57,504 nucleotides of DNA, from positions 1-57,504 of IMG/VR virus record IMGVR_UViG_3300048577_000448; one strand, 5' to 3'. The position numbers and the translations under genes were made by a program. This stretch comes from a virus. Taxonomy: Duplodnaviria > Caudoviricetes. The notes beneath the pieces were generated by a model that was not told where the DNA came from, made no database searches, and was given only the letters and a program-made list of their open reading frames with translations. Shown here piece by piece: positions 1 through 57,504 of the stretch (positions are counted from its first letter, which is position 1; every line of letters starts with the position of its first letter).

Positions 1-1104
1 CTACTCTTTTTTACGACACGGTTTACGACAGCCGGCTTCATCAATGCCCACGACCTTGCGCCCAGGTTCCAGTTTTTGGACGTGCAGTTTGGGCATAATT
101 TCCACGGCCCGCGCCTTCTCGGCGGCGTGTGGCTCGTAGTAGTTTTTATGGATCATCTCCACGCTGGTCCCGGCCATGTAGGCTATGGCTGACGGCTCGA
201 TACCTTTGTCCAGGGCCGTGGTTATCCATAGGTGGCGTACGTCGTACATGCACACTGAGTAGGTTAGCCCGACCCTCTTGGCCGCCGTGTCCAACGATGT
301 GTCCAGGCGATCGACGGGCTTACCTTTGTATTCAATCAGGTGCCCGCTCGTGTGGATCTTTTCCTGGATGGCGAGGGAGCGCATAAACCACTCGTCGAGT
401 TGGATAAAGGCCCACTTCCCAACTTTTGAGTGGTAGACTTCGACTCCGTTTCGTCCTGGCTTGACGTTTCGGTCAAACCGCAGCGCGTATAGGTCGGTAG
501 GCCCAGGCCTGCAGGGGATAGCCCAGGCAACGTCCAGCGCCCAGGCAAGATGCGGAGCGCACACGGCTTGGATGCTTTTGAGGTCTTCCAGGGTGAGTTG
601 CGATTTTCGACGCGGTTCCTTTCCGCCTTTCCACTTTGACAGCGGATTGGTTTTCAGGTGGCCCTGCTCAACCCCGTATTCGAATATTGACTTGAGGTAT
701 CCAACGTAGCGGTTCCGAGTGGCTTGCGCCCTCCCGGAATAATTGGCTCCGACAATGGCTATGACGTCAGCTTGAGTGATTCGATGGGCAGGATGTTTGC
801 AAAGTGGCGTGAAAAACACCTTGTTAAAGGTCTCTGTCCACTCAGTTAGCCAGCGATCTTTCCGACCCTGGGCAAGTTTTTGGTTTACCCACAGCTGACA
901 CAATTCGTTTAGGTAAAGACCTTCCCCCCTGGAGATTGGCAGGGGTTCATCATGCGCCTTTTTGTAGTCGATCTCGGTTGCGAATTTCCTGGCCTCCTCC
1001 TTGGCTTTCACTCCTTTACCGAATGATCTTGTCCTGCCCCTGCCTTGCTCGTCGCGGTAGGAAACAACGTGGTAGCCGGCCTTGGTCTTTGTGGCTTTTG
1101 CCAT
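1..1104 (-). CDS. int: Tyrosine recombinase / phage integrase
   Basis: 367 aa; N-terminal arm-binding-like segment, catalytic R (PCRPG), YDVRH box II variant, C-terminal Y (HKNYY). Confidence 0.9.
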   Translation of the reverse strand: MAKATKTKAGYHVVSYRDEQGRGRTRSFGKGVKAKEEARKFATEIDYKKAHDEPLPISRGEGLYLNELCQLWVNQKLAQGRKDRWLTEWTETFNKVFFTPLCKHPAHRITQADVIAIVGANYSGRAQATRNRYVGYLKSIFEYGVEQGHLKTNPLSKWKGGKEPRRKSQLTLEDLKSIQAVCAPHLAWALDVAWAIPCRPGPTDLYALRFDRNVKPGRNGVEVYHSKVGKWAFIQLDEWFMRSLAIQEKIHTSGHLIEYKGKPVDRLDTSLDTAAKRVGLTYSVCMYDVRHLWITTALDKGIEPSAIAYMAGTSVEMIHKNYYEPHAAEKARAVEIMPKLHVQKLEPGRKVVGIDEAGCRKPCRKKE

Positions 1105-1109
1105 GGTAG

Positions 1110-1355
1110 CTATCCTCCTTTGCGGACAACTACCGGCTTGAGATTACGCCGTCTACCGGGGGTGTTTTTCTCTGCTTTGGCGAAGCTGGATGGCGACTCC
1201 ATGAACGCGTCCAAGATCGACCGGGCAAACCGGCTTTTGTCTGGGCCACATCTAGGGAGGTCGTACTCCTTGAGCTTCCGCCTGAAGGTGTCTGGGTGAT
1301 ACCCGCACCATTCTGCGGCCTTTTTGAAGTTGAAGAACGGTCCTTCGACGTTCAA
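1110..1355 (-). CDS. Excisionase-like HTH protein
   Basis: 81 aa, FKKAAEWCGYHPDTFRR MerR/Xis-type HTH directly upstream of the integrase. Confidence 0.7.
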   Translation of the reverse strand: MNVEGPFFNFKKAAEWCGYHPDTFRRKLKEYDLPRCGPDKSRFARSILDAFMESPSSFAKAEKNTPGRRRNLKPVVVRKGG

Positions 1356-1357
1356 CC

Positions 1358-3434
1358 CTAGCCCTCCTTTTTAGGATCCTCCAAATAATCCCGACACCCG
1401 CCGCGCCCTCTGTCCGACCACCTGGGCGTGATCCAGCCGCAGCCGTCCGTCTCGGGCGTGGTGTAGCGCAGGCAGCGGTCACAGACGGGGTGGTCTCGGC
1501 CGAGGCATTTAGGGGTGGTAGTTTTTGTCATGGACCATCCTTTTCATTTCCAGTAGACCGAAGTTGGCCATGCTGCCGAACTCGACTTGTGCCATTCGGA
1601 ATGGGAACAGCACCCACCAGAAGCACATGCCGACAGAATAGAGGGTGAGGTAGCCGAGGAAGGCCAGCCACCATTTAATCGCTGCCATTGACAACTCCCA
1701 TCGCCCGCTTCGCCAACGCAACACTCACATGCAACGGCGGGGCCTTGTCCGGGTCTTTCGTCGCCTGCGCCGGGACGCCGAGGAGGTCCAGGGCGCGACG
1801 GAGGCGGGCGATCTGTGCCTCGTATTGCTGGCGCATATAGATAACATCGTCGGCACTACGCTCGACGTAGTCGGTAAATGCTTGGTCAGATATTGGCATC
1901 ACGCTCCTCCTTGCTATCGCCTGCGCGCACCCGCATCTCACGCTCAATAAATGCGGTGAATTGACGGAGACGACTGTGCCCACCGGCCAAAAGGAATTCT
2001 GTCAACTCTCCCAAGGAATCAGCAACAATATTTTGCTCTATATCGTGGGCCAAGTCGTTCCCAACCCTAGAGGACGAGTCGAAATCAAATGATGCCCATC
2101 GGCCAGATGGAAATCCGTCCGGGGTTACTTTCATATCAGCCATCACGCGCCTCCTTAACTTCGAACAAGTTTTTTATTGGCCGCCACCACGTCCGTACCT
2201 CACATGTTGACGGATCGTAGCAGTGTAGTTCTGCGATGTTTATTAACGGGTCACGACGGCCAACGACGCCCTCTACTCCCCATCCGTTGTCGGCACAGCG
2301 CGTCCCTGTAAGCGCGAATTCGACGTAATTATCGTCCATCACGAGCCTCCTTGTAGGCTTCGCAGGCGTTCCACACGCGTTCACTTGCGACTGTTTTGGA
2401 TTCTTTCCACAACGCATCCGCCGCCTCGCGCACCTTGAGCAGCGCGTCACGCTCGGCCAGCATATCGTTGAGCGCCAGATGGACGGCCGTTTCCTTGCTC
2501 TCGGCGACGGCCTTGGCGTTGCGCCAGTCGGCGGCCTCTTGGCGTAGGGCGTCGTTTTCCCGCCTCAGCAACACTATGGCGTCAATAATAGATTCGTTGT
2601 CGTTGTCGCATTCAAGCGTGTCAGCAACATGCCTAAACTCTTTAGCGAATCTGTCAGCGATAGAGTTTGCGGTGTCCCGCTCTAGCTTCAGCGCCGCTAT
2701 CTCTTGTCGTGCGGCGTCCAGGTCTATTTGGTAGTCCAGGCAGAGCGCGTTTAGCTCGTTTTCTCGTGCGGACAGCGACGCTATCTCGGCTAGAAGTCCC
2801 TTCCCTGTCGTATCGCCCATTGTCTTCTCCATTCACCGCTTCCCGTAGTGTGACGTTTATCAGTTCAGCCGCCCGACCCTCACTGTTCCATCCGTCGCAG
2901 GCGTCGTATTCGGCGATGACGGAGGTGATGAGGGCGCGGAGTCGGGCTATCTCGGCGTCCTTGGCGGAAAGCATACCCCGAAGGTGCACAATCTCTTGGA
3001 GTGATCCTACTGGTGGCATGTTTGCTTCAAACGGTTCCATCCTACCCCACCTCCTTGAGGGCGTTGCCGACGATGCTTTCAGCTTCAAGCTGAGATTCGT
3101 AGAGCCGCACAAAGTCGGCCGGGCCACTTTGCCGATTATGGCGAAAGTTCGACGTGATGCGATTCGCTCGGCTGGAAAGTTTGTCCAACGCCTCCCGTAG
3201 CCTCGCGTTATCCTGCATCACTTCGACAAGTCGCTGGTTGTGCCAGTGCAGCGACTTGGCGTTCCGCTTGGACTGCTCCTCCATCCCCTGGACGACGCCG
3301 GCCAGACGGTCGCGGTCGGATTGGAGTTTGAGATACCAGCCGCACGGCTTAATTGTTAGGAGTTGGCCGGATTCGGAGCAAGTGGCGTCACACATTAGTT
3401 TCTCTCCAGAACTCTTATGGACATGATACACCAA
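1358..3434 (-). other. Run of small, tightly coupled hypothetical early genes (approx. 1358-1531, 1675-1899, 1886-2146, 2136-2339, 2329-2832, 3042-3434)
   Basis: Overlapping stop/start junctions with GGAG/GAGG Shine-Dalgarnos; 2329-2832 is coiled-coil-like. Confidence 0.6.
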
Positions 3435-3676
3435 CCTCCTTGAAGCCCGTATGCTGGTCCGTTAAGAATAAACGTAACCAGTGCCTCAATGCGTCGTCCT
3501 GTGTATTGCAGCATGTGCCCTTTGCGCATCTCCGCTCCAGATGACTTAGTTTCTCGGAGGGATAGCTTGTCGCCAACCTGAAAGTTTCGGTCGTTCCTTC
3601 TTATTTCCCAGTTCTTATTACCGTCATAGACCGCCTGAAACACGTCTGGATCAGTCTTTAACTCATGGATCATCAC
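3395..3676 (-). CDS. ASCH/PUA-like (DUF3850-type) protein
   Basis: IHELKT..FQAV.DG.K.WEIR.NDRNFQVGD.L.LRE signature. Confidence 0.8.
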   Translation of the reverse strand: MMIHELKTDPDVFQAVYDGNKNWEIRRNDRNFQVGDKLSLRETKSSGAEMRKGHMLQYTGRRIEALVTFILNGPAYGLQGGWCIMSIRVLERN

Positions 3677-4011
3677 TCACCTCCCGCTGCGCGCTTCTCC
3701 ACGACGTCCTGCAATATCTTCACGTCGCCAACCTTGAACGAATGAATCTTGAATTCCTCACCAAGCTCTCCGTTCTTCTTGACTGGACGACAAATCAGCG
3801 AGGCCCCGTAGTCTTCACAGAATCCTGTGATCTTTCCTGTGCGTTCGCCCTGACCATGTTGGTACGAGATTGTTTGCCCGACCTTAAAGCCTCGTCCGGT
3901 CAGAATGACTTCTGCTCGCTCGTCTTTTAATTCGGAGACGCGCTTTTCGTGCTTCTGTATCTGGTACTCAAGCTGTCCGATCTCGCCATTGATGGCGTCT
4001 ACGGTGCGCAT
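3673..4011 (-). CDS. Hypothetical protein (coiled coil plus SH3-like beta domain)
   Basis: 112 aa ORF coupled to both neighbours. Confidence 0.55.
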   Translation of the reverse strand: MRTVDAINGEIGQLEYQIQKHEKRVSELKDERAEVILTGRGFKVGQTISYQHGQGERTGKITGFCEDYGASLICRPVKKNGELGEEFKIHSFKVGDVKILQDVVEKRAAGGE

Positions 4012-4589
4012 TACTGTTCCCCTCTCTTCGGCGCATACTCCGGGTTATCGCTGTCCCACACTGGCAACCCAACCACCTTCCAGTGCCGTACGCCCTTCAC
4101 CCGTCCGCACATCCGCGGCTCGTTGCAGATGCCGCCCTGCCAGAAGCAGTTAGGCATCATCACGCGGGCAAGGGCAGGGTCACAGGCGCGGACGCCTTCA
4201 AGTATCAGTCCAATGATCTCGTTGGTGATATTGTGTGCCTTGAAGCACAGTCGCCACCGGGCCACGTTGATAACGGCCTGGGCATTGAGAATCATCATGT
4301 GCTTGGTCGGCGTGAGACGAGTAACAACGGCATCGCCATCGCCGCCACGGTCGTCACGGTGGGTCAACGCACCCTGGAAATCGAAACCAACGCCGTGGCG
4401 CAGGAGGTGCGTCGAGTAAGCGACGGGCAGGTCGTCCATCTGAACCTCGAAAATCTGTGACCGAATAGGCGAGTGTTGCGCGACATACATCGTCAACGGA
4501 TCAATGCCGGCGCAGCCGTTGCGGACGGTGGCGGCTGCGGCCCGGCGCAGTGTGTCGTAGTCGGTGATCTTGGTGACGGTTACTTGCAT
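4011..4589 (-). CDS. ThyX-like FAD-dependent thymidylate synthase
   Basis: HSPIRS, STHLLRH and RLC motifs resemble short phage ThyX-like proteins. Confidence 0.6.
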   Translation of the reverse strand: MQVTVTKITDYDTLRRAAAATVRNGCAGIDPLTMYVAQHSPIRSQIFEVQMDDLPVAYSTHLLRHGVGFDFQGALTHRDDRGGDGDAVVTRLTPTKHMMILNAQAVINVARWRLCFKAHNITNEIIGLILEGVRACDPALARVMMPNCFWQGGICNEPRMCGRVKGVRHWKVVGLPVWDSDNPEYAPKRGEQ

Positions 4590-7200
4590 CTAATCCTCCC
4601 TTGTCGTATCGAACCAGCTTTCAAAGTCTCCAGCGTCAAGGCATCCATCTAGCATGTCTTGACCTCCATCATTCTCTTTCTTCTCAAAGCCAGGGCAACG
4701 AGACGGGACACAATGCCCGCCAGTAGCGAGGCATCCTGGGCCATCGTATGAGTTGCCCCACGGATCAGCGACGACGTAATGGTAGTATTTGCAATCATCC
4801 ATAATGCGCCTCCGCATCGGGCGTCATGGTGAGCAGGGCGACGTGTATGGTGGTGGGTGGCATTATTTCAAGAACTCCTTTTGCAGCATCATAGAAACGG
4901 AAACGTGAACTTTGGCCTCTGCCTCACCGCACGATATGAGCGGGACAATTCCGAACTCTATTCGCCGCTTCGCCAGTTCTTGCGCCAGCCGGATTTGATT
5001 CCGAAGAAACGCCAAGTCCGCATCGGCGTTGTGATTGTCACCGTGTTGCATCTTCAACCTCCACAACCACCTCGACTTCCTCTGTCGCGGGCAAGTCGGC
5101 GATGAGTGAGGACAAGGATGCGGCCCTATAAGCACCAAGCGAGTTCATTTCTCCGACATGACGAAGCAACGCGGCCCCTATCGCTTCTTCAACCGTGTTC
5201 GTGTTATGGACCCCCAAGACAATGGAAGATTTTTCGCCTTTAGCTGTGTCTTCCAAAAGCTGCAAAGCGACAACGAACGCCTTCCCCTGCGGTGGCGTCT
5301 GCTTCTTCCCGCGCATCCGGTCGATCTCGTCGCAGAGGGCGAAAACGTCATTTCCGTCGTAGTCGCTTGGACCGACCTTACGTCTCATCTCGTTGGTATC
5401 AATCGGCTTATTCATTGGGTTGATCCTTTGCCTTCGTGTTGTGCTTTGGGCACAAACAGTCATAATACTCCCAGGTGTTGCACAACATATCGCCCGTGAT
5501 GCCGGCTGAGTAACTAGCAGCACCAGACTCAACATCCTTACAAGAGACATACTGTCCACATTCGTCGCACCTGGCACGCCCGTTCTTATCAATCATCGTC
5601 CTGCTCCTTGGCGTCGAGGATGTTTTGGATAATGCCTACAAGTCTCGGGACATTGTAAACATAGGGATCGTCTTGCAGTTCCTTCATCGCGGATTCCAGT
5701 TCCCCCACCCGTCGCTGCAATTCCTCGTTGCGGTCGAGGAGGTGCATGAGGTCTTCTGTTGCCTTTATGTCCATCTTTCCAGTCCGATTATTGACATATT
5801 TGGCGTCTTCCTTGAACAACCGCGCCTTGATCTCTTCTTCCCTGGTCATGCTATTTCTCCCACCCGGGCACATTAGCGGAGACGAGCGACTTTATGAGCA
5901 TATCAAGGTTTAGACCTATGGCGTCACTTAGGCATTCCCCAGCTAATCCACTAGCGCTTTGGAATTTAAAGTTTCGGTAGCACACAAGTTCCGAGGCTAT
6001 CTCACTTGATTTTTCCGCTACAGCCTCCAACTTCCTCACCCGCTCCACCAGCAGCCGCAGCCAATCGGGCGCGTTGGCGATGAGGTGGGCGTTGGCAGCA
6101 GACGTAGGACCGTTACCAGTCAGTGCGACAACAAGATCGTCTTCAGTACCAACAAAATAGCAAACGTCGCCAGCGCCATCGTTGTCGAGCAACTTGGCAA
6201 CCTCAGCCTTGAGCCATTCCCTGTCGGTTTCGGCGTAGCGGCAGAATGTCCAATCACCTTTCTTTCTTTCGCCAAGCGCCCTTGTGATCTCGTCCAGGTT
6301 CACACCCATCCCGCCACCTCCATAACTCTCAAGTACAGTCTAGCCCCGGCCACTTCCGCCCGCGCCGGGTTCCTGGCCCTGCCAATACTCACCACGACGC
6401 GCTGGCCGACTTCAGCCGCTCGTACAGCTCCTTGCCCGGCTCCCACGACGCATCAGCCCATTCCTCGCCCTCGTAGCTGCGGAACAGCCCGTCCAGCAGG
6501 TTCATGATCGGCCGCCACGCCAGCGCCAGGTCGTCCCGTCCGAACTCCTTGGCCTCGACGTGCAGGTCGGTTGACCAGCCCAGTCCGACGATCAGCCAAC
6601 ACAGGCCGTCCGTGCGCGCAGGCATGGCGTTGACGATGGCTAGAAGCCCTTGAAGGCTGCGTTGATACTGCCGGAACTCGCTGTGAGTGCGGAACCTCCA
6701 GCCGCCGTCAGGGCTGCGATCTCCCAGGGTGCATTGCAGCCGGGACAGCAGTTCGCCCAGGCGTTTGCGAGCCTTGTGCGTCCCTTCGACATTCTCGAAT
6801 CCGGTATGGACGGCGCTGATAATGTCCGCTCCGATAAGGTGACGGCGACCGGCGCGAGAGGTGGCGACGTAGCGGACGGGCTTGTAGACGTACCTGTAGC
6901 CCGGCGCGATGAGCTGGTTGTGGCGGTTGTTGGGAAAGATGGTCATGGCCGGACCTTTGGGTTGCAGCTTTCCCCCATGTGATCGCGCACAGCCTGCTTC
7001 CCGGCATCTGTGACGTGGAAATACTGAAGACCGCCGGGGATTGACCGGCCGCGCATCATCATCCCCATTCCGACAAGGGCGCACATGTCTGGGTCGTCAT
7101 GTTCTGCGGCATAGTAGTTGCGATACCAGTCTCCGTTGCCGGAGCTGCCGTCTAGCGAGTGTTTAATTTGCTCGATCTGGACTTCAGTCGGAGATCCCAT
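4590..7200 (-). other. Run of small hypothetical early genes (approx. 4590-4817, 4863-5051, 5038-5415, 5408-5596, 5589-5849, 5851-6309, 6389-6946, 6943-7200)
   Basis: Contiguous - strand ORFs with overlapping junctions; 5851-6309 carries the ANAHLIANAPDWL motif typical of Ead/Ea22-like phage proteins. Confidence 0.55.
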
Positions 7201-7213
7201 ACGTCATCCTCCC

Positions 7214-7239
7214 AATAAAAAAGCCGACCATGGGCCGGC
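7214..7239 (-). terminator. Intrinsic terminator in the early operon
   Basis: - strand GCCGGCC-CAT-GGTCGGC followed by TTTTTTATT. Confidence 0.65.
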
Positions 7240-7259
7240 GTTGCGTGTTGTGGCTTCTG

Positions 7260-7384
7260 CCGAGGCTGCGAGGTGGCCGTTTGCGGTTCGGCTTTTTGCT
7301 CCCAGGCTCCCGCGTTGGATGCGGGTTGCATTATGGAGTCTGGCCGGCGTGGCGCGCTTTCCACGCCGCACCTCACAACCCCGG
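7260..7384 (-). ncRNA. Structured RNA motif, copy B
   Basis: 16-bp outer stem CCGGGGUUGUGAGGUG/CACCUCGCAGCCUCGG with G-U pairs, GCGUG-GAAAGCGCGC-CACGC arm, GCCG-loop-CGGC arm. Confidence 0.7.
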
Positions 7385-7412
7385 CAGAAACCGGCCCCGA
7401 AGGGCCGGGTGG

Positions 7413-7598
7413 TTACTTTTTGAACTCATCCCCGAGCTTCCGGTCCATGAAGTCGGCGACCTTTCCCTTCGCTTGCTCCAGGAGCAAGACGGCGTCGGTG
7501 AGCAAAGGGTCGGCCCATCCGAGTCCTTCCACCGTGGCAATGGCGTCCTGGATCGCCTTTTCGCCCGGCGTGTGCATGCTGATGTTATTGCGTCTCAT
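7413..7598 (-). CDS. Hypothetical protein
   Basis: 61 aa, GGAGGAAG Shine-Dalgarno; EKAIQDAIATVEGLG..PLLTDAVLLL resembles a recurrent small phage protein. Confidence 0.6.
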   Translation of the reverse strand: MRRNNISMHTPGEKAIQDAIATVEGLGWADPLLTDAVLLLEQAKGKVADFMDRKLGDEFKK

Positions 7599-8167
7599 GA
7601 GGACTTCCTCCGGTTGATGTTGTATGTTCTCCGGCCCCTCGCGGGACAGGGCCGGTCAGGGGCGGGGCTAGGCGATGTGGTCCCAGGTCGGAATTTTTGT
7701 GACCTTAGCAGCGATGCCGGGCGAAATCTCCTCGGCGTCGCTGAAGTCTTTGGACCCATCGAGAAAGAACTCCGAATGGTCGGCCAGAGCATTGTTCGCC
7801 AACTCCACCGGTTGACCAGGCTGTGCCACGCCTTCGAAGACGGTTATTTCGACTTCGGCCGTGTAGCGATAACGGTACGTGTGGGTGACCATCACTTCCC
7901 CCTCTTTATCTTTCCGTGCCCCAAACAGTATCCACGGCCGCACACAGGGCACTTGTACGTCCGGATGTTGCTGCCTCTAGCCTTCCATCGCATCGCACGC
8001 CTGGCCTCTGTCCACGACGCGTAGTGTTCTTTGTAGCGGCAGGCGTCAGCGCGACAGTTGGCGCGTGGTGGCATGGCCGGCCTCCTTGCGTTTAGCGTCG
8101 GCCCTGGCCCTGGCGATAACGTCCATGAGGCGCGCCAAGGCGTCGTCGGTGGTAAGTGGGGTGGTGT

Positions 8168-8845
8168 TCATGCGGCCTTCTCTCCAAGCACGAACCTTGC
8201 TTCGTCGTAGTGCATCATCGCCCACAAGTTGCGGGTAAGCTCAACGTCCTGGCGGCAGTACGCCGATATTTCGTCGATCTTCCCAGCCCGCCAGTAGTCG
8301 AACACCTGGGAGCCATCCATGCCGGCGGTCTTACCTTCGATGCCCAGGAACTTGGCGAAATCGTCAAGCGTTCCCTCGCCGCGATAGTCCGCGCCCAACC
8401 ATTGTTCTCGCAGGTCCACGACGCGCTTGTCATAACGTTCCCAAGGGAAGAACGAGGCCATGGCCGGAATGCGGTACTTGTAGGCGCGGTGGCGAAGCCA
8501 GTTGTTGTCAAAGGACCGGCAGTTGAATCCCACTATGGCCGGCCGGGACGTCTGCCCCAGGTCGGCGCGCAGCCTGGTCCAAAAGTCCACGACAAGACCT
8601 TCCTCGTCGCTGCCGTCGTGCTGGACACTTTGAGCCGGCTCACCGTCGATGGCCCATCCGATGACGAGGATGCGGCCCTTGTGCGACTTCAGGGCTTCCT
8701 TGCGCCACTCGGATTCGACGGCCTCGCGTTGGTAGGCGGCGATCTTGTCGTGGTCTTTGTAGTTGGCCGGGGCCTTGATCGTGGACGGATCGGGCGGCGT
8801 GGCGCTGGGGATAGTCTCAAGGTCCAATGTGATCATGTTAGGCAT
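8168..8845 (-). CDS. 3'-5' exonuclease (DEDD / PolB-exo-like)
   Basis: LDLETIP (Exo I), VGFNCRSFD (Exo II), YCRQDV (Exo III); start placed at MPNMITLD. Confidence 0.85.
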   Translation of the reverse strand: MPNMITLDLETIPSATPPDPSTIKAPANYKDHDKIAAYQREAVESEWRKEALKSHKGRILVIGWAIDGEPAQSVQHDGSDEEGLVVDFWTRLRADLGQTSRPAIVGFNCRSFDNNWLRHRAYKYRIPAMASFFPWERYDKRVVDLREQWLGADYRGEGTLDDFAKFLGIEGKTAGMDGSQVFDYWRAGKIDEISAYCRQDVELTRNLWAMMHYDEARFVLGEKAA

Positions 8846-9794
8846 GGCTCTGTTCTCCCCTCGCGGCTTCCTGCGCCATGAACGCGTCGGTCGCCGGGGT
8901 CGGCTGTTCATCGGCAGGGGGCTCGTCGGCCTGGGGCGGTGTGGTCGGCTGGTCTTCGGGAAGATCGGTCTTGCGGTAGTTGAAGACTTGATAGGCGTCC
9001 TTGGCATTTGGCGCGGCCGCAATCTCGTCCTTGCGAGACGCGAAGTAGGCGGCAAGCTCGGCCCTGGTGGTACATTGCGCACAGGCGACCTTGAGCGCCG
9101 GCAGGTCGATGAAGTCGGCCCCTGTTTCCAGCCACGCCAGCAAGTCTTGTCCTGTCTCAACGTTCGGCACGAACACCTTCCCATCGAACAAACCGGTGCG
9201 ATCCTTGCTCGACGTGGCAAAGTGGCGCTCCACGTCCAGGTCTAGGACGGCCGTAAACTCGTACTCCATTCCGTCGCGCTGCACCGGGGCAAGACCGACC
9301 TTGACAGGTTTGACCTTTCCCGTGCGCTCGTCCTTGACCATGTCGTAGGCCGTCTTGCTGCGCATGGTGGCGATGACGTGGCATTTGGACTGAAGGATGG
9401 CATCCACAAGGGCGTTGTGCTGCGGGGTGATTTCACGCCACGCCGTGAAGTCGTTGCCCTTGCCCTTGCGCTTGTCGACTTCTTCCAGAAGGCCGCCTTG
9501 ACCGGCCCACGGGTGGGTAAGGCTGTCAATGATGACGACGCTGTAACCAGCCTTCTCTGCCGCCAGGAGCGCGTTGATGTACTTTTGCGGGGTGTAGGGC
9601 GGTTCCAGGTCGGCCACGTCGTATTCGCACAGATGGGAATACAGCGACCCGCTGGACCGCTCGGAGTCGATAAACGCGATGTTCCCGCCAAGGCCCTGGG
9701 CTATCAACAGGGCCGAATATGTCTTTCCGCTGCCGCTCGGTCCGCATAAAGCCAGGCGTAACTTGGCCTTCTTTCTTTCCGCTCTCTTGAACAT
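8838..9794 (-). CDS. AAA_24 / Sak4-like recombination ATPase
   Basis: Walker A GPSGSGKT, IDSE, Walker B IIDSLTH; paired with an exonuclease. Confidence 0.85.
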   Translation of the reverse strand: MFKRAERKKAKLRLALCGPSGSGKTYSALLIAQGLGGNIAFIDSERSSGSLYSHLCEYDVADLEPPYTPQKYINALLAAEKAGYSVVIIDSLTHPWAGQGGLLEEVDKRKGKGNDFTAWREITPQHNALVDAILQSKCHVIATMRSKTAYDMVKDERTGKVKPVKVGLAPVQRDGMEYEFTAVLDLDVERHFATSSKDRTGLFDGKVFVPNVETGQDLLAWLETGADFIDLPALKVACAQCTTRAELAAYFASRKDEIAAAPNAKDAYQVFNYRKTDLPEDQPTTPPQADEPPADEQPTPATDAFMAQEAARGEQSHA

Positions 9795-9970
9795 GTCGTT
9801 TCTCCTTGACTACTCGCACACGTCCATGCGAGTCCGTTTGTGTCTGTAGACGCCGGCCTCCTGCCGCTCGATGGTGTCTGGCTGGTCGTCGTCGTCTGTC
9901 CCCGCGCAGGCCGTCACCCTTACCGCCTCGGTGTACCCGCACCGGGGCGGTGGCGTTTCCAGGGTCGGCA

Positions 9971-12900
9971 TCATGCGATCTGCTCCCGCGTCAGCATCCA
10001 CTCGTGCCAAATCTCGTCGCTGGCGTAGGGGACGGCAAATCCCTCGCTTACAAGCTCGTCGAATGCCTTGAGCGTCAACGAGAAATCTTCCCCGCACATG
10101 GACGGATCGCCATCCATCGCTACGGGCACGTCTCCGACCACTGGCAGGCCCATTTTTCGCAGCCTGTCGCCTAGAGTGGAGCAGTAGCCACGACGTGTTG
10201 ACCGCCAATCGCCCATGATGCTCTCGCACTGCCAGCACGCCGGAACAGCACACGGCTGGCACACCTCGACGATGTTTCCGCCTTTGGTTGGTTCAAGGAT
10301 GGTCATGGCGTTGACTCCTGAACATATGGTCAAGCCTCGCGCCGATGTGTGAACGTACGGCGATCTCCGAGGCGTCAACCAGGGCGCGCACCTCGTCGTG
10401 CTTTCCGGACTTGGCGAGTCGGTAAAACAGCTGGCGCTGCTCGGAGTCGGACGCAGTGATACCCATCGCGGCCGCGTGACGGCGGTCGAGCTTGAGATGG
10501 AGCGTCATAAGACCTCCCGGAGTGGTGGGTGGTTGTTTAGGACGGTGTCAGATACTTTCGGAAATATTGCTGCGCTTGGCCAGCGCAGCAATCGCACTTC
10601 CCTGGACCGTTAGAGGGAGAAGCATTACATTCGACAAGGTGGATAGTGTTTGGACGTTCAAGGTTGAAATATCGAACAATAGCAAGAATAACGGCCTCTG
10701 CCTCTTTCAGTCTATCATCTTCGCTCATCAATTATCCTCTTGCTTCAGGGCGTAGGCGGCGATTCCGTGCGGTCCAAACCGGATGCTATTGCAATCGCAG
10801 TTTGGGCAAATTCGGACGAAAAGTCCTATTGTTTCTTGGCTAGATCCCATCCAGCCACATTGAATACACACTGCATCGCTGCCGTCGCGGATGGCCTCCA
10901 GCGCGGCGCGGTAGGTGGTGATTGTGGTGGTCATGGCTTTTGCCCCTCGCGGAACCCATTGCTTAGCCCGTGCGAACGAAGGAAATCACGGAACAGGTCA
11001 GCCGGACGCAGGCTGTCGCAATTGCGCGCGTTTATCATGGACGCAAATTCCGAATGCCAGAAATTCGGCAAGAAACATGGCATTGGAGACTTAAACGGAA
11101 ACGACTTTAGCCGCGAATAGCTCTCGTGTTTGTCGCAAACAGGCCAGCTTATGCAAACTTCAGGATAGTTCCCATCATCATCCGACCCGAGATAGGCGCA
11201 CCGCTCACATGACGGCCGCATCGGCAGCCCTTCCGCATCCCGCAGCGGCGACCAGAACGCCAAAATTTCGTCTCTCGGCATGGCTATTCCTCGCTCGTTT
11301 GTTTTAACGCTGACACACCGTCTTCGGTGATTTCAAGATGCGTAATGCACGCGCCCTTGTGCGACTTGTACGGCGACGGGAGCATAACACCACGGACAAG
11401 ACCTTCGCGAGCAAGACGGTTGCACACTCCAGGGTTAAATTCTTGCGCTGGCTTCGACCCAGATTGATGCAACAGTTTCAAGGCCTGAATCGCTGCCGGC
11501 TTTAGCGGGTGCGTTTTTTCGCCGTTAAGAGGTTTCATTGGCCTCATCATCCCCATCCGGCCCGCCCCACGGTTCCGGGGCCAGGGCGGCGTGTTTACTC
11601 GGCAGTGAAAGTTTCTCCACATGAGTTGCAACGATAATGATTTTTCTCGAACTCACGGAATACGTCGCAGCCGCATAGACATCTGAAAGACCGGGAAACT
11701 CCTTTTAGTTTAACAATTACGTCTCCCTTGTTTTTTACTTCATTCTCCAGGGCGGCGTAGTGCGGTTTGTCAGGCGCGACCGGCCCGGGGTCTTTGTCCC
11801 AATCGTGCGCGTCAAAGGCGGACTCACACGCGACGCTACCCTGGCGGACGGGGTGTTTGTCAGGCGCGACCATTTCGGTGACGCCACCAATATGGTCAGG
11901 CGCGGCGGCGAGGGCGGCGCGGGCAATGTCTTGCATTTCTTCTTCATCCATGGCGACAAGGACATTGCACCCTTCATCCTCGTCGAAAACTTCAACCTCG
12001 CCATTGGATATCCTTCGCAACGCCTCTTCCGCCTTTTCCGCCCTGGCAACGGCGGCGTCACGCTCGGATGCTGCCAGTTCTGTTGCTAAAGACGCCGTGT
12101 TGAAGTCGCGCTCCAGGCGGTCGGACTCGGTACGTAGAAAGTCACGCTCGGCCACAAGTTGGGCGCGATTGTCACGATCGGCCGTCAGCCGCTCGACCTC
12201 GGCGGCGTGGTCGGCCTTAAGCGCGTCGATCGCCGCTTGCTTGTCGGTGAGGTGGTCGGCGTGCAAAACGTACTTACCATTTGCTTCAGGGCCAAAGCCA
12301 TAATCTGTTGACCCAGATTCATCATAGTGCCAAAAGGTGTCATATCGCTGTATGCTCATCCTCCACCTCGCGCCTTTCCATCCGTAAAGGTTACGTTGTT
12401 CCACTGCATGTTGACGACTTTACCGCAGTTGGTTTCAACGTTGCAAACACATCCGTTGGCGGCTATTATTGTTCCTTTGCAGACAGAGTTTTCGAAAATA
12501 GGCTTGCCTTCGACGGTTCTTCCCAAAACAGAGCTGTCAACGATCCCATAGTTATTATCCCAAAATCTCATAACCACCTCACCCCTTCGTCCTTGTTGAA
12601 ATATCCGTCCTCAATCGCCCCAACCGTCATTGCCAGCGCCATTGCCGACCACTCAAAGCCCCGGCACGTCGTCGCGTCCTGGCCGCTCTCGCGCTCGTCA
12701 TTGTGGTAGGCGCACAGGCCCCACGGCGTTTCGGTGGGCGTGAAATTGTCGCAGTCGCCACACTGGCGCGGCAGGTCGTCGAGTATGTCCATGGGCGGTC
12801 TCACTTGATAAATTCCGCGAGGGCGGTCACAAAGCCCACGGCGGCCCAGAACACGGCGCAGGCAATAGTAAGCTCAACGGCGGCTCGGCCGATCTCCCAA

Positions 12901-13064
12901 CCCGTCGCCGGGTGGTCGTCAAGCGGGGTGTGCACGGGGTCGTCGTCAAGGTTCCAGCACATGGCGGCCTCCTTCGGCGTTGATTGGGGCGGACGTGGTG
13001 ACTTATCGTTTTTCCATGATGGCCTGAAACGCAGCGCCGACCTTTTCTTTAACGGCGTTGTCAA
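9971..13064 (-). other. Run of small hypothetical early genes, several Cys-rich zinc-finger-like (10728-10934, 10931-11281, 11595-12359, 12568-12804)
   Basis: Contiguous - strand ORFs with CxxC pairs and coupled junctions. Confidence 0.55.
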
Positions 13065-13554
13065 GAATGTCGGCTACCTGAGACTTTACAGCGTTACTGA
13101 CACTGTTTTGGACGGTTTGAGCAGCGTTTTTCACGATTCGCTCAATGCCTTCGTTGACCAATTCTCCAATTTTCCACTGAATCCACGTTCTTGATTCGGT
13201 GGTGCAGCCACTCAAGCGTTCGCCTCGACTGTTGACAGGATGTAGAATGACTGCATCGAATCGGCTTTTGATGTAGTCGTCCACGCTGCCGACAAACACT
13301 TTTTTGCCCCATTCGCCGGTCAAGACGATCTCTTCATTCAAGAAGTTTTGCATCCTGGCCTTGACTTGGTCTTCAACGGTAGCGGCGACTTCTTCCGTGA
13401 ACTTTGCAAACTCTTCGTTGGCGAAGCGGCCCTTCATCTCCTGAACAAGAGAGTCACGCATCTTCTGACGGAAGAGTTCTTCGAAGGTTGACGACTCATT
13501 GTCGTAGTTTGGCAAAAGGTCGTCGGTATCAACGGTAAAATTGAGAGTTGCCAT
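13003..13554 (-). CDS. Hypothetical protein (183 aa, helical)
   Basis: Strong AAGGAGAGG Shine-Dalgarno, long clean ORF. Confidence 0.75.
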   Translation of the reverse strand: MATLNFTVDTDDLLPNYDNESSTFEELFRQKMRDSLVQEMKGRFANEEFAKFTEEVAATVEDQVKARMQNFLNEEIVLTGEWGKKVFVGSVDDYIKSRFDAVILHPVNSRGERLSGCTTESRTWIQWKIGELVNEGIERIVKNAAQTVQNSVSNAVKSQVADILDNAVKEKVGAAFQAIMEKR

Positions 13555-13746
13555 GGATTACCTCTCCTTGTGGTTGGTTGTCGGCAAAACGCCACGCACA
13601 GGGCCTGGACTGCAATCGGTTACGTCCAAGCCCTGGCGCGACTGCCAAGTGCAGCCTGTAGACAGGCCCCGCCATATGAGCGCTGGCGGGCAGCAGGTGG
13701 GGGTGGGGAGCAGCCTACGTCCGACTAGGGGAGAGGTCGCAGGCTG

Positions 13747-13901
13747 TGGAGATGGATCGATGGCCGGGCGCTACGCCGGCTCTAGCTTGAGTCCTTGGTG
13801 CACCAAGTTTCCGCACTTCCTTCGACTCAGGAAGGTCTAGACGCATACCTCTGCGTGTCTTCGCTCCTTTCGGATTTCCACGCCGCATCGATCCATCTCC
13901 A
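13747..13901 (-). ncRNA. Structured RNA motif, copy A
   Basis: Perfect 16-bp outer stem UGGAGAUGGAUCGAUG/CAUCGAUCCAUCUCCA, GCGUG-GAAA..-CACGC arm, UCUAG/CUAGA arm, GCCGG-loop-CCGGC arm. Confidence 0.75.
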
Positions 13902-14656
13902 AAACCCGGCCTGCCAACCTACATAAGCCTCCCAAGTTGGAACTTAGGGCTTCGGCAGGACAGGCCGGGTGAATCAAATTACATGCATCAATTGTGTATG
14001 GCCTGCTTACGATGCCGGCAGGATCGGCTTACAGCTTACACCGGCCTTTTCGGTGTGCCGCATGGTTGCGTCTCCGTTGTAAGGTTAAAATGCCTCGGTA
14101 CTCCACTCTTTACCCGAGGCGACTATCTGCCCATTAGGGCGGCGCAGGGATGGTCAAGCATTGCCGAAGGTGGTGACGATGGGGTCGTGGTCGTTCTTGG
14201 GGCCTTCACGAATCATGGCGTTCTCCTTTTTGGGTTTATCGAAAATTTCCGCCGTATACGGCCTGGAACCGTACCGTGCGGTGCGCCGTCGTGGGGCGCT
14301 GCTTCTGGGGCATGGCTGGCTAGGGTAGCCAGTCGGGGATGAGGATGATCATGGGTGATCGTTTAGCCGCCTAACCCGATGGCGGCCGGCCTGTCGCAGT
14401 TTGGTGCTGCGACGTTGTTGGCCTAGCTTGATGATTCTTTGCCTACCTTTGCCTGGACAGTCGGCTGTCGGCTCTAAGCCTTGCGTCCCCCGACCTTGTT
14501 CGGCATCCGGGTTTACGGGGCCTCCGGGGTAGCTTTGATCTTGCTACGGCCAAAGATAGGCAAATTTGGCGTCCCCGCCCGCTCTCGCGAGAACCTGCAC
14601 CAGCCTGCCAGTGATGGCGGTCAAGCCAGTGACATGTGTTTCGGGGACGTGAGTTG

Positions 14657-14803
14657 CTACTTGCTGGAAGACTTCGACTTGACGCCGCCGCAAACGGTGC
14701 AGCGGTCTCCCTTCATGCCTTCGTTGTGAACGCGGTTGTTGTCGCCGTACTTCTTGTCCTGATAGTTGTGCTTGCACGAACACTGGCGGATTGTGGTTCC
14801 CAT
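14657..14803 (-). CDS. Small Cys/His-rich protein (48 aa)
   Basis: AAGGAG Shine-Dalgarno; MGTTIRQCSCKH...HNE...CTVCGG. Confidence 0.65.
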   Translation of the reverse strand: MGTTIRQCSCKHNYQDKKYGDNNRVHNEGMKGDRCTVCGGVKSKSSSK

Positions 14804-14836
14804 GGCTGTCTCCTTGTGTTGTTGTGTGTAAGTTGC

Positions 14837-14987
14837 TTGGCACTTCAACGGATGGCTGGCCGGTCGCCTGCCGGCTGTTCGCTCCCAAACCTGTGCAGTC
14901 CGCTTTTGGCTTTTTCCTGCCTCGGCATGTGATCGGGCATTCAGCATGGCGCGCTTTCCACGCCGCAGCCATCCGTAGAAATGCCAA
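14837..14987 (-). ncRNA. Structured RNA motif, copy C
   Basis: Outer stem UUGGCAUUUCUACGGAUGGCUG/CAGCCAUCCGUUGAAGUGCCAA, GCGUG-GAAAGCGCGC-CAUGC arm, GCCGG-loop-CCGGC arm. Confidence 0.75.
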
Positions 14988-15139
14988 AAGTCGAGTCTCA
15001 AAGTGGAGGGCGGAATCCTTGAAAAGCTTTTGCCTGACGCGCGCTAGCCCATTGGGCACTTTCGTCCATAGCTACTTGCTGTGTCTGTCGCGCTGATTCA
15101 CAGTCAAAGATTGTTTCCGCCCTCCCTTCAAAACCCGAC

Positions 15140-15325
15140 TTATCTAAACGAGCATGTCACGATTCGCCGATCAACCAGCGCCTTGACGATCACCAGCCCT
15201 TGCGCTCCACGCTGCACCGTCACCGGACAGCCGCCGATGGTGTAGTCTCCAGCCGGCAGCGACTTGAGGTGCGTGCGGGAAACCTTGAGACGCCCTTCGA
15301 TCTGCTTAATCTGCACTTGGCGCAT
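15140..15325 (-). CDS. Small basic protein, first gene of the leftward early transcript
   Basis: 61 aa, GAGG Shine-Dalgarno. Confidence 0.55.
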   Translation of the reverse strand: MRQVQIKQIEGRLKVSRTHLKSLPAGDYTIGGCPVTVQRGAQGLVIVKALVDRRIVTCSFR

Positions 15326-15602
15326 GACATCCTCGCTTATCGAAAATGTTTTTGGCGGCCGGCCCTGCGACCTTGTTCCGCCCGCCCACCGTGGGGCATG
15401 TCTCGATCGGAAATCTAGAATCTCGTCTCCCCGTCCATCCCACTCCGCGTCTCGTCCGTCCCTTGGGAGCGTCCGGCCTCAGGCTCGGCTCGTCATCCCG
15501 GTTTGCCGGCGTCTGCGTCAGGTTCAGTCAGGAGTCCCGCCGCGCTTCCCCGTTTGACCCGTGGGTGGACTTGGGGTGTGGTGCGCGTCGTTGAGGAGAT
15601 AC

Positions 15603-15649
15603 TTGCACGCGTGCAAAAATATAGCAAGCAGAAATTTGCGCGCGTGCAA
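15603..15649. promoter_or_regulatory. Left operators (two palindromes) overlapping a putative leftward early promoter
   Basis: TTGCACGCGTGCAA at 15603-15616 and TTGCGCGCGTGCAA at 15636-15649; TTGCTA -35-like box between them on the - strand. Confidence 0.85.
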
Positions 15650-15658
15650 TCTAATGAA

Positions 15659-15682
15659 TAAAAAAATCCCGCCGAAGCGGGA
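15659..15682 (-). terminator. Terminator downstream of the repressor gene
   Basis: - strand TCCCGC-TTCG-GCGGGA followed by a T run. Confidence 0.75.
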
Positions 15683-15786
15683 CAGGGAGACTAGGGCCAT
15701 AAAATTTTTTTGTCAGGCTCAATGCCCGGGGTTAATCCGAGCCACCTCCTACTCAGAGCTATTCGTCAACAGGTTTTAATCATCAT

Positions 15787-16161
15787 CTATTCGCTGATTT
15801 TATTAACCATCCCAACGATAACTTTTTTCCCCTCCTGATCATTGTCGATAATACGCGCTAATTTTTCGAGGAAGGCCTTGTCTTCCTTGGCAATCGTTGC
15901 CAACGCCTGACCCTTGTCTCCAAATAGTGCCTCGACAAGCCTTTCCATCGGCACCTCCAAGGCCTCCATAATAGCCGTCAACTTGTCGATTCTGCAATAG
16001 GATATATCTACCTGGCCGTTGACCCATCGGCTGATAGATGACGACGAAACATTTAGTTTTTTTGCAACGGCTACTTGCGTTCCTTCTTTTGCAATAGCTT
16101 CCCTTACAATTTCAACAATAAAATCAACAACTTTCTTTTCAAATTGTCCGTACTTATTCAC
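15787..16161 (-). CDS. CI-like HTH repressor
   Basis: XRE HTH TQVAVAKKLNVSSSSISRWVNG; GTG start after AAGGGGGAAGG; flanked by operator pairs and divergent from a cro-like gene. Confidence 0.8.
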   Translation of the reverse strand: MNKYGQFEKKVVDFIVEIVREAIAKEGTQVAVAKKLNVSSSSISRWVNGQVDISYCRIDKLTAIMEALEVPMERLVEALFGDKGQALATIAKEDKAFLEKLARIIDNDQEGKKVIVGMVNKISE

Positions 16162-16222
16162 GCCTTCCCCCTTGGTTGTCAAAAATGACTTACCAAATAG
16201 CCCATTGCATGGGTGGGAAATA

Positions 16223-16274
16223 TTGCTCGCGTGCAAACTTTGCCCTTGCCTTTTTCGTTGCACGCGTGCAATAT
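16223..16274. promoter_or_regulatory. Right operators (two palindromes) and putative rightward promoter
   Basis: TTGCTCGCGTGCAA at 16223-16236, TTGCACGCGTGCAA at 16258-16271; TTGCCT-17 bp-CAATAT. Confidence 0.85.
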
Positions 16275-16280
16275 CTCGGC

Positions 16281-16631
16281 ATGGAAAGCCAATCAAAAAC
16301 CCAACTGTCGATGATCTTGGCCGACAAGGGGCTGAATTATACCGAGACTGCAAAGCTTCTTGAGCCATTTCTTGGTACCTCTACCTATCCATCGACTGTG
16401 ATGCGTCACGCCGAGGGTGGGTCAATATCTGGTGCTTTTGTCATCGCATATTCAAAGGCTTTGCGTGTTTCTTCGGATGTTGTCCTTGGAATTCGTCCCT
16501 ATGCTTGCCGTGAAAGCCGTACACGGTCCAAGGAATCCGGCGTGAGCATGGCGACGTTGAGTCACCCCACCGTCCACCTTGTCCCCACCCCGTCCACCGC
16601 CCATCAACCTCAACTCGAGGAGTCGATATGA
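16281..16631 (+). CDS. Cro-like HTH regulator
   Basis: Divergent from the repressor; GLNYTETAKLL...PSTVMRH HTH-like. Confidence 0.7.
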   Translation: MESQSKTQLSMILADKGLNYTETAKLLEPFLGTSTYPSTVMRHAEGGSISGAFVIAYSKALRVSSDVVLGIRPYACRESRTRSKESGVSMATLSHPTVHLVPTPSTAHQPQLEESI

Positions 16632-16742
16632 TCGTTTGCAAACCCGTCCACGGTTACGTGCTGTACGCGGAGACTGCCGAGGAGCGCGAAAAGCTGGACG
16701 CTGTCGTGGCTGGCCTCCGCGTACTGGTTTACGGTTCGCCGG

Positions 16743-17009
16743 TTACCGGAGGTTCGTCGCAAGCCACTGATTCGTCTCTGCCGGACCAAAACCAGAATAC
16801 GGAAGGGCCAGCGTAACCACGTAAACATGGTCGTTGGCGTCCATGTGCTGACGCATTAAGTCGCTCACTTGCTTCGCCGTCTGCGCCGACACAATAGCGT
16901 AGGAAGATTCGGACAACTGGACGTTGGAGTGTTTTCGGATGGCGGCGAGCAAGTTGGTGTAGTCTCTGCCTGGTTTTTTCAAATCATACGTGACGAGGTA
17001 AACGGACAT
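16743..17009 (-). CDS. Cas2/VapD-like ferredoxin-fold small protein (stand-alone moron)
   Basis: YLVTYDL N-terminal strand and QLSESSY; GGAGG Shine-Dalgarno; antisense to the surrounding operon. Confidence 0.7.
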   Translation of the reverse strand: MSVYLVTYDLKKPGRDYTNLLAAIRKHSNVQLSESSYAIVSAQTAKQVSDLMRQHMDANDHVYVVTLALPYSGFGPAETNQWLATNLR

Positions 17010-17200
17010 GAAATTTCCTCCGGTAAAGGGTTCCGATAAATACTATCAGGCTACCGAAACCACGCCTCCGGTGTCCAGTCTGTTTACCCTGCATAAACGC
17101 GAGGGGGATGCGTAATGGGCGACACCACCATGCTGGCCGTCTGTCTGGCGGCGATTGCGGCGGCGGTCGGGCTGTGCGTGGCGTGGAGGAGGTGGCCGCA

Positions 17201-17839
17201 GTGATTGCCGCCCTCTACGTCCAGACTGGAGGATGTTATTTCGGCCTGCCGCATGTCGATCCCTGGGACCAGTCGCGTGACGCCCGGCTCTATGCCGGCC
17301 CCTATCCTATCGTGGCGCATCCTCCCTGCGAACGCTGGGGGCGCTACTGGGGCGGCTCTCCGACGACATTCCCCAGGCTCAAAAAGGGCGACGACGGCGG
17401 ATGCTTCAAGGCCGCTCTTGCCGCTATCAGAACTTGGGGAGGCATATTGGAGCATCCCGAGGGGTCGGCCGCATGGCACGCTCATGGTCTGGTCAAACCG
17501 CCTCGCTCTGGCGGATGGATTAAGGCCGACTGCATGCTTGGTTTCGAGGGCTGGACGTGCTGCGTCGAGCAAGGGGCTTATGGCCATAAGGCCCGCAAGG
17601 CGACTTGGCTGTACGCTCATGGCGTTGCCCTCCCGAATCTCAAGTGGGGACGAGCTCCCGGCAACTTCCTGCGCCTGGAAGACGGATTTCATAGCGCCGA
17701 GGAAAGACGCCGGGCCATTAAAACCGAGATTTGCCAGCGCCTGTCTAAGCGCCAACGCGCCGCCACGCCGATTCAATTTCGCGACCTCCTAATTTCCATC
17801 GCCAGGACAGCCGTCACTTTTGAGCAGGTGGCGTCATGA
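17201..17839 (+). CDS. Conserved phage protein, possibly a degenerate cytosine methyltransferase-like fold
   Basis: IAALYV start, VAHPPC, ILEHP and YGH.ARKATWLY echo C5-MTase motifs IV, VI and VIII; GGAGGAGG Shine-Dalgarno. Confidence 0.55.
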   Translation: MIAALYVQTGGCYFGLPHVDPWDQSRDARLYAGPYPIVAHPPCERWGRYWGGSPTTFPRLKKGDDGGCFKAALAAIRTWGGILEHPEGSAAWHAHGLVKPPRSGGWIKADCMLGFEGWTCCVEQGAYGHKARKATWLYAHGVALPNLKWGRAPGNFLRLEDGFHSAEERRRAIKTEICQRLSKRQRAATPIQFRDLLISIARTAVTFEQVAS

Positions 17840-18149
17840 CCACTAGCCTCACAAAACACTTTCCCGCCGACGTCCACCCCGTGACGAACCAACTACACGT
17901 CGCCGGGCGCACCGCAGTCTCCAATGGGGAGCATCAGCTGAAATTGTGTTTTACCGGGCCAGCGTTTGAGAGCCATACGCACGGCGTCTCGCTGCATCTC
18001 TTCCAGGCTTGCCCCGTCTCTAGGCTTAAATTTTCTCCAGTCTATGGCCGCTGCGCGCGTTACGCGAATCAACACCGTTATTAGGCTGGGGGCCGCGTTG
18101 TCGCGGGACGGGTAAATTTCGATGTTTTGCATGGTTGGAGGTTATAGCC

Positions 18150-18638
18150 ATGGCCCGAAAACAACAGGACAAAATTGGAACTGAAATGCCCTATACGTCG
18201 AGACATTTCTATCGGGCTTGTTTGAAGCTTTTTGGAGACGACGGCTTTTTCAAGTTTTTCAAAGTCGGCGTCCGAGAGGCCTACCGCTGGGGGGCCAATC
18301 CCCGCCACTGCGAAGACATCCGGCGCAATCCTTTGGAAATGTTGGAAGCGGCCGTGGAAGAACTCGACATTCTTGGCGAAGATGAAATTGCATTGACCCC
18401 AGCGCGAGTCCTGGCCGCCAAGGTTCGGCATCGCGTCGTGCCCTGTGAATGCTCTCCTGACGGAGAAAACATGCACCATGAGATGTTCCAGGGGAATCAG
18501 GCCGTAAGCGCGTTCTACCGGGCCATAGATGGTGGTGTCGGCCATCTTGAATCTCGGCCGATGCTTGATCGTGCCATCAAGGAGCTTGAAGACGTTTGGG
18601 ATCGCCGCCGCCGAGAAGAGAGCGGGGAGGCGCTGTAA
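18150..18638 (+). CDS. CII-like phage regulatory protein
   Basis: Position after cro; VREAYRW..NP..RRNPLE helical pattern. Confidence 0.5.
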   Translation: MARKQQDKIGTEMPYTSRHFYRACLKLFGDDGFFKFFKVGVREAYRWGANPRHCEDIRRNPLEMLEAAVEELDILGEDEIALTPARVLAAKVRHRVVPCECSPDGENMHHEMFQGNQAVSAFYRAIDGGVGHLESRPMLDRAIKELEDVWDRRRREESGEAL

Positions 18639-18845
18639 CATGAGCCGCACACTTTGGCGCGCAGACAATCAGGCCTGGGGCACGAGCGAGATGGTGCGGT
18701 TGGGTAAGAAGTTCCAGTGCATCTACGGCCTAGGGCGCACGGACTACGAGACGTGCGCGGCACGGTGTAGGGACCACAACAAGACGTGCTTTCGCAGCGG
18801 GTCGGCCTGCTCCAAAGGTGCGTACGCGATGACGATGGTGGTACA

Positions 18846-19250
18846 ATGAGCGAAACAATTCCGTGCAATTATTCGGACATGGATGAGGCCGAGCTTCGCA
18901 ACGTCGTTAGAGCGCTCAAGGAAATGGCGAAAAACGCCAAGACTCGCGCCAAGAAGAAGCTGTTTGACAACCGCGCCAGGGCCGCCCGCCGTCACCTTCC
19001 GCCGCAGGAATGCGCCGCGCCTGATTGCACCAACATGTGCGCTCCTGGAAATGAGTATTGCAGTGGAAAGTGTTCTGGCCGTGCGGCGTCGTTTACCAAA
19101 AATCGCTTCAATCCTGAATACGCTTACCGCAGCCGATCGTACTATCGACCGGAACACAAGAACGCCTACGAAATCACGGGCGAGATCGACGCGCTTTTCG
19201 AGCAACCTGTGTGGCGTGACGCCATCCAGCAACCGTTTACGGGAGTTTAG
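18846..19250 (+). CDS. Zinc-finger hypothetical protein
   Basis: CAAPDC...YCSGKC motif. Confidence 0.55.
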   Translation: MSETIPCNYSDMDEAELRNVVRALKEMAKNAKTRAKKKLFDNRARAARRHLPPQECAAPDCTNMCAPGNEYCSGKCSGRAASFTKNRFNPEYAYRSRSYYRPEHKNAYEITGEIDALFEQPVWRDAIQQPFTGV

Positions 19251-19251
19251 C

Positions 19252-19521
19252 GTGATAGATCACGAAAGCATCTACAAGCGCGCCCTGACGACATTCGGCG
19301 AATCCAAACAGATCGACATGGCTATCGAAGAGTGCGCCGAACTGACTTTGGCTCTCCAGCACAACAAACGCGGCCGAGCAGTCAACGTCATCACCGAGAT
19401 TGCCGACGTGATCATAATGGCCGGCCAAATGCGGCTGTTGTTTGGAGCTGATGCTGTGGACGCGGAGATCGAAGAAAAGTTGGAACGCTTAGAATACCGG
19501 TTGGATGGAGTGAAGGCATGA
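19252..19521 (+). CDS. MazG-like NTP pyrophosphohydrolase
   Basis: EECAEL...EIADV acidic motif. Confidence 0.8.
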   Translation: MIDHESIYKRALTTFGESKQIDMAIEECAELTLALQHNKRGRAVNVITEIADVIIMAGQMRLLFGADAVDAEIEEKLERLEYRLDGVKA

Positions 19522-19943
19522 GCGATCGCAAACTTGGCAGCATCTTAGACGACGCGAAAGAGACTATTACCCAGGGACGTATCGACACCCACGGCCAGCC
19601 TGAGGACAGCTTTGCCATCATTGCCGGCTACTACAGCGTGTACCTAGCCCAACGCCTTGGCGTGCCCGTGGCCCTTACGCCTCTTGATGCTGTCAATATG
19701 GCAATCCTGTTCAAACAGGCTCGGAAACTAGGCCAGAAGCAGCACGTGGACAACTACATCGACGGGGCCGGCTACGAAGCGATTGGCGGGTGGATGGTGG
19801 AGCAGGCCGAGGCTACCGACACCGTGCCAGTTCCGCAGCGCGTGGATGCCGAGGTGAGCATGGAAGACCTGCGCGAAGCTGTGTTGGGTGTTGATGGAAA
19901 CAGCCCAAACTCTTTGTTTTTTGATGCTTTAAAAAAGGTCTAG
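19518..19943 (+). CDS. DUF6378-type phage protein
   Basis: R..THGQPEDSFAIIA...KQAR......DNYIDGAGY signature. Confidence 0.7.
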   Translation: MSDRKLGSILDDAKETITQGRIDTHGQPEDSFAIIAGYYSVYLAQRLGVPVALTPLDAVNMAILFKQARKLGQKQHVDNYIDGAGYEAIGGWMVEQAEATDTVPVPQRVDAEVSMEDLREAVLGVDGNSPNSLFFDALKKV

Positions 19944-20118
19944 CCATGCTGCGCCAGCCCGAATCAGAGCGCCGTCGTGTGCGGGATAATGCCTAATCCA
20001 TCCGTGCCCGCCAGGATCGTTACGAGGCCCGCAAGCGCGTCATCGCGGAGACGGCCGTGGACGCAGACGACTACGACGCCAGGGTTCGGGAGCTGGTGAT
20101 GGAGATGGGGATATAATT

Positions 20119-20868
20119 ATGGAGTGGTTTCGCTGGTATCATGGGTCAGTTTCAGATCCGAAATTCAGACTTTTGGCAAAGCTTGCTGACGCCAAACTGA
20201 CCGAAGTGCTGGCGGTGTGGCAATCCATGCTTGAGCACGCCTCCCAATCTTCTCCACGGGGGAGTCTCGACGGGTGGCGCGATGACGTGACCGCTGTGTG
20301 TCTCGACATGGATGCGAACGCAGTCGAACGCATACGAACGCAAGCGAACCACGTTGGCTTGATAGCGAACGCAGACGACGGAATCGAGTTTTTAGCGTCA
20401 TGGGATAAGCGCCAGCCGAAGCGTGAAGACGGTTCAGCCGAACGAGCTAAGGCATGGAGAGAACAGAAGAAATTTAATGCGAACGCAGACGAACGCTTGC
20501 GAACGCAAAAAAACACAGAACAGAACAGAACAGAACAGAACAGAGAAGAAGAAAATACTTCTTCGTTGCGCCCCGAAGCGGTGCAACTCGCTGAGCGTCT
20601 CGCCGCTCGGATTTTGGAAACGAACCCCAAGGCTAAGACCGGGGAGGCGAAGGCTTGGGCCAAGCATGTGGACCTCATGCTGCGCATCGACAAGCGGACA
20701 GCCGAAGAGGTGGCGGAAGTCATCGACTGGTGCCAGCGGGATTCATTCTGGTGCTCAAACATCCTGAGCACGAAAAAACTCCGCGAGAAGTTTGACCAGC
20801 TGACGGCGAAGATGAACGGCCAGGGCCGCAGGCAAGACCGATCTGCCCTTTGGGCGGGGGCGTTATGA
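20119..20868 (+). CDS. Replication initiator (lambda O / DnaD-like)
   Basis: WFRWYHG..SDPKF N-terminus; FWCSNILSTKKLREKFDQL C-terminus; internal iterons. Confidence 0.85.
   Translation: MEWFRWYHGSVSDPKFRLLAKLADAKLTEVLAVWQSMLEHASQSSPRGSLDGWRDDVTAVCLDMDANAVERIRTQANHVGLIANADDGIEFLASWDKRQPKREDGSAERAKAWREQKKFNANADERLRTQKNTEQNRTEQNREEENTSSLRPEAVQLAERLAARILETNPKAKTGEAKAWAKHVDLMLRIDKRTAEEVAEVIDWCQRDSFWCSNILSTKKLREKFDQLTAKMNGQGRRQDRSALWAGAL
20314..20544 (+). repeat. Iterons / putative replication origin
   Basis: CGAACGC(A) repeated with a 10-nt period (20314-20350, 20480-20510) followed by a (CAGAA)n purine-rich tract. Confidence 0.7.
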
Positions 20869-22655
20869 GCAAGCCCCTCACCGTCTCGGAAATCTCCGAC
20901 CGCCTCAACGCCCACGCCGAGAGCGTATGCAGGGAACTTCTCCCTGGCGGCCGTCCGGTTCGCGGCGAATGGAAGTGCGGCAGCACGAGTGGCGAGGCCG
21001 GCGACTCTCTCGGGGTGTGCCTACATGGTCCCAAAACAGGCGTCTGGCGCGATTTTGCCGACTCGGCCAAGGGTGGCGACCTGATTGACCTTTGCGCGGC
21101 TGTACGGGGCTGTAGCGTGGCCGAGGCGATTGCCTGGGCGAAGTCTTGGCTCGGCATCAAGGACGAGCGTCCGCCGTTTGAGCCGAAGCGCAAAAGCTAC
21201 AAGCTGCCCGAAAAGCCGAAGTGCACGGTTCCTAAGGGGCCGGTGAAGGCGTTTTTTGAGAGCCGGGGCTTAAGCGCGGAAACCATGGCGCTGTTCAAGA
21301 TCGGGGAGAGCGGCAACGTGGCCGTGTTCCCGTATCTACACGACGCCGAGCTGAAATTTATCAAATTTCGGGACGTGACGGACAAAAAGAAAATGTTCAC
21401 GTCGCCCGATTCAGAGCCGGTGCTGTTCGGCTGGCAGGCTGTTGACCCCATGGCTCGGTACGTCGTCATCACCGAGGGCGAGCTCGACGCTATGTCCTAT
21501 CGCCAGTGCGGCATCCCGGCGTTGTCCGTCCCCAGGGGCGGCGGCAAGGGTGAAAAGCAGAACTGGCTTGAAGCCGAGTTTAGCCGGTTGCTGCGCTTTG
21601 ACACGGTTTACCTCTCCTTTGACAACGACGATGCCGGCCAGGAGGCGCTTGCCGAGGTGCTCCCACGCATCGGTCGGCATCGCTGCTTGGTTCCCGACCT
21701 TGGCCAGCACAAAGATGCCAACGAAGCCTTAATGGCCGGCATGGATCTTTACGCCGCGCTCCAAGCCGCCAAGTCCATGGACCCCGAGGAGCTGAAGTCA
21801 GCCTCCGAGTTCCACGACGCGACCATGGACGAGTTTTACAGCCCGCCGGAAGCTCGGGGCTACACCCTGCCTTGGGAGAAAACCTTCTCCACCGTGCGCA
21901 TCCGGGACGGCGAAATTAGCGTGTGGAACGGTATCAACGGGCACGGCAAGTCGCAGCTTCTCGGCCACGTGCTGGTCGGGATGATCTGGCAGGGCCAACG
22001 CTGGTGTGTGGCGTCGATGGAAATGTCGCCGCCGCGTCTCTTGGCCCGCATGTACCGTCAATCTGGAGCGACGAATCAGCCAAGCGTCGAGCATGGTGAA
22101 AAGATTCGTGAATACTTGAGTGAAAGTCTGTGGCTGTTCAATGTCCGTGGGACTGCCAAGGGTGAGCGCATCTTGGAAGTGTTTGAATACGCCTATCGTC
22201 GCTATGGTGTGACGCAGTTTCTGGTCGACTCGCTTGCAAAGTGCGGTTTTCAGGAAGATGATTACAACGGACAGAAAGCTTTTGTTGACAGACTGATGGA
22301 GTTTGCGGCAGAATTCAACGTACACGTTCACTTGGTGGTCCATTCTCGCAAAGGAGAAAACGAGGACACCCCGCCAAACAAAATGGACGTAAAAGGTTCC
22401 GGCGCTATAACCGACATGGTTGACAATGTATTTATTGTCTGGCGCAACAAACCAAAAGAAGACGCCATCGCATCAAACGATATGTCGAAGCTCAACAAGT
22501 ATTCGCAAGAGCCTGATTGCTTGCTGCTTTGCCCGAAGCAACGCAACGGCGAGTGGGAAGGCCGCGTGATGCTGTGGTTCGACAAAGCGTCGTTGCAGTA
22601 CGTCGAGAGTCGAGGCGGGAGGCCGTTGGTCTATGTCCCCGGGAGCGGGGCGTGA
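20865..22655 (+). CDS. T7 gp4/Twinkle-like primase-helicase
   Basis: Zn-binding N-terminus, TOPRIM (ITEGELDA, FDNDDAG), SF4 helicase (GINGHGKS, LVDSL, KGSGAITD). Confidence 0.92.
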   Translation: MSKPLTVSEISDRLNAHAESVCRELLPGGRPVRGEWKCGSTSGEAGDSLGVCLHGPKTGVWRDFADSAKGGDLIDLCAAVRGCSVAEAIAWAKSWLGIKDERPPFEPKRKSYKLPEKPKCTVPKGPVKAFFESRGLSAETMALFKIGESGNVAVFPYLHDAELKFIKFRDVTDKKKMFTSPDSEPVLFGWQAVDPMARYVVITEGELDAMSYRQCGIPALSVPRGGGKGEKQNWLEAEFSRLLRFDTVYLSFDNDDAGQEALAEVLPRIGRHRCLVPDLGQHKDANEALMAGMDLYAALQAAKSMDPEELKSASEFHDATMDEFYSPPEARGYTLPWEKTFSTVRIRDGEISVWNGINGHGKSQLLGHVLVGMIWQGQRWCVASMEMSPPRLLARMYRQSGATNQPSVEHGEKIREYLSESLWLFNVRGTAKGERILEVFEYAYRRYGVTQFLVDSLAKCGFQEDDYNGQKAFVDRLMEFAAEFNVHVHLVVHSRKGENEDTPPNKMDVKGSGAITDMVDNVFIVWRNKPKEDAIASNDMSKLNKYSQEPDCLLLCPKQRNGEWEGRVMLWFDKASLQYVESRGGRPLVYVPGSGA

Positions 22656-22824
22656 AGCCTTGCGAGGCCTGCCCCACCATCCCATGCGCTCATGCTGGGA
22701 TTTGCTGGGGTGAAGTATACTGGCAGGGAAAGCCGATGGCGAAGAAAGAACAGAAGCAGATTGGCGAAGTGGAAGACTGCAAACACATTGAACGCTGTAG
22801 AAAATGGTACAGGAGCGAAAGCTA

Positions 22825-23298
22825 ATGGCTGAACTGGATCGTTACGAGTGCATCGGACGAGTTGGCAGCACGAAGATGGTCTTTCTCAACGACGGCACGC
22901 CTTGCATGGAAATGAGTGTTGCCGTTGACCAATCTTACAAAAAGCAAGACGGATCGAAGGTGGAAAAAGTCTTTTGGTGCAGAGTGAAGGCTTTCGGCAA
23001 GCAGGCCGAGTTCATCGAAAAGTGGTGTCATAAGGGCAAGCGCGTCCTGGTCATCGCGCAGCCCGAGGAGCGCTCCTGGCCGGACCAGCAGGGCAACAAG
23101 CGCAGCACGATTGAGTTCCAGGTGAGAGCGCCCGGGACCGGCGTCACGCCCATTGACTGGCCGGACAAGGGCCAGGGCACCGACCATCCAGCCGAGCGTC
23201 CGCAACCCCGGCAGGCGTCGGGGGGACGGCGACATGAGGACGACCAGGGGCCGGCGTTCCCGAGTGAGGCCAGCGGCATGGACGATGTGCCTTTTTAG
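22825..23298 (+). CDS. ssb: Single-stranded DNA-binding protein
   Basis: OB-fold pattern and acidic DDVPF tail. Confidence 0.9.
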   Translation: MAELDRYECIGRVGSTKMVFLNDGTPCMEMSVAVDQSYKKQDGSKVEKVFWCRVKAFGKQAEFIEKWCHKGKRVLVIAQPEERSWPDQQGNKRSTIEFQVRAPGTGVTPIDWPDKGQGTDHPAERPQPRQASGGRRHEDDQGPAFPSEASGMDDVPF

Positions 23299-23321
23299 AA
23301 TAATATCAACAGGTTGACAAA

Positions 23322-23873
23322 ATGAACACCCCAACGCTTGCGCTCACGCCAAATATCAAGACAGCCAGATGTGTGAAGTTCGGCGGTCGTTTGTCTGGAA
23401 AAAACGAGTGGCTGACCCCTCCAGACCTTGTCGCGGCGCTTGGGGTGTTCGACTTGGACCCGTGCTCTCCGATCAACCGTCCATGGGACACGGCGCGGAA
23501 CCACCTGACTGTCCGAGAAAACGGCCTAGCTCGTCCATGGTCCGGTCGCGTCTGGCTCAATCCACCGTTTGGGCAAGAGATCCCGGAATGGATGGCTCGA
23601 ATGAGCGCCCACGGTAATGGCATCGCGCTGGTTTTGGCCCGGACGGAAACGGCATGGTTTCAGGACCACGTTTTCGATTCGCCAACCATGTCTGTAGTCA
23701 TGTTCTTGCGTGGCCGGATCACGTTCCACCACGTGGACGGATCGCCGGCCCGAGGAAATTGCGGAGGCGCACCCGTGCTGGTGGCCTACGGGGTCAGCAA
23801 TGCCATGGCGTTGAGTCAATCTGGGCTGTCTGGCCGTTTTGTCCCCAACTACGGATCAAGACTGTCCGCATAA
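23322..23873 (+). CDS. Phage N6-adenine DNA methyltransferase
   Basis: EWLTPP, FDLDPC, VWLNPPF, ARTETAWF. Confidence 0.85.
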   Translation: MNTPTLALTPNIKTARCVKFGGRLSGKNEWLTPPDLVAALGVFDLDPCSPINRPWDTARNHLTVRENGLARPWSGRVWLNPPFGQEIPEWMARMSAHGNGIALVLARTETAWFQDHVFDSPTMSVVMFLRGRITFHHVDGSPARGNCGGAPVLVAYGVSNAMALSQSGLSGRFVPNYGSRLSA

Positions 23874-24133
23874 AACGCCGCACGTTCACGCCTGGTGCGT
23901 TTTCCGTCTAAACACGGACGACGCACCGGGTCTGGACGAAAAGTGGCTGTGCGTGGCGCTGACGAGGAAATGACAGCACGAAACAACAGGCCTCCGCCCG
24001 TCAGTCCCAGGGCTACGCCAAGCGCACGCACGTCAGGTGCGAGAAGTGCGAGAGACGCGACGGAGAGACGTGCGGTCTGGGTAAGTTTCAGGTGGCGAGG
24101 TGGGGAGTGGGTGAGGAAGAAGGAGTCGGCGTC

Positions 24134-24502
24134 GTGTTCAAAGTCATCGTAGCCGGGTCGCGCGGTTTTTCTGACTACCACTTGCTTCGCACCAGAATGG
24201 ACTTTTTGACCCTCCAGCACTCGGAAATCGAAGTTGTTTCCGGGACGGCACGGGGCGCGGACCAGCTTGGTGAGCGGTGGGCCAGGGAATGCGGGCACGG
24301 TTTGAAGAAGTTCCCTGCCGATTGGGACGCTTACGGGAAGCGTGCCGGTTTTATTCGCAATACACAGATGGCTGAGTATGCCGATGCGTTGGCGGCGTTT
24401 TGGGACGGAGATTCGCGGGGAACGAAAATGATGATCGAGGAAATGCGCCGTCTGGGAAAGCCTGTGCGCGTGGTGAACTACAACACCAACCCGGCCGAGT
24501 AG
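24134..24502 (+). CDS. SLOG/YspA-like (DUF2493) protein
   Basis: VIVAGSR, VSGTARGADQLG, AGFIRN.QMA, FWDG.SRGT. Confidence 0.85.
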   Translation: MFKVIVAGSRGFSDYHLLRTRMDFLTLQHSEIEVVSGTARGADQLGERWARECGHGLKKFPADWDAYGKRAGFIRNTQMAEYADALAAFWDGDSRGTKMMIEEMRRLGKPVRVVNYNTNPAE

Positions 24503-24521
24503 CCGGAAGTAGGACCAGGAC

Positions 24522-25085
24522 ATGACTCAGGTAGAATTTATCCGCACCATGGCTGCCGAACTAGGCATGACCCAAGACGCCGCCAAGAACGCGCTGTGCT
24601 GGATCGGCCACACTGTCGAGGCCACCATGCGGGCTGGTGAGTCGATCAAGCTGCCCGAGCTGGGAACGTTCACGCCCGTTCCGACCAAAGAGCGACAGGG
24701 ACGCAACCCGCGCACGGGCGAGCCGTTGACCATCCAGGCCGGGACCAGGATCAAGTACAAGCCGACGTTTGAGATCGAGGGATATCCAGCAACGCAGACG
24801 GCCCCGGTAACGATTCCGGGGCGGGAAGGGTGGGGGATGAGGAAGTACGCGCTGTTTTTTGACAAGTTGGAGCTGCAAAATAATCCGTATTTAATGGGCG
24901 AAGAGATGGAACAGTCTACGCGATATGCGAAAGCGTCCGACTGGTACCACCACGCCGACGACGTGGCCGCCGCGCTTGAGGCAAAAGACCGCGAGATTGC
25001 CGACCTCCGCGCCCGTCTAGCCGCAGTCCGTGAGCGCTGCGAGGCGAATAACTGGATGGGGACCGCGAGGGTGTGTGATGGCTAG
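24522..25085 (+). CDS. HU-family DNA-binding protein with a C-terminal extension
   Basis: LGTF...ERQGRNPRTGEPLTI.A HU/IHF arm. Confidence 0.8.
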   Translation: MTQVEFIRTMAAELGMTQDAAKNALCWIGHTVEATMRAGESIKLPELGTFTPVPTKERQGRNPRTGEPLTIQAGTRIKYKPTFEIEGYPATQTAPVTIPGREGWGMRKYALFFDKLELQNNPYLMGEEMEQSTRYAKASDWYHHADDVAAALEAKDREIADLRARLAAVRERCEANNWMGTARVCDG

Positions 25086-25279
25086 ACCTCTGTGTAGCCG
25101 AGAAGGCGGGTATCTCTACTGGCGAAACGATGGCCGTAGGCGTCACCGGGGAAAGGTGTCAGGCGCTTGGTATAAGAGGCAGATGGCCCGAGCCAGGAGA
25201 CGGCAGGGACGGGAAGAGGTGGTGGCGATGCTGGAACGTGACTTGGTGGAACATCGAGAGCTTTGGGAGGGGCTGGCGG

Positions 25280-25576
25280 ATGCGTAAGGCCAAAGTGGAT
25301 GATAACCAGAAGATCATCGTGGAAGCTCTGCGCCGGGCCGGCCACTTTGTCCAGTCGCTTGCCTCTCTTGGCGGTGGCTGTCCTGATTTGCTTATCGGAT
25401 CGAAGCACGGGAGGTGGCTGCTGCTTGAAATCAAGGACGGCAGCAAGGTGCAGTCGAAGCGGACGCTCACCACGCCTGAAATCAGGTGGATTCTTGCGGT
25501 CGAGAACCGCGCCCCGGTGTACGTCGTGGAGTCGGTGGAGCAGGCGTTGGAAGTTGTCGCCCGGGCGGCGGCGTAG
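25280..25576 (+). CDS. PD-(D/E)xK nuclease (VRR-NUC / resolvase-like)
   Basis: KVDDNQ..IV.ALR, GCPDLLI, LLEIKDG. Confidence 0.8.
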   Translation: MRKAKVDDNQKIIVEALRRAGHFVQSLASLGGGCPDLLIGSKHGRWLLLEIKDGSKVQSKRTLTTPEIRWILAVENRAPVYVVESVEQALEVVARAAA

Positions 25577-25587
25577 GAGGTGACGGG

Positions 25588-25839
25588 ATGCGCCAAGAGA
25601 ACCTACAGGCGGTCATAGCCCAGGCCATTGGGCCGGAACAGGCGGAACAAGCGGCCAGGGCCGTCATGCGCGAGTGGGGAGGGCAGTTGCAGCAAATCCC
25701 CAAGGAGCGAGACGACACGTTGGCAGAATTAAAGCGCCAGGCCCGGGAGTTGCGCTACCGCCACGGGCTGACCGTCGTGGAGATCGCGGAGAGGCTGGTG
25801 AGGTCGGAGTCTACAGTGAGGCGGTATCTGGCGCAGTAA
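25588..25839 (+). CDS. Mor/C-like HTH transcription activator
   Basis: EWGGQ...IPK followed by HTH TVVEIAERLVRSESTVRRYL. Confidence 0.65.
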   Translation: MRQENLQAVIAQAIGPEQAEQAARAVMREWGGQLQQIPKERDDTLAELKRQARELRYRHGLTVVEIAERLVRSESTVRRYLAQ

Positions 25840-25872
25840 ATGCAAAACCCCGCGCGTTCGGGGCTTGCGTGG

Positions 25873-26055
25873 CTAGGTGTTCTTGGGCGGCCTCCCGCCT
25901 TTTCCTCTTTCGTGATTTTCCACGTCCTCGCGCTTTATCATCCAATCCCGGCCGATCTTTTCCGCCGGGAGCCTATCGCGCTTGATTAGGCTTTGCACCA
26001 TCTTGCGGGATACCCCCAGGATGTCGGCGGCTTGTTGGGTGGTTAGAAAGGCCAT
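25873..26055 (-). CDS. HTH_17 / excisionase-like DNA-binding protein
   Basis: LTTQQAADILGVSRKMVQSLIKRDRLPAEKIGRDWMI; GGRP tail. Confidence 0.8.
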   Translation of the reverse strand: MAFLTTQQAADILGVSRKMVQSLIKRDRLPAEKIGRDWMIKREDVENHERGKGGRPPKNT

Positions 26056-26291
26056 TCGGCCACCTTGTAGCCGTCCTCTGTAAGCACCGGGCCAAGACCC
26101 TTCATAGAAATCCATCCATTCCGGCGCATCGTTGCATATAGGTTCTTGATTGCATCAGGACCGTATTCCGCGCCGTAGGCGTTGGGGCTTCCAAGAATTG
26201 ACCCGGGGAGCTTGCAAGTCATCTCGCCGTTGTAGCCGGCCTCGTAAGCCATCATGCCAAGGATTTGCTTCAAGGTGTACCTGCGTTCCAT
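26043..26291 (-). CDS. Hypothetical protein (moron)
   Basis: 82 aa, downstream of its own sigma70 promoter. Confidence 0.6.
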   Translation of the reverse strand: MERRYTLKQILGMMAYEAGYNGEMTCKLPGSILGSPNAYGAEYGPDAIKNLYATMRRNGWISMKGLGPVLTEDGYKVAEWPF

Positions 26292-26343
26292 TTTAGTTCC
26301 CCTGTTTTGAGCCCCGGGCCGATTCCCGTCCGCCGGTGAGATA

Positions 26344-26372
26344 TATATAGGCCATGGCCGACATGTTGTCAA
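26344..26372 (-). promoter_or_regulatory. Sigma70-type promoter of the two-gene moron
   Basis: TTGACA-17 bp-TATATA; spacer contains palindromes ACATGT and GGCCATGGCC. Confidence 0.75.
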
Positions 26373-26520
26373 CACGGCCCGAAAAGTTTTTTGAAAGATT
26401 TATTTTACGATATTTTAAGCGTTTACAAAACAACACCTATTCAGCCACAAAACCTAATGTACTGTGACGGAAAAAGTCCACAACGTTTCCACGTGAGCCA
26501 TATAGTGGCGAGGGGGACGT

Positions 26521-27291
26521 GTGGGACAGCCAAGAGGTATTCGAAACAACAACCCGGGGAATCTGCGCCACTCGAAAGATCAGTGGCTAGGTGAAATTCC
26601 TGGGGACGATAAGGCTTTCAAGACCTTCTCCGATCCCATCTACGGCATCAGAGCTCTCGCCAAGCTGCTGCTTAACTACGAGCACAAATATAGCTTGCGC
26701 ACCATTTCCGGTATCATCTCCCGCTGGGCTCCAGAAAACGAGAACGACACTGCCGCATATATCGCCACCGTGGCCCGCGCGTGTGGCGTTGAGCCATTTC
26801 AGGTTATCGACGTAGCTGCCTACCTTCCTGTGCTGGTCAAGGCCATCATCACCCACGAGAACGGCCAGCAGCCCTACACCGACGAGCAAATAAGCCAGGC
26901 CATCTCTATGGCGACCGGGGGAGACAATGTGCAAACCGTGGCCGACCCTGTGTCGCATGTGGCTACAGCACCGGCTCAACCCGCTGAATCTGGAGTGCAA
27001 GCTGGTCCGGTGCATGTCGTGGAGCAAAGCCAGGTGGCTGACCAAAAAGTGGACGCTGGTGTACAAGGTTCTGGGGCTGTGACCGTAGGCGGCGTGGTGC
27101 TCTCAAAGAAGCTGTGTGTTGCCATCGCCGCGTTTGCCGCCGTCATTTTGAATGAACCGCTTCACCTCGGCATGGACTACGGAACGTGCAAGGAACTCGT
27201 TACGCTCGCCTGCTCCTACATCTTGGGGCAAGCGGGCGTTGATGTTTTTAAGCCCATAGCGGCCAAGTTGTTGGAGGCCCGCAATGCGTAA
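26521..27291 (+). CDS. Endolysin-like (lysozyme-fold, P5-like) protein with a C-terminal holin-like membrane domain
   Basis: RGIRNNNPGNLR, RWAP.NENDT, HENG; C-terminal SKKLCVAIAAFAAVIL...YILGQAGVD. Confidence 0.75.
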   Translation: MGQPRGIRNNNPGNLRHSKDQWLGEIPGDDKAFKTFSDPIYGIRALAKLLLNYEHKYSLRTISGIISRWAPENENDTAAYIATVARACGVEPFQVIDVAAYLPVLVKAIITHENGQQPYTDEQISQAISMATGGDNVQTVADPVSHVATAPAQPAESGVQAGPVHVVEQSQVADQKVDAGVQGSGAVTVGGVVLSKKLCVAIAAFAAVILNEPLHLGMDYGTCKELVTLACSYILGQAGVDVFKPIAAKLLEARNA

Positions 27292-27625
27292 ATTACCTGC
27301 CCACCTCCCCGCCATCGCGCTCACCGTCTCGCTCCTGCCAGGGTGCATCCTCCCACCCGCCACGTCCACCGGGGGTAGCGCTGCTGCCCTCGGCCCGGAC
27401 GGGGTTGCGCAGGAGGCCAATACCGACACGCGTCACGCCAGGATCATAGCCGGGCTGACCTGGCTGTGGTCGTCGTACACCGCGCTCAAGGCCCGGGGGG
27501 TGGACGTCGCCAGCCTGCGTGAGGCCATCAGCGAGATGCAGGATGTGGTGCAGCGGGGTGATTTGTCGGTGGCGTTGAGCCTGTACGGCAAGGCGCGGGC
27601 GATTGTGACGGGGCTGGTAAAATGA
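27284..27625 (+). CDS. Lipoprotein in the lysis cassette (spanin candidate)
   Basis: Signal peptide ending LLPGC; overlaps the lysin gene. Confidence 0.55.
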   Translation: MRKLPAHLPAIALTVSLLPGCILPPATSTGGSAAALGPDGVAQEANTDTRHARIIAGLTWLWSSYTALKARGVDVASLREAISEMQDVVQRGDLSVALSLYGKARAIVTGLVK

Positions 27626-28176
27626 CCGGCGTTGTTCGCACATATCCCGACGTCAGGCCAAACCTTGTCAGCGGCCACGTCGTGACTTTTGAAGGCTCGG
27701 ACATGCTGTCCAAGGCTATCCGATTTTTCGCTCCAGGCGGGAGCCACACGGCCATGGTGTTGAGGCTATCCGATTGCACCGACACTGTTTTTCTCATTGA
27801 GGCCCTTGAACATGGGCCAACGCTTACACGCATGTCCCGTAGGATCAGCAACTACCGGGGCCGAGTTCACATCCAGATGCCAGACCTTACCAAGCGTCAG
27901 CAGCAAGCCATAACGGCCATGGCGCTGCGCCTGCTCGGGGCCAGGGTCGGCTATGACTACCGTTCACTTTTTCGCAATATTCGCAGTCGCGTGGCTCTAA
28001 ACATGCGCCAAGGTTTTTGCTCCGAGACGGCGCAATACTTGTTGACCATGGCCGGCGTGATGACACCGCACGAAGGGGCAATGACCCCGGGAGAGCTTCG
28101 GCAGTCCCTAGGACATGAGGTCACGCTGGCTGCATATACCGCCGACTGTGAGTCGGTTGATATGGGAGTGATCTAG
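27622..28176 (+). CDS. Permuted papain-like (YiiX/NlpC-P60) hydrolase
   Basis: SHTAMV, IEAL, GYDY, FCSE motifs. Confidence 0.75.
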   Translation: MTGVVRTYPDVRPNLVSGHVVTFEGSDMLSKAIRFFAPGGSHTAMVLRLSDCTDTVFLIEALEHGPTLTRMSRRISNYRGRVHIQMPDLTKRQQQAITAMALRLLGARVGYDYRSLFRNIRSRVALNMRQGFCSETAQYLLTMAGVMTPHEGAMTPGELRQSLGHEVTLAAYTADCESVDMGVI

Positions 28177-28177
28177 G

Positions 28178-28429
28178 GTGGGCGAAGTGTTGTGCCGGCG
28201 CAAAGACCTCGCTCCTTGGATTGGCATCGCTCTCGTGGTGCTCACCAACATCGTAGCGATTGCGTATCTCGTCGGCGGCATCCAGACGCGCCAGATAGAG
28301 ATGGAGAGACGGATAGGCGAGATCGAAAAAAGTGACCGTGAGCAGTCCAAATGGCTGGAACGCATTGCCGGGATAGAGGCCAGCGTGAATTACATCCGCG
28401 ACGCCGTGCGGGAGCGCAAGGAAAAGTGA
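28178..28429 (+). CDS. Single-TM coiled-coil membrane protein (holin/XhlA-like)
   Basis: One hydrophobic helix followed by a charged coiled coil. Confidence 0.5.
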   Translation: MGEVLCRRKDLAPWIGIALVVLTNIVAIAYLVGGIQTRQIEMERRIGEIEKSDREQSKWLERIAGIEASVNYIRDAVRERKEK

Positions 28430-28875
28430 TGCGCATTCTCGTGGACACACGGGAGCAGGCCCCATTTTCGTTTGAGGGCTACGACGTCGAGGTGGTCGCC
28501 GGCACACTTCAGGCGGGCGATTACTCCATCCCAGGGCTGGAATCGCTGGTGGCCGTGGAGCGAAAGTCACTGCCCGATCTGGTGGCGTGTTTAGGCAGAG
28601 AGCGAGACAGGTTTGAACATGAGCTGGAGCGCCTGCGAGGACATGAGGCCGCCTCCGTTGTGGTCGAATCACCGCTATCCGATCTTGTGGCCGGTAATTA
28701 CCGCTCCAAGCTGGACACCAAGGCCGCTTACGAAAGCGTGGTGGCGTTCATGGTCCGGTATCGCCTGCCATTTTACTTCGCGCAGGACCGGCGGGGTGCG
28801 GAGCGGTTCACGCACTCGTTTCTGCGCCACTTTTTAAGGACGGTTGAGCGGCGGTATAAAGCGGTGGCTGTTTAA
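28429..28875 (+). CDS. ERCC4-domain nuclease
   Basis: ILVDTREQ, GDYS, VERKSLPDL. Confidence 0.88.
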   Translation: MRILVDTREQAPFSFEGYDVEVVAGTLQAGDYSIPGLESLVAVERKSLPDLVACLGRERDRFEHELERLRGHEAASVVVESPLSDLVAGNYRSKLDTKAAYESVVAFMVRYRLPFYFAQDRRGAERFTHSFLRHFLRTVERRYKAVAV

Positions 28876-29490
28876 GTGAAAGCGACAAATGAAGAAATAA
28901 GGTTTGGCCTGTGGCACAGCCAAGGGCTGACCTCGACAGAGAAAATGGTGGCGCTGTGCGTAGTTCATTACAGGGACGGCGAACATTCGAACACGTCCCA
29001 GCGATACATTGCCAGAAGGACAGGTTTTTCACTTCGCACAGTCAATAGCGCGTTGGCTTCTCTTCAGCGTAAATCAATTCTCGCCATTTGGCCGGGGAAG
29101 AATGATTTTTGCCGGTACGAATTTAACGATCCTCTCTTTGTATTAAATAGTGCGCAACTCTCGCGTACCCCACCTGCGCCAAAACCGATCAAGTTTTCAG
29201 CCGACGATGGCTGTATTCCGGCCTGGGAAGCCACAAAACCGAAGGTGGACGATTATCCGCCCGAGGATGAAATGGCGAAATCAGACTTCGACGAGTTGGT
29301 GCGAATTCACCGGCTGCTTCCCAAGCCCGAACCGATCAAACCATGGCCCCTGAACACGGACGTTCTGACGGCCAACATCCGGGATGACTCAAGCCGTGAT
29401 CCAGACGAGTTGTCGACGGCCGATTGGAAGAGACACGAGATGATGGCGGAGTTGTTGATGGGAATTGACGAAAGAAAGGCGGTGGCGTGA
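28876..29490 (+). CDS. Winged-HTH (HTH_36-like) protein
   Basis: LTSTEKMV...SQRYIARRTGFSLRTVNSALASL. Confidence 0.65.
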   Translation: MKATNEEIRFGLWHSQGLTSTEKMVALCVVHYRDGEHSNTSQRYIARRTGFSLRTVNSALASLQRKSILAIWPGKNDFCRYEFNDPLFVLNSAQLSRTPPAPKPIKFSADDGCIPAWEATKPKVDDYPPEDEMAKSDFDELVRIHRLLPKPEPIKPWPLNTDVLTANIRDDSSRDPDELSTADWKRHEMMAELLMGIDERKAVA

Positions 29491-29984
29491 TGGCTGGGAA
29501 GCCCGTTTACGACAAAGCTTTGTTCAAGGTTATTTGCGACAGAATGGCCGCCGGGGAAAGCCTTCGGTCTGTGTGCAGGGACGAGGGAATGCCGGCTCCT
29601 TCGACTGTGAGGCTGTGGGTTTTGCAAGACCAGTCATTGGCTGAACAGTACGCTCGTGCGCGAGAGAGTCTCTATGAGCATTGGGCTGACGAATTGCTTG
29701 AGATTTCTGACGACGGATCCAACGACTACATGGAGCGTCTCACCAAGAATGGAGACACTGAAACGGTCGTCAACAACGAGCACATCAACCGTTCTCGTCT
29801 GCGCGTTGATTCTCGGAAGTGGCTGCTCTCCAAGTTGCTACCGAAGAAGTACGGCGACAAGGCTTCGGTGGAGTTGACGGGCAAGGACGGTGGCCCCGTC
29901 CAGACCGAAACCACCATCTCCGTAGTCCAGTCCATCATGGCCGAAATCGACGGGAGCACGGCGCATGTCCAACTGTCCGAGTGA
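29487..29984 (+). CDS. terS: Terminase small subunit
   Basis: ICDRMAAGESLRSVC, YARAR, SRLRVDSRKWLLSKL.PKKYG, LTGKDGGP. Confidence 0.9.
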   Translation: MMAGKPVYDKALFKVICDRMAAGESLRSVCRDEGMPAPSTVRLWVLQDQSLAEQYARARESLYEHWADELLEISDDGSNDYMERLTKNGDTETVVNNEHINRSRLRVDSRKWLLSKLLPKKYGDKASVELTGKDGGPVQTETTISVVQSIMAEIDGSTAHVQLSE

Positions 29985-31470
29985 TGCCGAGTTTGCCGAG
30001 CTGAAGCGCTGCTTCGCCGACCGCACTTGGCGGCTTAATAACCTTTACTGGATCACCGACAAGCGCAGCAACCGCGTCAAGTTCAAGCTGAACACGGCAC
30101 AGGCGAAGCTCGTCAAGGACATGCACAATCGCAACGTCACCCTCAAGTGTCGACAGAAAGGGATAACGACGTTCTGGTGCATTTTTGCGTTGGACGCTGC
30201 TCTGTTCAACTCCAATTTCTCGGCTGGTATCATCGCTCACAACCTGGACGACGCGAAGGAAATCTTCCGAACTAAGGTCAAGTTTCCTTACGACAACTTG
30301 CCCGAGTCGATACGCAAGGCCCGGCCAGCCAGCCAGGAACAGGCCGGCATGCTGGTGTTTGACAACAACTCCAAGATTTCCGTCAGCACGTCGTTCCGTT
30401 CGGGGACGCTTAACCTGCTCCACGTGTCAGAGCTTGGCAAGATCGCAGCCAAGTACCCGGACCGGGCCAGGGAAATCAAATCTGGCGCGCTGGAGGCTGT
30501 CCCCATGGACGGCATCGCCAGCTACGAGTCCACGGCCGAAGGCGCATGTGGCTACTTCTACGACGTGTGCAAGGAAGCGCAGGACCACGCGGCTAGTGGC
30601 AATAAGCTTACGCCCCTGGACTTCAAATTTCACTTCTTCCCGTGGTGGATTGACGACGAATACGAGATGTCGCCGGACGGCGTGGTCATCACGGCCGAGC
30701 TGGAGAAGTATTTTACCGAGCTTGAGGCCAACACGGGCGCGTTGCTCTCCCCCAGGAAGCGGGCTTGGTACGCAGTCAAATACAAGAACCTGGGCGACGA
30801 TACCCTCAGGGAATATCCCTCGACGCCGGAGGAAGCGTTCCGCGCGTCCGTCCAAGGGGCCTACTACTCGGCGCAATTCGCCAGGGTGCGGGCCGAGAAG
30901 CGGATTGTCAATATCCCCATCGAGGACGGTATCCCGGTCAATACGGCCTGGGATTTGGGCATGGACGACTACACGGCCATTGTCTTCTATCAGAACGTCG
31001 GTCGTGAGATTCGCTTTATAGACTACCACGAGAACAACGGAGAGGGGCTGTCTCACTACAAGCGCGTGCTTGAGGAAAGAGGATACCTCTACGGAAACCA
31101 CTACTTCCCCCATGACATCAAGGTTCGTGAGCTTTCAGGCGACGGAAAGAGCCGCAAGGAATCTCTAGAAGCCATGGGTATCAGGGTTACTATTGCGCCA
31201 AACCTTGCAGTGAGCGACGGAATTGAAGCTTCACGTAAGCTTTTATCCATGTGTTGGTTCGATGAAAAGCGTTGTGCTACGTTGGTTTCTCGGTTAGAAT
31301 CATACCGTAAATCGTGGAACGATAAGCTGGGCGTGTTTATGGAACAACCAGTGCATGACGAGGCTAGTCACACTGCCGACGCATTCCGATACGCCGCGAT
31401 CACGCACGAGTTCGACACGCCTCACGGGTATCAACCGCCTGGGCAGAAACACAAGAGCAGGGTGTTGTGA
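29965..31470 (+). CDS. terL: Terminase large subunit
   Basis: KCRQKGITT, LHVSE, ESTAEG, nuclease WDLG..D and HD.ASH.ADAFRY. Confidence 0.95.
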   Translation: MSNCPSDAEFAELKRCFADRTWRLNNLYWITDKRSNRVKFKLNTAQAKLVKDMHNRNVTLKCRQKGITTFWCIFALDAALFNSNFSAGIIAHNLDDAKEIFRTKVKFPYDNLPESIRKARPASQEQAGMLVFDNNSKISVSTSFRSGTLNLLHVSELGKIAAKYPDRAREIKSGALEAVPMDGIASYESTAEGACGYFYDVCKEAQDHAASGNKLTPLDFKFHFFPWWIDDEYEMSPDGVVITAELEKYFTELEANTGALLSPRKRAWYAVKYKNLGDDTLREYPSTPEEAFRASVQGAYYSAQFARVRAEKRIVNIPIEDGIPVNTAWDLGMDDYTAIVFYQNVGREIRFIDYHENNGEGLSHYKRVLEERGYLYGNHYFPHDIKVRELSGDGKSRKESLEAMGIRVTIAPNLAVSDGIEASRKLLSMCWFDEKRCATLVSRLESYRKSWNDKLGVFMEQPVHDEASHTADAFRYAAITHEFDTPHGYQPPGQKHKSRVL

Positions 31471-31618
31471 ACAGGATTAAACGATTTTTGCTGGTCGTCT
31501 TGTTCTTGGCTGTATGTGCCGTCTTGAGTGTTGCCATAAATCACTCCCACGTGTTCCGGGTTGTCCTTGTGTCGGCTGTCGGGGCTTGGGGGGTTTGGTC
31601 TATGACAAGGGAGCCGTT

Positions 31619-31867
31619 TTGACCCTCCGCTACGCCTCATCCAACGAACTACGCGACTACCGTTGCCCGCAGTGTCGCCTGTTTATGCAGCGCAGGCCTA
31701 CCGGCGTGGAAGTCGAGTGCCCGAACTGCCACAATATCATCCGAGCGCACGACCACGGGGCCGGCGACTTCACCTTCGAGGTGTGGACGGGAGAGTATGC
31801 GGTGAACGGCGACAAGGAGTGGGTGTGGGTGTTTCCGGGGGAGAAGCAGAAGAGCCGGGTGTTGTAG
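31619..31867 (+). CDS. Zinc-ribbon protein, Mu Com-like
   Basis: DYRCPQC...VEVECPNC; TTG start after AGGGAG. Confidence 0.55.
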   Translation: MTLRYASSNELRDYRCPQCRLFMQRRPTGVEVECPNCHNIIRAHDHGAGDFTFEVWTGEYAVNGDKEWVWVFPGEKQKSRVL

Positions 31868-31999
31868 GCGTCAAGTTAGGGTGTACCCTAAATAGGCGTC
31901 AGGTTAACGGCCATCCCGACAAGTTCCCATGCGACTTTTTAGGCTAGGTCGGCGTGTTTTCTCGACGGTCTTAGAGCCTAACCTGACAGTGAGGTAAAA

Positions 32000-32287
32000 A
32001 TGAGCGACGCGGTATCTATTTCGACCACCAAACAACCGTCTGGCGAAATGATTGTCCGGGCGAAGTTCAACTGCACAGTCCAGACCGTGTTGAGCGAATC
32101 GGATATTTACTCTCGTTGCCTGTCGCCAAAGGACGTGGTTGTTGACCTGATAATGGTGCAAATTGAGCGGGAACTAAGGTACGTCATCGAAGAGCGGATG
32201 CGGCGTGAAAAGATAATCAACGAGAGCACCGACGAAAAGTCCCGATGGCTATTCGAATCTCCAGACACGGGAGATGGCGACCACTGA
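32000..32287 (+). CDS. Hypothetical protein
   Basis: GAGG Shine-Dalgarno, 95 aa. Confidence 0.55.
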   Translation: MSDAVSISTTKQPSGEMIVRAKFNCTVQTVLSESDIYSRCLSPKDVVVDLIMVQIERELRYVIEERMRREKIINESTDEKSRWLFESPDTGDGDH

Positions 32288-32476
32288 GCGGATACATCAC
32301 CGACAGACTGGAAGACGCGCGCCAGTACGCAGCGGCCTACATGCGCTCACGCAGCGAGGCTGGCACGCTGATGCAGGATGTTGTCTGGTCGCGGAAGGGC
32401 CTATGTTACGCGGTGTTCGATATGCTGGACATTCTTCCGCCGGAGCAGATGGATGAGTTTTTTCTGGGGGCGGGTG

Positions 32477-32914
32477 ATGAGCGAGAATAGAGATATGGAT
32501 TTGGACGCCATCGAAACGTCTTTCCGAAATAACGCCGACAAAGACTGGGAAGGCGGCCTCCAGACGCGTTTCGCTGTAAATGGGTTGGTTGTTTTAGGGG
32601 AGCACCTTGTTTCCAGGGTGCGGGAGTTGGAGGAGGCTTTGGCCCGTCTGTTCTCTCGGACAGGCACGGGCATGGATTGGACGAATGGCGAGGGATTGGA
32701 AATTATCACTCGGGCCAATAACGCGCTTATTGGGAAATCCATTCCTCCGCTCAACCGCCTTGACGATCTCGAAAACGACAACGCCGCCCTCCGTCTCGCC
32801 GCGACCGAGCTTTACGAGTTCGTCACCCACGACTGCGGCATCGAGTCGCAGGGCATGGACGCGATTTACAGGATGGCGAACGTGTTGGGGGTGGTGAAGG
32901 AGGTAAAGTTTTAA
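32477..32914 (+). CDS. Hypothetical protein (Ead-like)
   Basis: MDLDAIE...LVSRVRELEEAL pattern; start approximate. Confidence 0.5.
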   Translation: MSENRDMDLDAIETSFRNNADKDWEGGLQTRFAVNGLVVLGEHLVSRVRELEEALARLFSRTGTGMDWTNGEGLEIITRANNALIGKSIPPLNRLDDLENDNAALRLAATELYEFVTHDCGIESQGMDAIYRMANVLGVVKEVKF

Positions 32915-33858
32915 TGAGTCGGCCAAGAGACCTCACGGGGGAGAAGTTTAATAAACTTTTGGTTCTCGGAAGGGTAGAAGGCGAGAACGGTAAACTTAGC
33001 CCGAAATGGAGATGCCTGTGCGACTGTGGGAACGAGACGGTTTCTGCAGGAGCTAAAATAACCTCCGGAACGACAAAATCTTGCGGTTGCTTGAGGATTG
33101 GTCCCAAAGAAGACTTGGTTGGAAAAAGGTTTGGTAGGTTGACGGTCGTTTCCTTGGGGGACAGGGACAAAACAAACAAAATAAAGTGGAAATGCTTGTG
33201 CGATTGTGGTGTAGAAACTGTTTTGCGTGGACAGTCTTTGAAATCTGGAGAGGTAAAGTCATGCGGGTGTTTGGGTAAAGAGACCAAGTTCAAACTAGGT
33301 CACGGGAAAATAGACTTAATTGGTAAGGTTTTTTCTAGGCTCACTGTCATAGAAGATGGTGGGAAGACACACGATGGACGTCAGCTTTGGATTTGCAAAT
33401 GTGAATGCGGAAACGTTAAATCTGTGTATGCGCAGGGATTGAGAAGCGGACATACAAAGTCTTGCGGGTGTTATGATTTACAATTAAAAAGAGAGCGAAG
33501 AGGGATAAAACATCCAAATTTCAACCAAGACCTTACAGATGAAGAAAGGATGAAAGATCGCTCCCATGTTTTGGTCGATTTGTGGTCAAAAGCAGTTCTA
33601 ATAAAAGATGGATATACATGCAGAAAATGCGGAAAGACCGGTGGAAGGCTTGAGGCGCACCATCTTGATGGGTGGCACTGGTGTAAAGACAAGAGGTTTG
33701 ATTTGCTGAACGGTGGGTGTTTGTGCGTTTCTTGTCATAAAAGCTTTCATCGCACATTTGGAATAAAACATAACACTCGTGATCAATTTTTAGATTTTAC
33801 TGGTGAAAACATAAAATATGTAAGCCAGCCTAGCGCCGGAGTGGCGGCAAACTCATGA
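32914..33858 (+). CDS. Free-standing HNH homing endonuclease with three repeated DNA-binding modules
   Basis: Three DL.G..F..L.V...W.C.C(D/E)CG...KSCGC repeats; C-terminal CRKC...AHHL...NG.CLC.SCH..FH; visibly AT-richer than its flanks. Confidence 0.88.
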   Translation: MSRPRDLTGEKFNKLLVLGRVEGENGKLSPKWRCLCDCGNETVSAGAKITSGTTKSCGCLRIGPKEDLVGKRFGRLTVVSLGDRDKTNKIKWKCLCDCGVETVLRGQSLKSGEVKSCGCLGKETKFKLGHGKIDLIGKVFSRLTVIEDGGKTHDGRQLWICKCECGNVKSVYAQGLRSGHTKSCGCYDLQLKRERRGIKHPNFNQDLTDEERMKDRSHVLVDLWSKAVLIKDGYTCRKCGKTGGRLEAHHLDGWHWCKDKRFDLLNGGCLCVSCHKSFHRTFGIKHNTRDQFLDFTGENIKYVSQPSAGVAANS

Positions 33859-34640
33859 AGCGCGTCGTAGTGATTTCCGACAAGCATTGCGGGCACCTGT
33901 CTGGTTTAACACCACCAGCTTGGCATTATCCGCTCGGCATTGGTCCTGATTACGTCCGCCAATGGGCCGGTGTCCAGCGGGAGTTGTGGGGATGGTACCA
34001 GAGGACCATGGCTGAATTGCAGCCTATCCATGTGCTTATCGACAACGGGGACGCGATAGACGGTAAGGGATCGCGCTCTGGCGGGACGGAACTTGTCACC
34101 TCGGATATGGCGCAGCAGGCCGATATGGCCGCATGGTGCATGAAAGAGGCCAAGGCCGAAAAGACTTTTTGTACCTTCGGTACGCCGTATCACGTTTCCG
34201 CAGATGGTGAAGATATGGAGGCCGTCGCTGCCAGAGAAGTCGGAGCGTCCATAGACGGACACGTTTGGATCGACGTTAACGGGCTCATTTTTGACGTGAA
34301 GCACAAAGTAGGATCGTCTGGAGTTCCGCATGGCCGATACACTTCCATGGCGAAAGAGAATGTTTGGAACCTTTTCTGGAAAGAGATTGGCGGGCAGCCC
34401 CGCGCGAAGGTATTTATTCGGTCGCACGTCCATTCATTCAACTACTGTGGTAACGACACATTCCTAGCGGTCACGACACCAGCTCTTCAGGGATTCGGTT
34501 CTAAATTTGGCTCACGTGCTTGTTCTGGAGTTGTTGATTTCGGGTTTCTTAGTTTTGACGTTCAAGACAATGGTGATTTTTCATGGAGGTCTCACTTGCT
34601 AACAATTAAAACAGCCAGGCCTCTTCCTGTGAGGGTGTAA
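33855..34640 (+). CDS. Calcineurin-like metallophosphoesterase
   Basis: ISDKHCGH, NGDAIDG, GTPYH, RSHVH. Confidence 0.8.
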   Translation: MKRVVVISDKHCGHLSGLTPPAWHYPLGIGPDYVRQWAGVQRELWGWYQRTMAELQPIHVLIDNGDAIDGKGSRSGGTELVTSDMAQQADMAAWCMKEAKAEKTFCTFGTPYHVSADGEDMEAVAAREVGASIDGHVWIDVNGLIFDVKHKVGSSGVPHGRYTSMAKENVWNLFWKEIGGQPRAKVFIRSHVHSFNYCGNDTFLAVTTPALQGFGSKFGSRACSGVVDFGFLSFDVQDNGDFSWRSHLLTIKTARPLPVRV

Positions 34641-34641
34641 T

Positions 34642-34911
34642 ATGGAAATGGCAATACATCATAACGACAAATCCGCGATAAACGTCGATTTCGACGCTCT
34701 ATTCGCCGGCCTCAACCTCCAGCCAGGGGGAGATGGCTACACCACTAAAGAGATCATGGACGCCACCCGCATGGGCACAGACGCGGCCAGGTCCAAGATC
34801 CGCCGAGCGTTGGAGGCCGGTATCTGTACCCGCAGCGAGAAGTGGGTTGAGCGCATTGACGGGCGCATGACGCGGGTAACGAGCTATGTTTTCAAGGGAC
34901 AGGGGGAATAG
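34642..34911 (+). CDS. Small winged-helix-like protein
   Basis: GYTTKEIMDATRMG...RSKIRRALEAG. Confidence 0.5.
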   Translation: MEMAIHHNDKSAINVDFDALFAGLNLQPGGDGYTTKEIMDATRMGTDAARSKIRRALEAGICTRSEKWVERIDGRMTRVTSYVFKGQGE

Positions 34912-34913
34912 CG

Positions 34914-35099
34914 ATGCTTACTGGCTGGAAGGAAATCGAGCAGCACGTGGGACTGACGCAAAAGGTTCTTCGTCCGCTCATTGAGACCGAGGGAGTTCCA
35001 ATCCGTTACATCGGGAAGAAGCCAGTAACCACCCCAGAACTTCTTGACGAGTGGGTTGTCAGGTATGTAACCGGAGAAAACGGTAAAACACGTCAATAA
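34914..35099 (+). CDS. Small excisionase-like DNA-binding protein
   Basis: LTGWKEI...LDEWV motif. Confidence 0.6.
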   Translation: MLTGWKEIEQHVGLTQKVLRPLIETEGVPIRYIGKKPVTTPELLDEWVVRYVTGENGKTRQ

Positions 35100-35192
35100 G
35101 TTTATTCGTCTATACAAAGACGTTTCGCATCCATTCGCATCCGTAGACGGATTTTACCGGATGCGTCTAATACGTGGGCTATTGTGTGGCCC

Positions 35193-37418
35193 ATGCCGCA
35201 GGCTCTCACCGACACCGACATTATCAACGCTATCCAAGGCGACATTGACGCTGCAAAGGCCTATCAACAGGACTTGTCGGCCGAGCGCGAACGCCTGTAC
35301 GCCATTTACCGGGCGCAGCCATACGGCAATGAGGTCGAAGGCTGGTCGCAGGTCGTCCACCCCACGGCCTACAGCGCTGTAGAGTGGCTTAAGCCCGGTC
35401 TGCTTGAAATTTTCATCGGTGATTTCTTCTCGTTTTCTCCGATCAAGAAAGAATTGCCTCCCCCCGTCCAGCCCCCCGACTCCCCCGCAGCGGCTTCGGC
35501 CGCCCCTGGTCCTTTCGGTCGTCCCGGTGCGACTTCTTCCGCTCCGGGCGGCCTACCGGGGAGAAAGTCCTCTGATCCCGCAAGCGAGTCGGCCAAGCGC
35601 CTGAAGTCCTACATTCGCCACAAGTTGTTTAACCAGCTCGACGGCGAACAGTTGGTTGACGATGGCATCCACGACGCGCTCACGTCCCACTATGCCATTG
35701 CCAAGGTTACCCAGCGGGAAGACTACGACATTGACGTCGAACCGCTGGAGCGGGCGTCTACGGCCGAAATCGCGGCCATGATGGCGGATGACCCTGAGAT
35801 CGTGGACATTCGCGGTGGCAACGCTGTCCAGGAATTTGACAGCACCACAGGCTACTACTGGGAGGGCATCGAAGGGGCCGAGATCGTGCGCCGCAAGGTG
35901 CATTACCAAGGCTTCTACGTCGAGATCGTGCCGCCCAGCGAGTTGTATTTCCTCCCTGGCTACTCCGATTTGCAGAAGAATCCGCTCGTGGCCCATGTGG
36001 TCAAGCGCGACCTTGACTACGTGCTGCGCCAGGAAATGGCCGGCGTGTATCGCCCTGGATCCCGTGACCGCGTCAAGTCCAAGTTGGACCAGCGCGGCGA
36101 CCCGACCGAGACGGAGTCTGAACGCTTGCTGCATAGCGCCGTGGACGGGGTCTTAAAAGCGTCGGACTATGGCGAGGGCGCGGTTTCACCCAACAAGCTG
36201 CGCACCCCTGGTAACGAGGTGTTGATTTGGGAGTGCTACTGTCGCCTGGACATTCGCGGTGACGGCTTGCTCCGCCCGTGCATTGTCACAATCTGTGAAA
36301 ACGAGGTGCTTAGGGAGCCCATCGAGAACCCCTATGGTGGGCCTCCGTTCGAGCTTGGCTACGTCGCCAAGGAGCCCGGCAAAATCATCGGCCGGCCCGT
36401 GGTGGCGGTCCTGGAGCAGCAGCAGAAGGTTTTGACCAACCTTTTGCGCAACATCCAGGACAGCGCTGCCAAGAGCACTTACAGCGGCTGGATCACGTCC
36501 GACCCGCGCAGCCGCAATGCGCTCATGGATTTCTCGCCCGCCTCGGTCATGATGGTTCCTGACATCACCAAGATTCAGCAGATCGAGACGGCCGCCCCGT
36601 CGCAGTTCATTTTCAATGCGTTCCAGCTTTCGCTTCAGGAAACGAGCAAGGAAGCCGGCGTCAACGAGAATATGCAGGGTCTGGACAACAACAGCCTCAA
36701 TAAGACCGCGCAGGGAATGAACATGCGCTTGACTGCCGCGATGATGCGGCAAAAGCACATGGCCCGCAACCTCGCCCGTTGGTGGCGGCGCATCCTTCGG
36801 CGTATCCTTGACGTGATCCGCCAGTTCCCTCCGGTAGACGACGTGCGATTTGTCGGTGCAGACGTGGCGCTCAAGCCAGAGGACATCGAAGGGCAGTACA
36901 CCATTGACATTGAGGTTGGTGTCGGTCCGCAGGATCGGCAGCAGCAATCAGGGATGATGCGCGAACTTGTCCAAATGCTCATTCAACAGTTCATTCCAAA
37001 CGGGCAAGCGACTCCGCAGCAGTTGACCAAGGCCACTATTGCCATGTTCGAGTACATGGACATGGACGTCTCGCCCTATCTTCTCCCCGAAGACGAAATT
37101 GAGCCCTGGCAGATGGTCCAGAAGCAAATGGGCCTGCTGCGGCAGCAGATGGAACAGATGCAGAAAGAGCTTCAGCGTCGGCAACCGCAGCAGGGCAACC
37201 CCCAGGAAGAGGCTGCGAGGTTTCAACTTGACGCGCAGGCGCAGCGGCACAGTCAGGCCATGGACGAACGGAATTTCCAGCTCGACGCACAAAGCAGGGC
37301 GGCCGAGTTGGCGCTTGAGGACAAGAAAATCACGCTGGACGCGGTGAAGTCCATGCAGCCGCAGCCGGGCATCCCGGTCGCTGGCGCGCAAACGGGCTTC
37401 TCGGGTTTTCCGAGCTAG
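35193..37418 (+). CDS. Portal protein (podovirus / P22-like)
   Basis: About 740 aa after terL; YGNEVEGWSQVV, IDIEVGVG, Q-rich C-terminal barrel. Confidence 0.88.
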   Translation: MPQALTDTDIINAIQGDIDAAKAYQQDLSAERERLYAIYRAQPYGNEVEGWSQVVHPTAYSAVEWLKPGLLEIFIGDFFSFSPIKKELPPPVQPPDSPAAASAAPGPFGRPGATSSAPGGLPGRKSSDPASESAKRLKSYIRHKLFNQLDGEQLVDDGIHDALTSHYAIAKVTQREDYDIDVEPLERASTAEIAAMMADDPEIVDIRGGNAVQEFDSTTGYYWEGIEGAEIVRRKVHYQGFYVEIVPPSELYFLPGYSDLQKNPLVAHVVKRDLDYVLRQEMAGVYRPGSRDRVKSKLDQRGDPTETESERLLHSAVDGVLKASDYGEGAVSPNKLRTPGNEVLIWECYCRLDIRGDGLLRPCIVTICENEVLREPIENPYGGPPFELGYVAKEPGKIIGRPVVAVLEQQQKVLTNLLRNIQDSAAKSTYSGWITSDPRSRNALMDFSPASVMMVPDITKIQQIETAAPSQFIFNAFQLSLQETSKEAGVNENMQGLDNNSLNKTAQGMNMRLTAAMMRQKHMARNLARWWRRILRRILDVIRQFPPVDDVRFVGADVALKPEDIEGQYTIDIEVGVGPQDRQQQSGMMRELVQMLIQQFIPNGQATPQQLTKATIAMFEYMDMDVSPYLLPEDEIEPWQMVQKQMGLLRQQMEQMQKELQRRQPQQGNPQEEAARFQLDAQAQRHSQAMDERNFQLDAQSRAAELALEDKKITLDAVKSMQPQPGIPVAGAQTGFSGFPS

Positions 37419-37427
37419 GGAGGCAAC

Positions 37428-37733
37428 ATGGTCGGACTCATGGACGATGACAATTACGGCAGCTACGGCGGCGAACCGGGAGCGATGGTCCCGCCTCGTG
37501 GCGTGGCTGTGCCGCAGCCGCAGGGCGTCAATCCCGTTCAAATCTTGGCCCAGGAGCTTCAGAAAACGCAGGCCGAGGTCGCGCAGATGAAGCAGATCGT
37601 TATCAAGTTGGTGGAGTTCGCCCAGGCGATGGAAAGCCAGGTGCGACCGCCGCAAGGACCGCCGCAGGGTGGTATGCCGCCGCAGATGCAGCCCGGAATG
37701 CCGCAGGGTCAGCCGGATATGCCGAGGCAGTAG
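37428..37733 (+). CDS. Pro/Gln-rich head-associated protein
   Basis: GGAGG Shine-Dalgarno; follows the portal. Confidence 0.6.
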   Translation: MVGLMDDDNYGSYGGEPGAMVPPRGVAVPQPQGVNPVQILAQELQKTQAEVAQMKQIVIKLVEFAQAMESQVRPPQGPPQGGMPPQMQPGMPQGQPDMPRQ

Positions 37734-37735
37734 CC

Positions 37736-38302
37736 GTGAAGATAATCCTGTGTGACCTGAACCCTGCCATGGTCGAAGCATGGCGTAGTGTATCCATGCC
37801 GGATGGCGTGAGTGTCGTCCGGGCAAACATTCTCGACCTTGCCGCCGATGCCATCGTGTCCCCAGCCAACAGCTTCGGCTTTATGGATGGCGGCATAGAC
37901 CTTGCCTATTCTCAGCGCTTTGGCTGGGGCGTCCAGAGAGACTTGCAATCGTTTATCAAGCAACTTTCTGGTGAGCTTCTAGTTGGTCAGACAATCGTTA
38001 TCAGCACAAACGATAGGTCTATCCCCAGCCTTATTTCCGCCCCAACCATGCGCGTTCCAATGCAACTGTTTGACGGCACGAATGTTTACCTGGCTACCAG
38101 GGCGGCCATTTTGACTGCCAAAGAGTGTGACTTTGGTTCCATCCTCATGCCGGGCATGGGAACAGGTTGCGGAGGTCTGGATTGCACGGTTGCGGCAAAA
38201 GCCATGAGAAAGGGAATTTTCGACGCCATTCACGGCCTTGACTTCCCGCAGTCATGGCACGAGGCGGCGCAAAGCCACGCTCGGCAGACAGGGGCGGTAT
38301 AG
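37736..38302 (+). CDS. Macrodomain (ADP-ribose hydrolase) protein
   Basis: DAIVSPANSFGFMDGGIDLA, APTMRVP, PGMGTGCG. Confidence 0.92.
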   Translation: MKIILCDLNPAMVEAWRSVSMPDGVSVVRANILDLAADAIVSPANSFGFMDGGIDLAYSQRFGWGVQRDLQSFIKQLSGELLVGQTIVISTNDRSIPSLISAPTMRVPMQLFDGTNVYLATRAAILTAKECDFGSILMPGMGTGCGGLDCTVAAKAMRKGIFDAIHGLDFPQSWHEAAQSHARQTGAV

Positions 38303-38593
38303 ATGGCTGACCACGACGCCCTTATCGCCCGCGCACACGCCGGCAAACGGGTGGCCGACTTCATGGCCGACCCCGAAGTGAACGTGGAGTACAACAAGGC
38401 CATTGCCAACCTTGAGTCCAACATTTTGGCGCTTGACCCCAAGGCCACGCAAGATTTCACCATTGCCAGATCCATGTTGGTCGGCATCCAGTCGTTTTGG
38501 GACGCGCTTGGCGGGGTCGTCGCCAGGGGTAAGGACGCCGAGGCCGAGATGGCCGGCCAAAAGAAAGCAAACACCCAAGGGAGGGTTTTGTAA
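38303..38593 (+). CDS. Hypothetical head-module protein
   Basis: 96 aa between portal and scaffold. Confidence 0.65.
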   Translation: MADHDALIARAHAGKRVADFMADPEVNVEYNKAIANLESNILALDPKATQDFTIARSMLVGIQSFWDALGGVVARGKDAEAEMAGQKKANTQGRVL

Positions 38594-38797
38594 ATGCACG
38601 GGTACAAACTCGGCGCGGGGATACGCGCGAAGCGACAACTGAAACAGGCGGCCGAGGTACTTGACCCGCTCCTCGCCCCGCACCTTGACCGTTTGGACGC
38701 CCTGGAGGCGCGCATCGAGGCGCTTGAGTCCGGGGCCATCACCATGACCGAACCCGCAAAGCGCGGCCCTGGTCGGCCGCCGAAGGACAAGGAGTAG
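38594..38797 (+). CDS. Small protein with an AT-hook-like tail
   Basis: KRGPGRPPK. Confidence 0.6.
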   Translation: MHGYKLGAGIRAKRQLKQAAEVLDPLLAPHLDRLDALEARIEALESGAITMTEPAKRGPGRPPKDKE

Positions 38798-38800
38798 AAT

Positions 38801-39385
38801 ATGGGCGCGATGAAAGCCGCTGTAGTGGGCGGGAAGTACGAGCCTCGCAAGTCCATCAATATCCCGACCGGAAAGTCGCTGACCGTTGGCGGTACGACCA
38901 TTGACGCCAATACGTTGGCTATGGACGGACTGACCGCCAGCGCCGCCGAGCTTAACAAGCTGGACAACTGCACCGCCACCACGGCTGAACTCAACCTTGT
39001 GGACGGCCAGCCCGCCACCGTGGCGTTTGCCATTGCCGCCGGGGGCGCGAATGTGGCCGAAGTCACCATAACCGTCAAGGATGCGGCCGGCGCGACCTTG
39101 ACCGGCATTCGCAACCTGGAGGTCTGGCTTTCCGACGCCGCGACCGGTGCGGGATTGACCGGGACCACGGCCAGCGGAACGGTTCAGGCTAAGTCTGCCT
39201 CCGGCACGGTGCTGACCGCCTTGACGGCCAAGAAGCATTTGACCGTTCAAACGTTGGCCGCTGGAACCTTCGTCCTGGAAATCACCGACAGCGCCAAGAC
39301 CGGCTTTTACGTGGCGGTCAAAAACCCCATGTCTGGCGCGCCCATTGTGTCCACGCAGTTGGTCACGGGCAGTTACGGGGCCTAA
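38801..39385 (+). CDS. Putative head decoration / fibre protein
   Basis: LTASAAELNKLD / TATTAELNLVD repeats, Ala/Thr/Gly-rich beta domain. Confidence 0.6.
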   Translation: MGAMKAAVVGGKYEPRKSINIPTGKSLTVGGTTIDANTLAMDGLTASAAELNKLDNCTATTAELNLVDGQPATVAFAIAAGGANVAEVTITVKDAAGATLTGIRNLEVWLSDAATGAGLTGTTASGTVQAKSASGTVLTALTAKKHLTVQTLAAGTFVLEITDSAKTGFYVAVKNPMSGAPIVSTQLVTGSYGA

Positions 39386-39387
39386 CC

Positions 39388-39459
39388 ATGGCCAAGAAAT
39401 CCACTCCGAAGTCCAAACCGATGCCCAAGCCCCCGAAGAAGGGCGGCAAGGGCTGCTAG
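39388..39459 (+). CDS. Lys/Pro-rich micropeptide MAKKSTPKSKPMPKPPKKGGKGC
   Basis: 23-codon ORF starting right after the previous stop, with phage-like codon usage. Confidence 0.5.
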   Translation: MAKKSTPKSKPMPKPPKKGGKGC

Positions 39460-39500
39460 AGCCAGACCAACCCGCCCCACGCGGGAGTCAATAACACCAT

Positions 39501-39533
39501 GGGCACAGGACGTGCCCCGAGGCCAGGAGGGCC
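39501..39533 (+). promoter_or_regulatory. Twin GGA-loop hairpin leader (scaffold)
   Basis: GGGCAC-AGGAC-GTGCCC then GGCC-AGGAG-GGCC (Shine-Dalgarno in the loop). Confidence 0.75.
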
Positions 39534-39536
39534 ACC

Positions 39537-40685
39537 ATGGAACTTAACCAGACCGGGGAGTCCCAGCAGACCAACCCCGCGACCACCGCGCCGGACTCCG
39601 GGCTGATGAGCCAGGAACAACCGACTCGCAAGTCTCACGAAGACGATTTTGCCGCGCTTATGGACAGCGCGTCCGCGCGTATGGCTGGTGTGCCTCCGAA
39701 GCAGCCCGAGCCGGCCCCTGCCCCGCAGCAGGACAAGCCGGCCGAGGTTGCCGAGGACAAGCCCGCAGCCGAGCCGGAGCAGACTACCCCTGAAGCGCCC
39801 AAGGCCGACGAACAGCAGGTCCAGCCGCAGCCCGAAACACCGCGCATCGTAAAACTGCGTGTGGACGGTCAGGAAATCGAAGTCCCTGAAGACCGTCTCG
39901 TCTCGCTGGCGCAGCAGGGACTTGACTACACCAAAAAATCGCAGGCCCTTGCCGATCAGCGCCGGCAGATGGAGGCTTGGCAAGCGGTTATCAACCGAGT
40001 CCAGACCGACCCCGCCTTTGCCGCGCGATTCCAGGGCCTTTTTGTCGAGCAGCCGCAGCAGCCCCAAGCCGTCGCGCCCGCGCCCCAGGAGACGCCGCCG
40101 GATGACCCGGTGGACCGCCTGAAGTGGGAGATTACCCGAGAGGCCGTGGCAAAGGCCCGGGAAGAAATCCTGGGAGAAGTTCGGCCCATGACGGAGCAAC
40201 AGGCGGCTATCCAGCACGCCATGCGGCTTCAGGCGGTCAAAAGCGACGTGATGCGTGACCCGGCCTATTCGGACACCATGCAAATGGTCCGTAGCTACGT
40301 GGAGAGCCAGCCGATGGCCTTCCGTGACCGCATCTACCGGACGCTGGACCAAGACCCCCAAGCCTTTATGGAGGTCTACGGCCAGGCGCGAGATCGCGTG
40401 ATGGCGATGCGTCAGCAGTTACCCCAGGCGCAGCCGCAGCCCGTCCAGCCGCAACAGCCACAAACCCCGCCGCAGCCCCAGCAGGTCGAGCGCAGGGTTA
40501 CCCCCCGCGAGGCTCCGAAGCTGGAGAGCGCCGGCCAGGGTGTTCCGCAAACAACCGAAAGTGCCGCCCGCGCGCAGTCTTTGAAGGACATTCGCAAGCG
40601 GGTGTTTAGTGGAAAGAGCACGGCCAGCGACCTTGGAGCCTTCCTTGAGGCCACCGGGGCCATTGGCCGCATGACCCAACGATAA
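39537..40685 (+). CDS. Scaffolding protein
   Basis: Acidic low-complexity N-terminus, VKLRVDGQEIEV...QQGLDYTKKSQALA; directly upstream of the capsid gene. Confidence 0.85.
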   Translation: MELNQTGESQQTNPATTAPDSGLMSQEQPTRKSHEDDFAALMDSASARMAGVPPKQPEPAPAPQQDKPAEVAEDKPAAEPEQTTPEAPKADEQQVQPQPETPRIVKLRVDGQEIEVPEDRLVSLAQQGLDYTKKSQALADQRRQMEAWQAVINRVQTDPAFAARFQGLFVEQPQQPQAVAPAPQETPPDDPVDRLKWEITREAVAKAREEILGEVRPMTEQQAAIQHAMRLQAVKSDVMRDPAYSDTMQMVRSYVESQPMAFRDRIYRTLDQDPQAFMEVYGQARDRVMAMRQQLPQAQPQPVQPQQPQTPPQPQQVERRVTPREAPKLESAGQGVPQTTESAARAQSLKDIRKRVFSGKSTASDLGAFLEATGAIGRMTQR

Positions 40686-40690
40686 ACACC

Positions 40691-40725
40691 GCTCACAGGA
40701 CGTGAGCGAGTACGCCAGGAGAGGC
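40691..40725 (+). promoter_or_regulatory. Twin GGA-loop hairpin leader (major capsid)
   Basis: GCTCAC-AGGAC-GTGAGC then GCC-AGGAGA-GGC. Confidence 0.75.
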
Positions 40726-40727
40726 AT

Positions 40728-40892
40728 ATGCCCGACGTTACCACTTCCAGCTATACCAGCGAGTCGACCGGCGTCCGCACCATGGGTGAAACCATTTTCG
40801 AGGACGTCGAAGGGACTATTCAGCTCATCAGCCCGGCCGACACGCCGTTTCAGGCCAGCATCGGCATGGAAAAGGCGACCAATATCTTGCAT
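40728..40892 (+). CDS. Major capsid protein, exon 1 (55 aa)
   Basis: MPDVTT...EDVEGTIQLISPADTPFQASIGMEKATNILH matches the N-terminus of SU10/DUF5309-type capsids; not in the ORF track. Confidence 0.9.
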
Positions 40893-41775
40893 TGACACAT
40901 TGGTGCAAGTAAAATATGGCTATATGCGGGAACACCCTTAGAGCTTTAGATGCCGAAGGTGCAAAAATGCTAAAGATTGGGCAATCCGCAGGGAAGAGTT
41001 ACGCGTATTTGCTTGGCGTTTATTTGGGTGACGGATGCGTCACGAACACCGGAAGGTACCCGATGTTTAGGCTCAACACGATAGATGCTGATTTTGCCGA
41101 TGCCACAAAAGCGGCCCTGGCAGACATTACAGACAGACATGTCGGTATCAGCGTTTACGCCGTGAAGAAGAGCTCAAAGCCTAACAACGACCTTCATTGT
41201 GGCGACCCCGAAATTTGCGCCAACCTGAAAGAAGTGACCCAAGACAAACAGATCATCCCGTTGTTTGTTTTCGAGTGGCCCAAAGAACTTCGTATGTCCT
41301 TCGTTGAAGGGATAATGGACAGCGAGGGGTATGTGGCAGAAAACAAGCGATGGGACACGGCTTGCAGCCGGTATTTTATGGGTTTTAAATCGTGTGACGT
41401 TTGGGTCAACGATTTCCATAAGATCCTGACTGGACTTGGTGTAAGGACTGGAGTCATTACTGCTGAGAAGCCGAGAAAGGAAGGATATAAGACCCCTTAT
41501 AGGTTTTATATCAAAATGCAGTCTTGGGTTGATTCTGGATTGAAGTTCAACATTGCGAGAAAGCAGAACAGGGTTGACGAATGGGCCGCAAACCCACGTT
41601 ATACCGAGCGCAAAGTTGGACCGCGTAGGCTCCCCTCAGAGACTACATGCCGTACAGCCGCTTAGGCGGTTGGTGATATAGTCCGACCTCTGGTGAGAGC
41701 CAGAGATCATGTCAGAAATGGCATGACGCCGCGAAAGCGGTTAGTAGGGTTGCCTCGCCCGAAAGTAACAGAACG
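40893..41775 (+). ncRNA. Group I self-splicing intron (883 nt)
   Basis: P1 CUUGCAU/GUGCAAG with U-G at the splice site; P3 UAUGGC/GCCGUA; P4 UGCGGG/UCCGCA; R UCAGAGACUA (41636-45), S GAUAUAGUCC (41675-84); P8 and P9 hairpins; terminal G41775. Confidence 0.93.
40916..41665 (+). CDS. Intron-encoded LAGLIDADG homing endonuclease
   Basis: Two motifs AYLLGVYLGDG and SFVEGIMDSEG; alternative start at 40967. Confidence 0.88.
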   Translation: MAICGNTLRALDAEGAKMLKIGQSAGKSYAYLLGVYLGDGCVTNTGRYPMFRLNTIDADFADATKAALADITDRHVGISVYAVKKSSKPNNDLHCGDPEICANLKEVTQDKQIIPLFVFEWPKELRMSFVEGIMDSEGYVAENKRWDTACSRYFMGFKSCDVWVNDFHKILTGLGVRTGVITAEKPRKEGYKTPYRFYIKMQSWVDSGLKFNIARKQNRVDEWAANPRYTERKVGPRRLPSETTCRTAA

Positions 41776-42570
41776 GAATGGTTAGAGGACGAGCTTGAAA
41801 CCCCCACCGGCTCCAATGCCGCCGTGGAAGGCGCTGATGCCGTGGCCGCCGAAATGCTGCCGCCCGAGCGCCTGTCCAGCCACACGCAGATCGTGGAAAA
41901 GACCTTCAAAATGAGTGGCACGATGGAGGCCGTCAACACCATCGGTCGCCAGGATCACGCCAAGTACCTGCTGGGAAAGAGCCTCAAGTACCTGAAGACC
42001 GAGATCGAAAAGATCATCATCAACAACGCCACCGACTCGGCCGGCAGCGCCACCACCGCCCGTACCACCAAGGGTCTGGACGGTTGGGTTTCGACCAACG
42101 ACAAGTCGTATGCGTCCTACAGCGCCAACAACGACTTCGACGAAACCAAGTTCATGGCGATGGCCGAGGCTGCCTATTCGGCCGGCGGCTACCCGTCCAT
42201 CCTGATGGTTCCGCCCAAGCAGGCCGTGGTCATCAGCAACTGGGACCAGGCCGGCAAGATCACCGTCAACCAGGAAGCCACATCCAAGACCCTGACTATG
42301 GCGGTCATGGTTCTCGAAACGCCGTTTGGCATCGTGAACGTGGTTATCGACAAGTGGATTTCCGAGGACACCGACAGCGGAACCAAGTACGACAGAATCT
42401 TCCTCTACGATCCCGAAAAACTCGCCATCGCCTGGCTCCGCAAGCTCAAGACCGTGCCTCTCGCCAAGACCGGCGACAACACGAAGTACCAGAGCCTGGG
42501 CGAGTTCGCTTTCGTGTGCCGCAGCGAGAAGGCTCATGCGAAGTGCAAGAAGTGCGCTCAGCCGTACTAG
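41776..42570 (+). CDS. Major capsid protein, exon 2 (spliced product 319 aa)
   Basis: EWLEDEL..P..NAAVEGAD, HTQIVEK...SGT, LAKTGD; joins exon 1 in frame as ..LH|EW.. Confidence 0.92.
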   Translation, partial: EWLEDELETPTGSNAAVEGADAVAAEMLPPERLSSHTQIVEKTFKMSGTMEAVNTIGRQDHAKYLLGKSLKYLKTEIEKIIINNATDSAGSATTARTTKGLDGWVSTNDKSYASYSANNDFDETKFMAMAEAAYSAGGYPSILMVPPKQAVVISNWDQAGKITVNQEATSKTLTMAVMVLETPFGIVNVVIDKWISEDTDSGTKYDRIFLYDPEKLAIAWLRKLKTVPLAKTGDNTKYQSLGEFAFVCRSEKAHAKCKKCAQPY

Positions 42571-42596
42571 CCAGCACTAGCAACTAACTGACCATG

Positions 42597-42632
42597 GCGG
42601 CCCTGTCTGTGTAGCGGGTGGGGCCGCTTTTT
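42597..42632 (+). terminator. Terminator after the capsid gene
   Basis: GCGGCCC...GGGCCGC followed by TTTTT. Confidence 0.75.
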
Positions 42633-42645
42633 AAAAGGGGGAGAC

Positions 42646-42969
42646 ATGCACGAGAATTTGGACATCCAGGCCGGGGCCAAGGAATTTACCGTCAAGCAGC
42701 ACGTTGTGCAGAACAACATGGACATTATGGCGTTCAACAAGATGTTACGAGCCCTTCCGCCTGAGCAGCGCAAGAGTTTCAAGAAGCAGACGCGCCTTTT
42801 GGCCGTCATTCCGTTTTACGCGCCCAAGGGCATGTTCCAGGCCGACGAAACCGCGCTGGGCATCACGCGCGACAAGGACAAGCTGGACTACCTGTTGCGC
42901 GAGGCCCCGGAGTTCCGGGCGGTTGACGATCCGCTCATGCGGGGCGGGAAGATTACGATTACGGGGTAG
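42646..42969 (+). CDS. Hypothetical head-completion-region protein
   Basis: GGGGGAG Shine-Dalgarno, 107 aa after the capsid gene. Confidence 0.7.
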   Translation: MHENLDIQAGAKEFTVKQHVVQNNMDIMAFNKMLRALPPEQRKSFKKQTRLLAVIPFYAPKGMFQADETALGITRDKDKLDYLLREAPEFRAVDDPLMRGGKITITG

Positions 42970-42991
42970 CTTAACCGGAGTCTAAAGCCAT

Positions 42992-43855
42992 ATGGATGCA
43001 TCGAAGCTTTTAAGGGGCCTTGGCCTCATGACCGCCGGGGCTGGCTCTGCGGCTTACGGCATGTCGCCGGACGATTCGGAGGCGGCGAGACTCTTCCATG
43101 GGACAAACATAGAGGGTTTACGAGGAATAAGAAAAACCGGAAAGATCAACTCTCCTGCGTATTTTACACCAGAGCGCAGCGTAGCAGAAGATTACGCTCG
43201 TGGAGGACCGGTTATTTCGGTTGAAGTCCCAGAAAACAAACTTAACATTGATTACGAGTCTAAAAATTGGGGCGACTTCATTGATGATAGCATGGGCGAA
43301 GATACGGTAGCCAATGCACTCCGTGATGGTGCTGCTGTCTATGCCATAGAAGACATCCCCGTTGGCGGGGGTAAGTTTTATTATCGAGGCAAGACAGGAT
43401 ATTTACCTGTCATTCTTGGCCTAACTGGATCCGGAGCTTACGGTCTCATGGGTGGTGACAATGATGCGGAGGCCAGCACGGCCACCAACCTCGAAAAGGC
43501 CCTTGTCCGTGACACAGAAGCCTCGGCCAAGCCCAAGGCGTGGGCCAAGGACGCCGGGAGTAACACCCCCAACGTCGCCCAAGCTGTCGCGCCATCCGAT
43601 CCATTCACCCCGTCGCCGTCGCAACTCGCGACCACGGCTGCCCTTGTCGCCGCGCTCAAGTCCAAAGACGCGCCCCTGGAAGACACCTATCAGCCGGCCG
43701 ACATGTTGACGGCGTTCGCGACGGGCGGAGGGAGTCTCGCGCAGCGCCTTGCACAGGCCGGACTTGACCCCATTTTCAGTGCCGGTATGGAATACCTACC
43801 CCGAGTAGCCGACGCGATTAATCCCCGCAACATTGTCATGGGCCTCATGCGATGA
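42992..43855 (+). CDS. Protein with an ADP-ribosyltransferase-like (H-Y class) domain
   Basis: LFHGT and AYFTPERSVAEDYA motifs, bounded by two hydrophobic-(S/A)EA repeats. Confidence 0.6.
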   Translation: MDASKLLRGLGLMTAGAGSAAYGMSPDDSEAARLFHGTNIEGLRGIRKTGKINSPAYFTPERSVAEDYARGGPVISVEVPENKLNIDYESKNWGDFIDDSMGEDTVANALRDGAAVYAIEDIPVGGGKFYYRGKTGYLPVILGLTGSGAYGLMGGDNDAEASTATNLEKALVRDTEASAKPKAWAKDAGSNTPNVAQAVAPSDPFTPSPSQLATTAALVAALKSKDAPLEDTYQPADMLTAFATGGGSLAQRLAQAGLDPIFSAGMEYLPRVADAINPRNIVMGLMR

Positions 43856-44349
43856 CTGATCTCCGCGACCACGACGTTTTGCTAGTTGTCGGCAAGTCTC
43901 CCGAGCGATGGGACGACGTGGAGCGGTTTTGGGAACTCGGGATAGATCATGACGTGTGCTGCATCAATCACACGGGAATTATCTACCCATGCCCGTTCAA
44001 GCACTGGTTTTCCCACCATCCAGCCGAACTTGTGGAGGGTATGGCTCCTTACAACCCCGGGGCACGGCTGCACACGACTGGACCGCCAATGAGCGGAATA
44101 AAGCGATGGAAAATCGTTGGGACAAAGGGAAGTTCGTCTCTCCTTGCCGCTCGATGCGCGCTGCACTTTTGGGGCTACAAACGGGTCGTCGTTGCCGGCG
44201 TGTCGCTCGACGGAGAGTACCACAAATTTTTTTACAACCATTGGGTGCAGGCTATGCCTGAAATATCAGGCCGAGTCCGTTCTATGAGTGGTCACACAAT
44301 GCGGCTGCTTGGAGAGCCAACCGTGGAGTGGGCGACGTCTACTGATTAG
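43852..44349 (+). CDS. GT29/Maf/MptE-like Rossmann-fold protein
   Basis: LVVGKSP, VCCIN, GSSSLLA...GYKRVVVAGVSL. Confidence 0.55.
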   Translation: MTDLRDHDVLLVVGKSPERWDDVERFWELGIDHDVCCINHTGIIYPCPFKHWFSHHPAELVEGMAPYNPGARLHTTGPPMSGIKRWKIVGTKGSSSLLAARCALHFWGYKRVVVAGVSLDGEYHKFFYNHWVQAMPEISGRVRSMSGHTMRLLGEPTVEWATSTD

Positions 44350-44387
44350 GACCGCCATCATGGATGGTCCGCGCACGCCAGGAGGGC
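44349..44387 (+). promoter_or_regulatory. Twin GGA hairpin leader (adaptor)
   Basis: GGACC..CCATCATGGATGGTCC then GCC-AGGAG-GGC. Confidence 0.65.
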
Positions 44388-44394
44388 ACAGCGC

Positions 44395-45003
44395 ATGTTA
44401 ATATCTTCACTTATTGACGATATACGCCTGGAGATTACGGATTCTGGCAGCAGCCGTTTCACGGACGCGCAGATCCTTTCCGTCATCAAAAAAGGGCTAG
44501 TCAGACTGGCGCACATCCTTTTTCGCAACGACATTGAGGCTGGCCGCCTGATCTACGAGTTCAGCACAATTGCTGGCGTCTCTGATTATCCACTGCCCGT
44601 CGACTTCATGAAAGACGTCGGACTTTACAAGCCAAATGGTGTTTCGTTGCCGTGCCAGACAGACAAGCAATGGGAAACCATCGTTTCTGCCAAAGAAACC
44701 TCCGTATACATAATCCGAGCTGGAACGCTTTACATCGCCGGGACTCCAGAAGCTTCAATGGAAATGAAGCTAATATACTGGAAGCTACCAGAAGTAGTTG
44801 ACATTTCCGTTTCCGATGACATGCCTTACGACGGGAAATTTGACTACATGGTTGCAGAATATGTGGCGATGCGTCTCAAGAACATTGACGAATCAGACGT
44901 CAGTCGGGACGTTGAACTTTTGGCCGACATGGAGAACCAGATCCTTGCTACATACGGGAGCCTGACTCCGACTGTCGTACGTCAACGCGGGTGGTTGCCG
45001 TAA
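44395..45003 (+). CDS. Head-tail adaptor protein
   Basis: 202 aa, TIAGVSDYPLPVDF; position before the nozzle. Confidence 0.7.
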   Translation: MLISSLIDDIRLEITDSGSSRFTDAQILSVIKKGLVRLAHILFRNDIEAGRLIYEFSTIAGVSDYPLPVDFMKDVGLYKPNGVSLPCQTDKQWETIVSAKETSVYIIRAGTLYIAGTPEASMEMKLIYWKLPEVVDISVSDDMPYDGKFDYMVAEYVAMRLKNIDESDVSRDVELLADMENQILATYGSLTPTVVRQRGWLP

Positions 45004-46499
45004 TGGCCTACAAATCAAGCAAACACCGCAATGTCACCCAACTGACGCTTACCTTCAATGGTGGGCTCAACGCTGCACAGTCTGGGACGAATATTGGAGA
45101 CAATCAGCTCCAAATTTGCAGCAACTTTGTCTATGCGAACAATCAGGACTTCCCGACCGTAAGGAATGGAGTTGTTCTGAATGGTGTTGCGCCTATTACG
45201 GAAGACGGAGAAAACGTCCCTATTGACAAACTGCACTATTACGTCAAGGACGCTTCGACTTCCTGGCTGGTCGCAGCAATCGGCGGGAGTCTTTATCGCC
45301 TGAATGGTTCTTCGTGGAGTCTTATTGGTGCGTTGAACTCCGTCGGCGTCATCCCGTGCATGTTGACCTATGGCGGGAAGCTTATCGTTGCCGATGGCGG
45401 TACATCGCTAAAATACTGGGACGGGACAACCTTCAGCTCTATTTCTGGCTCTCCACAGTACGCCACGGCCCTGGCCGAGATTGGTGGCCGGCTGGTTTCG
45501 AATAGCAAGGGAACCGGCGAATGGGACGGGGTCTTTTTTTCCAAGATCTACGACGAAACGGGGTGGGACCCAAACAACGGAGCTGTGACCGTTCGCGCCG
45601 GCTACAAGGATGCGCTGAACGTCGTGGCCTTTGGCGTCATGGGAACTGACCTGATCGTTTTCAAGGGTGGTCACGCCAAGCGGGTGTACCGAATCACCAC
45701 GGCTGGAGCGACCTCGACGTGGACGGTATCGCTGCTTATGTCGAATAGCACGGCCAGCGAAGCAGACGCCGTCGCCAATGTCGTGAACGATCTGATTTTT
45801 GCCGACGATTTTGGTATGAACTCGGTGAAAGCTGTCGACACCTACGGCGACCTTGCACAGGCCATGCTTGGCGTTCCAATCAACTCGCTTCTCAATGGCA
45901 AGCGTAGCAAGGAGCTTACGTTCTCGCCATTGTTTGGGATGCTCTTTGCCCTGTTCGCCGGATCAATAGATATCTACGTCTACCACCCCCACAACGGGGC
46001 TTTTACGACGATCAATGTCGGCGAATTGCAGATGAACAGTATCTGCGACACAAAGTCTACGGTCTATCTGGCTGGGCAGAACGGGAACCTTTATCAGTTC
46101 GTGGACGATGACGCCGATCAGCTTGAGACTGGCGTGGTTACGAGAATCCCGTGCTGGTTGAAATCGAAGTCGTTCACCTTCCCCGGCGACGTAGTAATTC
46201 GCAGAACCAGGGCCTACGTTGACGTTTTGACGCCAAATAGCGGGTCAATTTCGGCTGTAGGCAAGGATAACTATACGGAAACTCCGTTGTTTTCATGGGA
46301 ACCGTCGGCAGACAACTACATTTACAACGCAACAGGATACATATACGATGCCACCGAGTACATTGGTGGTGAGTCTGTTGGATACAGCGACTCAAACTCA
46401 CGATGGAGAAACGCCGCTTTGAGCTTCGTCTTCCGGGTTACGAGAGGACGAGTCAACATCAAAAACATTCTTGTCGATCTCGCTTTAGTCAACGGCTAG
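45003..46499 (+). CDS. Tail nozzle / DNA stabilisation protein (P22 gp10-like)
   Basis: FNGGLN start, beta-propeller-like composition, about 500 aa. Confidence 0.7.
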   Translation: MAYKSSKHRNVTQLTLTFNGGLNAAQSGTNIGDNQLQICSNFVYANNQDFPTVRNGVVLNGVAPITEDGENVPIDKLHYYVKDASTSWLVAAIGGSLYRLNGSSWSLIGALNSVGVIPCMLTYGGKLIVADGGTSLKYWDGTTFSSISGSPQYATALAEIGGRLVSNSKGTGEWDGVFFSKIYDETGWDPNNGAVTVRAGYKDALNVVAFGVMGTDLIVFKGGHAKRVYRITTAGATSTWTVSLLMSNSTASEADAVANVVNDLIFADDFGMNSVKAVDTYGDLAQAMLGVPINSLLNGKRSKELTFSPLFGMLFALFAGSIDIYVYHPHNGAFTTINVGELQMNSICDTKSTVYLAGQNGNLYQFVDDDADQLETGVVTRIPCWLKSKSFTFPGDVVIRRTRAYVDVLTPNSGSISAVGKDNYTETPLFSWEPSADNYIYNATGYIYDATEYIGGESVGYSDSNSRWRNAALSFVFRVTRGRVNIKNILVDLALVNG

Positions 46500-46531
46500 C
46501 AGGATGCCGGCCGAATTTGCCAGGAGGGCGA
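46494..46531 (+). promoter_or_regulatory. Twin GGA-loop hairpin leader (first ejection protein)
   Basis: GGCTAGC-AGGAT-GCCGGCC then TTGCC-AGGAG-GGCGA. Confidence 0.7.
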
Positions 46532-46532
46532 A

Positions 46533-47681
46533 ATGGCTTCAAACATTTATGGCATGACCGGCCTTATCGGCAGTCTCGCGGCCAACAACTACGATCTCTA
46601 CGGGACGACGCAACTCCCGAGTACGTGGACGGGCAGCGCCAAGACCTCATCCAGTGTCAGCAACCCCTTCAGCGGGTTGTCATACTCCGATCCAGGCGAC
46701 TACCAGAAATACGACAGTTGGGCCAACTGGACCGGAGCCGACAAGACCTACCGCAACCAGTACAACGACAACGGATACAGCCTGGGCAAGGCCAAGGAGT
46801 TTTACCAGCAGCCGAGCAACGGCGATTGGGCGAGCTTCCAGAACGCCTTGCAGCAGCCCGGTGAAATCGCAGCCCAGCAGGCCTACGATAAGTCGAAGGC
46901 GGCGCTTGAGGAGTGGGCCGGGGCCGGAGGTCTTTACGGTTCGTCGATCATGACGAAGCAGGCCAAGGACAGCGTGTATCAGCCCTATATGGACGCTCTG
47001 TCGACCAATGCCGCCAATGCCGCCTCCACGCGCTATCAGGCCCAGGACGCGAGCAGCCAATATCTCGCCAATCTCGCTAACAACATCTACGGGACGCGGA
47101 CCAACGAGTGGGGAAACCTCGACGCCCGCAACCTCCAGGAGGCGTTGGCGCAGAATCAGTTCAACCAGACACAGGACCAGCAGAAGGCCGCGCAGCAGCA
47201 GTACCTCAACAGCTACAACCTGTCTCGGTCGAACAACCAAAACAATTTCAACCTGAACAAGTCGCAGGGCGATGCTCAATGGAACCAGTGGGCGACAAAC
47301 CTTGACAACGCGATCATGCAGGAAGCCTACAACAACACCGTGGCTGGCACGAAGTGGAACACCTCGGAGCAGCAGCGAATCTACGAAAACAATTACAATC
47401 TGTGGAACAACATCAATCCGACCGAGGAAGAGAAGACCCAGAACGAGACGGCAAGTCTGGCGGCCGGGCGCGACAAGGCGAACAGCACCAATTGGGGCTC
47501 CCTAATTGGTTCCGGCGTTGGCTTGCTTGCGGCCCCGATGACCGGCGGCACGAGCCTTCTTGGTTCGCTCACCAGCGGTCTTGGCGGGTTGTTCGGGTCT
47601 AGCAGTGGATTCTCCGGTGGTGGATACGGAGAGCTTGGCAACGCTATGTTTAACTCCACTCCGTCTGCCTACTGGAAGTGA
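46533..47681 (+). CDS. Internal virion / DNA ejection protein
   Basis: N/Q/A-rich, GGLYGSS, C-terminal Gly-rich hydrophobic segment. Confidence 0.7.
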   Translation: MASNIYGMTGLIGSLAANNYDLYGTTQLPSTWTGSAKTSSSVSNPFSGLSYSDPGDYQKYDSWANWTGADKTYRNQYNDNGYSLGKAKEFYQQPSNGDWASFQNALQQPGEIAAQQAYDKSKAALEEWAGAGGLYGSSIMTKQAKDSVYQPYMDALSTNAANAASTRYQAQDASSQYLANLANNIYGTRTNEWGNLDARNLQEALAQNQFNQTQDQQKAAQQQYLNSYNLSRSNNQNNFNLNKSQGDAQWNQWATNLDNAIMQEAYNNTVAGTKWNTSEQQRIYENNYNLWNNINPTEEEKTQNETASLAAGRDKANSTNWGSLIGSGVGLLAAPMTGGTSLLGSLTSGLGGLFGSSSGFSGGGYGELGNAMFNSTPSAYWK

Positions 47682-47686
47682 TAACC

Positions 47687-49450
47687 ATGAGCAACTTCGC
47701 CAATCAAGCCAATGACGGTCTCATGTCCTTCTTGTCCGTTTTCAATACGCTTTCCAAGCGAGACATGGATAGACAAGAGCTTGAGCAGGCCAAGGCGATT
47801 AATCAAGCCCGCCTTGACCAGATGGCCTACGAGCGCCAGCGCCAAGAAAAATCCGACTGGCAGCAGTCCTACGACAAGGGCATGGACGAACTCGCCAACG
47901 CTGCGCTGTTGAAATACGCAAGCGGACAGCAGCCCGACGTGGATCAGTCCGTTTTGCGCAGGATTGATCCGTCAAAGATCATGGCCGTCGATGAGATGCG
48001 CCGTAAACGTGTTTTCGAGGACAGCGTTTTCGGAGGCGGACAATCGCCTGGGCTTATGGGTGGCCCGGTCAAAACGAGCCAGGCCCCAACCTCTCCGACG
48101 ATCTCACCGTCTGCTGCGACTGCTCCTGCTGGACAGGTCAAGGATCTCGTTGACTACTGGTCGCGTTGGCACGGGATGAACCCTGCCGACGTTTACCCGG
48201 TGGCGCAAGTGGAAAGCGGTTTCCAGCAGACGGACCCCAAAACCGGTAAAATCTTGACCAGTTCTGCCGGTGCGCTGGGGGCCATGCAGCTTATGCCCGG
48301 AACGGCCAAGGATATGGGCGTCAATCCTGCCGACGTTTCCGATAACGTCAACGGTGGCGTCAAATATCTCAAGCAAATGAGCGACAGGTTTGGCGGCGAC
48401 CTGAACAAGGCCTACCGAGCCTACAACGGCGGACCTGGCGGCGTGGACAGCCCGGCCACAGCTCCTTACGCCGACAAGGTTATGGCCCTTCGCGGGCAGC
48501 AAGTGGCCCAGGCCGGCCAGACGACGGTTTCCGATGCTTCCGGGAAGCCTCCTGCGGCCCAGGCGCAGCCAGGGTATGGTGGCCGCCTTCAGGATCTTAT
48601 CAAACTACCCCCGGAGCAATTTGCCAAGGTTTTGGTGGCAGCTCCTAAAGAGTACCGTGATACGCTGACGACCATGTACAAAATGGCCAATCCCGAATCT
48701 ACGGCGCTCAAAGAGTTTGACGCCTATACGGGAATGGACCCGCAAAAACAGGAAGAGTTCGCAAAGTTTAAGCGCCTGTCCAAGCCCGAAACGAACGTCA
48801 ATATCGATGGCGGCAAGAAGTTCCAGCAGACACTTGGTGAACTTTGGGCAAAAGACTACCAGAAGATGTTTGACGACGCCTCCGGGGCGCAGAGCGTGCG
48901 CGACAACGTTCAGGCGGCCAAGCAACTGTTCGCAGGCGGTCTTCAGACCGGCGCGCTTGAGCCGGCGAAAGCCCAAGTCTCGGCGCTGGCGCAGTCTATT
49001 GGCGTTGACCCCAACAAGCTCGGACTTCCCGACGCCTCAGACGCGCAGAAATTCAACGCTGTCGTAATGAAGAACCTGCTTGCCGAGTTGGTGGCGCAGA
49101 AGGGTCCGCAGACCGAGGGCGACGCCTCCAGGGCGCTCAAGACGTTCGCGCAGCTTGGGAACACGCCAGAGGCCAACCAGTTCGCTTTGGACTACGCCGA
49201 TGCGGTGGCGCAACGAAAGCAGGACATGGCGAACTACGTGTATCAGGTTGGACGTGAAAACTACGAAGGAGATTCGTTTAAGGCCAAGTCCGACTGGCAA
49301 AAGAAGATCAACGGAACGCCGCTTTTCGCTACCAGCCCCAACACAGGCAAGCCAGTCACGTACTATCAGTACAAGGAAAGCGCCCTAGCCAACGGAGTGG
49401 CCGCTGACCAGATCGATAACGCCTGGAAAGACTTTGTGGGGAAAAAGTAA
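47687..49450 (+). CDS. Ejection protein with a lytic transglycosylase (SLT) domain
   Basis: VESG, GAMQLMPGTA, AYNGGPG. Confidence 0.85.
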   Translation: MSNFANQANDGLMSFLSVFNTLSKRDMDRQELEQAKAINQARLDQMAYERQRQEKSDWQQSYDKGMDELANAALLKYASGQQPDVDQSVLRRIDPSKIMAVDEMRRKRVFEDSVFGGGQSPGLMGGPVKTSQAPTSPTISPSAATAPAGQVKDLVDYWSRWHGMNPADVYPVAQVESGFQQTDPKTGKILTSSAGALGAMQLMPGTAKDMGVNPADVSDNVNGGVKYLKQMSDRFGGDLNKAYRAYNGGPGGVDSPATAPYADKVMALRGQQVAQAGQTTVSDASGKPPAAQAQPGYGGRLQDLIKLPPEQFAKVLVAAPKEYRDTLTTMYKMANPESTALKEFDAYTGMDPQKQEEFAKFKRLSKPETNVNIDGGKKFQQTLGELWAKDYQKMFDDASGAQSVRDNVQAAKQLFAGGLQTGALEPAKAQVSALAQSIGVDPNKLGLPDASDAQKFNAVVMKNLLAELVAQKGPQTEGDASRALKTFAQLGNTPEANQFALDYADAVAQRKQDMANYVYQVGRENYEGDSFKAKSDWQKKINGTPLFATSPNTGKPVTYYQYKESALANGVAADQIDNAWKDFVGKK

Positions 49451-50856
49451 TGGAATTTGACCAACGGTTGCTTGACCCTACCGTACCCAAGGACTCTCAG
49501 CCGCAATCTGACCAGTTGCCGGCATGGGCTGGTGGTTTTGACCAGGGATCTATTGACCCGACCGTCAAGAAGGCGACCCAACCTGAGCAACAGCAAGAAC
49601 AACCGCCCATGTCTTGGCAGGACGCGGCGTGGCAGGCCCTACGGAACACGCCCAAAAGCGCCGTCATGTACGGAAAAAGCCTCGTCGATCCGGTGTTACA
49701 TCCGGTCGATACGGCCAAGGCCGTTGGAAATGTCGCTGTCGGCGCAGCCCAATCTGCGACAGGTTCCACGCTGGGCATGGACGACAAGACAGCTTTTGCC
49801 CAGGCCATCGGTGATTATTACAAAAATCGCTATGGCGGAATGGAGAACATCAAAAAGACCGTGTCGGAAGACCCGGTTAGTGTGGCCGGCGATATTGCGG
49901 CCGTCCTTTCGTTGGGCGGAGGGGCACTGTCAAAGGCCGGGAAGTTGTCCGACATTACATCCGCTGCAAGGGCCGGTGGCCTTATGAGCCAGGCCGCGAC
50001 GTGGATTGACCCCATGACTATGGCCGTGCGCCCAATTGCCGCGACTGGATTGCCAGAAAAGCTGTATGGTGCGGCACTCAAGCCGTCTACGACGCTCTCG
50101 CCGGAAGAGCGGGCGGCCGTCATTTCGGCGGGAATGGGCGAGAAAATCCCGGTCAGCTACGGCGGGGCGTTGAAAAATGGAGACATACGACGGGATCTTG
50201 CCGGCCAGCTTGAGAAAGCGCTGACATCTGCCAACACGCCGATGATTGATCCTTTAGCTGCCGCCGATAGGATGCGCGGGACGGTCCAGGACGCCCTTAC
50301 GTCTTACAACCCGACGGTGAACCTCAAGAAGGTGTCGGACGTCCGTGACAACTTTTTGACCGACCCGCTCATCCCTGACCTGCTCACCCCGAAGCAGGCC
50401 AATGAAATGAAACAGGGCATCTATCGGGAGGTAGAAAGCGCCTATGGGAATATGCGGGCTCCATTCGCATCCCAGGCCAAGAAGGACTTAGCTCGTGGTC
50501 TTAAAGAAGAGGTGAACGCTGCCGTCCCTGAGGTAGCTCCAATCAATGACCGCCTGTCCACACTGATCCAACTAGCGGAACAACTTGATCCGGCAGCGAA
50601 CCGTGTGGCGAACAGGAACCCCATAGGCCTGACTGCCACTACCGCCGCAGCCGCTGGCGCTCCTGTTGGTCGTCCACTTTCGTCTGGAGCTCTTGGTGTT
50701 TTACTTTCTTCCCCGTGGTGGGGATCACGGGCGTCTATGCTTCTGGATAATGTCCGGAATGGAATTGTTGGGCCAAATATCAACGGGTATGGCTTTGACC
50801 CTGCCGTTCGTGGTCTTATGAGCGGGTCCGATGTCGCTTACGATCAACGCCAATAA
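49450..50856 (+). CDS. Internal virion / DNA transfer protein
   Basis: 468 aa, Ala/Gly-rich helical; third gene of the ejection cluster. Confidence 0.65.
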   Translation: MEFDQRLLDPTVPKDSQPQSDQLPAWAGGFDQGSIDPTVKKATQPEQQQEQPPMSWQDAAWQALRNTPKSAVMYGKSLVDPVLHPVDTAKAVGNVAVGAAQSATGSTLGMDDKTAFAQAIGDYYKNRYGGMENIKKTVSEDPVSVAGDIAAVLSLGGGALSKAGKLSDITSAARAGGLMSQAATWIDPMTMAVRPIAATGLPEKLYGAALKPSTTLSPEERAAVISAGMGEKIPVSYGGALKNGDIRRDLAGQLEKALTSANTPMIDPLAAADRMRGTVQDALTSYNPTVNLKKVSDVRDNFLTDPLIPDLLTPKQANEMKQGIYREVESAYGNMRAPFASQAKKDLARGLKEEVNAAVPEVAPINDRLSTLIQLAEQLDPAANRVANRNPIGLTATTAAAAGAPVGRPLSSGALGVLLSSPWWGSRASMLLDNVRNGIVGPNINGYGFDPAVRGLMSGSDVAYDQRQ

Positions 50857-50886
50857 AAAAAGGGCCGTCCAGATGGGCGGCCCTTG
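50856..50886. terminator. Terminator between convergent genes
   Basis: AAAAAAGGGCCGTCC-AGAT-GGGCGGCCCTT. Confidence 0.75.
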
Positions 50887-50898
50887 TCGTTTTAGCGC

Positions 50899-51828
50899 TT
50901 AAACGCTAAGCGTTTTCCATCCGTCGATAACCCTCCCGACATTGACCATGACCAAAAAGTCACGCTCAAACGACGATTCAACCCGGCCAATGATTTTGCG
51001 AAGCATTTCCACAAACTCGGTGTGAAGGCTTCGTTGTCCTGGATAGTCGTGACCATCATAATGTATGGCATCAAGCTTGCTGTGCATTTTTTCCCTGACT
51101 GCCTTGAGCCTGTTGTCGATCTCCATGATTTCCATGGTCGTGTCGTCCATGTAGATCTTCCAGGCCGGCGTAGGGGGTACCGTCCTGTCGTCCTTCATCG
51201 GCAGATCCGGCGCGTCCACACTGCGAATCTGCATAGCGATCACGTAGTCCCGGGCCTCCCCAAACTGGCCGACGGGAAGCTCCGAGTATCGAGGGATCTT
51301 GAACTTGCGCTGAAGCCGCGTCCAAATTTGCGAGAACACCTTGGGTTTCGCGGAGTCAGGGAAGGCCGACACCTTCGCCTGGACGAGTTCCTTGATTTCT
51401 TGTTGCATGGCGGCCGAAATGGGGCCGTCTAGGACCGGGCCGGTGGGAATTCTTCCCGAAAGCTCGGCCTCCATGGCATTGAAAGCCTGGATGTAGGCAA
51501 TCTTCCACTTGATGGCCTTTGGTCCGGTGAAGCCCATGGCTACGATCACGAAGCCGTCTCGGGTGAGGAGGTAGGCTGGGAGTCTTCGCCCGGTCGAGTC
51601 GGTGTATTCACTGCGCTCAAAATTGAGCGCACCGAACGATTCCGGTGAGTTGCGAACGATGGCCTCGATGGACCTGATGACGTTATTGTGCTGACGCCCG
51701 AAGTGGTCGGCCACTTGACGGGACGACACCATAGGCCGGCCATTAAGCATTTGAAGGACAGGGCCAACCGGGGAGGACTGATTGGCGTTGATGCTGACGA
51801 CGTTATCGGTTAATTTGGTCTGAGCCAT
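50899..51828 (-). CDS. Rha-family antirepressor / regulatory protein
   Basis: VSSRQVADHFGRQH.NVIRSI, LTRDGF...AMGFTG.KA.KWK.AYI.AFNAME; second ant-like domain. Confidence 0.9.
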   Translation of the reverse strand: MAQTKLTDNVVSINANQSSPVGPVLQMLNGRPMVSSRQVADHFGRQHNNVIRSIEAIVRNSPESFGALNFERSEYTDSTGRRLPAYLLTRDGFVIVAMGFTGPKAIKWKIAYIQAFNAMEAELSGRIPTGPVLDGPISAAMQQEIKELVQAKVSAFPDSAKPKVFSQIWTRLQRKFKIPRYSELPVGQFGEARDYVIAMQIRSVDAPDLPMKDDRTVPPTPAWKIYMDDTTMEIMEIDNRLKAVREKMHSKLDAIHYDGHDYPGQRSLHTEFVEMLRKIIGRVESSFERDFLVMVNVGRVIDGWKTLSV

Positions 51829-51902
51829 GGATTCCTCCGCTTTAGGAACCAGGGTTAGGCCTCGGCCTGGGTGTTACCAGCACCCGGTCGAGGCTGTTTT
51901 TT

Positions 51903-52067
51903 TTAAGACGACTCCGATTCTCTTTTTGCCATCCTGGCCTCCATGCACTCCATAAAGACAGCCTTGATCGTCTTCCCTTCGTCAACCAGAAAATGCTTGA
52001 GACGACGATGGAAGTCCTTGTCGACCTGAATGGTCACGGTGGTGAGTTTAGGTTTCGTCTTTTCCAT
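51903..52067 (-). CDS. Ribbon-helix-helix (Arc/Mnt-like) regulator, 54 aa
   Basis: MEKTKPKLTTVTIQVDKDFHRRLK...GKTIKAVF; below the ORF-track cutoff; TTGACA box upstream. Confidence 0.7.
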   Translation of the reverse strand: MEKTKPKLTTVTIQVDKDFHRRLKHFLVDEGKTIKAVFMECMEARMAKRESESS

Positions 52068-52148
52068 AAGCACTCAATTAAGTGTGCCATTAAAAAATGT
52101 CAACACCGACCCACAAAAAAGCCCCCCGGTTTCCCGAGGGGCGGCTGC

Positions 52149-52796
52149 TTAAAATGTCGTGCAATCAATTTTATCGCCATTTTTTCGGCACGTTGTCTGC
52201 CTTGGCTGATTGGCTTGTCGGTTCGCCTGCCTTATGGCTTCTTGCTGCTGCATAGCCTGTCCGGCGCTTTGAAGCGCAGCACCGAAAGCCGCCGCTGCCT
52301 GTTGGGACTTTATCCTCTCCTGTTCTTCGTAGTCTCGTTTTTTAGCCAGCGAAGACTCTTTTGCAGAGTCCAAGGCCCTGTTCATTGTGTCTATGTAAGT
52401 CTGAAAATTAAGCTGGCATTTATAAAGCCTGGACAAGTTATAGTCTTCTATGTTCAAAAACGACATTACTTCAGATGAATCATAGAAACTGAATTGATTT
52501 GCTAGGCTGTAATATCTGGACTTTGCAACTAAAATTTTCTCCCTCAATACGTTTATTGCTTGTTTTTCAGTGTCATCAGGGCATGATTCTCCGACAGTTG
52601 TCGATACTATCCCTCTGTTGCCGAAGAATGGAACCTTTCCCCTTATCGGGTCAAGCCTCTTGTCTGAAAATTCTGTCGCCATCAATTGCTCTGTTTGCGC
52701 GACTTCTTTTCTTACAGCCGCCTGTTGCGCCGCTCCGCACCCGAACAACCCCAATGCCGTCACCATCAACGCTGCCGCCAGCATAGCCCGCACCAT
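52149..52796 (-). CDS. Lipoprotein moron (superinfection-exclusion candidate)
   Basis: Signal peptide with LFGC lipobox, AT-richer body. Confidence 0.65.
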   Translation of the reverse strand: MVRAMLAAALMVTALGLFGCGAAQQAAVRKEVAQTEQLMATEFSDKRLDPIRGKVPFFGNRGIVSTTVGESCPDDTEKQAINVLREKILVAKSRYYSLANQFSFYDSSEVMSFLNIEDYNLSRLYKCQLNFQTYIDTMNRALDSAKESSLAKKRDYEEQERIKSQQAAAAFGAALQSAGQAMQQQEAIRQANRQANQPRQTTCRKNGDKIDCTTF

Positions 52797-52983
52797 GATC
52801 GCCTCCAGTTTTGCACTACATGGGGCGTGTCACTCGATATGTCAATTGCCGATGAAAATTTTGACTACCCTATGCAACGCAGTTGCATTTTGTTTAAGGA
52901 CGTGGCATCGTCATCGCGTCCGCTACGGTGCGGATTGTTCTATGTCCCGCCAGAATGGCAGGGCACAAGCACAAGGACGTGCG

Positions 52984-53421
52984 ATGCGTAAACTGATTCC
53001 ACCTGCTATCTATGCCATATCGGCCGTTATGGTCGTTATACTCTGCGCTCCATGTGCTTTCTGCGAAGACCTGCCAGCCACGGTTATCAAGGTTCTCGAC
53101 GGCGACACCATCAAGGTTTCGTTGTATGGCCCTATGCCCGAGCTTTTCCGTACGCAATCTGTGCGCCTGCGAGGGTGCGATACGCCCGAGAAAAATGACA
53201 AGCGCCCCGAGGTTGCGGCTCTCGCCAGAATGGCAACCGACTTCACGACTTCGCGTTTCTCGCCCGGCGATTCCATCATGCTTTACGACGTTGATAACGA
53301 CAAATACGGCGGCCGGATCTTGGCCCATGTGTTTGTGGGCGGGCAAGACTTGTGCGACTCGCTCATGAGTCACGATCCGCCACTAGCCAAGCCATATCAA
53401 GGCGGCCACAAGGAATGGTAG
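52984..53421 (+). CDS. Thermonuclease (SNase) family protein with a signal peptide
   Basis: VLDGDTI, VRLRGCDTPE, DKYGGRILA. Confidence 0.88.
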   Translation: MRKLIPPAIYAISAVMVVILCAPCAFCEDLPATVIKVLDGDTIKVSLYGPMPELFRTQSVRLRGCDTPEKNDKRPEVAALARMATDFTTSRFSPGDSIMLYDVDNDKYGGRILAHVFVGGQDLCDSLMSHDPPLAKPYQGGHKEW

Positions 53422-53474
53422 CCGCCTAGTCACTTCCCCCAGCCAGGACGGCAGGGGCCACACGCCAGGAGGGC
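53401..53474 (+). promoter_or_regulatory. GGA-loop hairpin leader (collar fibre), three hairpins
   Basis: GGCGGC..AAGGAA..GCCGCC; GCC-AGGAC-GGC; GCC-AGGAG-GGC. Confidence 0.7.
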
Positions 53475-53477
53475 AAC

Positions 53478-54194
53478 GTGGCATACACCCGAGAGACAAC
53501 GGTCAACGCTGGACCCCAGCAAGACAATGTCAAGACCGGCATCTTAAAGCTCGACCAAGACCTTACAAACGCCTATGTCGGTCTTAACGATCTACTTGAA
53601 CAAATTTCAGGAAAGATCAACGTCAGCGAAAAAGGGCTTGCTAATGGTCTGTGTCCGCTAAATTCGTCCAGTAAAGTTGATTCAGGCTACCTTCCGTCTA
53701 TCCCGTCAAATCTTCTCCCGACCACCGTTATGCTGATGGTTCCCATCGGCGGAATGATTCTGTGGGCCACGGATACTGCTCCTGCCAACTACCTCCCCTG
53801 CGAGGGCGGCGAGTACAGCACGACTGAATATGCTGCGCTATACGCTGTCATTGGTACTAGGTACGGAGCCGGCGACGGGACGTTCAAGGTTCCAGACTTC
53901 CGTGGTCTGTTTGTCCGTGGCTGGTCCCACGCGTCAAACGTTGACCCTGATGCCGGGAGTCGTACGGACCGTGGCGATGGGACAACCGGCGACAATATCG
54001 GCACGAAGCAAGGGACTCAGAACCTTGCACATACTCACACAACGCAAATAGCTCACAGCCAGATGCAATCTGGCGGGTCTTATGTCCTGTCGCCTACGGG
54101 AAGCGGACCATTCCCTTACACGTCAAACGAATCTGGCGGGAGCGAATCAAGACCAAAGAACATCTCTATGCTCTACATCATCAGGTATCAATAG
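53478..54194 (+). CDS. Tail fibre protein with a phage tail-collar domain
   Basis: PIGGMILW, YAALYAVIGTRYG, FKVPDFRGLFVRGW, ESRPKN...YIIRY. Confidence 0.88.
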   Translation: MAYTRETTVNAGPQQDNVKTGILKLDQDLTNAYVGLNDLLEQISGKINVSEKGLANGLCPLNSSSKVDSGYLPSIPSNLLPTTVMLMVPIGGMILWATDTAPANYLPCEGGEYSTTEYAALYAVIGTRYGAGDGTFKVPDFRGLFVRGWSHASNVDPDAGSRTDRGDGTTGDNIGTKQGTQNLAHTHTTQIAHSQMQSGGSYVLSPTGSGPFPYTSNESGGSESRPKNISMLYIIRYQ

Positions 54195-54203
54195 GAGGCC
54201 ACA

Positions 54204-54590
54204 ATGAGCGCCAGGGACCAGAGGGCCAAAGTTGATATCAAGATTTACGAGAACGGATCGTACAGGAAGACTTTTCAGTGGAAGGTTTCTGGAGTTCCGG
54301 TCGACATTACCGGCTATTCAGGACTCATGCAGATCAGGGAGAAGCTCACATCTTCATCTCCAATTCTGACACTGACAACCGCCAACGGTGGCGTAACCAT
54401 CGTCGACTCTACTAATGGAATATTTGCGATAACCATAAAAGACGAAGTCTCTGCGTCCATATGCGCTGAGCACAAGGACATTAAAGGCGTCTACGACCTG
54501 AAGCTTTCTGGTCCAGACCAGCCGACAGACGACGGGACAATGCTCCTTTATGGGGAGTGCTACATCGTCGCCGCCGTGAGCAGGAGCTAG
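54204..54590 (+). CDS. Tail fibre adaptor-like protein
   Basis: PVDITGYSGLMQIR, LTTANGG, GVYDL. Confidence 0.6.
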   Translation: MSARDQRAKVDIKIYENGSYRKTFQWKVSGVPVDITGYSGLMQIREKLTSSSPILTLTTANGGVTIVDSTNGIFAITIKDEVSASICAEHKDIKGVYDLKLSGPDQPTDDGTMLLYGECYIVAAVSRS

Positions 54591-54594
54591 AGAT

Positions 54595-56274
54595 ATGGAC
54601 GTTACCGTTGTCGAGACGTCGCCACTTGTCACTACCGTAATTGACGGAGCAGGGGCAGAGGCAGCCGAATCCTTCGCGTCGCAAGCAAAGGCTTATGCAG
54701 ATAGTGCCGCAGAATCCCTTGCCTCTGGGAGCACGTTATTTGCTCCGCTGTCCAAGGGCGTTACTAACGGAGACAACCACGATCATGCTGGCGGTGATGG
54801 TGGGACAATTTCCTACTCGTCTCTTACCGGAACGCCGTCGATCCCCACGGCCGGAGATTCCGAGCCTGGGTCCGTTTCGTCTTCAACGTCCGGGTCGGCC
54901 GGCTCATTGTCGACGTTTTCCAGGTCTGACCATAGCCATGATCTCGGGGCGCACGCCCACACTGGATCGACTGACGGCGGACAAATCGCGCACTCGTCTT
55001 TGTCCGGGGTTGGCTCAAACACCCACGCGCAGATTGATACTTTCATCGATAGCAAGGCTGCCGCGTCTGGTTTGGCTTCGCTCAATTCGTCGTCTCTGGT
55101 CATCCAAAATCCTGCAAACGCCACGGCCACGCCTACGGCAGACAAAATTGTTGTCTCCGATACAGGTGGAAAGGTTGATGGCTGGGTGACTGACGCGTCA
55201 ATTAGCGCCAAAGGCAAGGTTCAACTGGCGACAACGACGGAAGCCCAAACGGGGACTGACTCGGGAAAGGCCGTCACCCCGGCTGGCCTTGCTGCTGGGG
55301 CCAAAGGCCTCATCTCGTCGTCCACCACCATCTACGTGGCAACAACCGGAAGCGACACTACGGGAACTGGACTGTTCGGAGCTCCCTACGCCACTATCTC
55401 CAAGGCTCTCTCCAGCATCGCCGGAAAGCTCATTGCCTCTGGTGTCGTCGTGACTGTCCAGGTGGCGGACGGGACGTACACCGTCAGCAGCTCCATCGTC
55501 ATTGACCACCCGGACGCGGACAAAATACGCCTCCTGGGGAACACCGGTTCCGAGACGGCGATAAACGTGGCGTCGATTGATACCGTAAATAAAAAATTCG
55601 TCGTTTCTGGGAACTACACGGCCACTGTCGGCCTTGCCAGTGGCGACAAGTTCACCGTCACCGGAAGCAGCACAGCCTCGTTGAACAGATCGTACACGAT
55701 CAACGGCACGCCCGTGTATACCGGTGGCAATACCGAGATCACGGTTTCCGAATCCATCGCTTCGGCTACCGTCGGCGGCGCTGTGATTACGGCCAAGCCC
55801 TGCAACAAGTGCGTGCTCTCCACATCCAGCAACATCGTCACGCTCAAGATCGCCAAGAATCTCAACCAGCTTGCCGGATTCCGGCTTAATGGCCCCGGTA
55901 TCGGCTCTGGTCAAGCCATCCAGCCGTGTGTCGGGGCGCAAACGCTCATCTACAGGATGATTGTTTCCGGCTACGGGTTTGGCCTGTCTTCCCTAACCAG
56001 CGCCTTCACCGACCTCCAGGACACGCTGTTCTATGGCTGCGGCTACGGGATCTTCACCCAAGGGTTCGCCAAGGTGTCGTGCAATGCCGGGACGAAGGTC
56101 GTGTGCGACGCCTGCAACTACGGAGTGACTGCAGTGGCTGGCGGGAAAAACATCGTCCCAACTGCGGTCATGACGATGGCAAATAGTGCCGTGGCCGACT
56201 ATTCCCCTGCGGCCACTGGCACAACGAACCAAACCATAAGCGGCGCTATGAACATCCCGTCAAGCACGTTGTAG
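54595..56274 (+). CDS. Tail fibre / spike protein
   Basis: Ser/Thr/Gly-rich, KGKVQLATTTE...KAVTP repeat, IYVATTGSD, C-terminal beta-helix-like region. Confidence 0.8.
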   Translation: MDVTVVETSPLVTTVIDGAGAEAAESFASQAKAYADSAAESLASGSTLFAPLSKGVTNGDNHDHAGGDGGTISYSSLTGTPSIPTAGDSEPGSVSSSTSGSAGSLSTFSRSDHSHDLGAHAHTGSTDGGQIAHSSLSGVGSNTHAQIDTFIDSKAAASGLASLNSSSLVIQNPANATATPTADKIVVSDTGGKVDGWVTDASISAKGKVQLATTTEAQTGTDSGKAVTPAGLAAGAKGLISSSTTIYVATTGSDTTGTGLFGAPYATISKALSSIAGKLIASGVVVTVQVADGTYTVSSSIVIDHPDADKIRLLGNTGSETAINVASIDTVNKKFVVSGNYTATVGLASGDKFTVTGSSTASLNRSYTINGTPVYTGGNTEITVSESIASATVGGAVITAKPCNKCVLSTSSNIVTLKIAKNLNQLAGFRLNGPGIGSGQAIQPCVGAQTLIYRMIVSGYGFGLSSLTSAFTDLQDTLFYGCGYGIFTQGFAKVSCNAGTKVVCDACNYGVTAVAGGKNIVPTAVMTMANSAVADYSPAATGTTNQTISGAMNIPSSTL

Positions 56275-56281
56275 GTACGAT

Positions 56282-56797
56282 ATGCAAATACTTTTAAGCC
56301 ACGACCTCAAGGTCATCAGCGCCCACGGCGATGGCGCAGTCGTCAACGCGCCCACCGGCTGCCTCATCCTCCCCGTCCCCGATGGCACGCCCGTGGAGAT
56401 CGGGCAGGCATGGGAGGTGACGGTGGATGAGGCTGTGGCGGCTCGCGTCAAAGAGGCTGCATCGGCGTGTTCGGCCGTCCTGGCCCCGTTGCGTGCACGA
56501 TTTTCCGATGGCGAGGAACTGACGTGGAAAGCACAACTCGACGAGGCGCGGGCCATTCTGGCCGATCCTGATTTGCCTGAATCGGATTACCCGACCATAG
56601 CGGGGATCATCGCCGAGACTCACGAGGACAAGGGTACTTTCGCCATGGCCGTGGTTGCCAACAACGAGGCGTGGACGGCTGCGACTGCTTCGGCCATCGG
56701 CCAGCGTCAGGCTATCGTGGCGAGGATCAAGGCATGCCAGACCGTGGCCGACGTGCTGGCCGCAGACATGACGATCACCCTGCCGACAGGGGGGTGA
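56282..56797 (+). CDS. Tail fibre assembly-type protein
   Basis: E..TW.AQ..EA motif, follows the fibre gene. Confidence 0.65.
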   Translation: MQILLSHDLKVISAHGDGAVVNAPTGCLILPVPDGTPVEIGQAWEVTVDEAVAARVKEAASACSAVLAPLRARFSDGEELTWKAQLDEARAILADPDLPESDYPTIAGIIAETHEDKGTFAMAVVANNEAWTAATASAIGQRQAIVARIKACQTVADVLAADMTITLPTGG

Positions 56798-56970
56798 TCA
56801 GCATGAGTAAGAAGCGCGGTGGCGGCTGCAAGTAGCCGTAAAAGAAAATGGCTAGACGCACCACCGCCTAGCCATTTCACGAAGAGCGTCGCTTAGGGAG
56901 CCTCTGACAGAACCCAAACCTCCGCTGTGTTAAATCTGTACTGAAACAGTGTTTGCTTGTCAAACGCAAA

Positions 56971-57005
56971 AACGCCCCGGCGGACGTGATGGCTGCCGGG
57001 GCGTT
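56971..57005. terminator. Terminator hairpin at the end of the late operon
   Basis: AAAAACGCCCCGGCGG...CTGCCGGGGCGTT. Confidence 0.65.
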
Positions 57006-57195
57006 GCTAATTTGAATCCGCATAACGCTGCGGCAGCGAGGCGTCTACGCCCATAACGCAGATTTCAGTGTGCGGCTTCTTTGGCGGGATGTCAAGTCCC
57101 GCCGAGCTACATGCAGCCCTTGGATTTCAGGCGTTCTAGTGATTGCTCAAGGCATTCAATCTGCTTATCTGTTCCGGGCAAAGGGCATCACCTCC

Positions 57196-57504: not shown

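Follow-up and report, generated by a model that had tools for sequence, protein, structure and literature searches.

Among described systems, the closest to the one reported here is the 5'UTR of C. jejuni flaA, in which two ANGGA stem-loops, the second placed on the ribosome-binding site, show compensatory stem changes and CsrA represses translation, as described in PMC4894983, where the B. subtilis hag and Borrelia flaB leaders are cited as comparable CsrA-FliW cases. The site bound by RsmE and CsrA is given as the consensus A/U-CANGGANG-U/A (PMC6849547) and by SELEX as RUACARGGAUGU with the GGA in a loop (PMC4347634), and a dimer can engage two such sites over a reach of 10-63 nt, with an optimum at 18 nt (PMC3856055). 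CsrA is also described as repressing the lysis gene cel of ColE7 (PMC2896534), and a csrA allele is reported in 30 of 2517 phage genomes, along with an effect of CsrA on prophage activation in Serratia (PMC7366521).

The window analysed here, the whole 57,504-nt stretch, is the record of a 57.5-kb provirus with no usable host flank, in which twin-hairpin leaders precede five late genes, those of the scaffold, capsid, adaptor, first ejection protein and collar fibre. Among sequencing runs, no RNA run was listed for it, and small shares only (0.06-0.07) turned up. Each leader comprises a hairpin with an AGGAY loop and then a short hairpin that carries the Shine-Dalgarno (SD) sequence AGGAG in its loop, at a GGA-to-GGA distance of 18-22 nt. 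The leaders form part of a real, conserved and covarying RNA motif family restricted to late genes; judged from their sequence, the chance that they serve as translational operators through which host CsrA represses virion genes seems about even.

Twin-hairpin leaders of the late genes

The leaders lie behind a stop codon, in gaps that measure 33-151 nt, and coupled genes are without them:

39501..39539, + strand: scaffold leader; hairpin 1 at 39501-39517 (GGGCAC-AGGAC-GTGCCC), hairpin 2 at 39521-39533 (GGCC-AGGAG-GGCC, the loop being the SD), ATG at 39537
40690..40730, + strand: major-capsid leader; hairpin 1 at 40690-40708 (loop AGGAC), hairpin 2 at 40714-40725 (GCC-AGGAGA-GGC), ATG at 40728
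44349..44397, + strand: adaptor leader; hairpin 1 at 44349-44370 (CATGGATG), hairpin 2 at 44377-44387 (loop AGGAG), ATG at 44395
46494..46535, + strand: first ejection-protein leader; hairpin 1 at 46494-46512 (weak), hairpin 2 at 46516-46532 (loop AGGAG), ATG at 46533
53405..53480, + strand: collar-fibre leader; extra GGA hairpin at 53405-53419, hairpin 1 at 53438-53456 (loop AGGAC), hairpin 2 at 53464-53474 (loop AGGAG), GTG at 53478

The initial annotation had placed two-part leaders before these five genes, and all five are where it put them, with the SD in the second loop and the GGA of hairpin 2 looped in the MFE fold of each. Its statement that the upstream hairpin presents a GGA loop holds for four of them and fails for the adaptor, in which the GG of the GGA (G18/G19) is paired in the stem in the MFE fold. 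Both loops form in the MFE fold of the scaffold leader, and hairpin 1 of the ejection-protein leader is a weak 4-bp stem with the GGA inside a 9-nt loop. The fold z-scores are modest (-1.2 to -2.7), and in several leaders an outer helix pairs the start codon. In the order listed, the GGA-to-GGA spacing is 18, 20, 19, 21 and 22 nt, and in all five 7-11 nt separate the end of the GGA in the AGGAG(A) loop from the start codon that follows.

The protein encoded after the scaffold leader has a head scaffolding match (phrog_3927), the ORF downstream of the capsid leader is exon 1 of the capsid gene (phrog_1328), the adaptor protein is PF24175 SU10_adaptor, and the collar-fibre protein carries PF07484 Collar and phrog_523. 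Family searches gave no match for ORF 46533-47681, the first of three presumed ejection-protein genes, and the gene after it has a transglycosylase/internal-virion-protein match. The blocks headed by the leaders are the scaffold; the capsid; the adaptor and an overlapping next gene; the three ejection-type proteins; and the collar fibre with the tail-fibre genes.

The pattern GCCAGGAG occurs nine times in the window, where 2.34 occurrences are expected and none of 100 shuffles reaches nine; five of the nine are the leaders. A literature-derived pair of CA(N)GGANG sites 16-24 nt apart occurs four times, always on the + strand and always at a leader, against a mean of 0.38 and a maximum of 3 in 300 dinucleotide shuffles. 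Single CA(N)GGANG sites number 141 against 68 expected, an excess found on both strands and therefore treated as compositional. The covariance model R2, built from 14 leaders of other prophages only and holding no window sequence, finds its top four window matches at 39500, 40690, 53438 and 46494 (E 1e-6 to 4e-4, filters off), with 34.5, 27.2, 25.7 and 24.5 bits for the scaffold, capsid, collar-fibre and ejection-protein leaders, respectively. R2 did not recover the adaptor leader at E<=10; the covariance model R1 scores it at 22.8 bits, the site being itself an R1 training sequence, and the scaffold leader at 46.2 bits. By a crude gene list of our own, the motif stands at 5 of 22 late starts and 0 of 61 others (Fisher p 0.0009); neither R1 nor R2 finds it at the early genes of the window, where the initial annotation had not seen it either.

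That annotation had further pointed to two single sites:

52969..52986, + strand: single site on the SD of a staphylococcal-nuclease-like gene (PF00565 SNase); GCAC-AAGGAC-GTGC at 52969-52982, ATG at 52984
54579..54597, + strand: weak single site before a tail-fibre gene; AGC-AGGA-GCT, a 3-bp stem only with a 4-nt loop, ATG at 54595

The nuclease site is real and constitutes the fifth-best R2 match (15.6 bits, E 0.06), whereas the tail-fibre sequence, present as described, is matched by neither R1 nor R2.

Other look-alikes in the window were set aside. The leader of the AAA_24 early gene (9812-9866, - strand), proposed by eye as a sixth site, has GGA hairpins of another form and a different fold, and is missed by both models; a generic GGA-hairpin scan gave 437 matches and is too permissive to inform. 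Against Rfam, including the CsrB/RsmX/Y/Z sponge RNAs, no leader of the window gave a gathering-level match, a search at E<=10 over 39400-54700 returned nothing at the leaders, and the sole Rfam match was to rsmX (11.6 bits, E 5, in a 201-nt search). A scan of the window placed no + strand terminator-like or promoter-like (sigma-70) site at any leader, and the leaders are not intrinsic terminators because they have no U-tract; the one terminator-like site found, at 40709-40689 (- strand), is the capsid hairpin read as its reverse complement, on the strand that carries no genes.

A covarying motif family in related prophages

Fourteen more copies of the motif lie in six related Desulfovibrionaceae prophage loci, before scaffold, capsid and other late genes. 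These loci were reached only via a portal alignment and a capsid search in 401 family genomes; megablast and tblastn against INPHARED phages found no relatives, and single-protein scans of IMG/VR gave distant matches or none. Over the 19 leaders (five from the window and 14 from relatives), 79.5% of cells pair against 53.5% in shuffles (0/500), a percentage that is partly by construction because the leaders were picked for showing the pattern. The covariation score is 0.582 against 0.167 in shuffles (0/500) and 0.07-0.15 in slid controls, and both sides change in 8 of 10 base pairs, so that the earlier remark on stems that differ yet pair extends to the related prophages.

The stems of hairpin 2 vary (GCC/GGC, GGAC/GTCC, GGCC/GGCC, TAC/GTA, TCAC/GTGA) around a constant A(N)GGAN loop. 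The GGA of loop 1 is invariant, the closing C-G pair is kept in 17 of 19 first hairpins and 16 of 19 second hairpins, the GGA-to-GGA distance is 18-22 nt throughout, and 18 of the 19 leaders match CA(N)GGANG (N optional) at both sites at that distance. Most loops are pentaloops (CAGGANG), one base below the published hexaloop consensus. The strict 8-mer frame is found in a minority only, namely adaptor hairpin 1, the nuclease site and some loops of relatives; an exact fit to the 8-mer is seen at the nuclease site and in the ACGGAG loops of two capsid leaders, those of L010 and L015.

Stems conserved by covariation, in intergenic elements at the 5' end of each translational block, might also be expected of RNA processing or stability elements, whose hairpins would flag sites of endonuclease cleavage along the late polycistron or shield processed 5' ends, the GGA being incidental. 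Phage late transcripts are processed at intergenic hairpins elsewhere, as at the RNase III sites of T7. Stems of 3-8 bp are, however, too short for RNase III, and this reading would not account for the invariance of the GGA loops, the CA..G frame, the fixed spacing or the position of the second loop over the SD. It is the most improbable of the readings considered here.

The motif is patchy in its distribution. Of 401 family genomes, 29 gave a capsid match; 4 of the 26 capsid-gene leaders read from these have the motif, as do 2 of 6 portal-linked loci, and the closest capsid relatives in the family search (L055-L060, 55-57% identity) are without it; in L056, L059 and L060 the SD sits in a hairpin loop with no upstream GGA hairpin. 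In relatives L100 and L101, the tail-fibre leader retains a hairpin 1 whose loop is devoid of GGA, which suggests that hairpin 1 has a role of its own.

Both variants speak for a CsrA-independent, cis-acting initiation module, in which hairpin 2 would keep the SD accessible in a long GC-rich polycistronic mRNA and hairpin 1 would insulate it from the upstream ORF and offer an SD-like AGGA as a 30S standby, giving strong, context-independent translation of uncoupled genes. The AGGA is indeed complementary to the anti-SD, and the leaders stand exactly where de novo initiation is needed, after stop codons and not at coupled genes, and they precede the genes of scaffold and capsid, the virion's most abundant proteins. 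Such a module nevertheless does not require a fixed GGA spacing, a start codon paired in an outer helix is unsuited to an enhancer, and the motif is not at host genes (R1 matched in 2 of 151 sampled family genomes, one match phage-like and one apparently spurious). CsrA/RsmE recognises just such conserved (A)C...G(U) closing pairs and an invariant GGA constrained within a pentaloop above a GC stem of 6-8 bp, a geometry that would be poor for pairing with 16S rRNA. On balance, the initiation module appears rather unlikely.

In the genomes searched, the motif is confined to phage DNA and is not a general host feature. All nine R1 matches at E<=1e-3 in four prophage-bearing genomes fall at training leaders of the related prophage loci, followed by three matches of 26-29 bits (E 0.0014-0.008) that are located near those prophages or ahead of a small Cys-rich ORF. 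A pattern scan of IMG/VR gave 46 stretches against about 30 by a rough chance estimate, many of them coding tandem repeats; the clear leaders among them precede capsid, 'MADT..' and Q/N-rich genes of the same phage group. IMG/VR matches upstream of a helicase, a microvirus replication protein and portals belonging to other families form a weak second stem and were not counted as evidence.

Confinement to phage DNA, and a patchiness that fits a lineage-specific accessory system, would equally suit an operator for a phage-encoded RNA-binding protein, be it a late repressor or activator or a structural protein in autoregulation, that reads the AGGAN loop on its C-G closing pair. The MS2 coat protein, T4 RegA and Mu Com act on phage translational operators of this general kind, and many ORFs of the window have no family match. 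Yet no candidate protein was found, and the match to the published specificity of a host protein, together with the host flagellin leaders discussed below, would have to be coincidence. Nor was there a CsrA-like gene, the phage analogue allowed for in the initial annotation: the window has no PF02599 (CsrA) match, and the fetched 20-kb prophage stretches of four genomes (G211, G241, G290 and G157) have no csrA, the single csrA of each genome lying elsewhere. A phage-encoded reader of the loops is improbable.

Host CsrA and the flagellin leaders

Repression by host CsrA, the reading we favour, is supported by the apparent fit of both leader loops, with the N optional, to the published CsrA/RsmE specificity, a consensus derived from gamma-proteobacterial proteins and not from a CsrA of Desulfovibrionaceae. 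The gene csrA is present in all nine Desulfovibrionaceae genomes with related prophages and in 176 of 201 sampled genomes of the family. Related hosts show a flgK/L-csrA-fliW arrangement, fliW adjoining csrA in five of five genomes tested.

The phage leaders also appear to resemble the flagellin leaders of related hosts. Among 26 flagellin leaders in the nine genomes with related prophages, a GGA stands 18-23 nt ahead of the SD GGA in 21, in most cases looped out by a hairpin as judged by eye, and the SD sites of 22 match CA(N)GGANG; the SD is not inside a hairpin, and R1 matched no flagellin leader in five host genomes. An alignment was made of 19 of the 26 distinct leaders, seven having been dropped (no GGA hairpin 18-23 nt upstream, or long flagellin genes), and the literature-derived regular expression was used in place of a flagellin model because MAFFT set the 3' arms of differing hairpin classes out of register.

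If host CsrA does read the leaders, a dimer would bridge the GGA of the upstream loop and that of the SD loop, over 18-22 nt, and so deny access to 30S subunits. Each leader would head a gene block that starts translation on its own, and five operators would therefore gate most virion proteins. Free CsrA would be set by the flagellin/FliW partner switch and through titration by the mRNAs themselves, the likeliest effect being that scarce (leaky) late mRNA is silenced and released once late transcripts are abundant. Some observations stand against CsrA operators: the loops are mostly pentaloops, the adaptor GGA is partly paired, the motif is patchy and R1 misses the flagellin leaders. There is also no obvious benefit in repressing the most-needed virion proteins.

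The CsrA/RsmA-type regulon of the initial annotation accordingly survives in its structural part, with a real motif, an apparent fit to specificity, a covered SD, a flaA-like architecture and csrA in the related hosts; binding and repression by CsrA, and the physiological logic, we infer. The proposed tie to host metabolic state is probably wrong in detail, since with a csrA-fliW pair in related hosts free CsrA should follow the flagellin/FliW partner switch, by the mechanism described in PMC4894983, and not carbon metabolism via CsrB-type sRNAs. More speculatively, a lineage of Desulfovibrionaceae podophages may have copied the flagellin-leader design, so that the FliW-CsrA checkpoint times virion proteins, and abundant late mRNA, each copy carrying five or more high-affinity twin sites, titrates CsrA away and upsets the control of flagellin synthesis; this two-way coupling of motility and morphogenesis, possibly tied to the flagellum in adsorption, we regard as unlikely.

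Significance and comparison with known systems

The literature searched contained no account of phage structural genes bearing CsrA-type sites. If host CsrA binds the leaders, this would, going by that literature, be the first phage with most of its virion proteins placed under a host global translational repressor via one repeated operator. Control of lysis-lysogeny and of the late genes would then gain a post-transcriptional layer, and phage output would be linked to the FliW-CsrA checkpoint in sulfate reducers, a group whose phages have received very little study. The leaders would also provide a compact RNA motif family that covaries, is missing from Rfam and could serve as a query against other phages. 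Should CsrA play no part, a conserved initiation module of twin hairpins, used again at each of five cistrons, would still be a useful and testable phage translational design.

As with ColE7 cel and the csrA alleles of phages and plasmids, the Csr system would here be tied to mobile elements, although those cases involve one lysis gene or a phage-borne csrA, and the present one a multi-gene set of candidate operators on structural genes in a phage in which no csrA was found. The leaders share with the RsmE/CsrA consensus the C-G closing pair, often the next A-U pair, the GGA in the loop and some 18 nt between sites, and differ from it in that most phage loops are without the N (CAGGANG). Unlike C. 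jejuni flaA, a single host 5'UTR, the phage elements stand on five internal cistrons of a late operon, are mostly pentaloops and are packed into intergenic gaps of 33-57 nt, with CsrA binding a prediction here; like that experimentally footprinted leader, they combine twin A(N)GGA loops, the second over the ribosome-binding site, with stems kept by compensation.

Gene organization of the provirus

The 57.5-kb IMG/VR provirus record is 73% complete by CheckV, and the relatives of its portal protein come from Desulfovibrionales genomes and metagenomes. The genes are laid out in the following order.

Gene layout of the window
Left end of the window: integrase-like ORF
Up to ~17 kb, - strand: early genes, including an exonuclease and an AAA_24 protein
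After the early genes, + strand: replication genes, including a primase-helicase
29965-31470: large terminase
35193-37418: portal
39537-40685: scaffold, followed by the split major capsid gene
44395-45003: SU10-type adaptor
After the adaptor: a 498-aa protein, then three proteins, the second with a transglycosylase / internal-virion-protein match
Beyond the Rha/Ant-like gene: staphylococcal-nuclease-like gene, collar-domain fibre and tail-fibre genes

A low-GC island (32914-34640; ~0.50 compared to 0.56-0.62 around it) lies between the terminase and portal genes and carries two ORFs (314 and 261 aa) without a Pfam match, while a gene for a Macro-domain protein (PF01661, E 3e-13; 37736-38302, + strand) is located in the head-gene block between portal and scaffold. 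The ejection-protein block is closed by a strong terminator with an 11-bp stem (50860-50885); beyond it, on the - strand, a divergently oriented gene for a Rha/Ant-like regulator (50899-51828) separates the ejection and fibre modules. The sole Rfam match of the window at gathering score is a DUF3800-VIII RNA (RF03075; 48.8 bits) at 13905-13969 on the - strand.

The major capsid gene is interrupted by a clean 883-nt insertion (40893-41775) that divides it into exon 1 (40728-40892) and exon 2 (41776-42570); in the intact homologue of the related stretch L010, the break would fall between residues 55 and 56. The insert bears an ORF (40916-41665) with a match to the phrog_4645 endonuclease and a weak LAGLIDADG_3 match (21.2 bits, under the cut-off). 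At 41497-41705 it also matches a group I intron, though below the gathering score of 50 (29.3 bits, E 3.4e-5). Such an intron, bearing a homing endonuclease, is the likely identity of the insert. Directly 3' of the capsid gene (42575-42645), a GC hairpin is followed by a T-run, and L010 has a comparable GC hairpin in the corresponding position (19985-20035). This structure, which is absent from the output of the terminator scan, could be a partial terminator setting the ratio of capsid to downstream genes.

Twin-hairpin leaders of the late genes

The initial annotation described two-part leaders upstream of the scaffold, capsid, adaptor, first ejection-protein and collar-fibre genes and read them as operators for the translational repressor CsrA; all five leaders are confirmed as described. 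The gaps upstream of these genes measure 151, 42, 45, 33 and 56 nt, respectively, and the leader fills the entire gap at each except that of the scaffold. Each leader is comprised of a hairpin with an AGGAY loop (hairpin 1), a spacer of 3-8 nt, and a 3-6-bp hairpin (hairpin 2) presenting the Shine-Dalgarno (SD) sequence as an AGGAG(A) loop, with the start codon 7-11 nt past the hairpin-2 GGA in every window leader. The motif GCCAGGAG occurs 9 times in the window, compared to 2.34 expected, and five of the nine occurrences are at these gene starts. Four of the leaders show both loops in their MFE folds, and hairpin 1 of the ejection-protein leader is weak. Fold z-scores run from -1.2 to -2.7. 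At the adaptor, the upstream hairpin is present, but the MFE fold places its first GGA partly in the stem rather than, as had been proposed, in the loop. An outer helix that pairs the start-codon region as well appears in the folds of four leaders and is not kept in relatives.

Single CA(N)GGANG words are twofold in excess across the whole window (141, compared to 68.1 in dinucleotide shuffles; sd 8.0, maximum 92), an excess that is probably driven by codon usage or composition, since the words are nearly equal on both strands (73 on + and 68 on -).

The impression that early genes lack this architecture is borne out by covariance-model searches. The motif is enriched at late gene starts (5/22, versus 0/61 others; p 0.0009, using a crude gene list of our own), and where the gap ahead of a gene is 30 nt or more it is found at 5 of the 9 late genes versus none of 32 others. 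A covariance model built from the 14 non-window leaders only (R2) was searched against both strands of the window with filters off and a shortened calibration, so that its E-values are rough; its top four matches, at 39500, 40690, 53438 and 46494 (E 1e-6 to 4e-4), are followed by the single GGA hairpin on the SD of the staphylococcal-nuclease-like gene (52969-52982; E 0.06), and the adaptor leader was not recovered. The model from all 19 leaders, five from the window and 14 from relatives (R1), gave no sixth site in the window, the next best match scoring 14.7 bits.

Upstream of the early AAA_24 gene (9780-9875, - strand), the leader contains two hairpins: CGGC-AGGAG-GCCG, and one of 9 bp with GGA in its loop region, 20 nt ahead of the SD GGA. 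This leader was rejected as a further site, being different in form and missed by both R1 and R2.

Conservation and phage restriction of the motif

Orthologous scaffold and capsid leaders of the same two-hairpin design, built on other stems, are present in the related stretches L010 (equivalent to L017; portal 49% identical) and L015 (36%). A capsid search was positive in 29 of the 401 Desulfovibrionaceae genomes sampled and, with L062 and L084 (partial) and L076 and L081 (ambiguous start) left out, twin hairpins were found in 4 of the 26 readable capsid leaders (L061, L063, L064 and L065). The 20-kb stretches around these four hold more copies, before the scaffold gene, a conserved 'MADT..' gene and a fibre-like gene. 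The six closest capsid leaders of the family search (55-57% identity) have no twin hairpins.

In an alignment of all 19 leaders, both helices pair in 79.5% of cells, compared to 53.5% in shuffles (0/500), a percentage that is partly by construction because the leaders were selected for showing the pattern; in three leaders a 6-nt second loop shifts the register by one column, and these were scored as unpaired there. Neither the stem variety nor the slid controls owe anything to this selection. In the comparison with related prophages that the initial annotation proposed, the stems differ yet pair, with a covariation score of 0.582 versus 0.167 in shuffles (0/500) and 0.07-0.15 in the slid controls. 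This covariation, together with a promoter/terminator scan, rules out promoter and terminator readings of the leaders. The leaders are an RNA motif family of a phage lineage, which confirms and extends the original observation, and Rfam has no family at them.

In four genomes carrying twin-leader prophages, all nine R1 matches at E<=1e-3 are training leaders of those prophage loci; of the next three (E 0.0014-0.008), two are new and lie beside prophages and one precedes a small Cys-rich ORF. Matches in the Desulfovibrionaceae genome G001 are weak and within coding sequence. Only 2 of 151 sampled family genomes, searched with stricter filters and 42 candidates scored per genome, have a match at E<=1e-3; of the two, one looks spurious and the other is phage-like. 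The element is therefore phage-borne and no common host leader.

A leader with three ACAGGA repeats is common to six low-GC viral contigs from IMG/VR (L156, L158, L159, L163, L173 and L165; GC 0.32-0.40). It precedes a conserved 61-aa ORF in five of them and a 276-aa ORF instead in L165.

Candidate control by host CsrA

The CsrA site defined by SELEX is RUACARGGAUGU, in which ACA and GGA do not vary and the GGA lies in the loop of a hairpin (PMC4347634), while an RsmE-based consensus is given as A/U-CANGGANG-U/A (PMC6849547); the spacing between two sites has an optimum of 18 nt and a range of 10-63 (PMC3856055). Of the 19 phage leaders, 18 show the pattern (A)C-A(N)GGAN-G(U) in each of their two hairpins, at a spacing of 18-22 nt. 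Most phage loops are one base short of the published consensus, which counts against CsrA as the regulator, as do the patchy occurrence of the motif among relatives and two fibre-gene leaders of relatives that keep hairpin 1 without GGA.

The window itself yielded no csrA. The gene is present in all nine genomes carrying related prophages, adjoined by fliW, which encodes the CsrA partner, in 5/5 tested; across the family, 176 of the 201 genomes sampled have csrA. G211, G241, G290 and G157 each have a single csrA, outside the 20-kb prophage stretches analysed. The nine genomes have 26 distinct flagellin leaders, and in 21 of these the SD GGA is preceded at 18-23 nt by another GGA, which by eye mostly lies in a hairpin loop; when compared to the same pattern, SD sites fit in 22/26 and pairs in 12/26. 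R1 gives no match at flagellin leaders in the five host genomes searched, a further point against CsrA.

Control by host CsrA is the best-supported mechanism, a reading drawn from resemblance and judged about equally likely to be right or wrong. A CsrA-independent module, in which the SD is presented in a loop beside an insulating or standby hairpin, accounts equally well for the placement of the leaders at de novo initiation sites. A phage-encoded binder of the leaders, or a role in processing or stability, is also possible.

Full-text literature searches on CsrA in the context of late phage genes, the capsid, prophages, phage infection or lysogeny returned no CsrA-type sites at phage structural genes, and no paper was found treating CsrA, FliW, flagellin and Desulfovibrio jointly. 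Published work covers plasmid- and phage-borne csrA alleles, an influence of CsrA on the activation of prophages (both PMC7366521), the CsrA-repressed lysis gene of ColE7, and defence systems under Rsm control. The nearest parallel to the phage leaders is the flaA leader of C. jejuni, where CsrA footprints both of two ANGGA stem-loops, the second on the RBS, and compensatory changes are described (PMC4894983). The phage leaders, where binding is predicted, share with flaA the arrangement of two GGA stem-loops with the second on the RBS.

Follow-up and report, generated by a model that had tools for sequence, protein, structure and literature searches.

The split capsid locus

The window analysed here, a 57,504-nt stretch of DNA belonging to a provirus whose record is estimated to be 73% complete, carries an SU10-type major capsid gene downstream of its portal and scaffold genes. 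The capsid gene is split by an 883-nt insert at 40893-41775 (Table 1), as the preliminary description of this locus had it. Exon 1 ends with ...TTG CAT at 40892 and is followed directly by TGA (40893-40895), and the capsid frame resumes with GAA TGG from 41776. The GC content of the insert is 0.49, against 0.59 for the exons.

Table 1. Features of the capsid locus, with predicted RNA helices given as 5' strand / 3' strand
Feature	Position	Strand	Basis or remark
Shine-Dalgarno-like AGGAG	40717..40721	+	Read from the sequence; 6 nt 5' of the capsid ATG at 40728
Capsid exon 1, 55 codons, ends ...ATNILH	40728..40892	+	Last base U40892 is the predicted 5' splice-site U
Predicted group I intron, 883 nt, last base G41775	40893..41775	+	Rfam Intron_gpI, ORF-less homologues, covariation
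Capsid exon 2, 264 codons and stop, starts EWLEDELETP	41776..42570	+	Pfam SU10_MCP, profile 44-289, E 9.7e-66
Artefactual 248-aa gene call, the truncated capsid	41824..42570	+	ORF list, GTG 41824; identical to public P0078
Predicted LAGLIDADG homing endonuclease ORF, 232 aa, stop UAG 41663-41665	40967..41665	+	Start by homology, 14 relatives
Shine-Dalgarno-like GAAGGUG in the P5a terminal loop	40955..40961	+	Presumably serves the endonuclease
P1, exon CUUGCAU 40886-40892 / guide GUGCAAG 40903-40909	40886..40909	+	U40892.G40903 at the splice site; 7 bp
P10 candidate, CAUU / exon 2 AAUG	40898-40901 / 41777-41780	+	4 bp
P3, AUGGC / GCCGU	40916-40920 / 41649-41653	+	5/5 pairs in 20/20 members, 8 sequence variants
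P4, UGCGGG / UCCGCA	40925-40930 / 40985-40990	+	RNAalifold, covariation
P5, CCC / GGG	40935-40937 / 40979-40981	+	RNAalifold, covariation
P5a, CUUUAG / CUAAAG	40944-40949 / 40970-40975	+	RNAalifold, covariation
P6, GGG / CCC	40991-40993 / 41633-41635	+	Paired in 20/20 members
P7, GACUA / UAGUC	41641-41645 / 41679-41683	+	Rfam alignment; encloses P3' 41649-41653 and P8
P8	41655-41661 / 41666-41672	+	Rfam alignment, within P7
P9, GAGA loop	41688-41694 / 41699-41705	+	Covariation
P9.1	41708-41713 / 41720-41725	+	Read by hand
P9.2, GAAA loop	41728-41732 / 41737-41741	+	80.6% paired

Excision of the insert would give an in-frame protein of 319 aa, and this reading is borne out by comparison with both profile and relatives. 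The Pfam profile SU10_MCP (PF17236) matches exon 1 over profile positions 11-43 (21.6 bits, alone below the cut-off of 24.1) and exon 2 over positions 44-289 (222.7 bits, passing the cut-off), so that the profile is contiguous over the junction. Intron-less alleles were sought and found. The uninterrupted relatives P0001, P0080 and P0081 read ...ATNILHEWLEDELETPTG... and align without gaps across H|E. Exon 1 is identical to P0080 at 50 of its 55 residues (50-51 of 55 for uninterrupted alleles), exon 2 is identical to it at 250 of 264 residues without a gap, and the joined exons are 94% identical to the uninterrupted 319-aa alleles with no gaps at all. Those alleles read through ...NILH-EWLEDE... 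at the position of the insert.

Automated annotation truncates the capsid, as had been anticipated. In the public gene calls the locus appears as products of 55, 249 and 248 aa: exon 1 is listed on its own as P0077 (55 aa), the 248-aa call from GTG 41824 is P0078, and relatives also have exon-2-only calls. Together with the GTG at 41824, these calls could be taken to describe a free-standing endonuclease gene between two separately translated capsid pieces, with no RNA splicing, but such an arrangement is scarcely credible. No start codon or ribosome-binding site was found where exon 2 begins, and translation from GTG 41824 would lose 16 conserved residues including EWLEDEL. Nor would separate translation call for the approximately 230 nt of non-coding flanks that are kept as paired helices with compensatory changes, for a guide sequence that tracks the exon, or for the ORF-less versions of the insert that exist.

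Ribozyme core and helix covariation

The sequence supports assignment of the insert to the group I introns. It starts after U40892 and ends in G41775, and the elements listed in the preliminary description (P1 with its U-G splice pair, P10, P3, P4, P7, P8 and P9) are all present. The Rfam search proposed there succeeded for the homologues and failed for the window. Against Intron_gpI (RF00028), whose gathering score is 50, nine introns that lack the ORF and occupy the same site in the capsid gene reach 70.0-77.2 bits, whereas the model has no match at the gathering score in the window. The window's own intron matches at 41497-41705 with 29.3 bits (E 0.0015 over the whole window, 3.4e-5 when 1.3 kb is searched) and at 40925-40990 with 13.3 bits, with J6/7, P7, P3', P8, P7' and P9 aligned with high posterior probability. 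It falls below the threshold because the 232-aa endonuclease ORF occupies the P6a loop; the Rfam model fails to bridge this approximately 640-nt ORF and its 5' half is aligned to coding sequence. The 3' block of the window's intron is 66% identical to that of the ORF-less intron L139.

Covariation across 16-20 related introns argues for the same fold, compensatory changes being found in P1, P3, P4, P5, P5a, P6, P8 and P9. In the 5' block (16 sequences) 98.4% of cells are paired, compared with 26-48% after sliding the partners, and none of 500 shuffles reached its covariation score of 0.490 (0.147 when shuffled). The corresponding values for the 3' block (20 sequences) are 92.6% paired, 30-42% slid, and a score of 0.526 against 0.154, again matched in 0 of 500 shuffles. 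Both-sided changes occur in 12 of 16 pairs of the P4/P5/P5a block and in all four counted pairs of P8 (97.4% of cells paired), and compensatory changes occur in six of the seven pairs of P9 (97.7% paired). The third pair of P6 passes through all four Watson-Crick types among 20 members (AU in nine, GC in five, UA in five and CG in one). P7, with 93.4% of cells paired and an A.C mismatch in five family members, is nearly invariant and is consequently uninformative except at one AU/GU/A.C position. For P10 the cognate pairing averages 3.9 bp across the family, only modestly more than the cross-class 2.2 bp. Covariation backs a predicted P3-P9 core that is conserved in the family and has the P3/P7 pseudoknot topology. 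In the window, all counted core pairs are standard except for one A/G at the P5a loop end, and P2 is absent from the compact core as read by hand. RNAalifold joined the 5' strand of P7 to a GGUC downstream of it, a pairing that was rejected in favour of the Rfam-consistent P7.

Two other kinds of element were considered and set aside. A group II intron finds no Rfam group II match in the 1.3-kb region even at E <= 10, and the ORF encodes a LAGLIDADG protein. For an intein, the capsid frame would have to remain open, but it meets TGA at the first codon of the insert, and the endonuclease lies in another frame (exon 1 in frame 0, the endonuclease ORF in frame 2 and exon 2 in frame 1). Assignment to the group I introns, as first proposed, is thus supported by same-site ORF-less relatives that pass the Rfam threshold and by core helices that covary.

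The endonuclease reading frame

The ORF within the insert has the motifs LLGVYLGDGCV and FVEGIMDSEGYV, and all 15 aligned sequences share LLGVYLGDG (D22) and FVEGIMDSEG (E120) without variation. Profile searches recover it unevenly. PHROG 4645 gives an endonuclease match (8.4e-8), whereas Pfam LAGLIDADG_3 (21.2 bits, cut-off 22.5) and Hom_end (13.3 bits, cut-off 21.1) do not pass, a sequence search of the PDB gives weak matches to solved LAGLIDADG enzymes (E 0.05 and 1.1), and an NCBIfam search gave nothing useful. An AlphaFold model of the protein (pLDDT 88.1, pTM 0.85) has the two-domain alpha-beta-beta-alpha-beta-beta-alpha fold, and its top Foldseek matches are PI-SceI, PI-PfuI, I-DmoI and I-Tsp061I (E 2e-7 to 5e-7), which together with I-AniI are matched at a probability of 1.00. 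At E <= 0.001 the search gives 110 PDB matches, those listed at the top all being LAGLIDADG enzymes. The predicted structure thus supports the original assignment and indicates a two-motif LAGLIDADG endonuclease. It has the same two-domain fold, with an acidic LAGLIDADG helix in each domain, as I-DmoI, I-Tsp061I, PI-SceI and PI-PfuI, but is only 13-19% identical to them and has no intein splicing domain.

The bulk of the ORF lies inside the P6a terminal loop, and its ends overlap P5a, P5, P4, P6, P7, P3' and P8. The start codon is in the 3' strand of P5a and the stop is in the P8 loop, so that approximately the first 10 and the last 17 codons are read from core helices of the ribozyme, and translation and ribozyme folding would have to compete for the RNA and may be coupled. 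The position of the Shine-Dalgarno-like site in the P5a loop is conserved in relatives as GAGGAAAAG. A longer, 249-aa ORF from ATG 40916 was rejected as the coding sequence: it starts within P3 and has no counterpart in relatives.

Overlap of this extent, the compact core without P2, and the presence of bI3 maturase and I-AniI, LAGLIDADG proteins with maturase function, among the structural matches are all compatible with an intron that splices only with protein help, either from its own LAGLIDADG protein acting as a maturase or from a host factor. We give this little credence. ORF-less members occupy the same site in otherwise intact capsid genes, and the ribozyme therefore arguably works without this protein in cis; moreover, no feature of the sequence demands a cofactor.

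An intron family at the capsid H-E-W motif

The window's intron belongs to a previously undescribed family that is present in at least 31 viral contigs, always at the H-E-W motif of the capsid. In each case the guide sequence changes together with the host exon: eight distinct exon/guide pairs were found in the family, all of them complementary and all keeping U.G at the splice site. Among the 22 members with a recognisable anchor, the predicted splice restores H-E-W in frame in 20, and every one of the 20 members for which both splice sites could be placed has a terminal G, in a search whose pattern itself required that G. A blastn search with the locus gave no match in the phage collection, and a scan of viral contigs with the single exon 2 protein recovered no relatives; viral contigs were also scanned with a full-length alignment. 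Twelve capsid loci that are seemingly split near the same site proved not to contain an intron, 11 of them having in-frame protein insertions without stops and one (L104) a frameshift elsewhere.

We consider it very probable that the capsid gene of this provirus is interrupted by a mobile group I intron, at 40893-41775, that is removed by splicing. The capsid pre-mRNA would be transcribed through the intron, and the ribozyme core would fold, first as P1, in which the final seven bases of exon 1 pair with the internal guide, and then as P3-P9. An external guanosine would attack after U40892, and the freed exon 1 would then attack after the terminal G41775, joining CAU to GAAUGG and so producing the 319-aa capsid protein ...NILHEWLEDE.... 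The P6a loop would supply a monomeric 232-aa two-motif LAGLIDADG endonuclease. Its presumed target is the conserved H-E-W codons of capsid alleles that lack the intron, and cleavage there would lead to copying of the intron into those alleles by homing. The claim that the capsid depends on splicing is supported by the comparative evidence, from which we infer splicing itself.

Alleles bearing the intron and continuous over both junctions occur in four sequencing runs from three studies, at approximately 92-96% identity over the longest pieces. None of the runs is recorded as RNA, those labelled "RNA?" being flagged as probably DNA, and the spliced 40892/41776 joint is in no contig. An alternative is a decayed, non-splicing intron copy in a degrading provirus, with which the missing joint would be compatible and in which case the capsid gene would effectively be a pseudogene. 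The incompleteness of the provirus record means that the element could be decaying, the intron scores below the Rfam threshold, and the P7 A.C mismatch in five relatives and an internal stop in the endonuclease of one (L137) suggest that some copies of the family may be inactive. In the window itself, decay is very unlikely: the core pairs are standard with the single P5a exception, the splice-site U.G and the terminal G are in place, both exons are intact and nearly identical to uninterrupted alleles, the endonuclease frame is uninterrupted and retains the acidic residue of each motif, and diverged intron-bearing alleles persist in the three independent studies.

Classic phage group I introns, exemplified by T4 td with its endonuclease I-TevI, interrupt genes for nucleotide metabolism or polymerases, and the enzymes that they encode are of the GIY-YIG or HNH type. 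The window's intron resembles T4 td in having an endonuclease ORF looped from a peripheral helix and in its presumed spread by homing to a conserved coding site of alleles that lack the intron, but its host is a structural gene, its predicted enzyme is of the LAGLIDADG type, and both termini of its ORF lie within core helices. It is a well-supported structural-gene intron outside the classic DNA-metabolism targets.

The preliminary description nevertheless implied too great a rarity, since there are published group I introns in the capsid genes of phages, one of them with a LAGLIDADG-like ORF (accessible parts of PMC3706429 and PMC7886860). The major capsid gene of the Cluster J mycobacteriophage LittleE contains a group I-type intron that is reported to be spliced during late expression (PMC3706429, in part). 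There, too, the last base of exon 1 is U, that of the intron is G and the ORF is LAGLIDADG-related, but in LittleE the ORF is on the bottom strand and encodes 177 aa with an I-CreI-like region and an HNH-like tail, whereas the window's ORF lies on the sense strand, encodes 232 aa with two motifs and overlaps the ribozyme core. The capsids also differ, that of the actinobacteriophage LittleE being HK97-like (same source) and that of the window SU10-type. The same part of PMC3706429 cites a group I intron in a gene encoding a capsid subunit in lactococcal phage Tuc2009. In crAss-like phages of the Delta and Zeta groups, MCP genes contain group I introns with endonuclease domains (PMC7886860, in part); these are likewise from uncultivated phages and confound annotation, but they interrupt another capsid family in another phage order, and they were recognised by protein domains, with no single target motif or covariation described in the accessible part of that paper. 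The cyanophage PA-SR01, which came up as a literature case of "SU10" with "group I intron", was discarded, the match being to a DOI string only.

Capsid-gene group I introns as such are therefore already published for LittleE, Tuc2009 and crAss-like phages. What are new are a family of at least 31 contigs dedicated to H-E-W, its two insertion registers 4 nt apart, and an endonuclease ORF of which both the start and the end lie inside core helices. In this provirus and in at least 31 related viral contigs the principal virion protein is mis-annotated as fragments, and capsid-based phage classification and proteomics will consequently overlook or shorten such proteins if the intron is left unmodelled. 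With one target motif, forms with and without an endonuclease, and two registers, the family also provides a natural series for studying the co-adaptation of endonuclease and ribozyme to a conserved coding site.

In the two registers, which fall within the same H-E-W codons, class A introns are inserted after CAU and class B introns after CAUGA(G/A)U. The guide of each class matches its site, whereas the endonucleases from the two classes are intermixed. It is conceivable, if rather doubtful, that the 4 nt GA(G/A)U between the registers correspond to the central four bases left as a 3' overhang by a LAGLIDADG enzyme and that one lineage seeded both cut ends; if true, the two-register pattern would represent natural intron sliding tied to cleavage geometry. 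The maximum likelihood tree of the endonucleases needs three changes of register, of which the supported branches force only one. All class A introns lie after CAT, and among 97 distinct sites in uninterrupted alleles the same codon is CAC in 55 and CAT in 42.

Interruption of the capsid gene within a conserved motif

The split capsid gene lies in a head module of standard order within a 57.5-kb provirus record of IMG/VR (estimated completeness 73%). The open reading frame has a good ribosome-binding site and stops at a TGA (40893-40895) immediately after ...ATNILH, and the same capsid protein family is picked up again with EWLEDEL... The Pfam SU10 major-capsid profile matches exon 1 over positions 11-43 and exon 2 over positions 44-289 (222.7 bits), so that the profile is contiguous over the break. 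Exon 2 as query against 5.8 billion proteins retrieved 76 relatives, mostly of about 318 amino acids, and the closest of these (P0001, P0080 and P0081) have the unbroken reading ...ATNILHEWLEDELETPTG...; the 319-amino acid P0080 is identical to the two exon translations at 300 of 319 positions, without a gap. The preliminary description had placed the stop and the resumption of the frame exactly, and the intron-less alleles that it called for exist in these three proteins. Its prediction of a truncated capsid annotation was also correct: a public protein collection holds exon 1 as 55 amino acids, the endonuclease as 249 and the capsid protein as a 248-amino acid product from GTG 41824 (P0078). 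Two further capsid entries, P0082 and P0020, comprise exon 2 only and begin with MEWLED..., and their start codon is apparently formed by the last three intron bases.

Head module, split capsid gene and RNA motif in the window
Feature	Position	Strand	Remarks
DUF3800-VIII RNA motif (Rfam)	13905-13969	(-)	48.8 bits; gathering score 40.2
Large terminase	29965-31470		Head module, standard order
HNH endonuclease, free-standing	32914-33858	(+)	PHROG 374, E 1e-55; between large terminase and portal genes
Portal	35184-37418		Head module
Scaffold	39537-40685		Head module, directly before capsid gene
Capsid exon 1	40728-40892		GC of exons 0.59
Insert	40893-41775		883 nt, GC 0.49
Capsid exon 2	41776-42570		

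Capsid-based scans yielded 113 loci, none with the intron or endonuclease of the window, and these scans are biased against intron-bearing alleles since one of their two patterns crosses the junction. In 112 of the 113, H[ESQ]W[LQ] could be read without interruption; these reduce to 97 distinct sites, including at least four that seem to be fortuitous hits at other places in the locus. Of the 97, 90 read HEWLEDEL or HEWLEDTL, and the intron is therefore placed in the best-conserved motif of the capsid family. Homing sites are typically highly conserved motifs. Diverged intron-bearing alleles, about 92-96% identical in their longest pieces and unbroken over both junctions, were found on contigs of four public sequencing runs from three studies. 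Run X5, from a sample that also holds an intron-bearing allele, has a short, low-depth contig (record 5, window 41788-41885) that reads ...ATNILHQWLE... upstream and represents a related uninterrupted allele with Q for E in the target site. In-frame insertions of some 60-100 residues right after HEWLEDEL are common among SU10-type capsids (L036, L041, L106-L111, L113-L115 and P0067-type proteins); these only mimic split genes in tblastn output.

Group I architecture and two insertion registers

With the Rfam group I model, the window gave no match at the gathering score. In permissive mode the insert scored 29.3 bits against a gathering score of 50 (E 3.4e-5 in 1.3 kb, 0.0015 in the whole window), with an alignment that is convincing over J6/7, P7, P3', P8, P7' and P9 and a 5' half of the model forced onto coding sequence; a second, weak match (13.3 bits, 40925-40990) is the true P4-P5-P4'. 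The relatives explain this low score. Homologs of the endonuclease ORF (49-62% identity) occur on 22 IMG/VR contigs, in every case flanked by a short first and a long second exon of an SU10-type capsid gene, and nine more contigs, found by the conserved core motif, carry an ORF-less insert of 274-304 nt at the same capsid position. Such ORF-less inserts clearly exceed the curated threshold, at 70.0, 73.8 and 77.2 bits, and one of them (L139) is 66% identical to the 3' block of the window. Comparison of the two forms places the ORF in the terminal loop of P6a, which it fills in the window, hence the low score; the group I assignment made earlier is thus supported through the same-site relatives.

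RNAalifold predicted P4, P5, P5a, P8 and P9 unaided from alignments of 16 ORF-bearing members (5' block) and 20 members (3' block). Pairing was then counted on an explicit group I structure, with partners slid by 1-3 columns and 500 shuffles as controls. In the 3' block (P7, P8, P9, P9.2) 92.6% of cells were paired versus 30-42% after sliding, and the covariation score of 0.526 versus 0.154 for shuffles was reached by 0 of 500; the corresponding values for the 5' block (P4, P5, P5a) were 98.4% versus 26-48% and 0.490 versus 0.147, again reached by 0 of 500. The shuffle control carries a caveat of relatedness, but the slid controls and the many independent pair types agree with its outcome. P3, which links both blocks, forms completely in all 20 members and does so with eight sequence variants, and P6 is paired in all 20, its third pair varying among A-U, G-C, U-A and C-G. 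P7 is near-invariant and therefore says little on covariation; one of its pairs (Alignment A7 columns 23/65) is A-U in nine, G-U in five and an A.C mismatch in five distinct sequences.

In capsid members P1 is formed by the last seven exon bases and the internal guide sequence, and has the U.G pair at the splice site that was originally claimed, and the eight different exon/guide combinations are all complementary. By script the 7-bp P1 was not found in L137 and L154, which have a 6-bp form, in L129, where the exon contains Ns, or at seven loci where the host gene was not recognised as encoding a capsid protein, among them L146, though its downstream ORF matches SU10_MCP. Of the 22 members that have a recognisable anchor, 20 regain H-E-W in frame after the inferred splice; L126 and L128 failed the anchor pattern. 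The 3' splice site was not found in L127 or in L136, the latter cut off at the end of its contig.

Insertion occurs in two registers. Class A introns, that of the window among them, are inserted after CAU, with GA(A/G)UGG at the beginning of exon 2; class B introns are inserted after CAUGA(G/A)U, with GG at the beginning of exon 2. CAT always precedes the class A intron, while the 97 distinct uninterrupted sites have CAC in 55 and CAT in 42, as predicted for group I introns, which need a U ahead of the splice site. For class B the invariant TGG codon supplies this U, and the His codon is found in both forms. P10 is modest, with 4 bp in the window (CAUU/AAUG) and a family mean of 3.9 bp for cognate versus 2.2 bp for cross-class pairings. 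As read from these sequences, the insert is very probably a group I intron that is functional in splicing and encodes a LAGLIDADG homing endonuclease, the residual doubt being whether the window's own copy still splices.

The intron-encoded endonuclease

Homology places the endonuclease start at ATG 40967, with GAAGGUG just upstream; ATG 40916, which lies inside P3, was rejected on the same homology. Its opening codons (IGQSAGK) overlap the 3' strands of P5a, P5 and P4 and the 5' strand of P6, and the last approximately 17 traverse P6', J6/7, P7 and P3' into P8, with the stop in the P8 loop. The Pfam LAGLIDADG_3 score of 21.2 bits is just below the cut-off of 22.5, and sequence matches in PDB are weak. 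The LAGLIDADG identity proposed earlier is borne out by two motifs of this type, with D22 and E120 invariant in 15 sequences, and by a confident AlphaFold model from the 15-sequence alignment (pLDDT 88.1, pTM 0.85), with which Foldseek retrieved PI-SceI, PI-PfuI, I-DmoI, I-Tsp061I and I-AniI, each with probability 1.00. The product is predicted from this model to be a monomeric two-domain LAGLIDADG enzyme.

At L137:2058-2741 (L154 is identical) a stop codon lies inside the endonuclease of an otherwise intact intron, which suggests a decaying copy. At L146:2001-3929, a capsid gene with the core motif, a 214-amino acid ORF of no Pfam family takes the place of the endonuclease. A 55% identical relative at L117:2501-3124 lies in an alphaproteobacterial MAG, on a contig of 511 kb, a locus that matched none of ten capsid queries.

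Published capsid introns and related elements

Group I introns in phage capsid genes have been published, and the intron of the window therefore joins a known kind. The capsid intron of mycobacteriophage LittleE bears its LAGLIDADG-like ORF on the opposite strand and is reported to be spliced, a capsid-gene intron of lactococcal phage Tuc2009 is cited (both PMC3706429), and group I introns are described in capsid genes of the Delta and Zeta groups of crAss-like phages (PMC7886860). No earlier account of the present intron family was found in the openly accessible main texts searched. The added interest is at the level of the family rather than the single intron: a target motif to which the family is dedicated, the existence of ORF-bearing and ORF-less forms, registers 4 nt apart and ORF termini in core helices.

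In three related loci (L148, L150, L163: 2874-3101) the SU10-type capsid gene is interrupted again downstream by another group I intron (77.7 bits), which has an additional insertion between P7 and P3', giving two introns in each gene. The conserved ribozyme core motif is also present in phage genes not assigned as capsid genes (L142, L147, L151, L158 and L162), none of them at the Rfam gathering score. Their cargo differs: LAGLIDADG_2 in L142, L151, L158 and L162, accompanied by HTH domains in L142 and L162, and LAGLIDADG_1/3 in L147.
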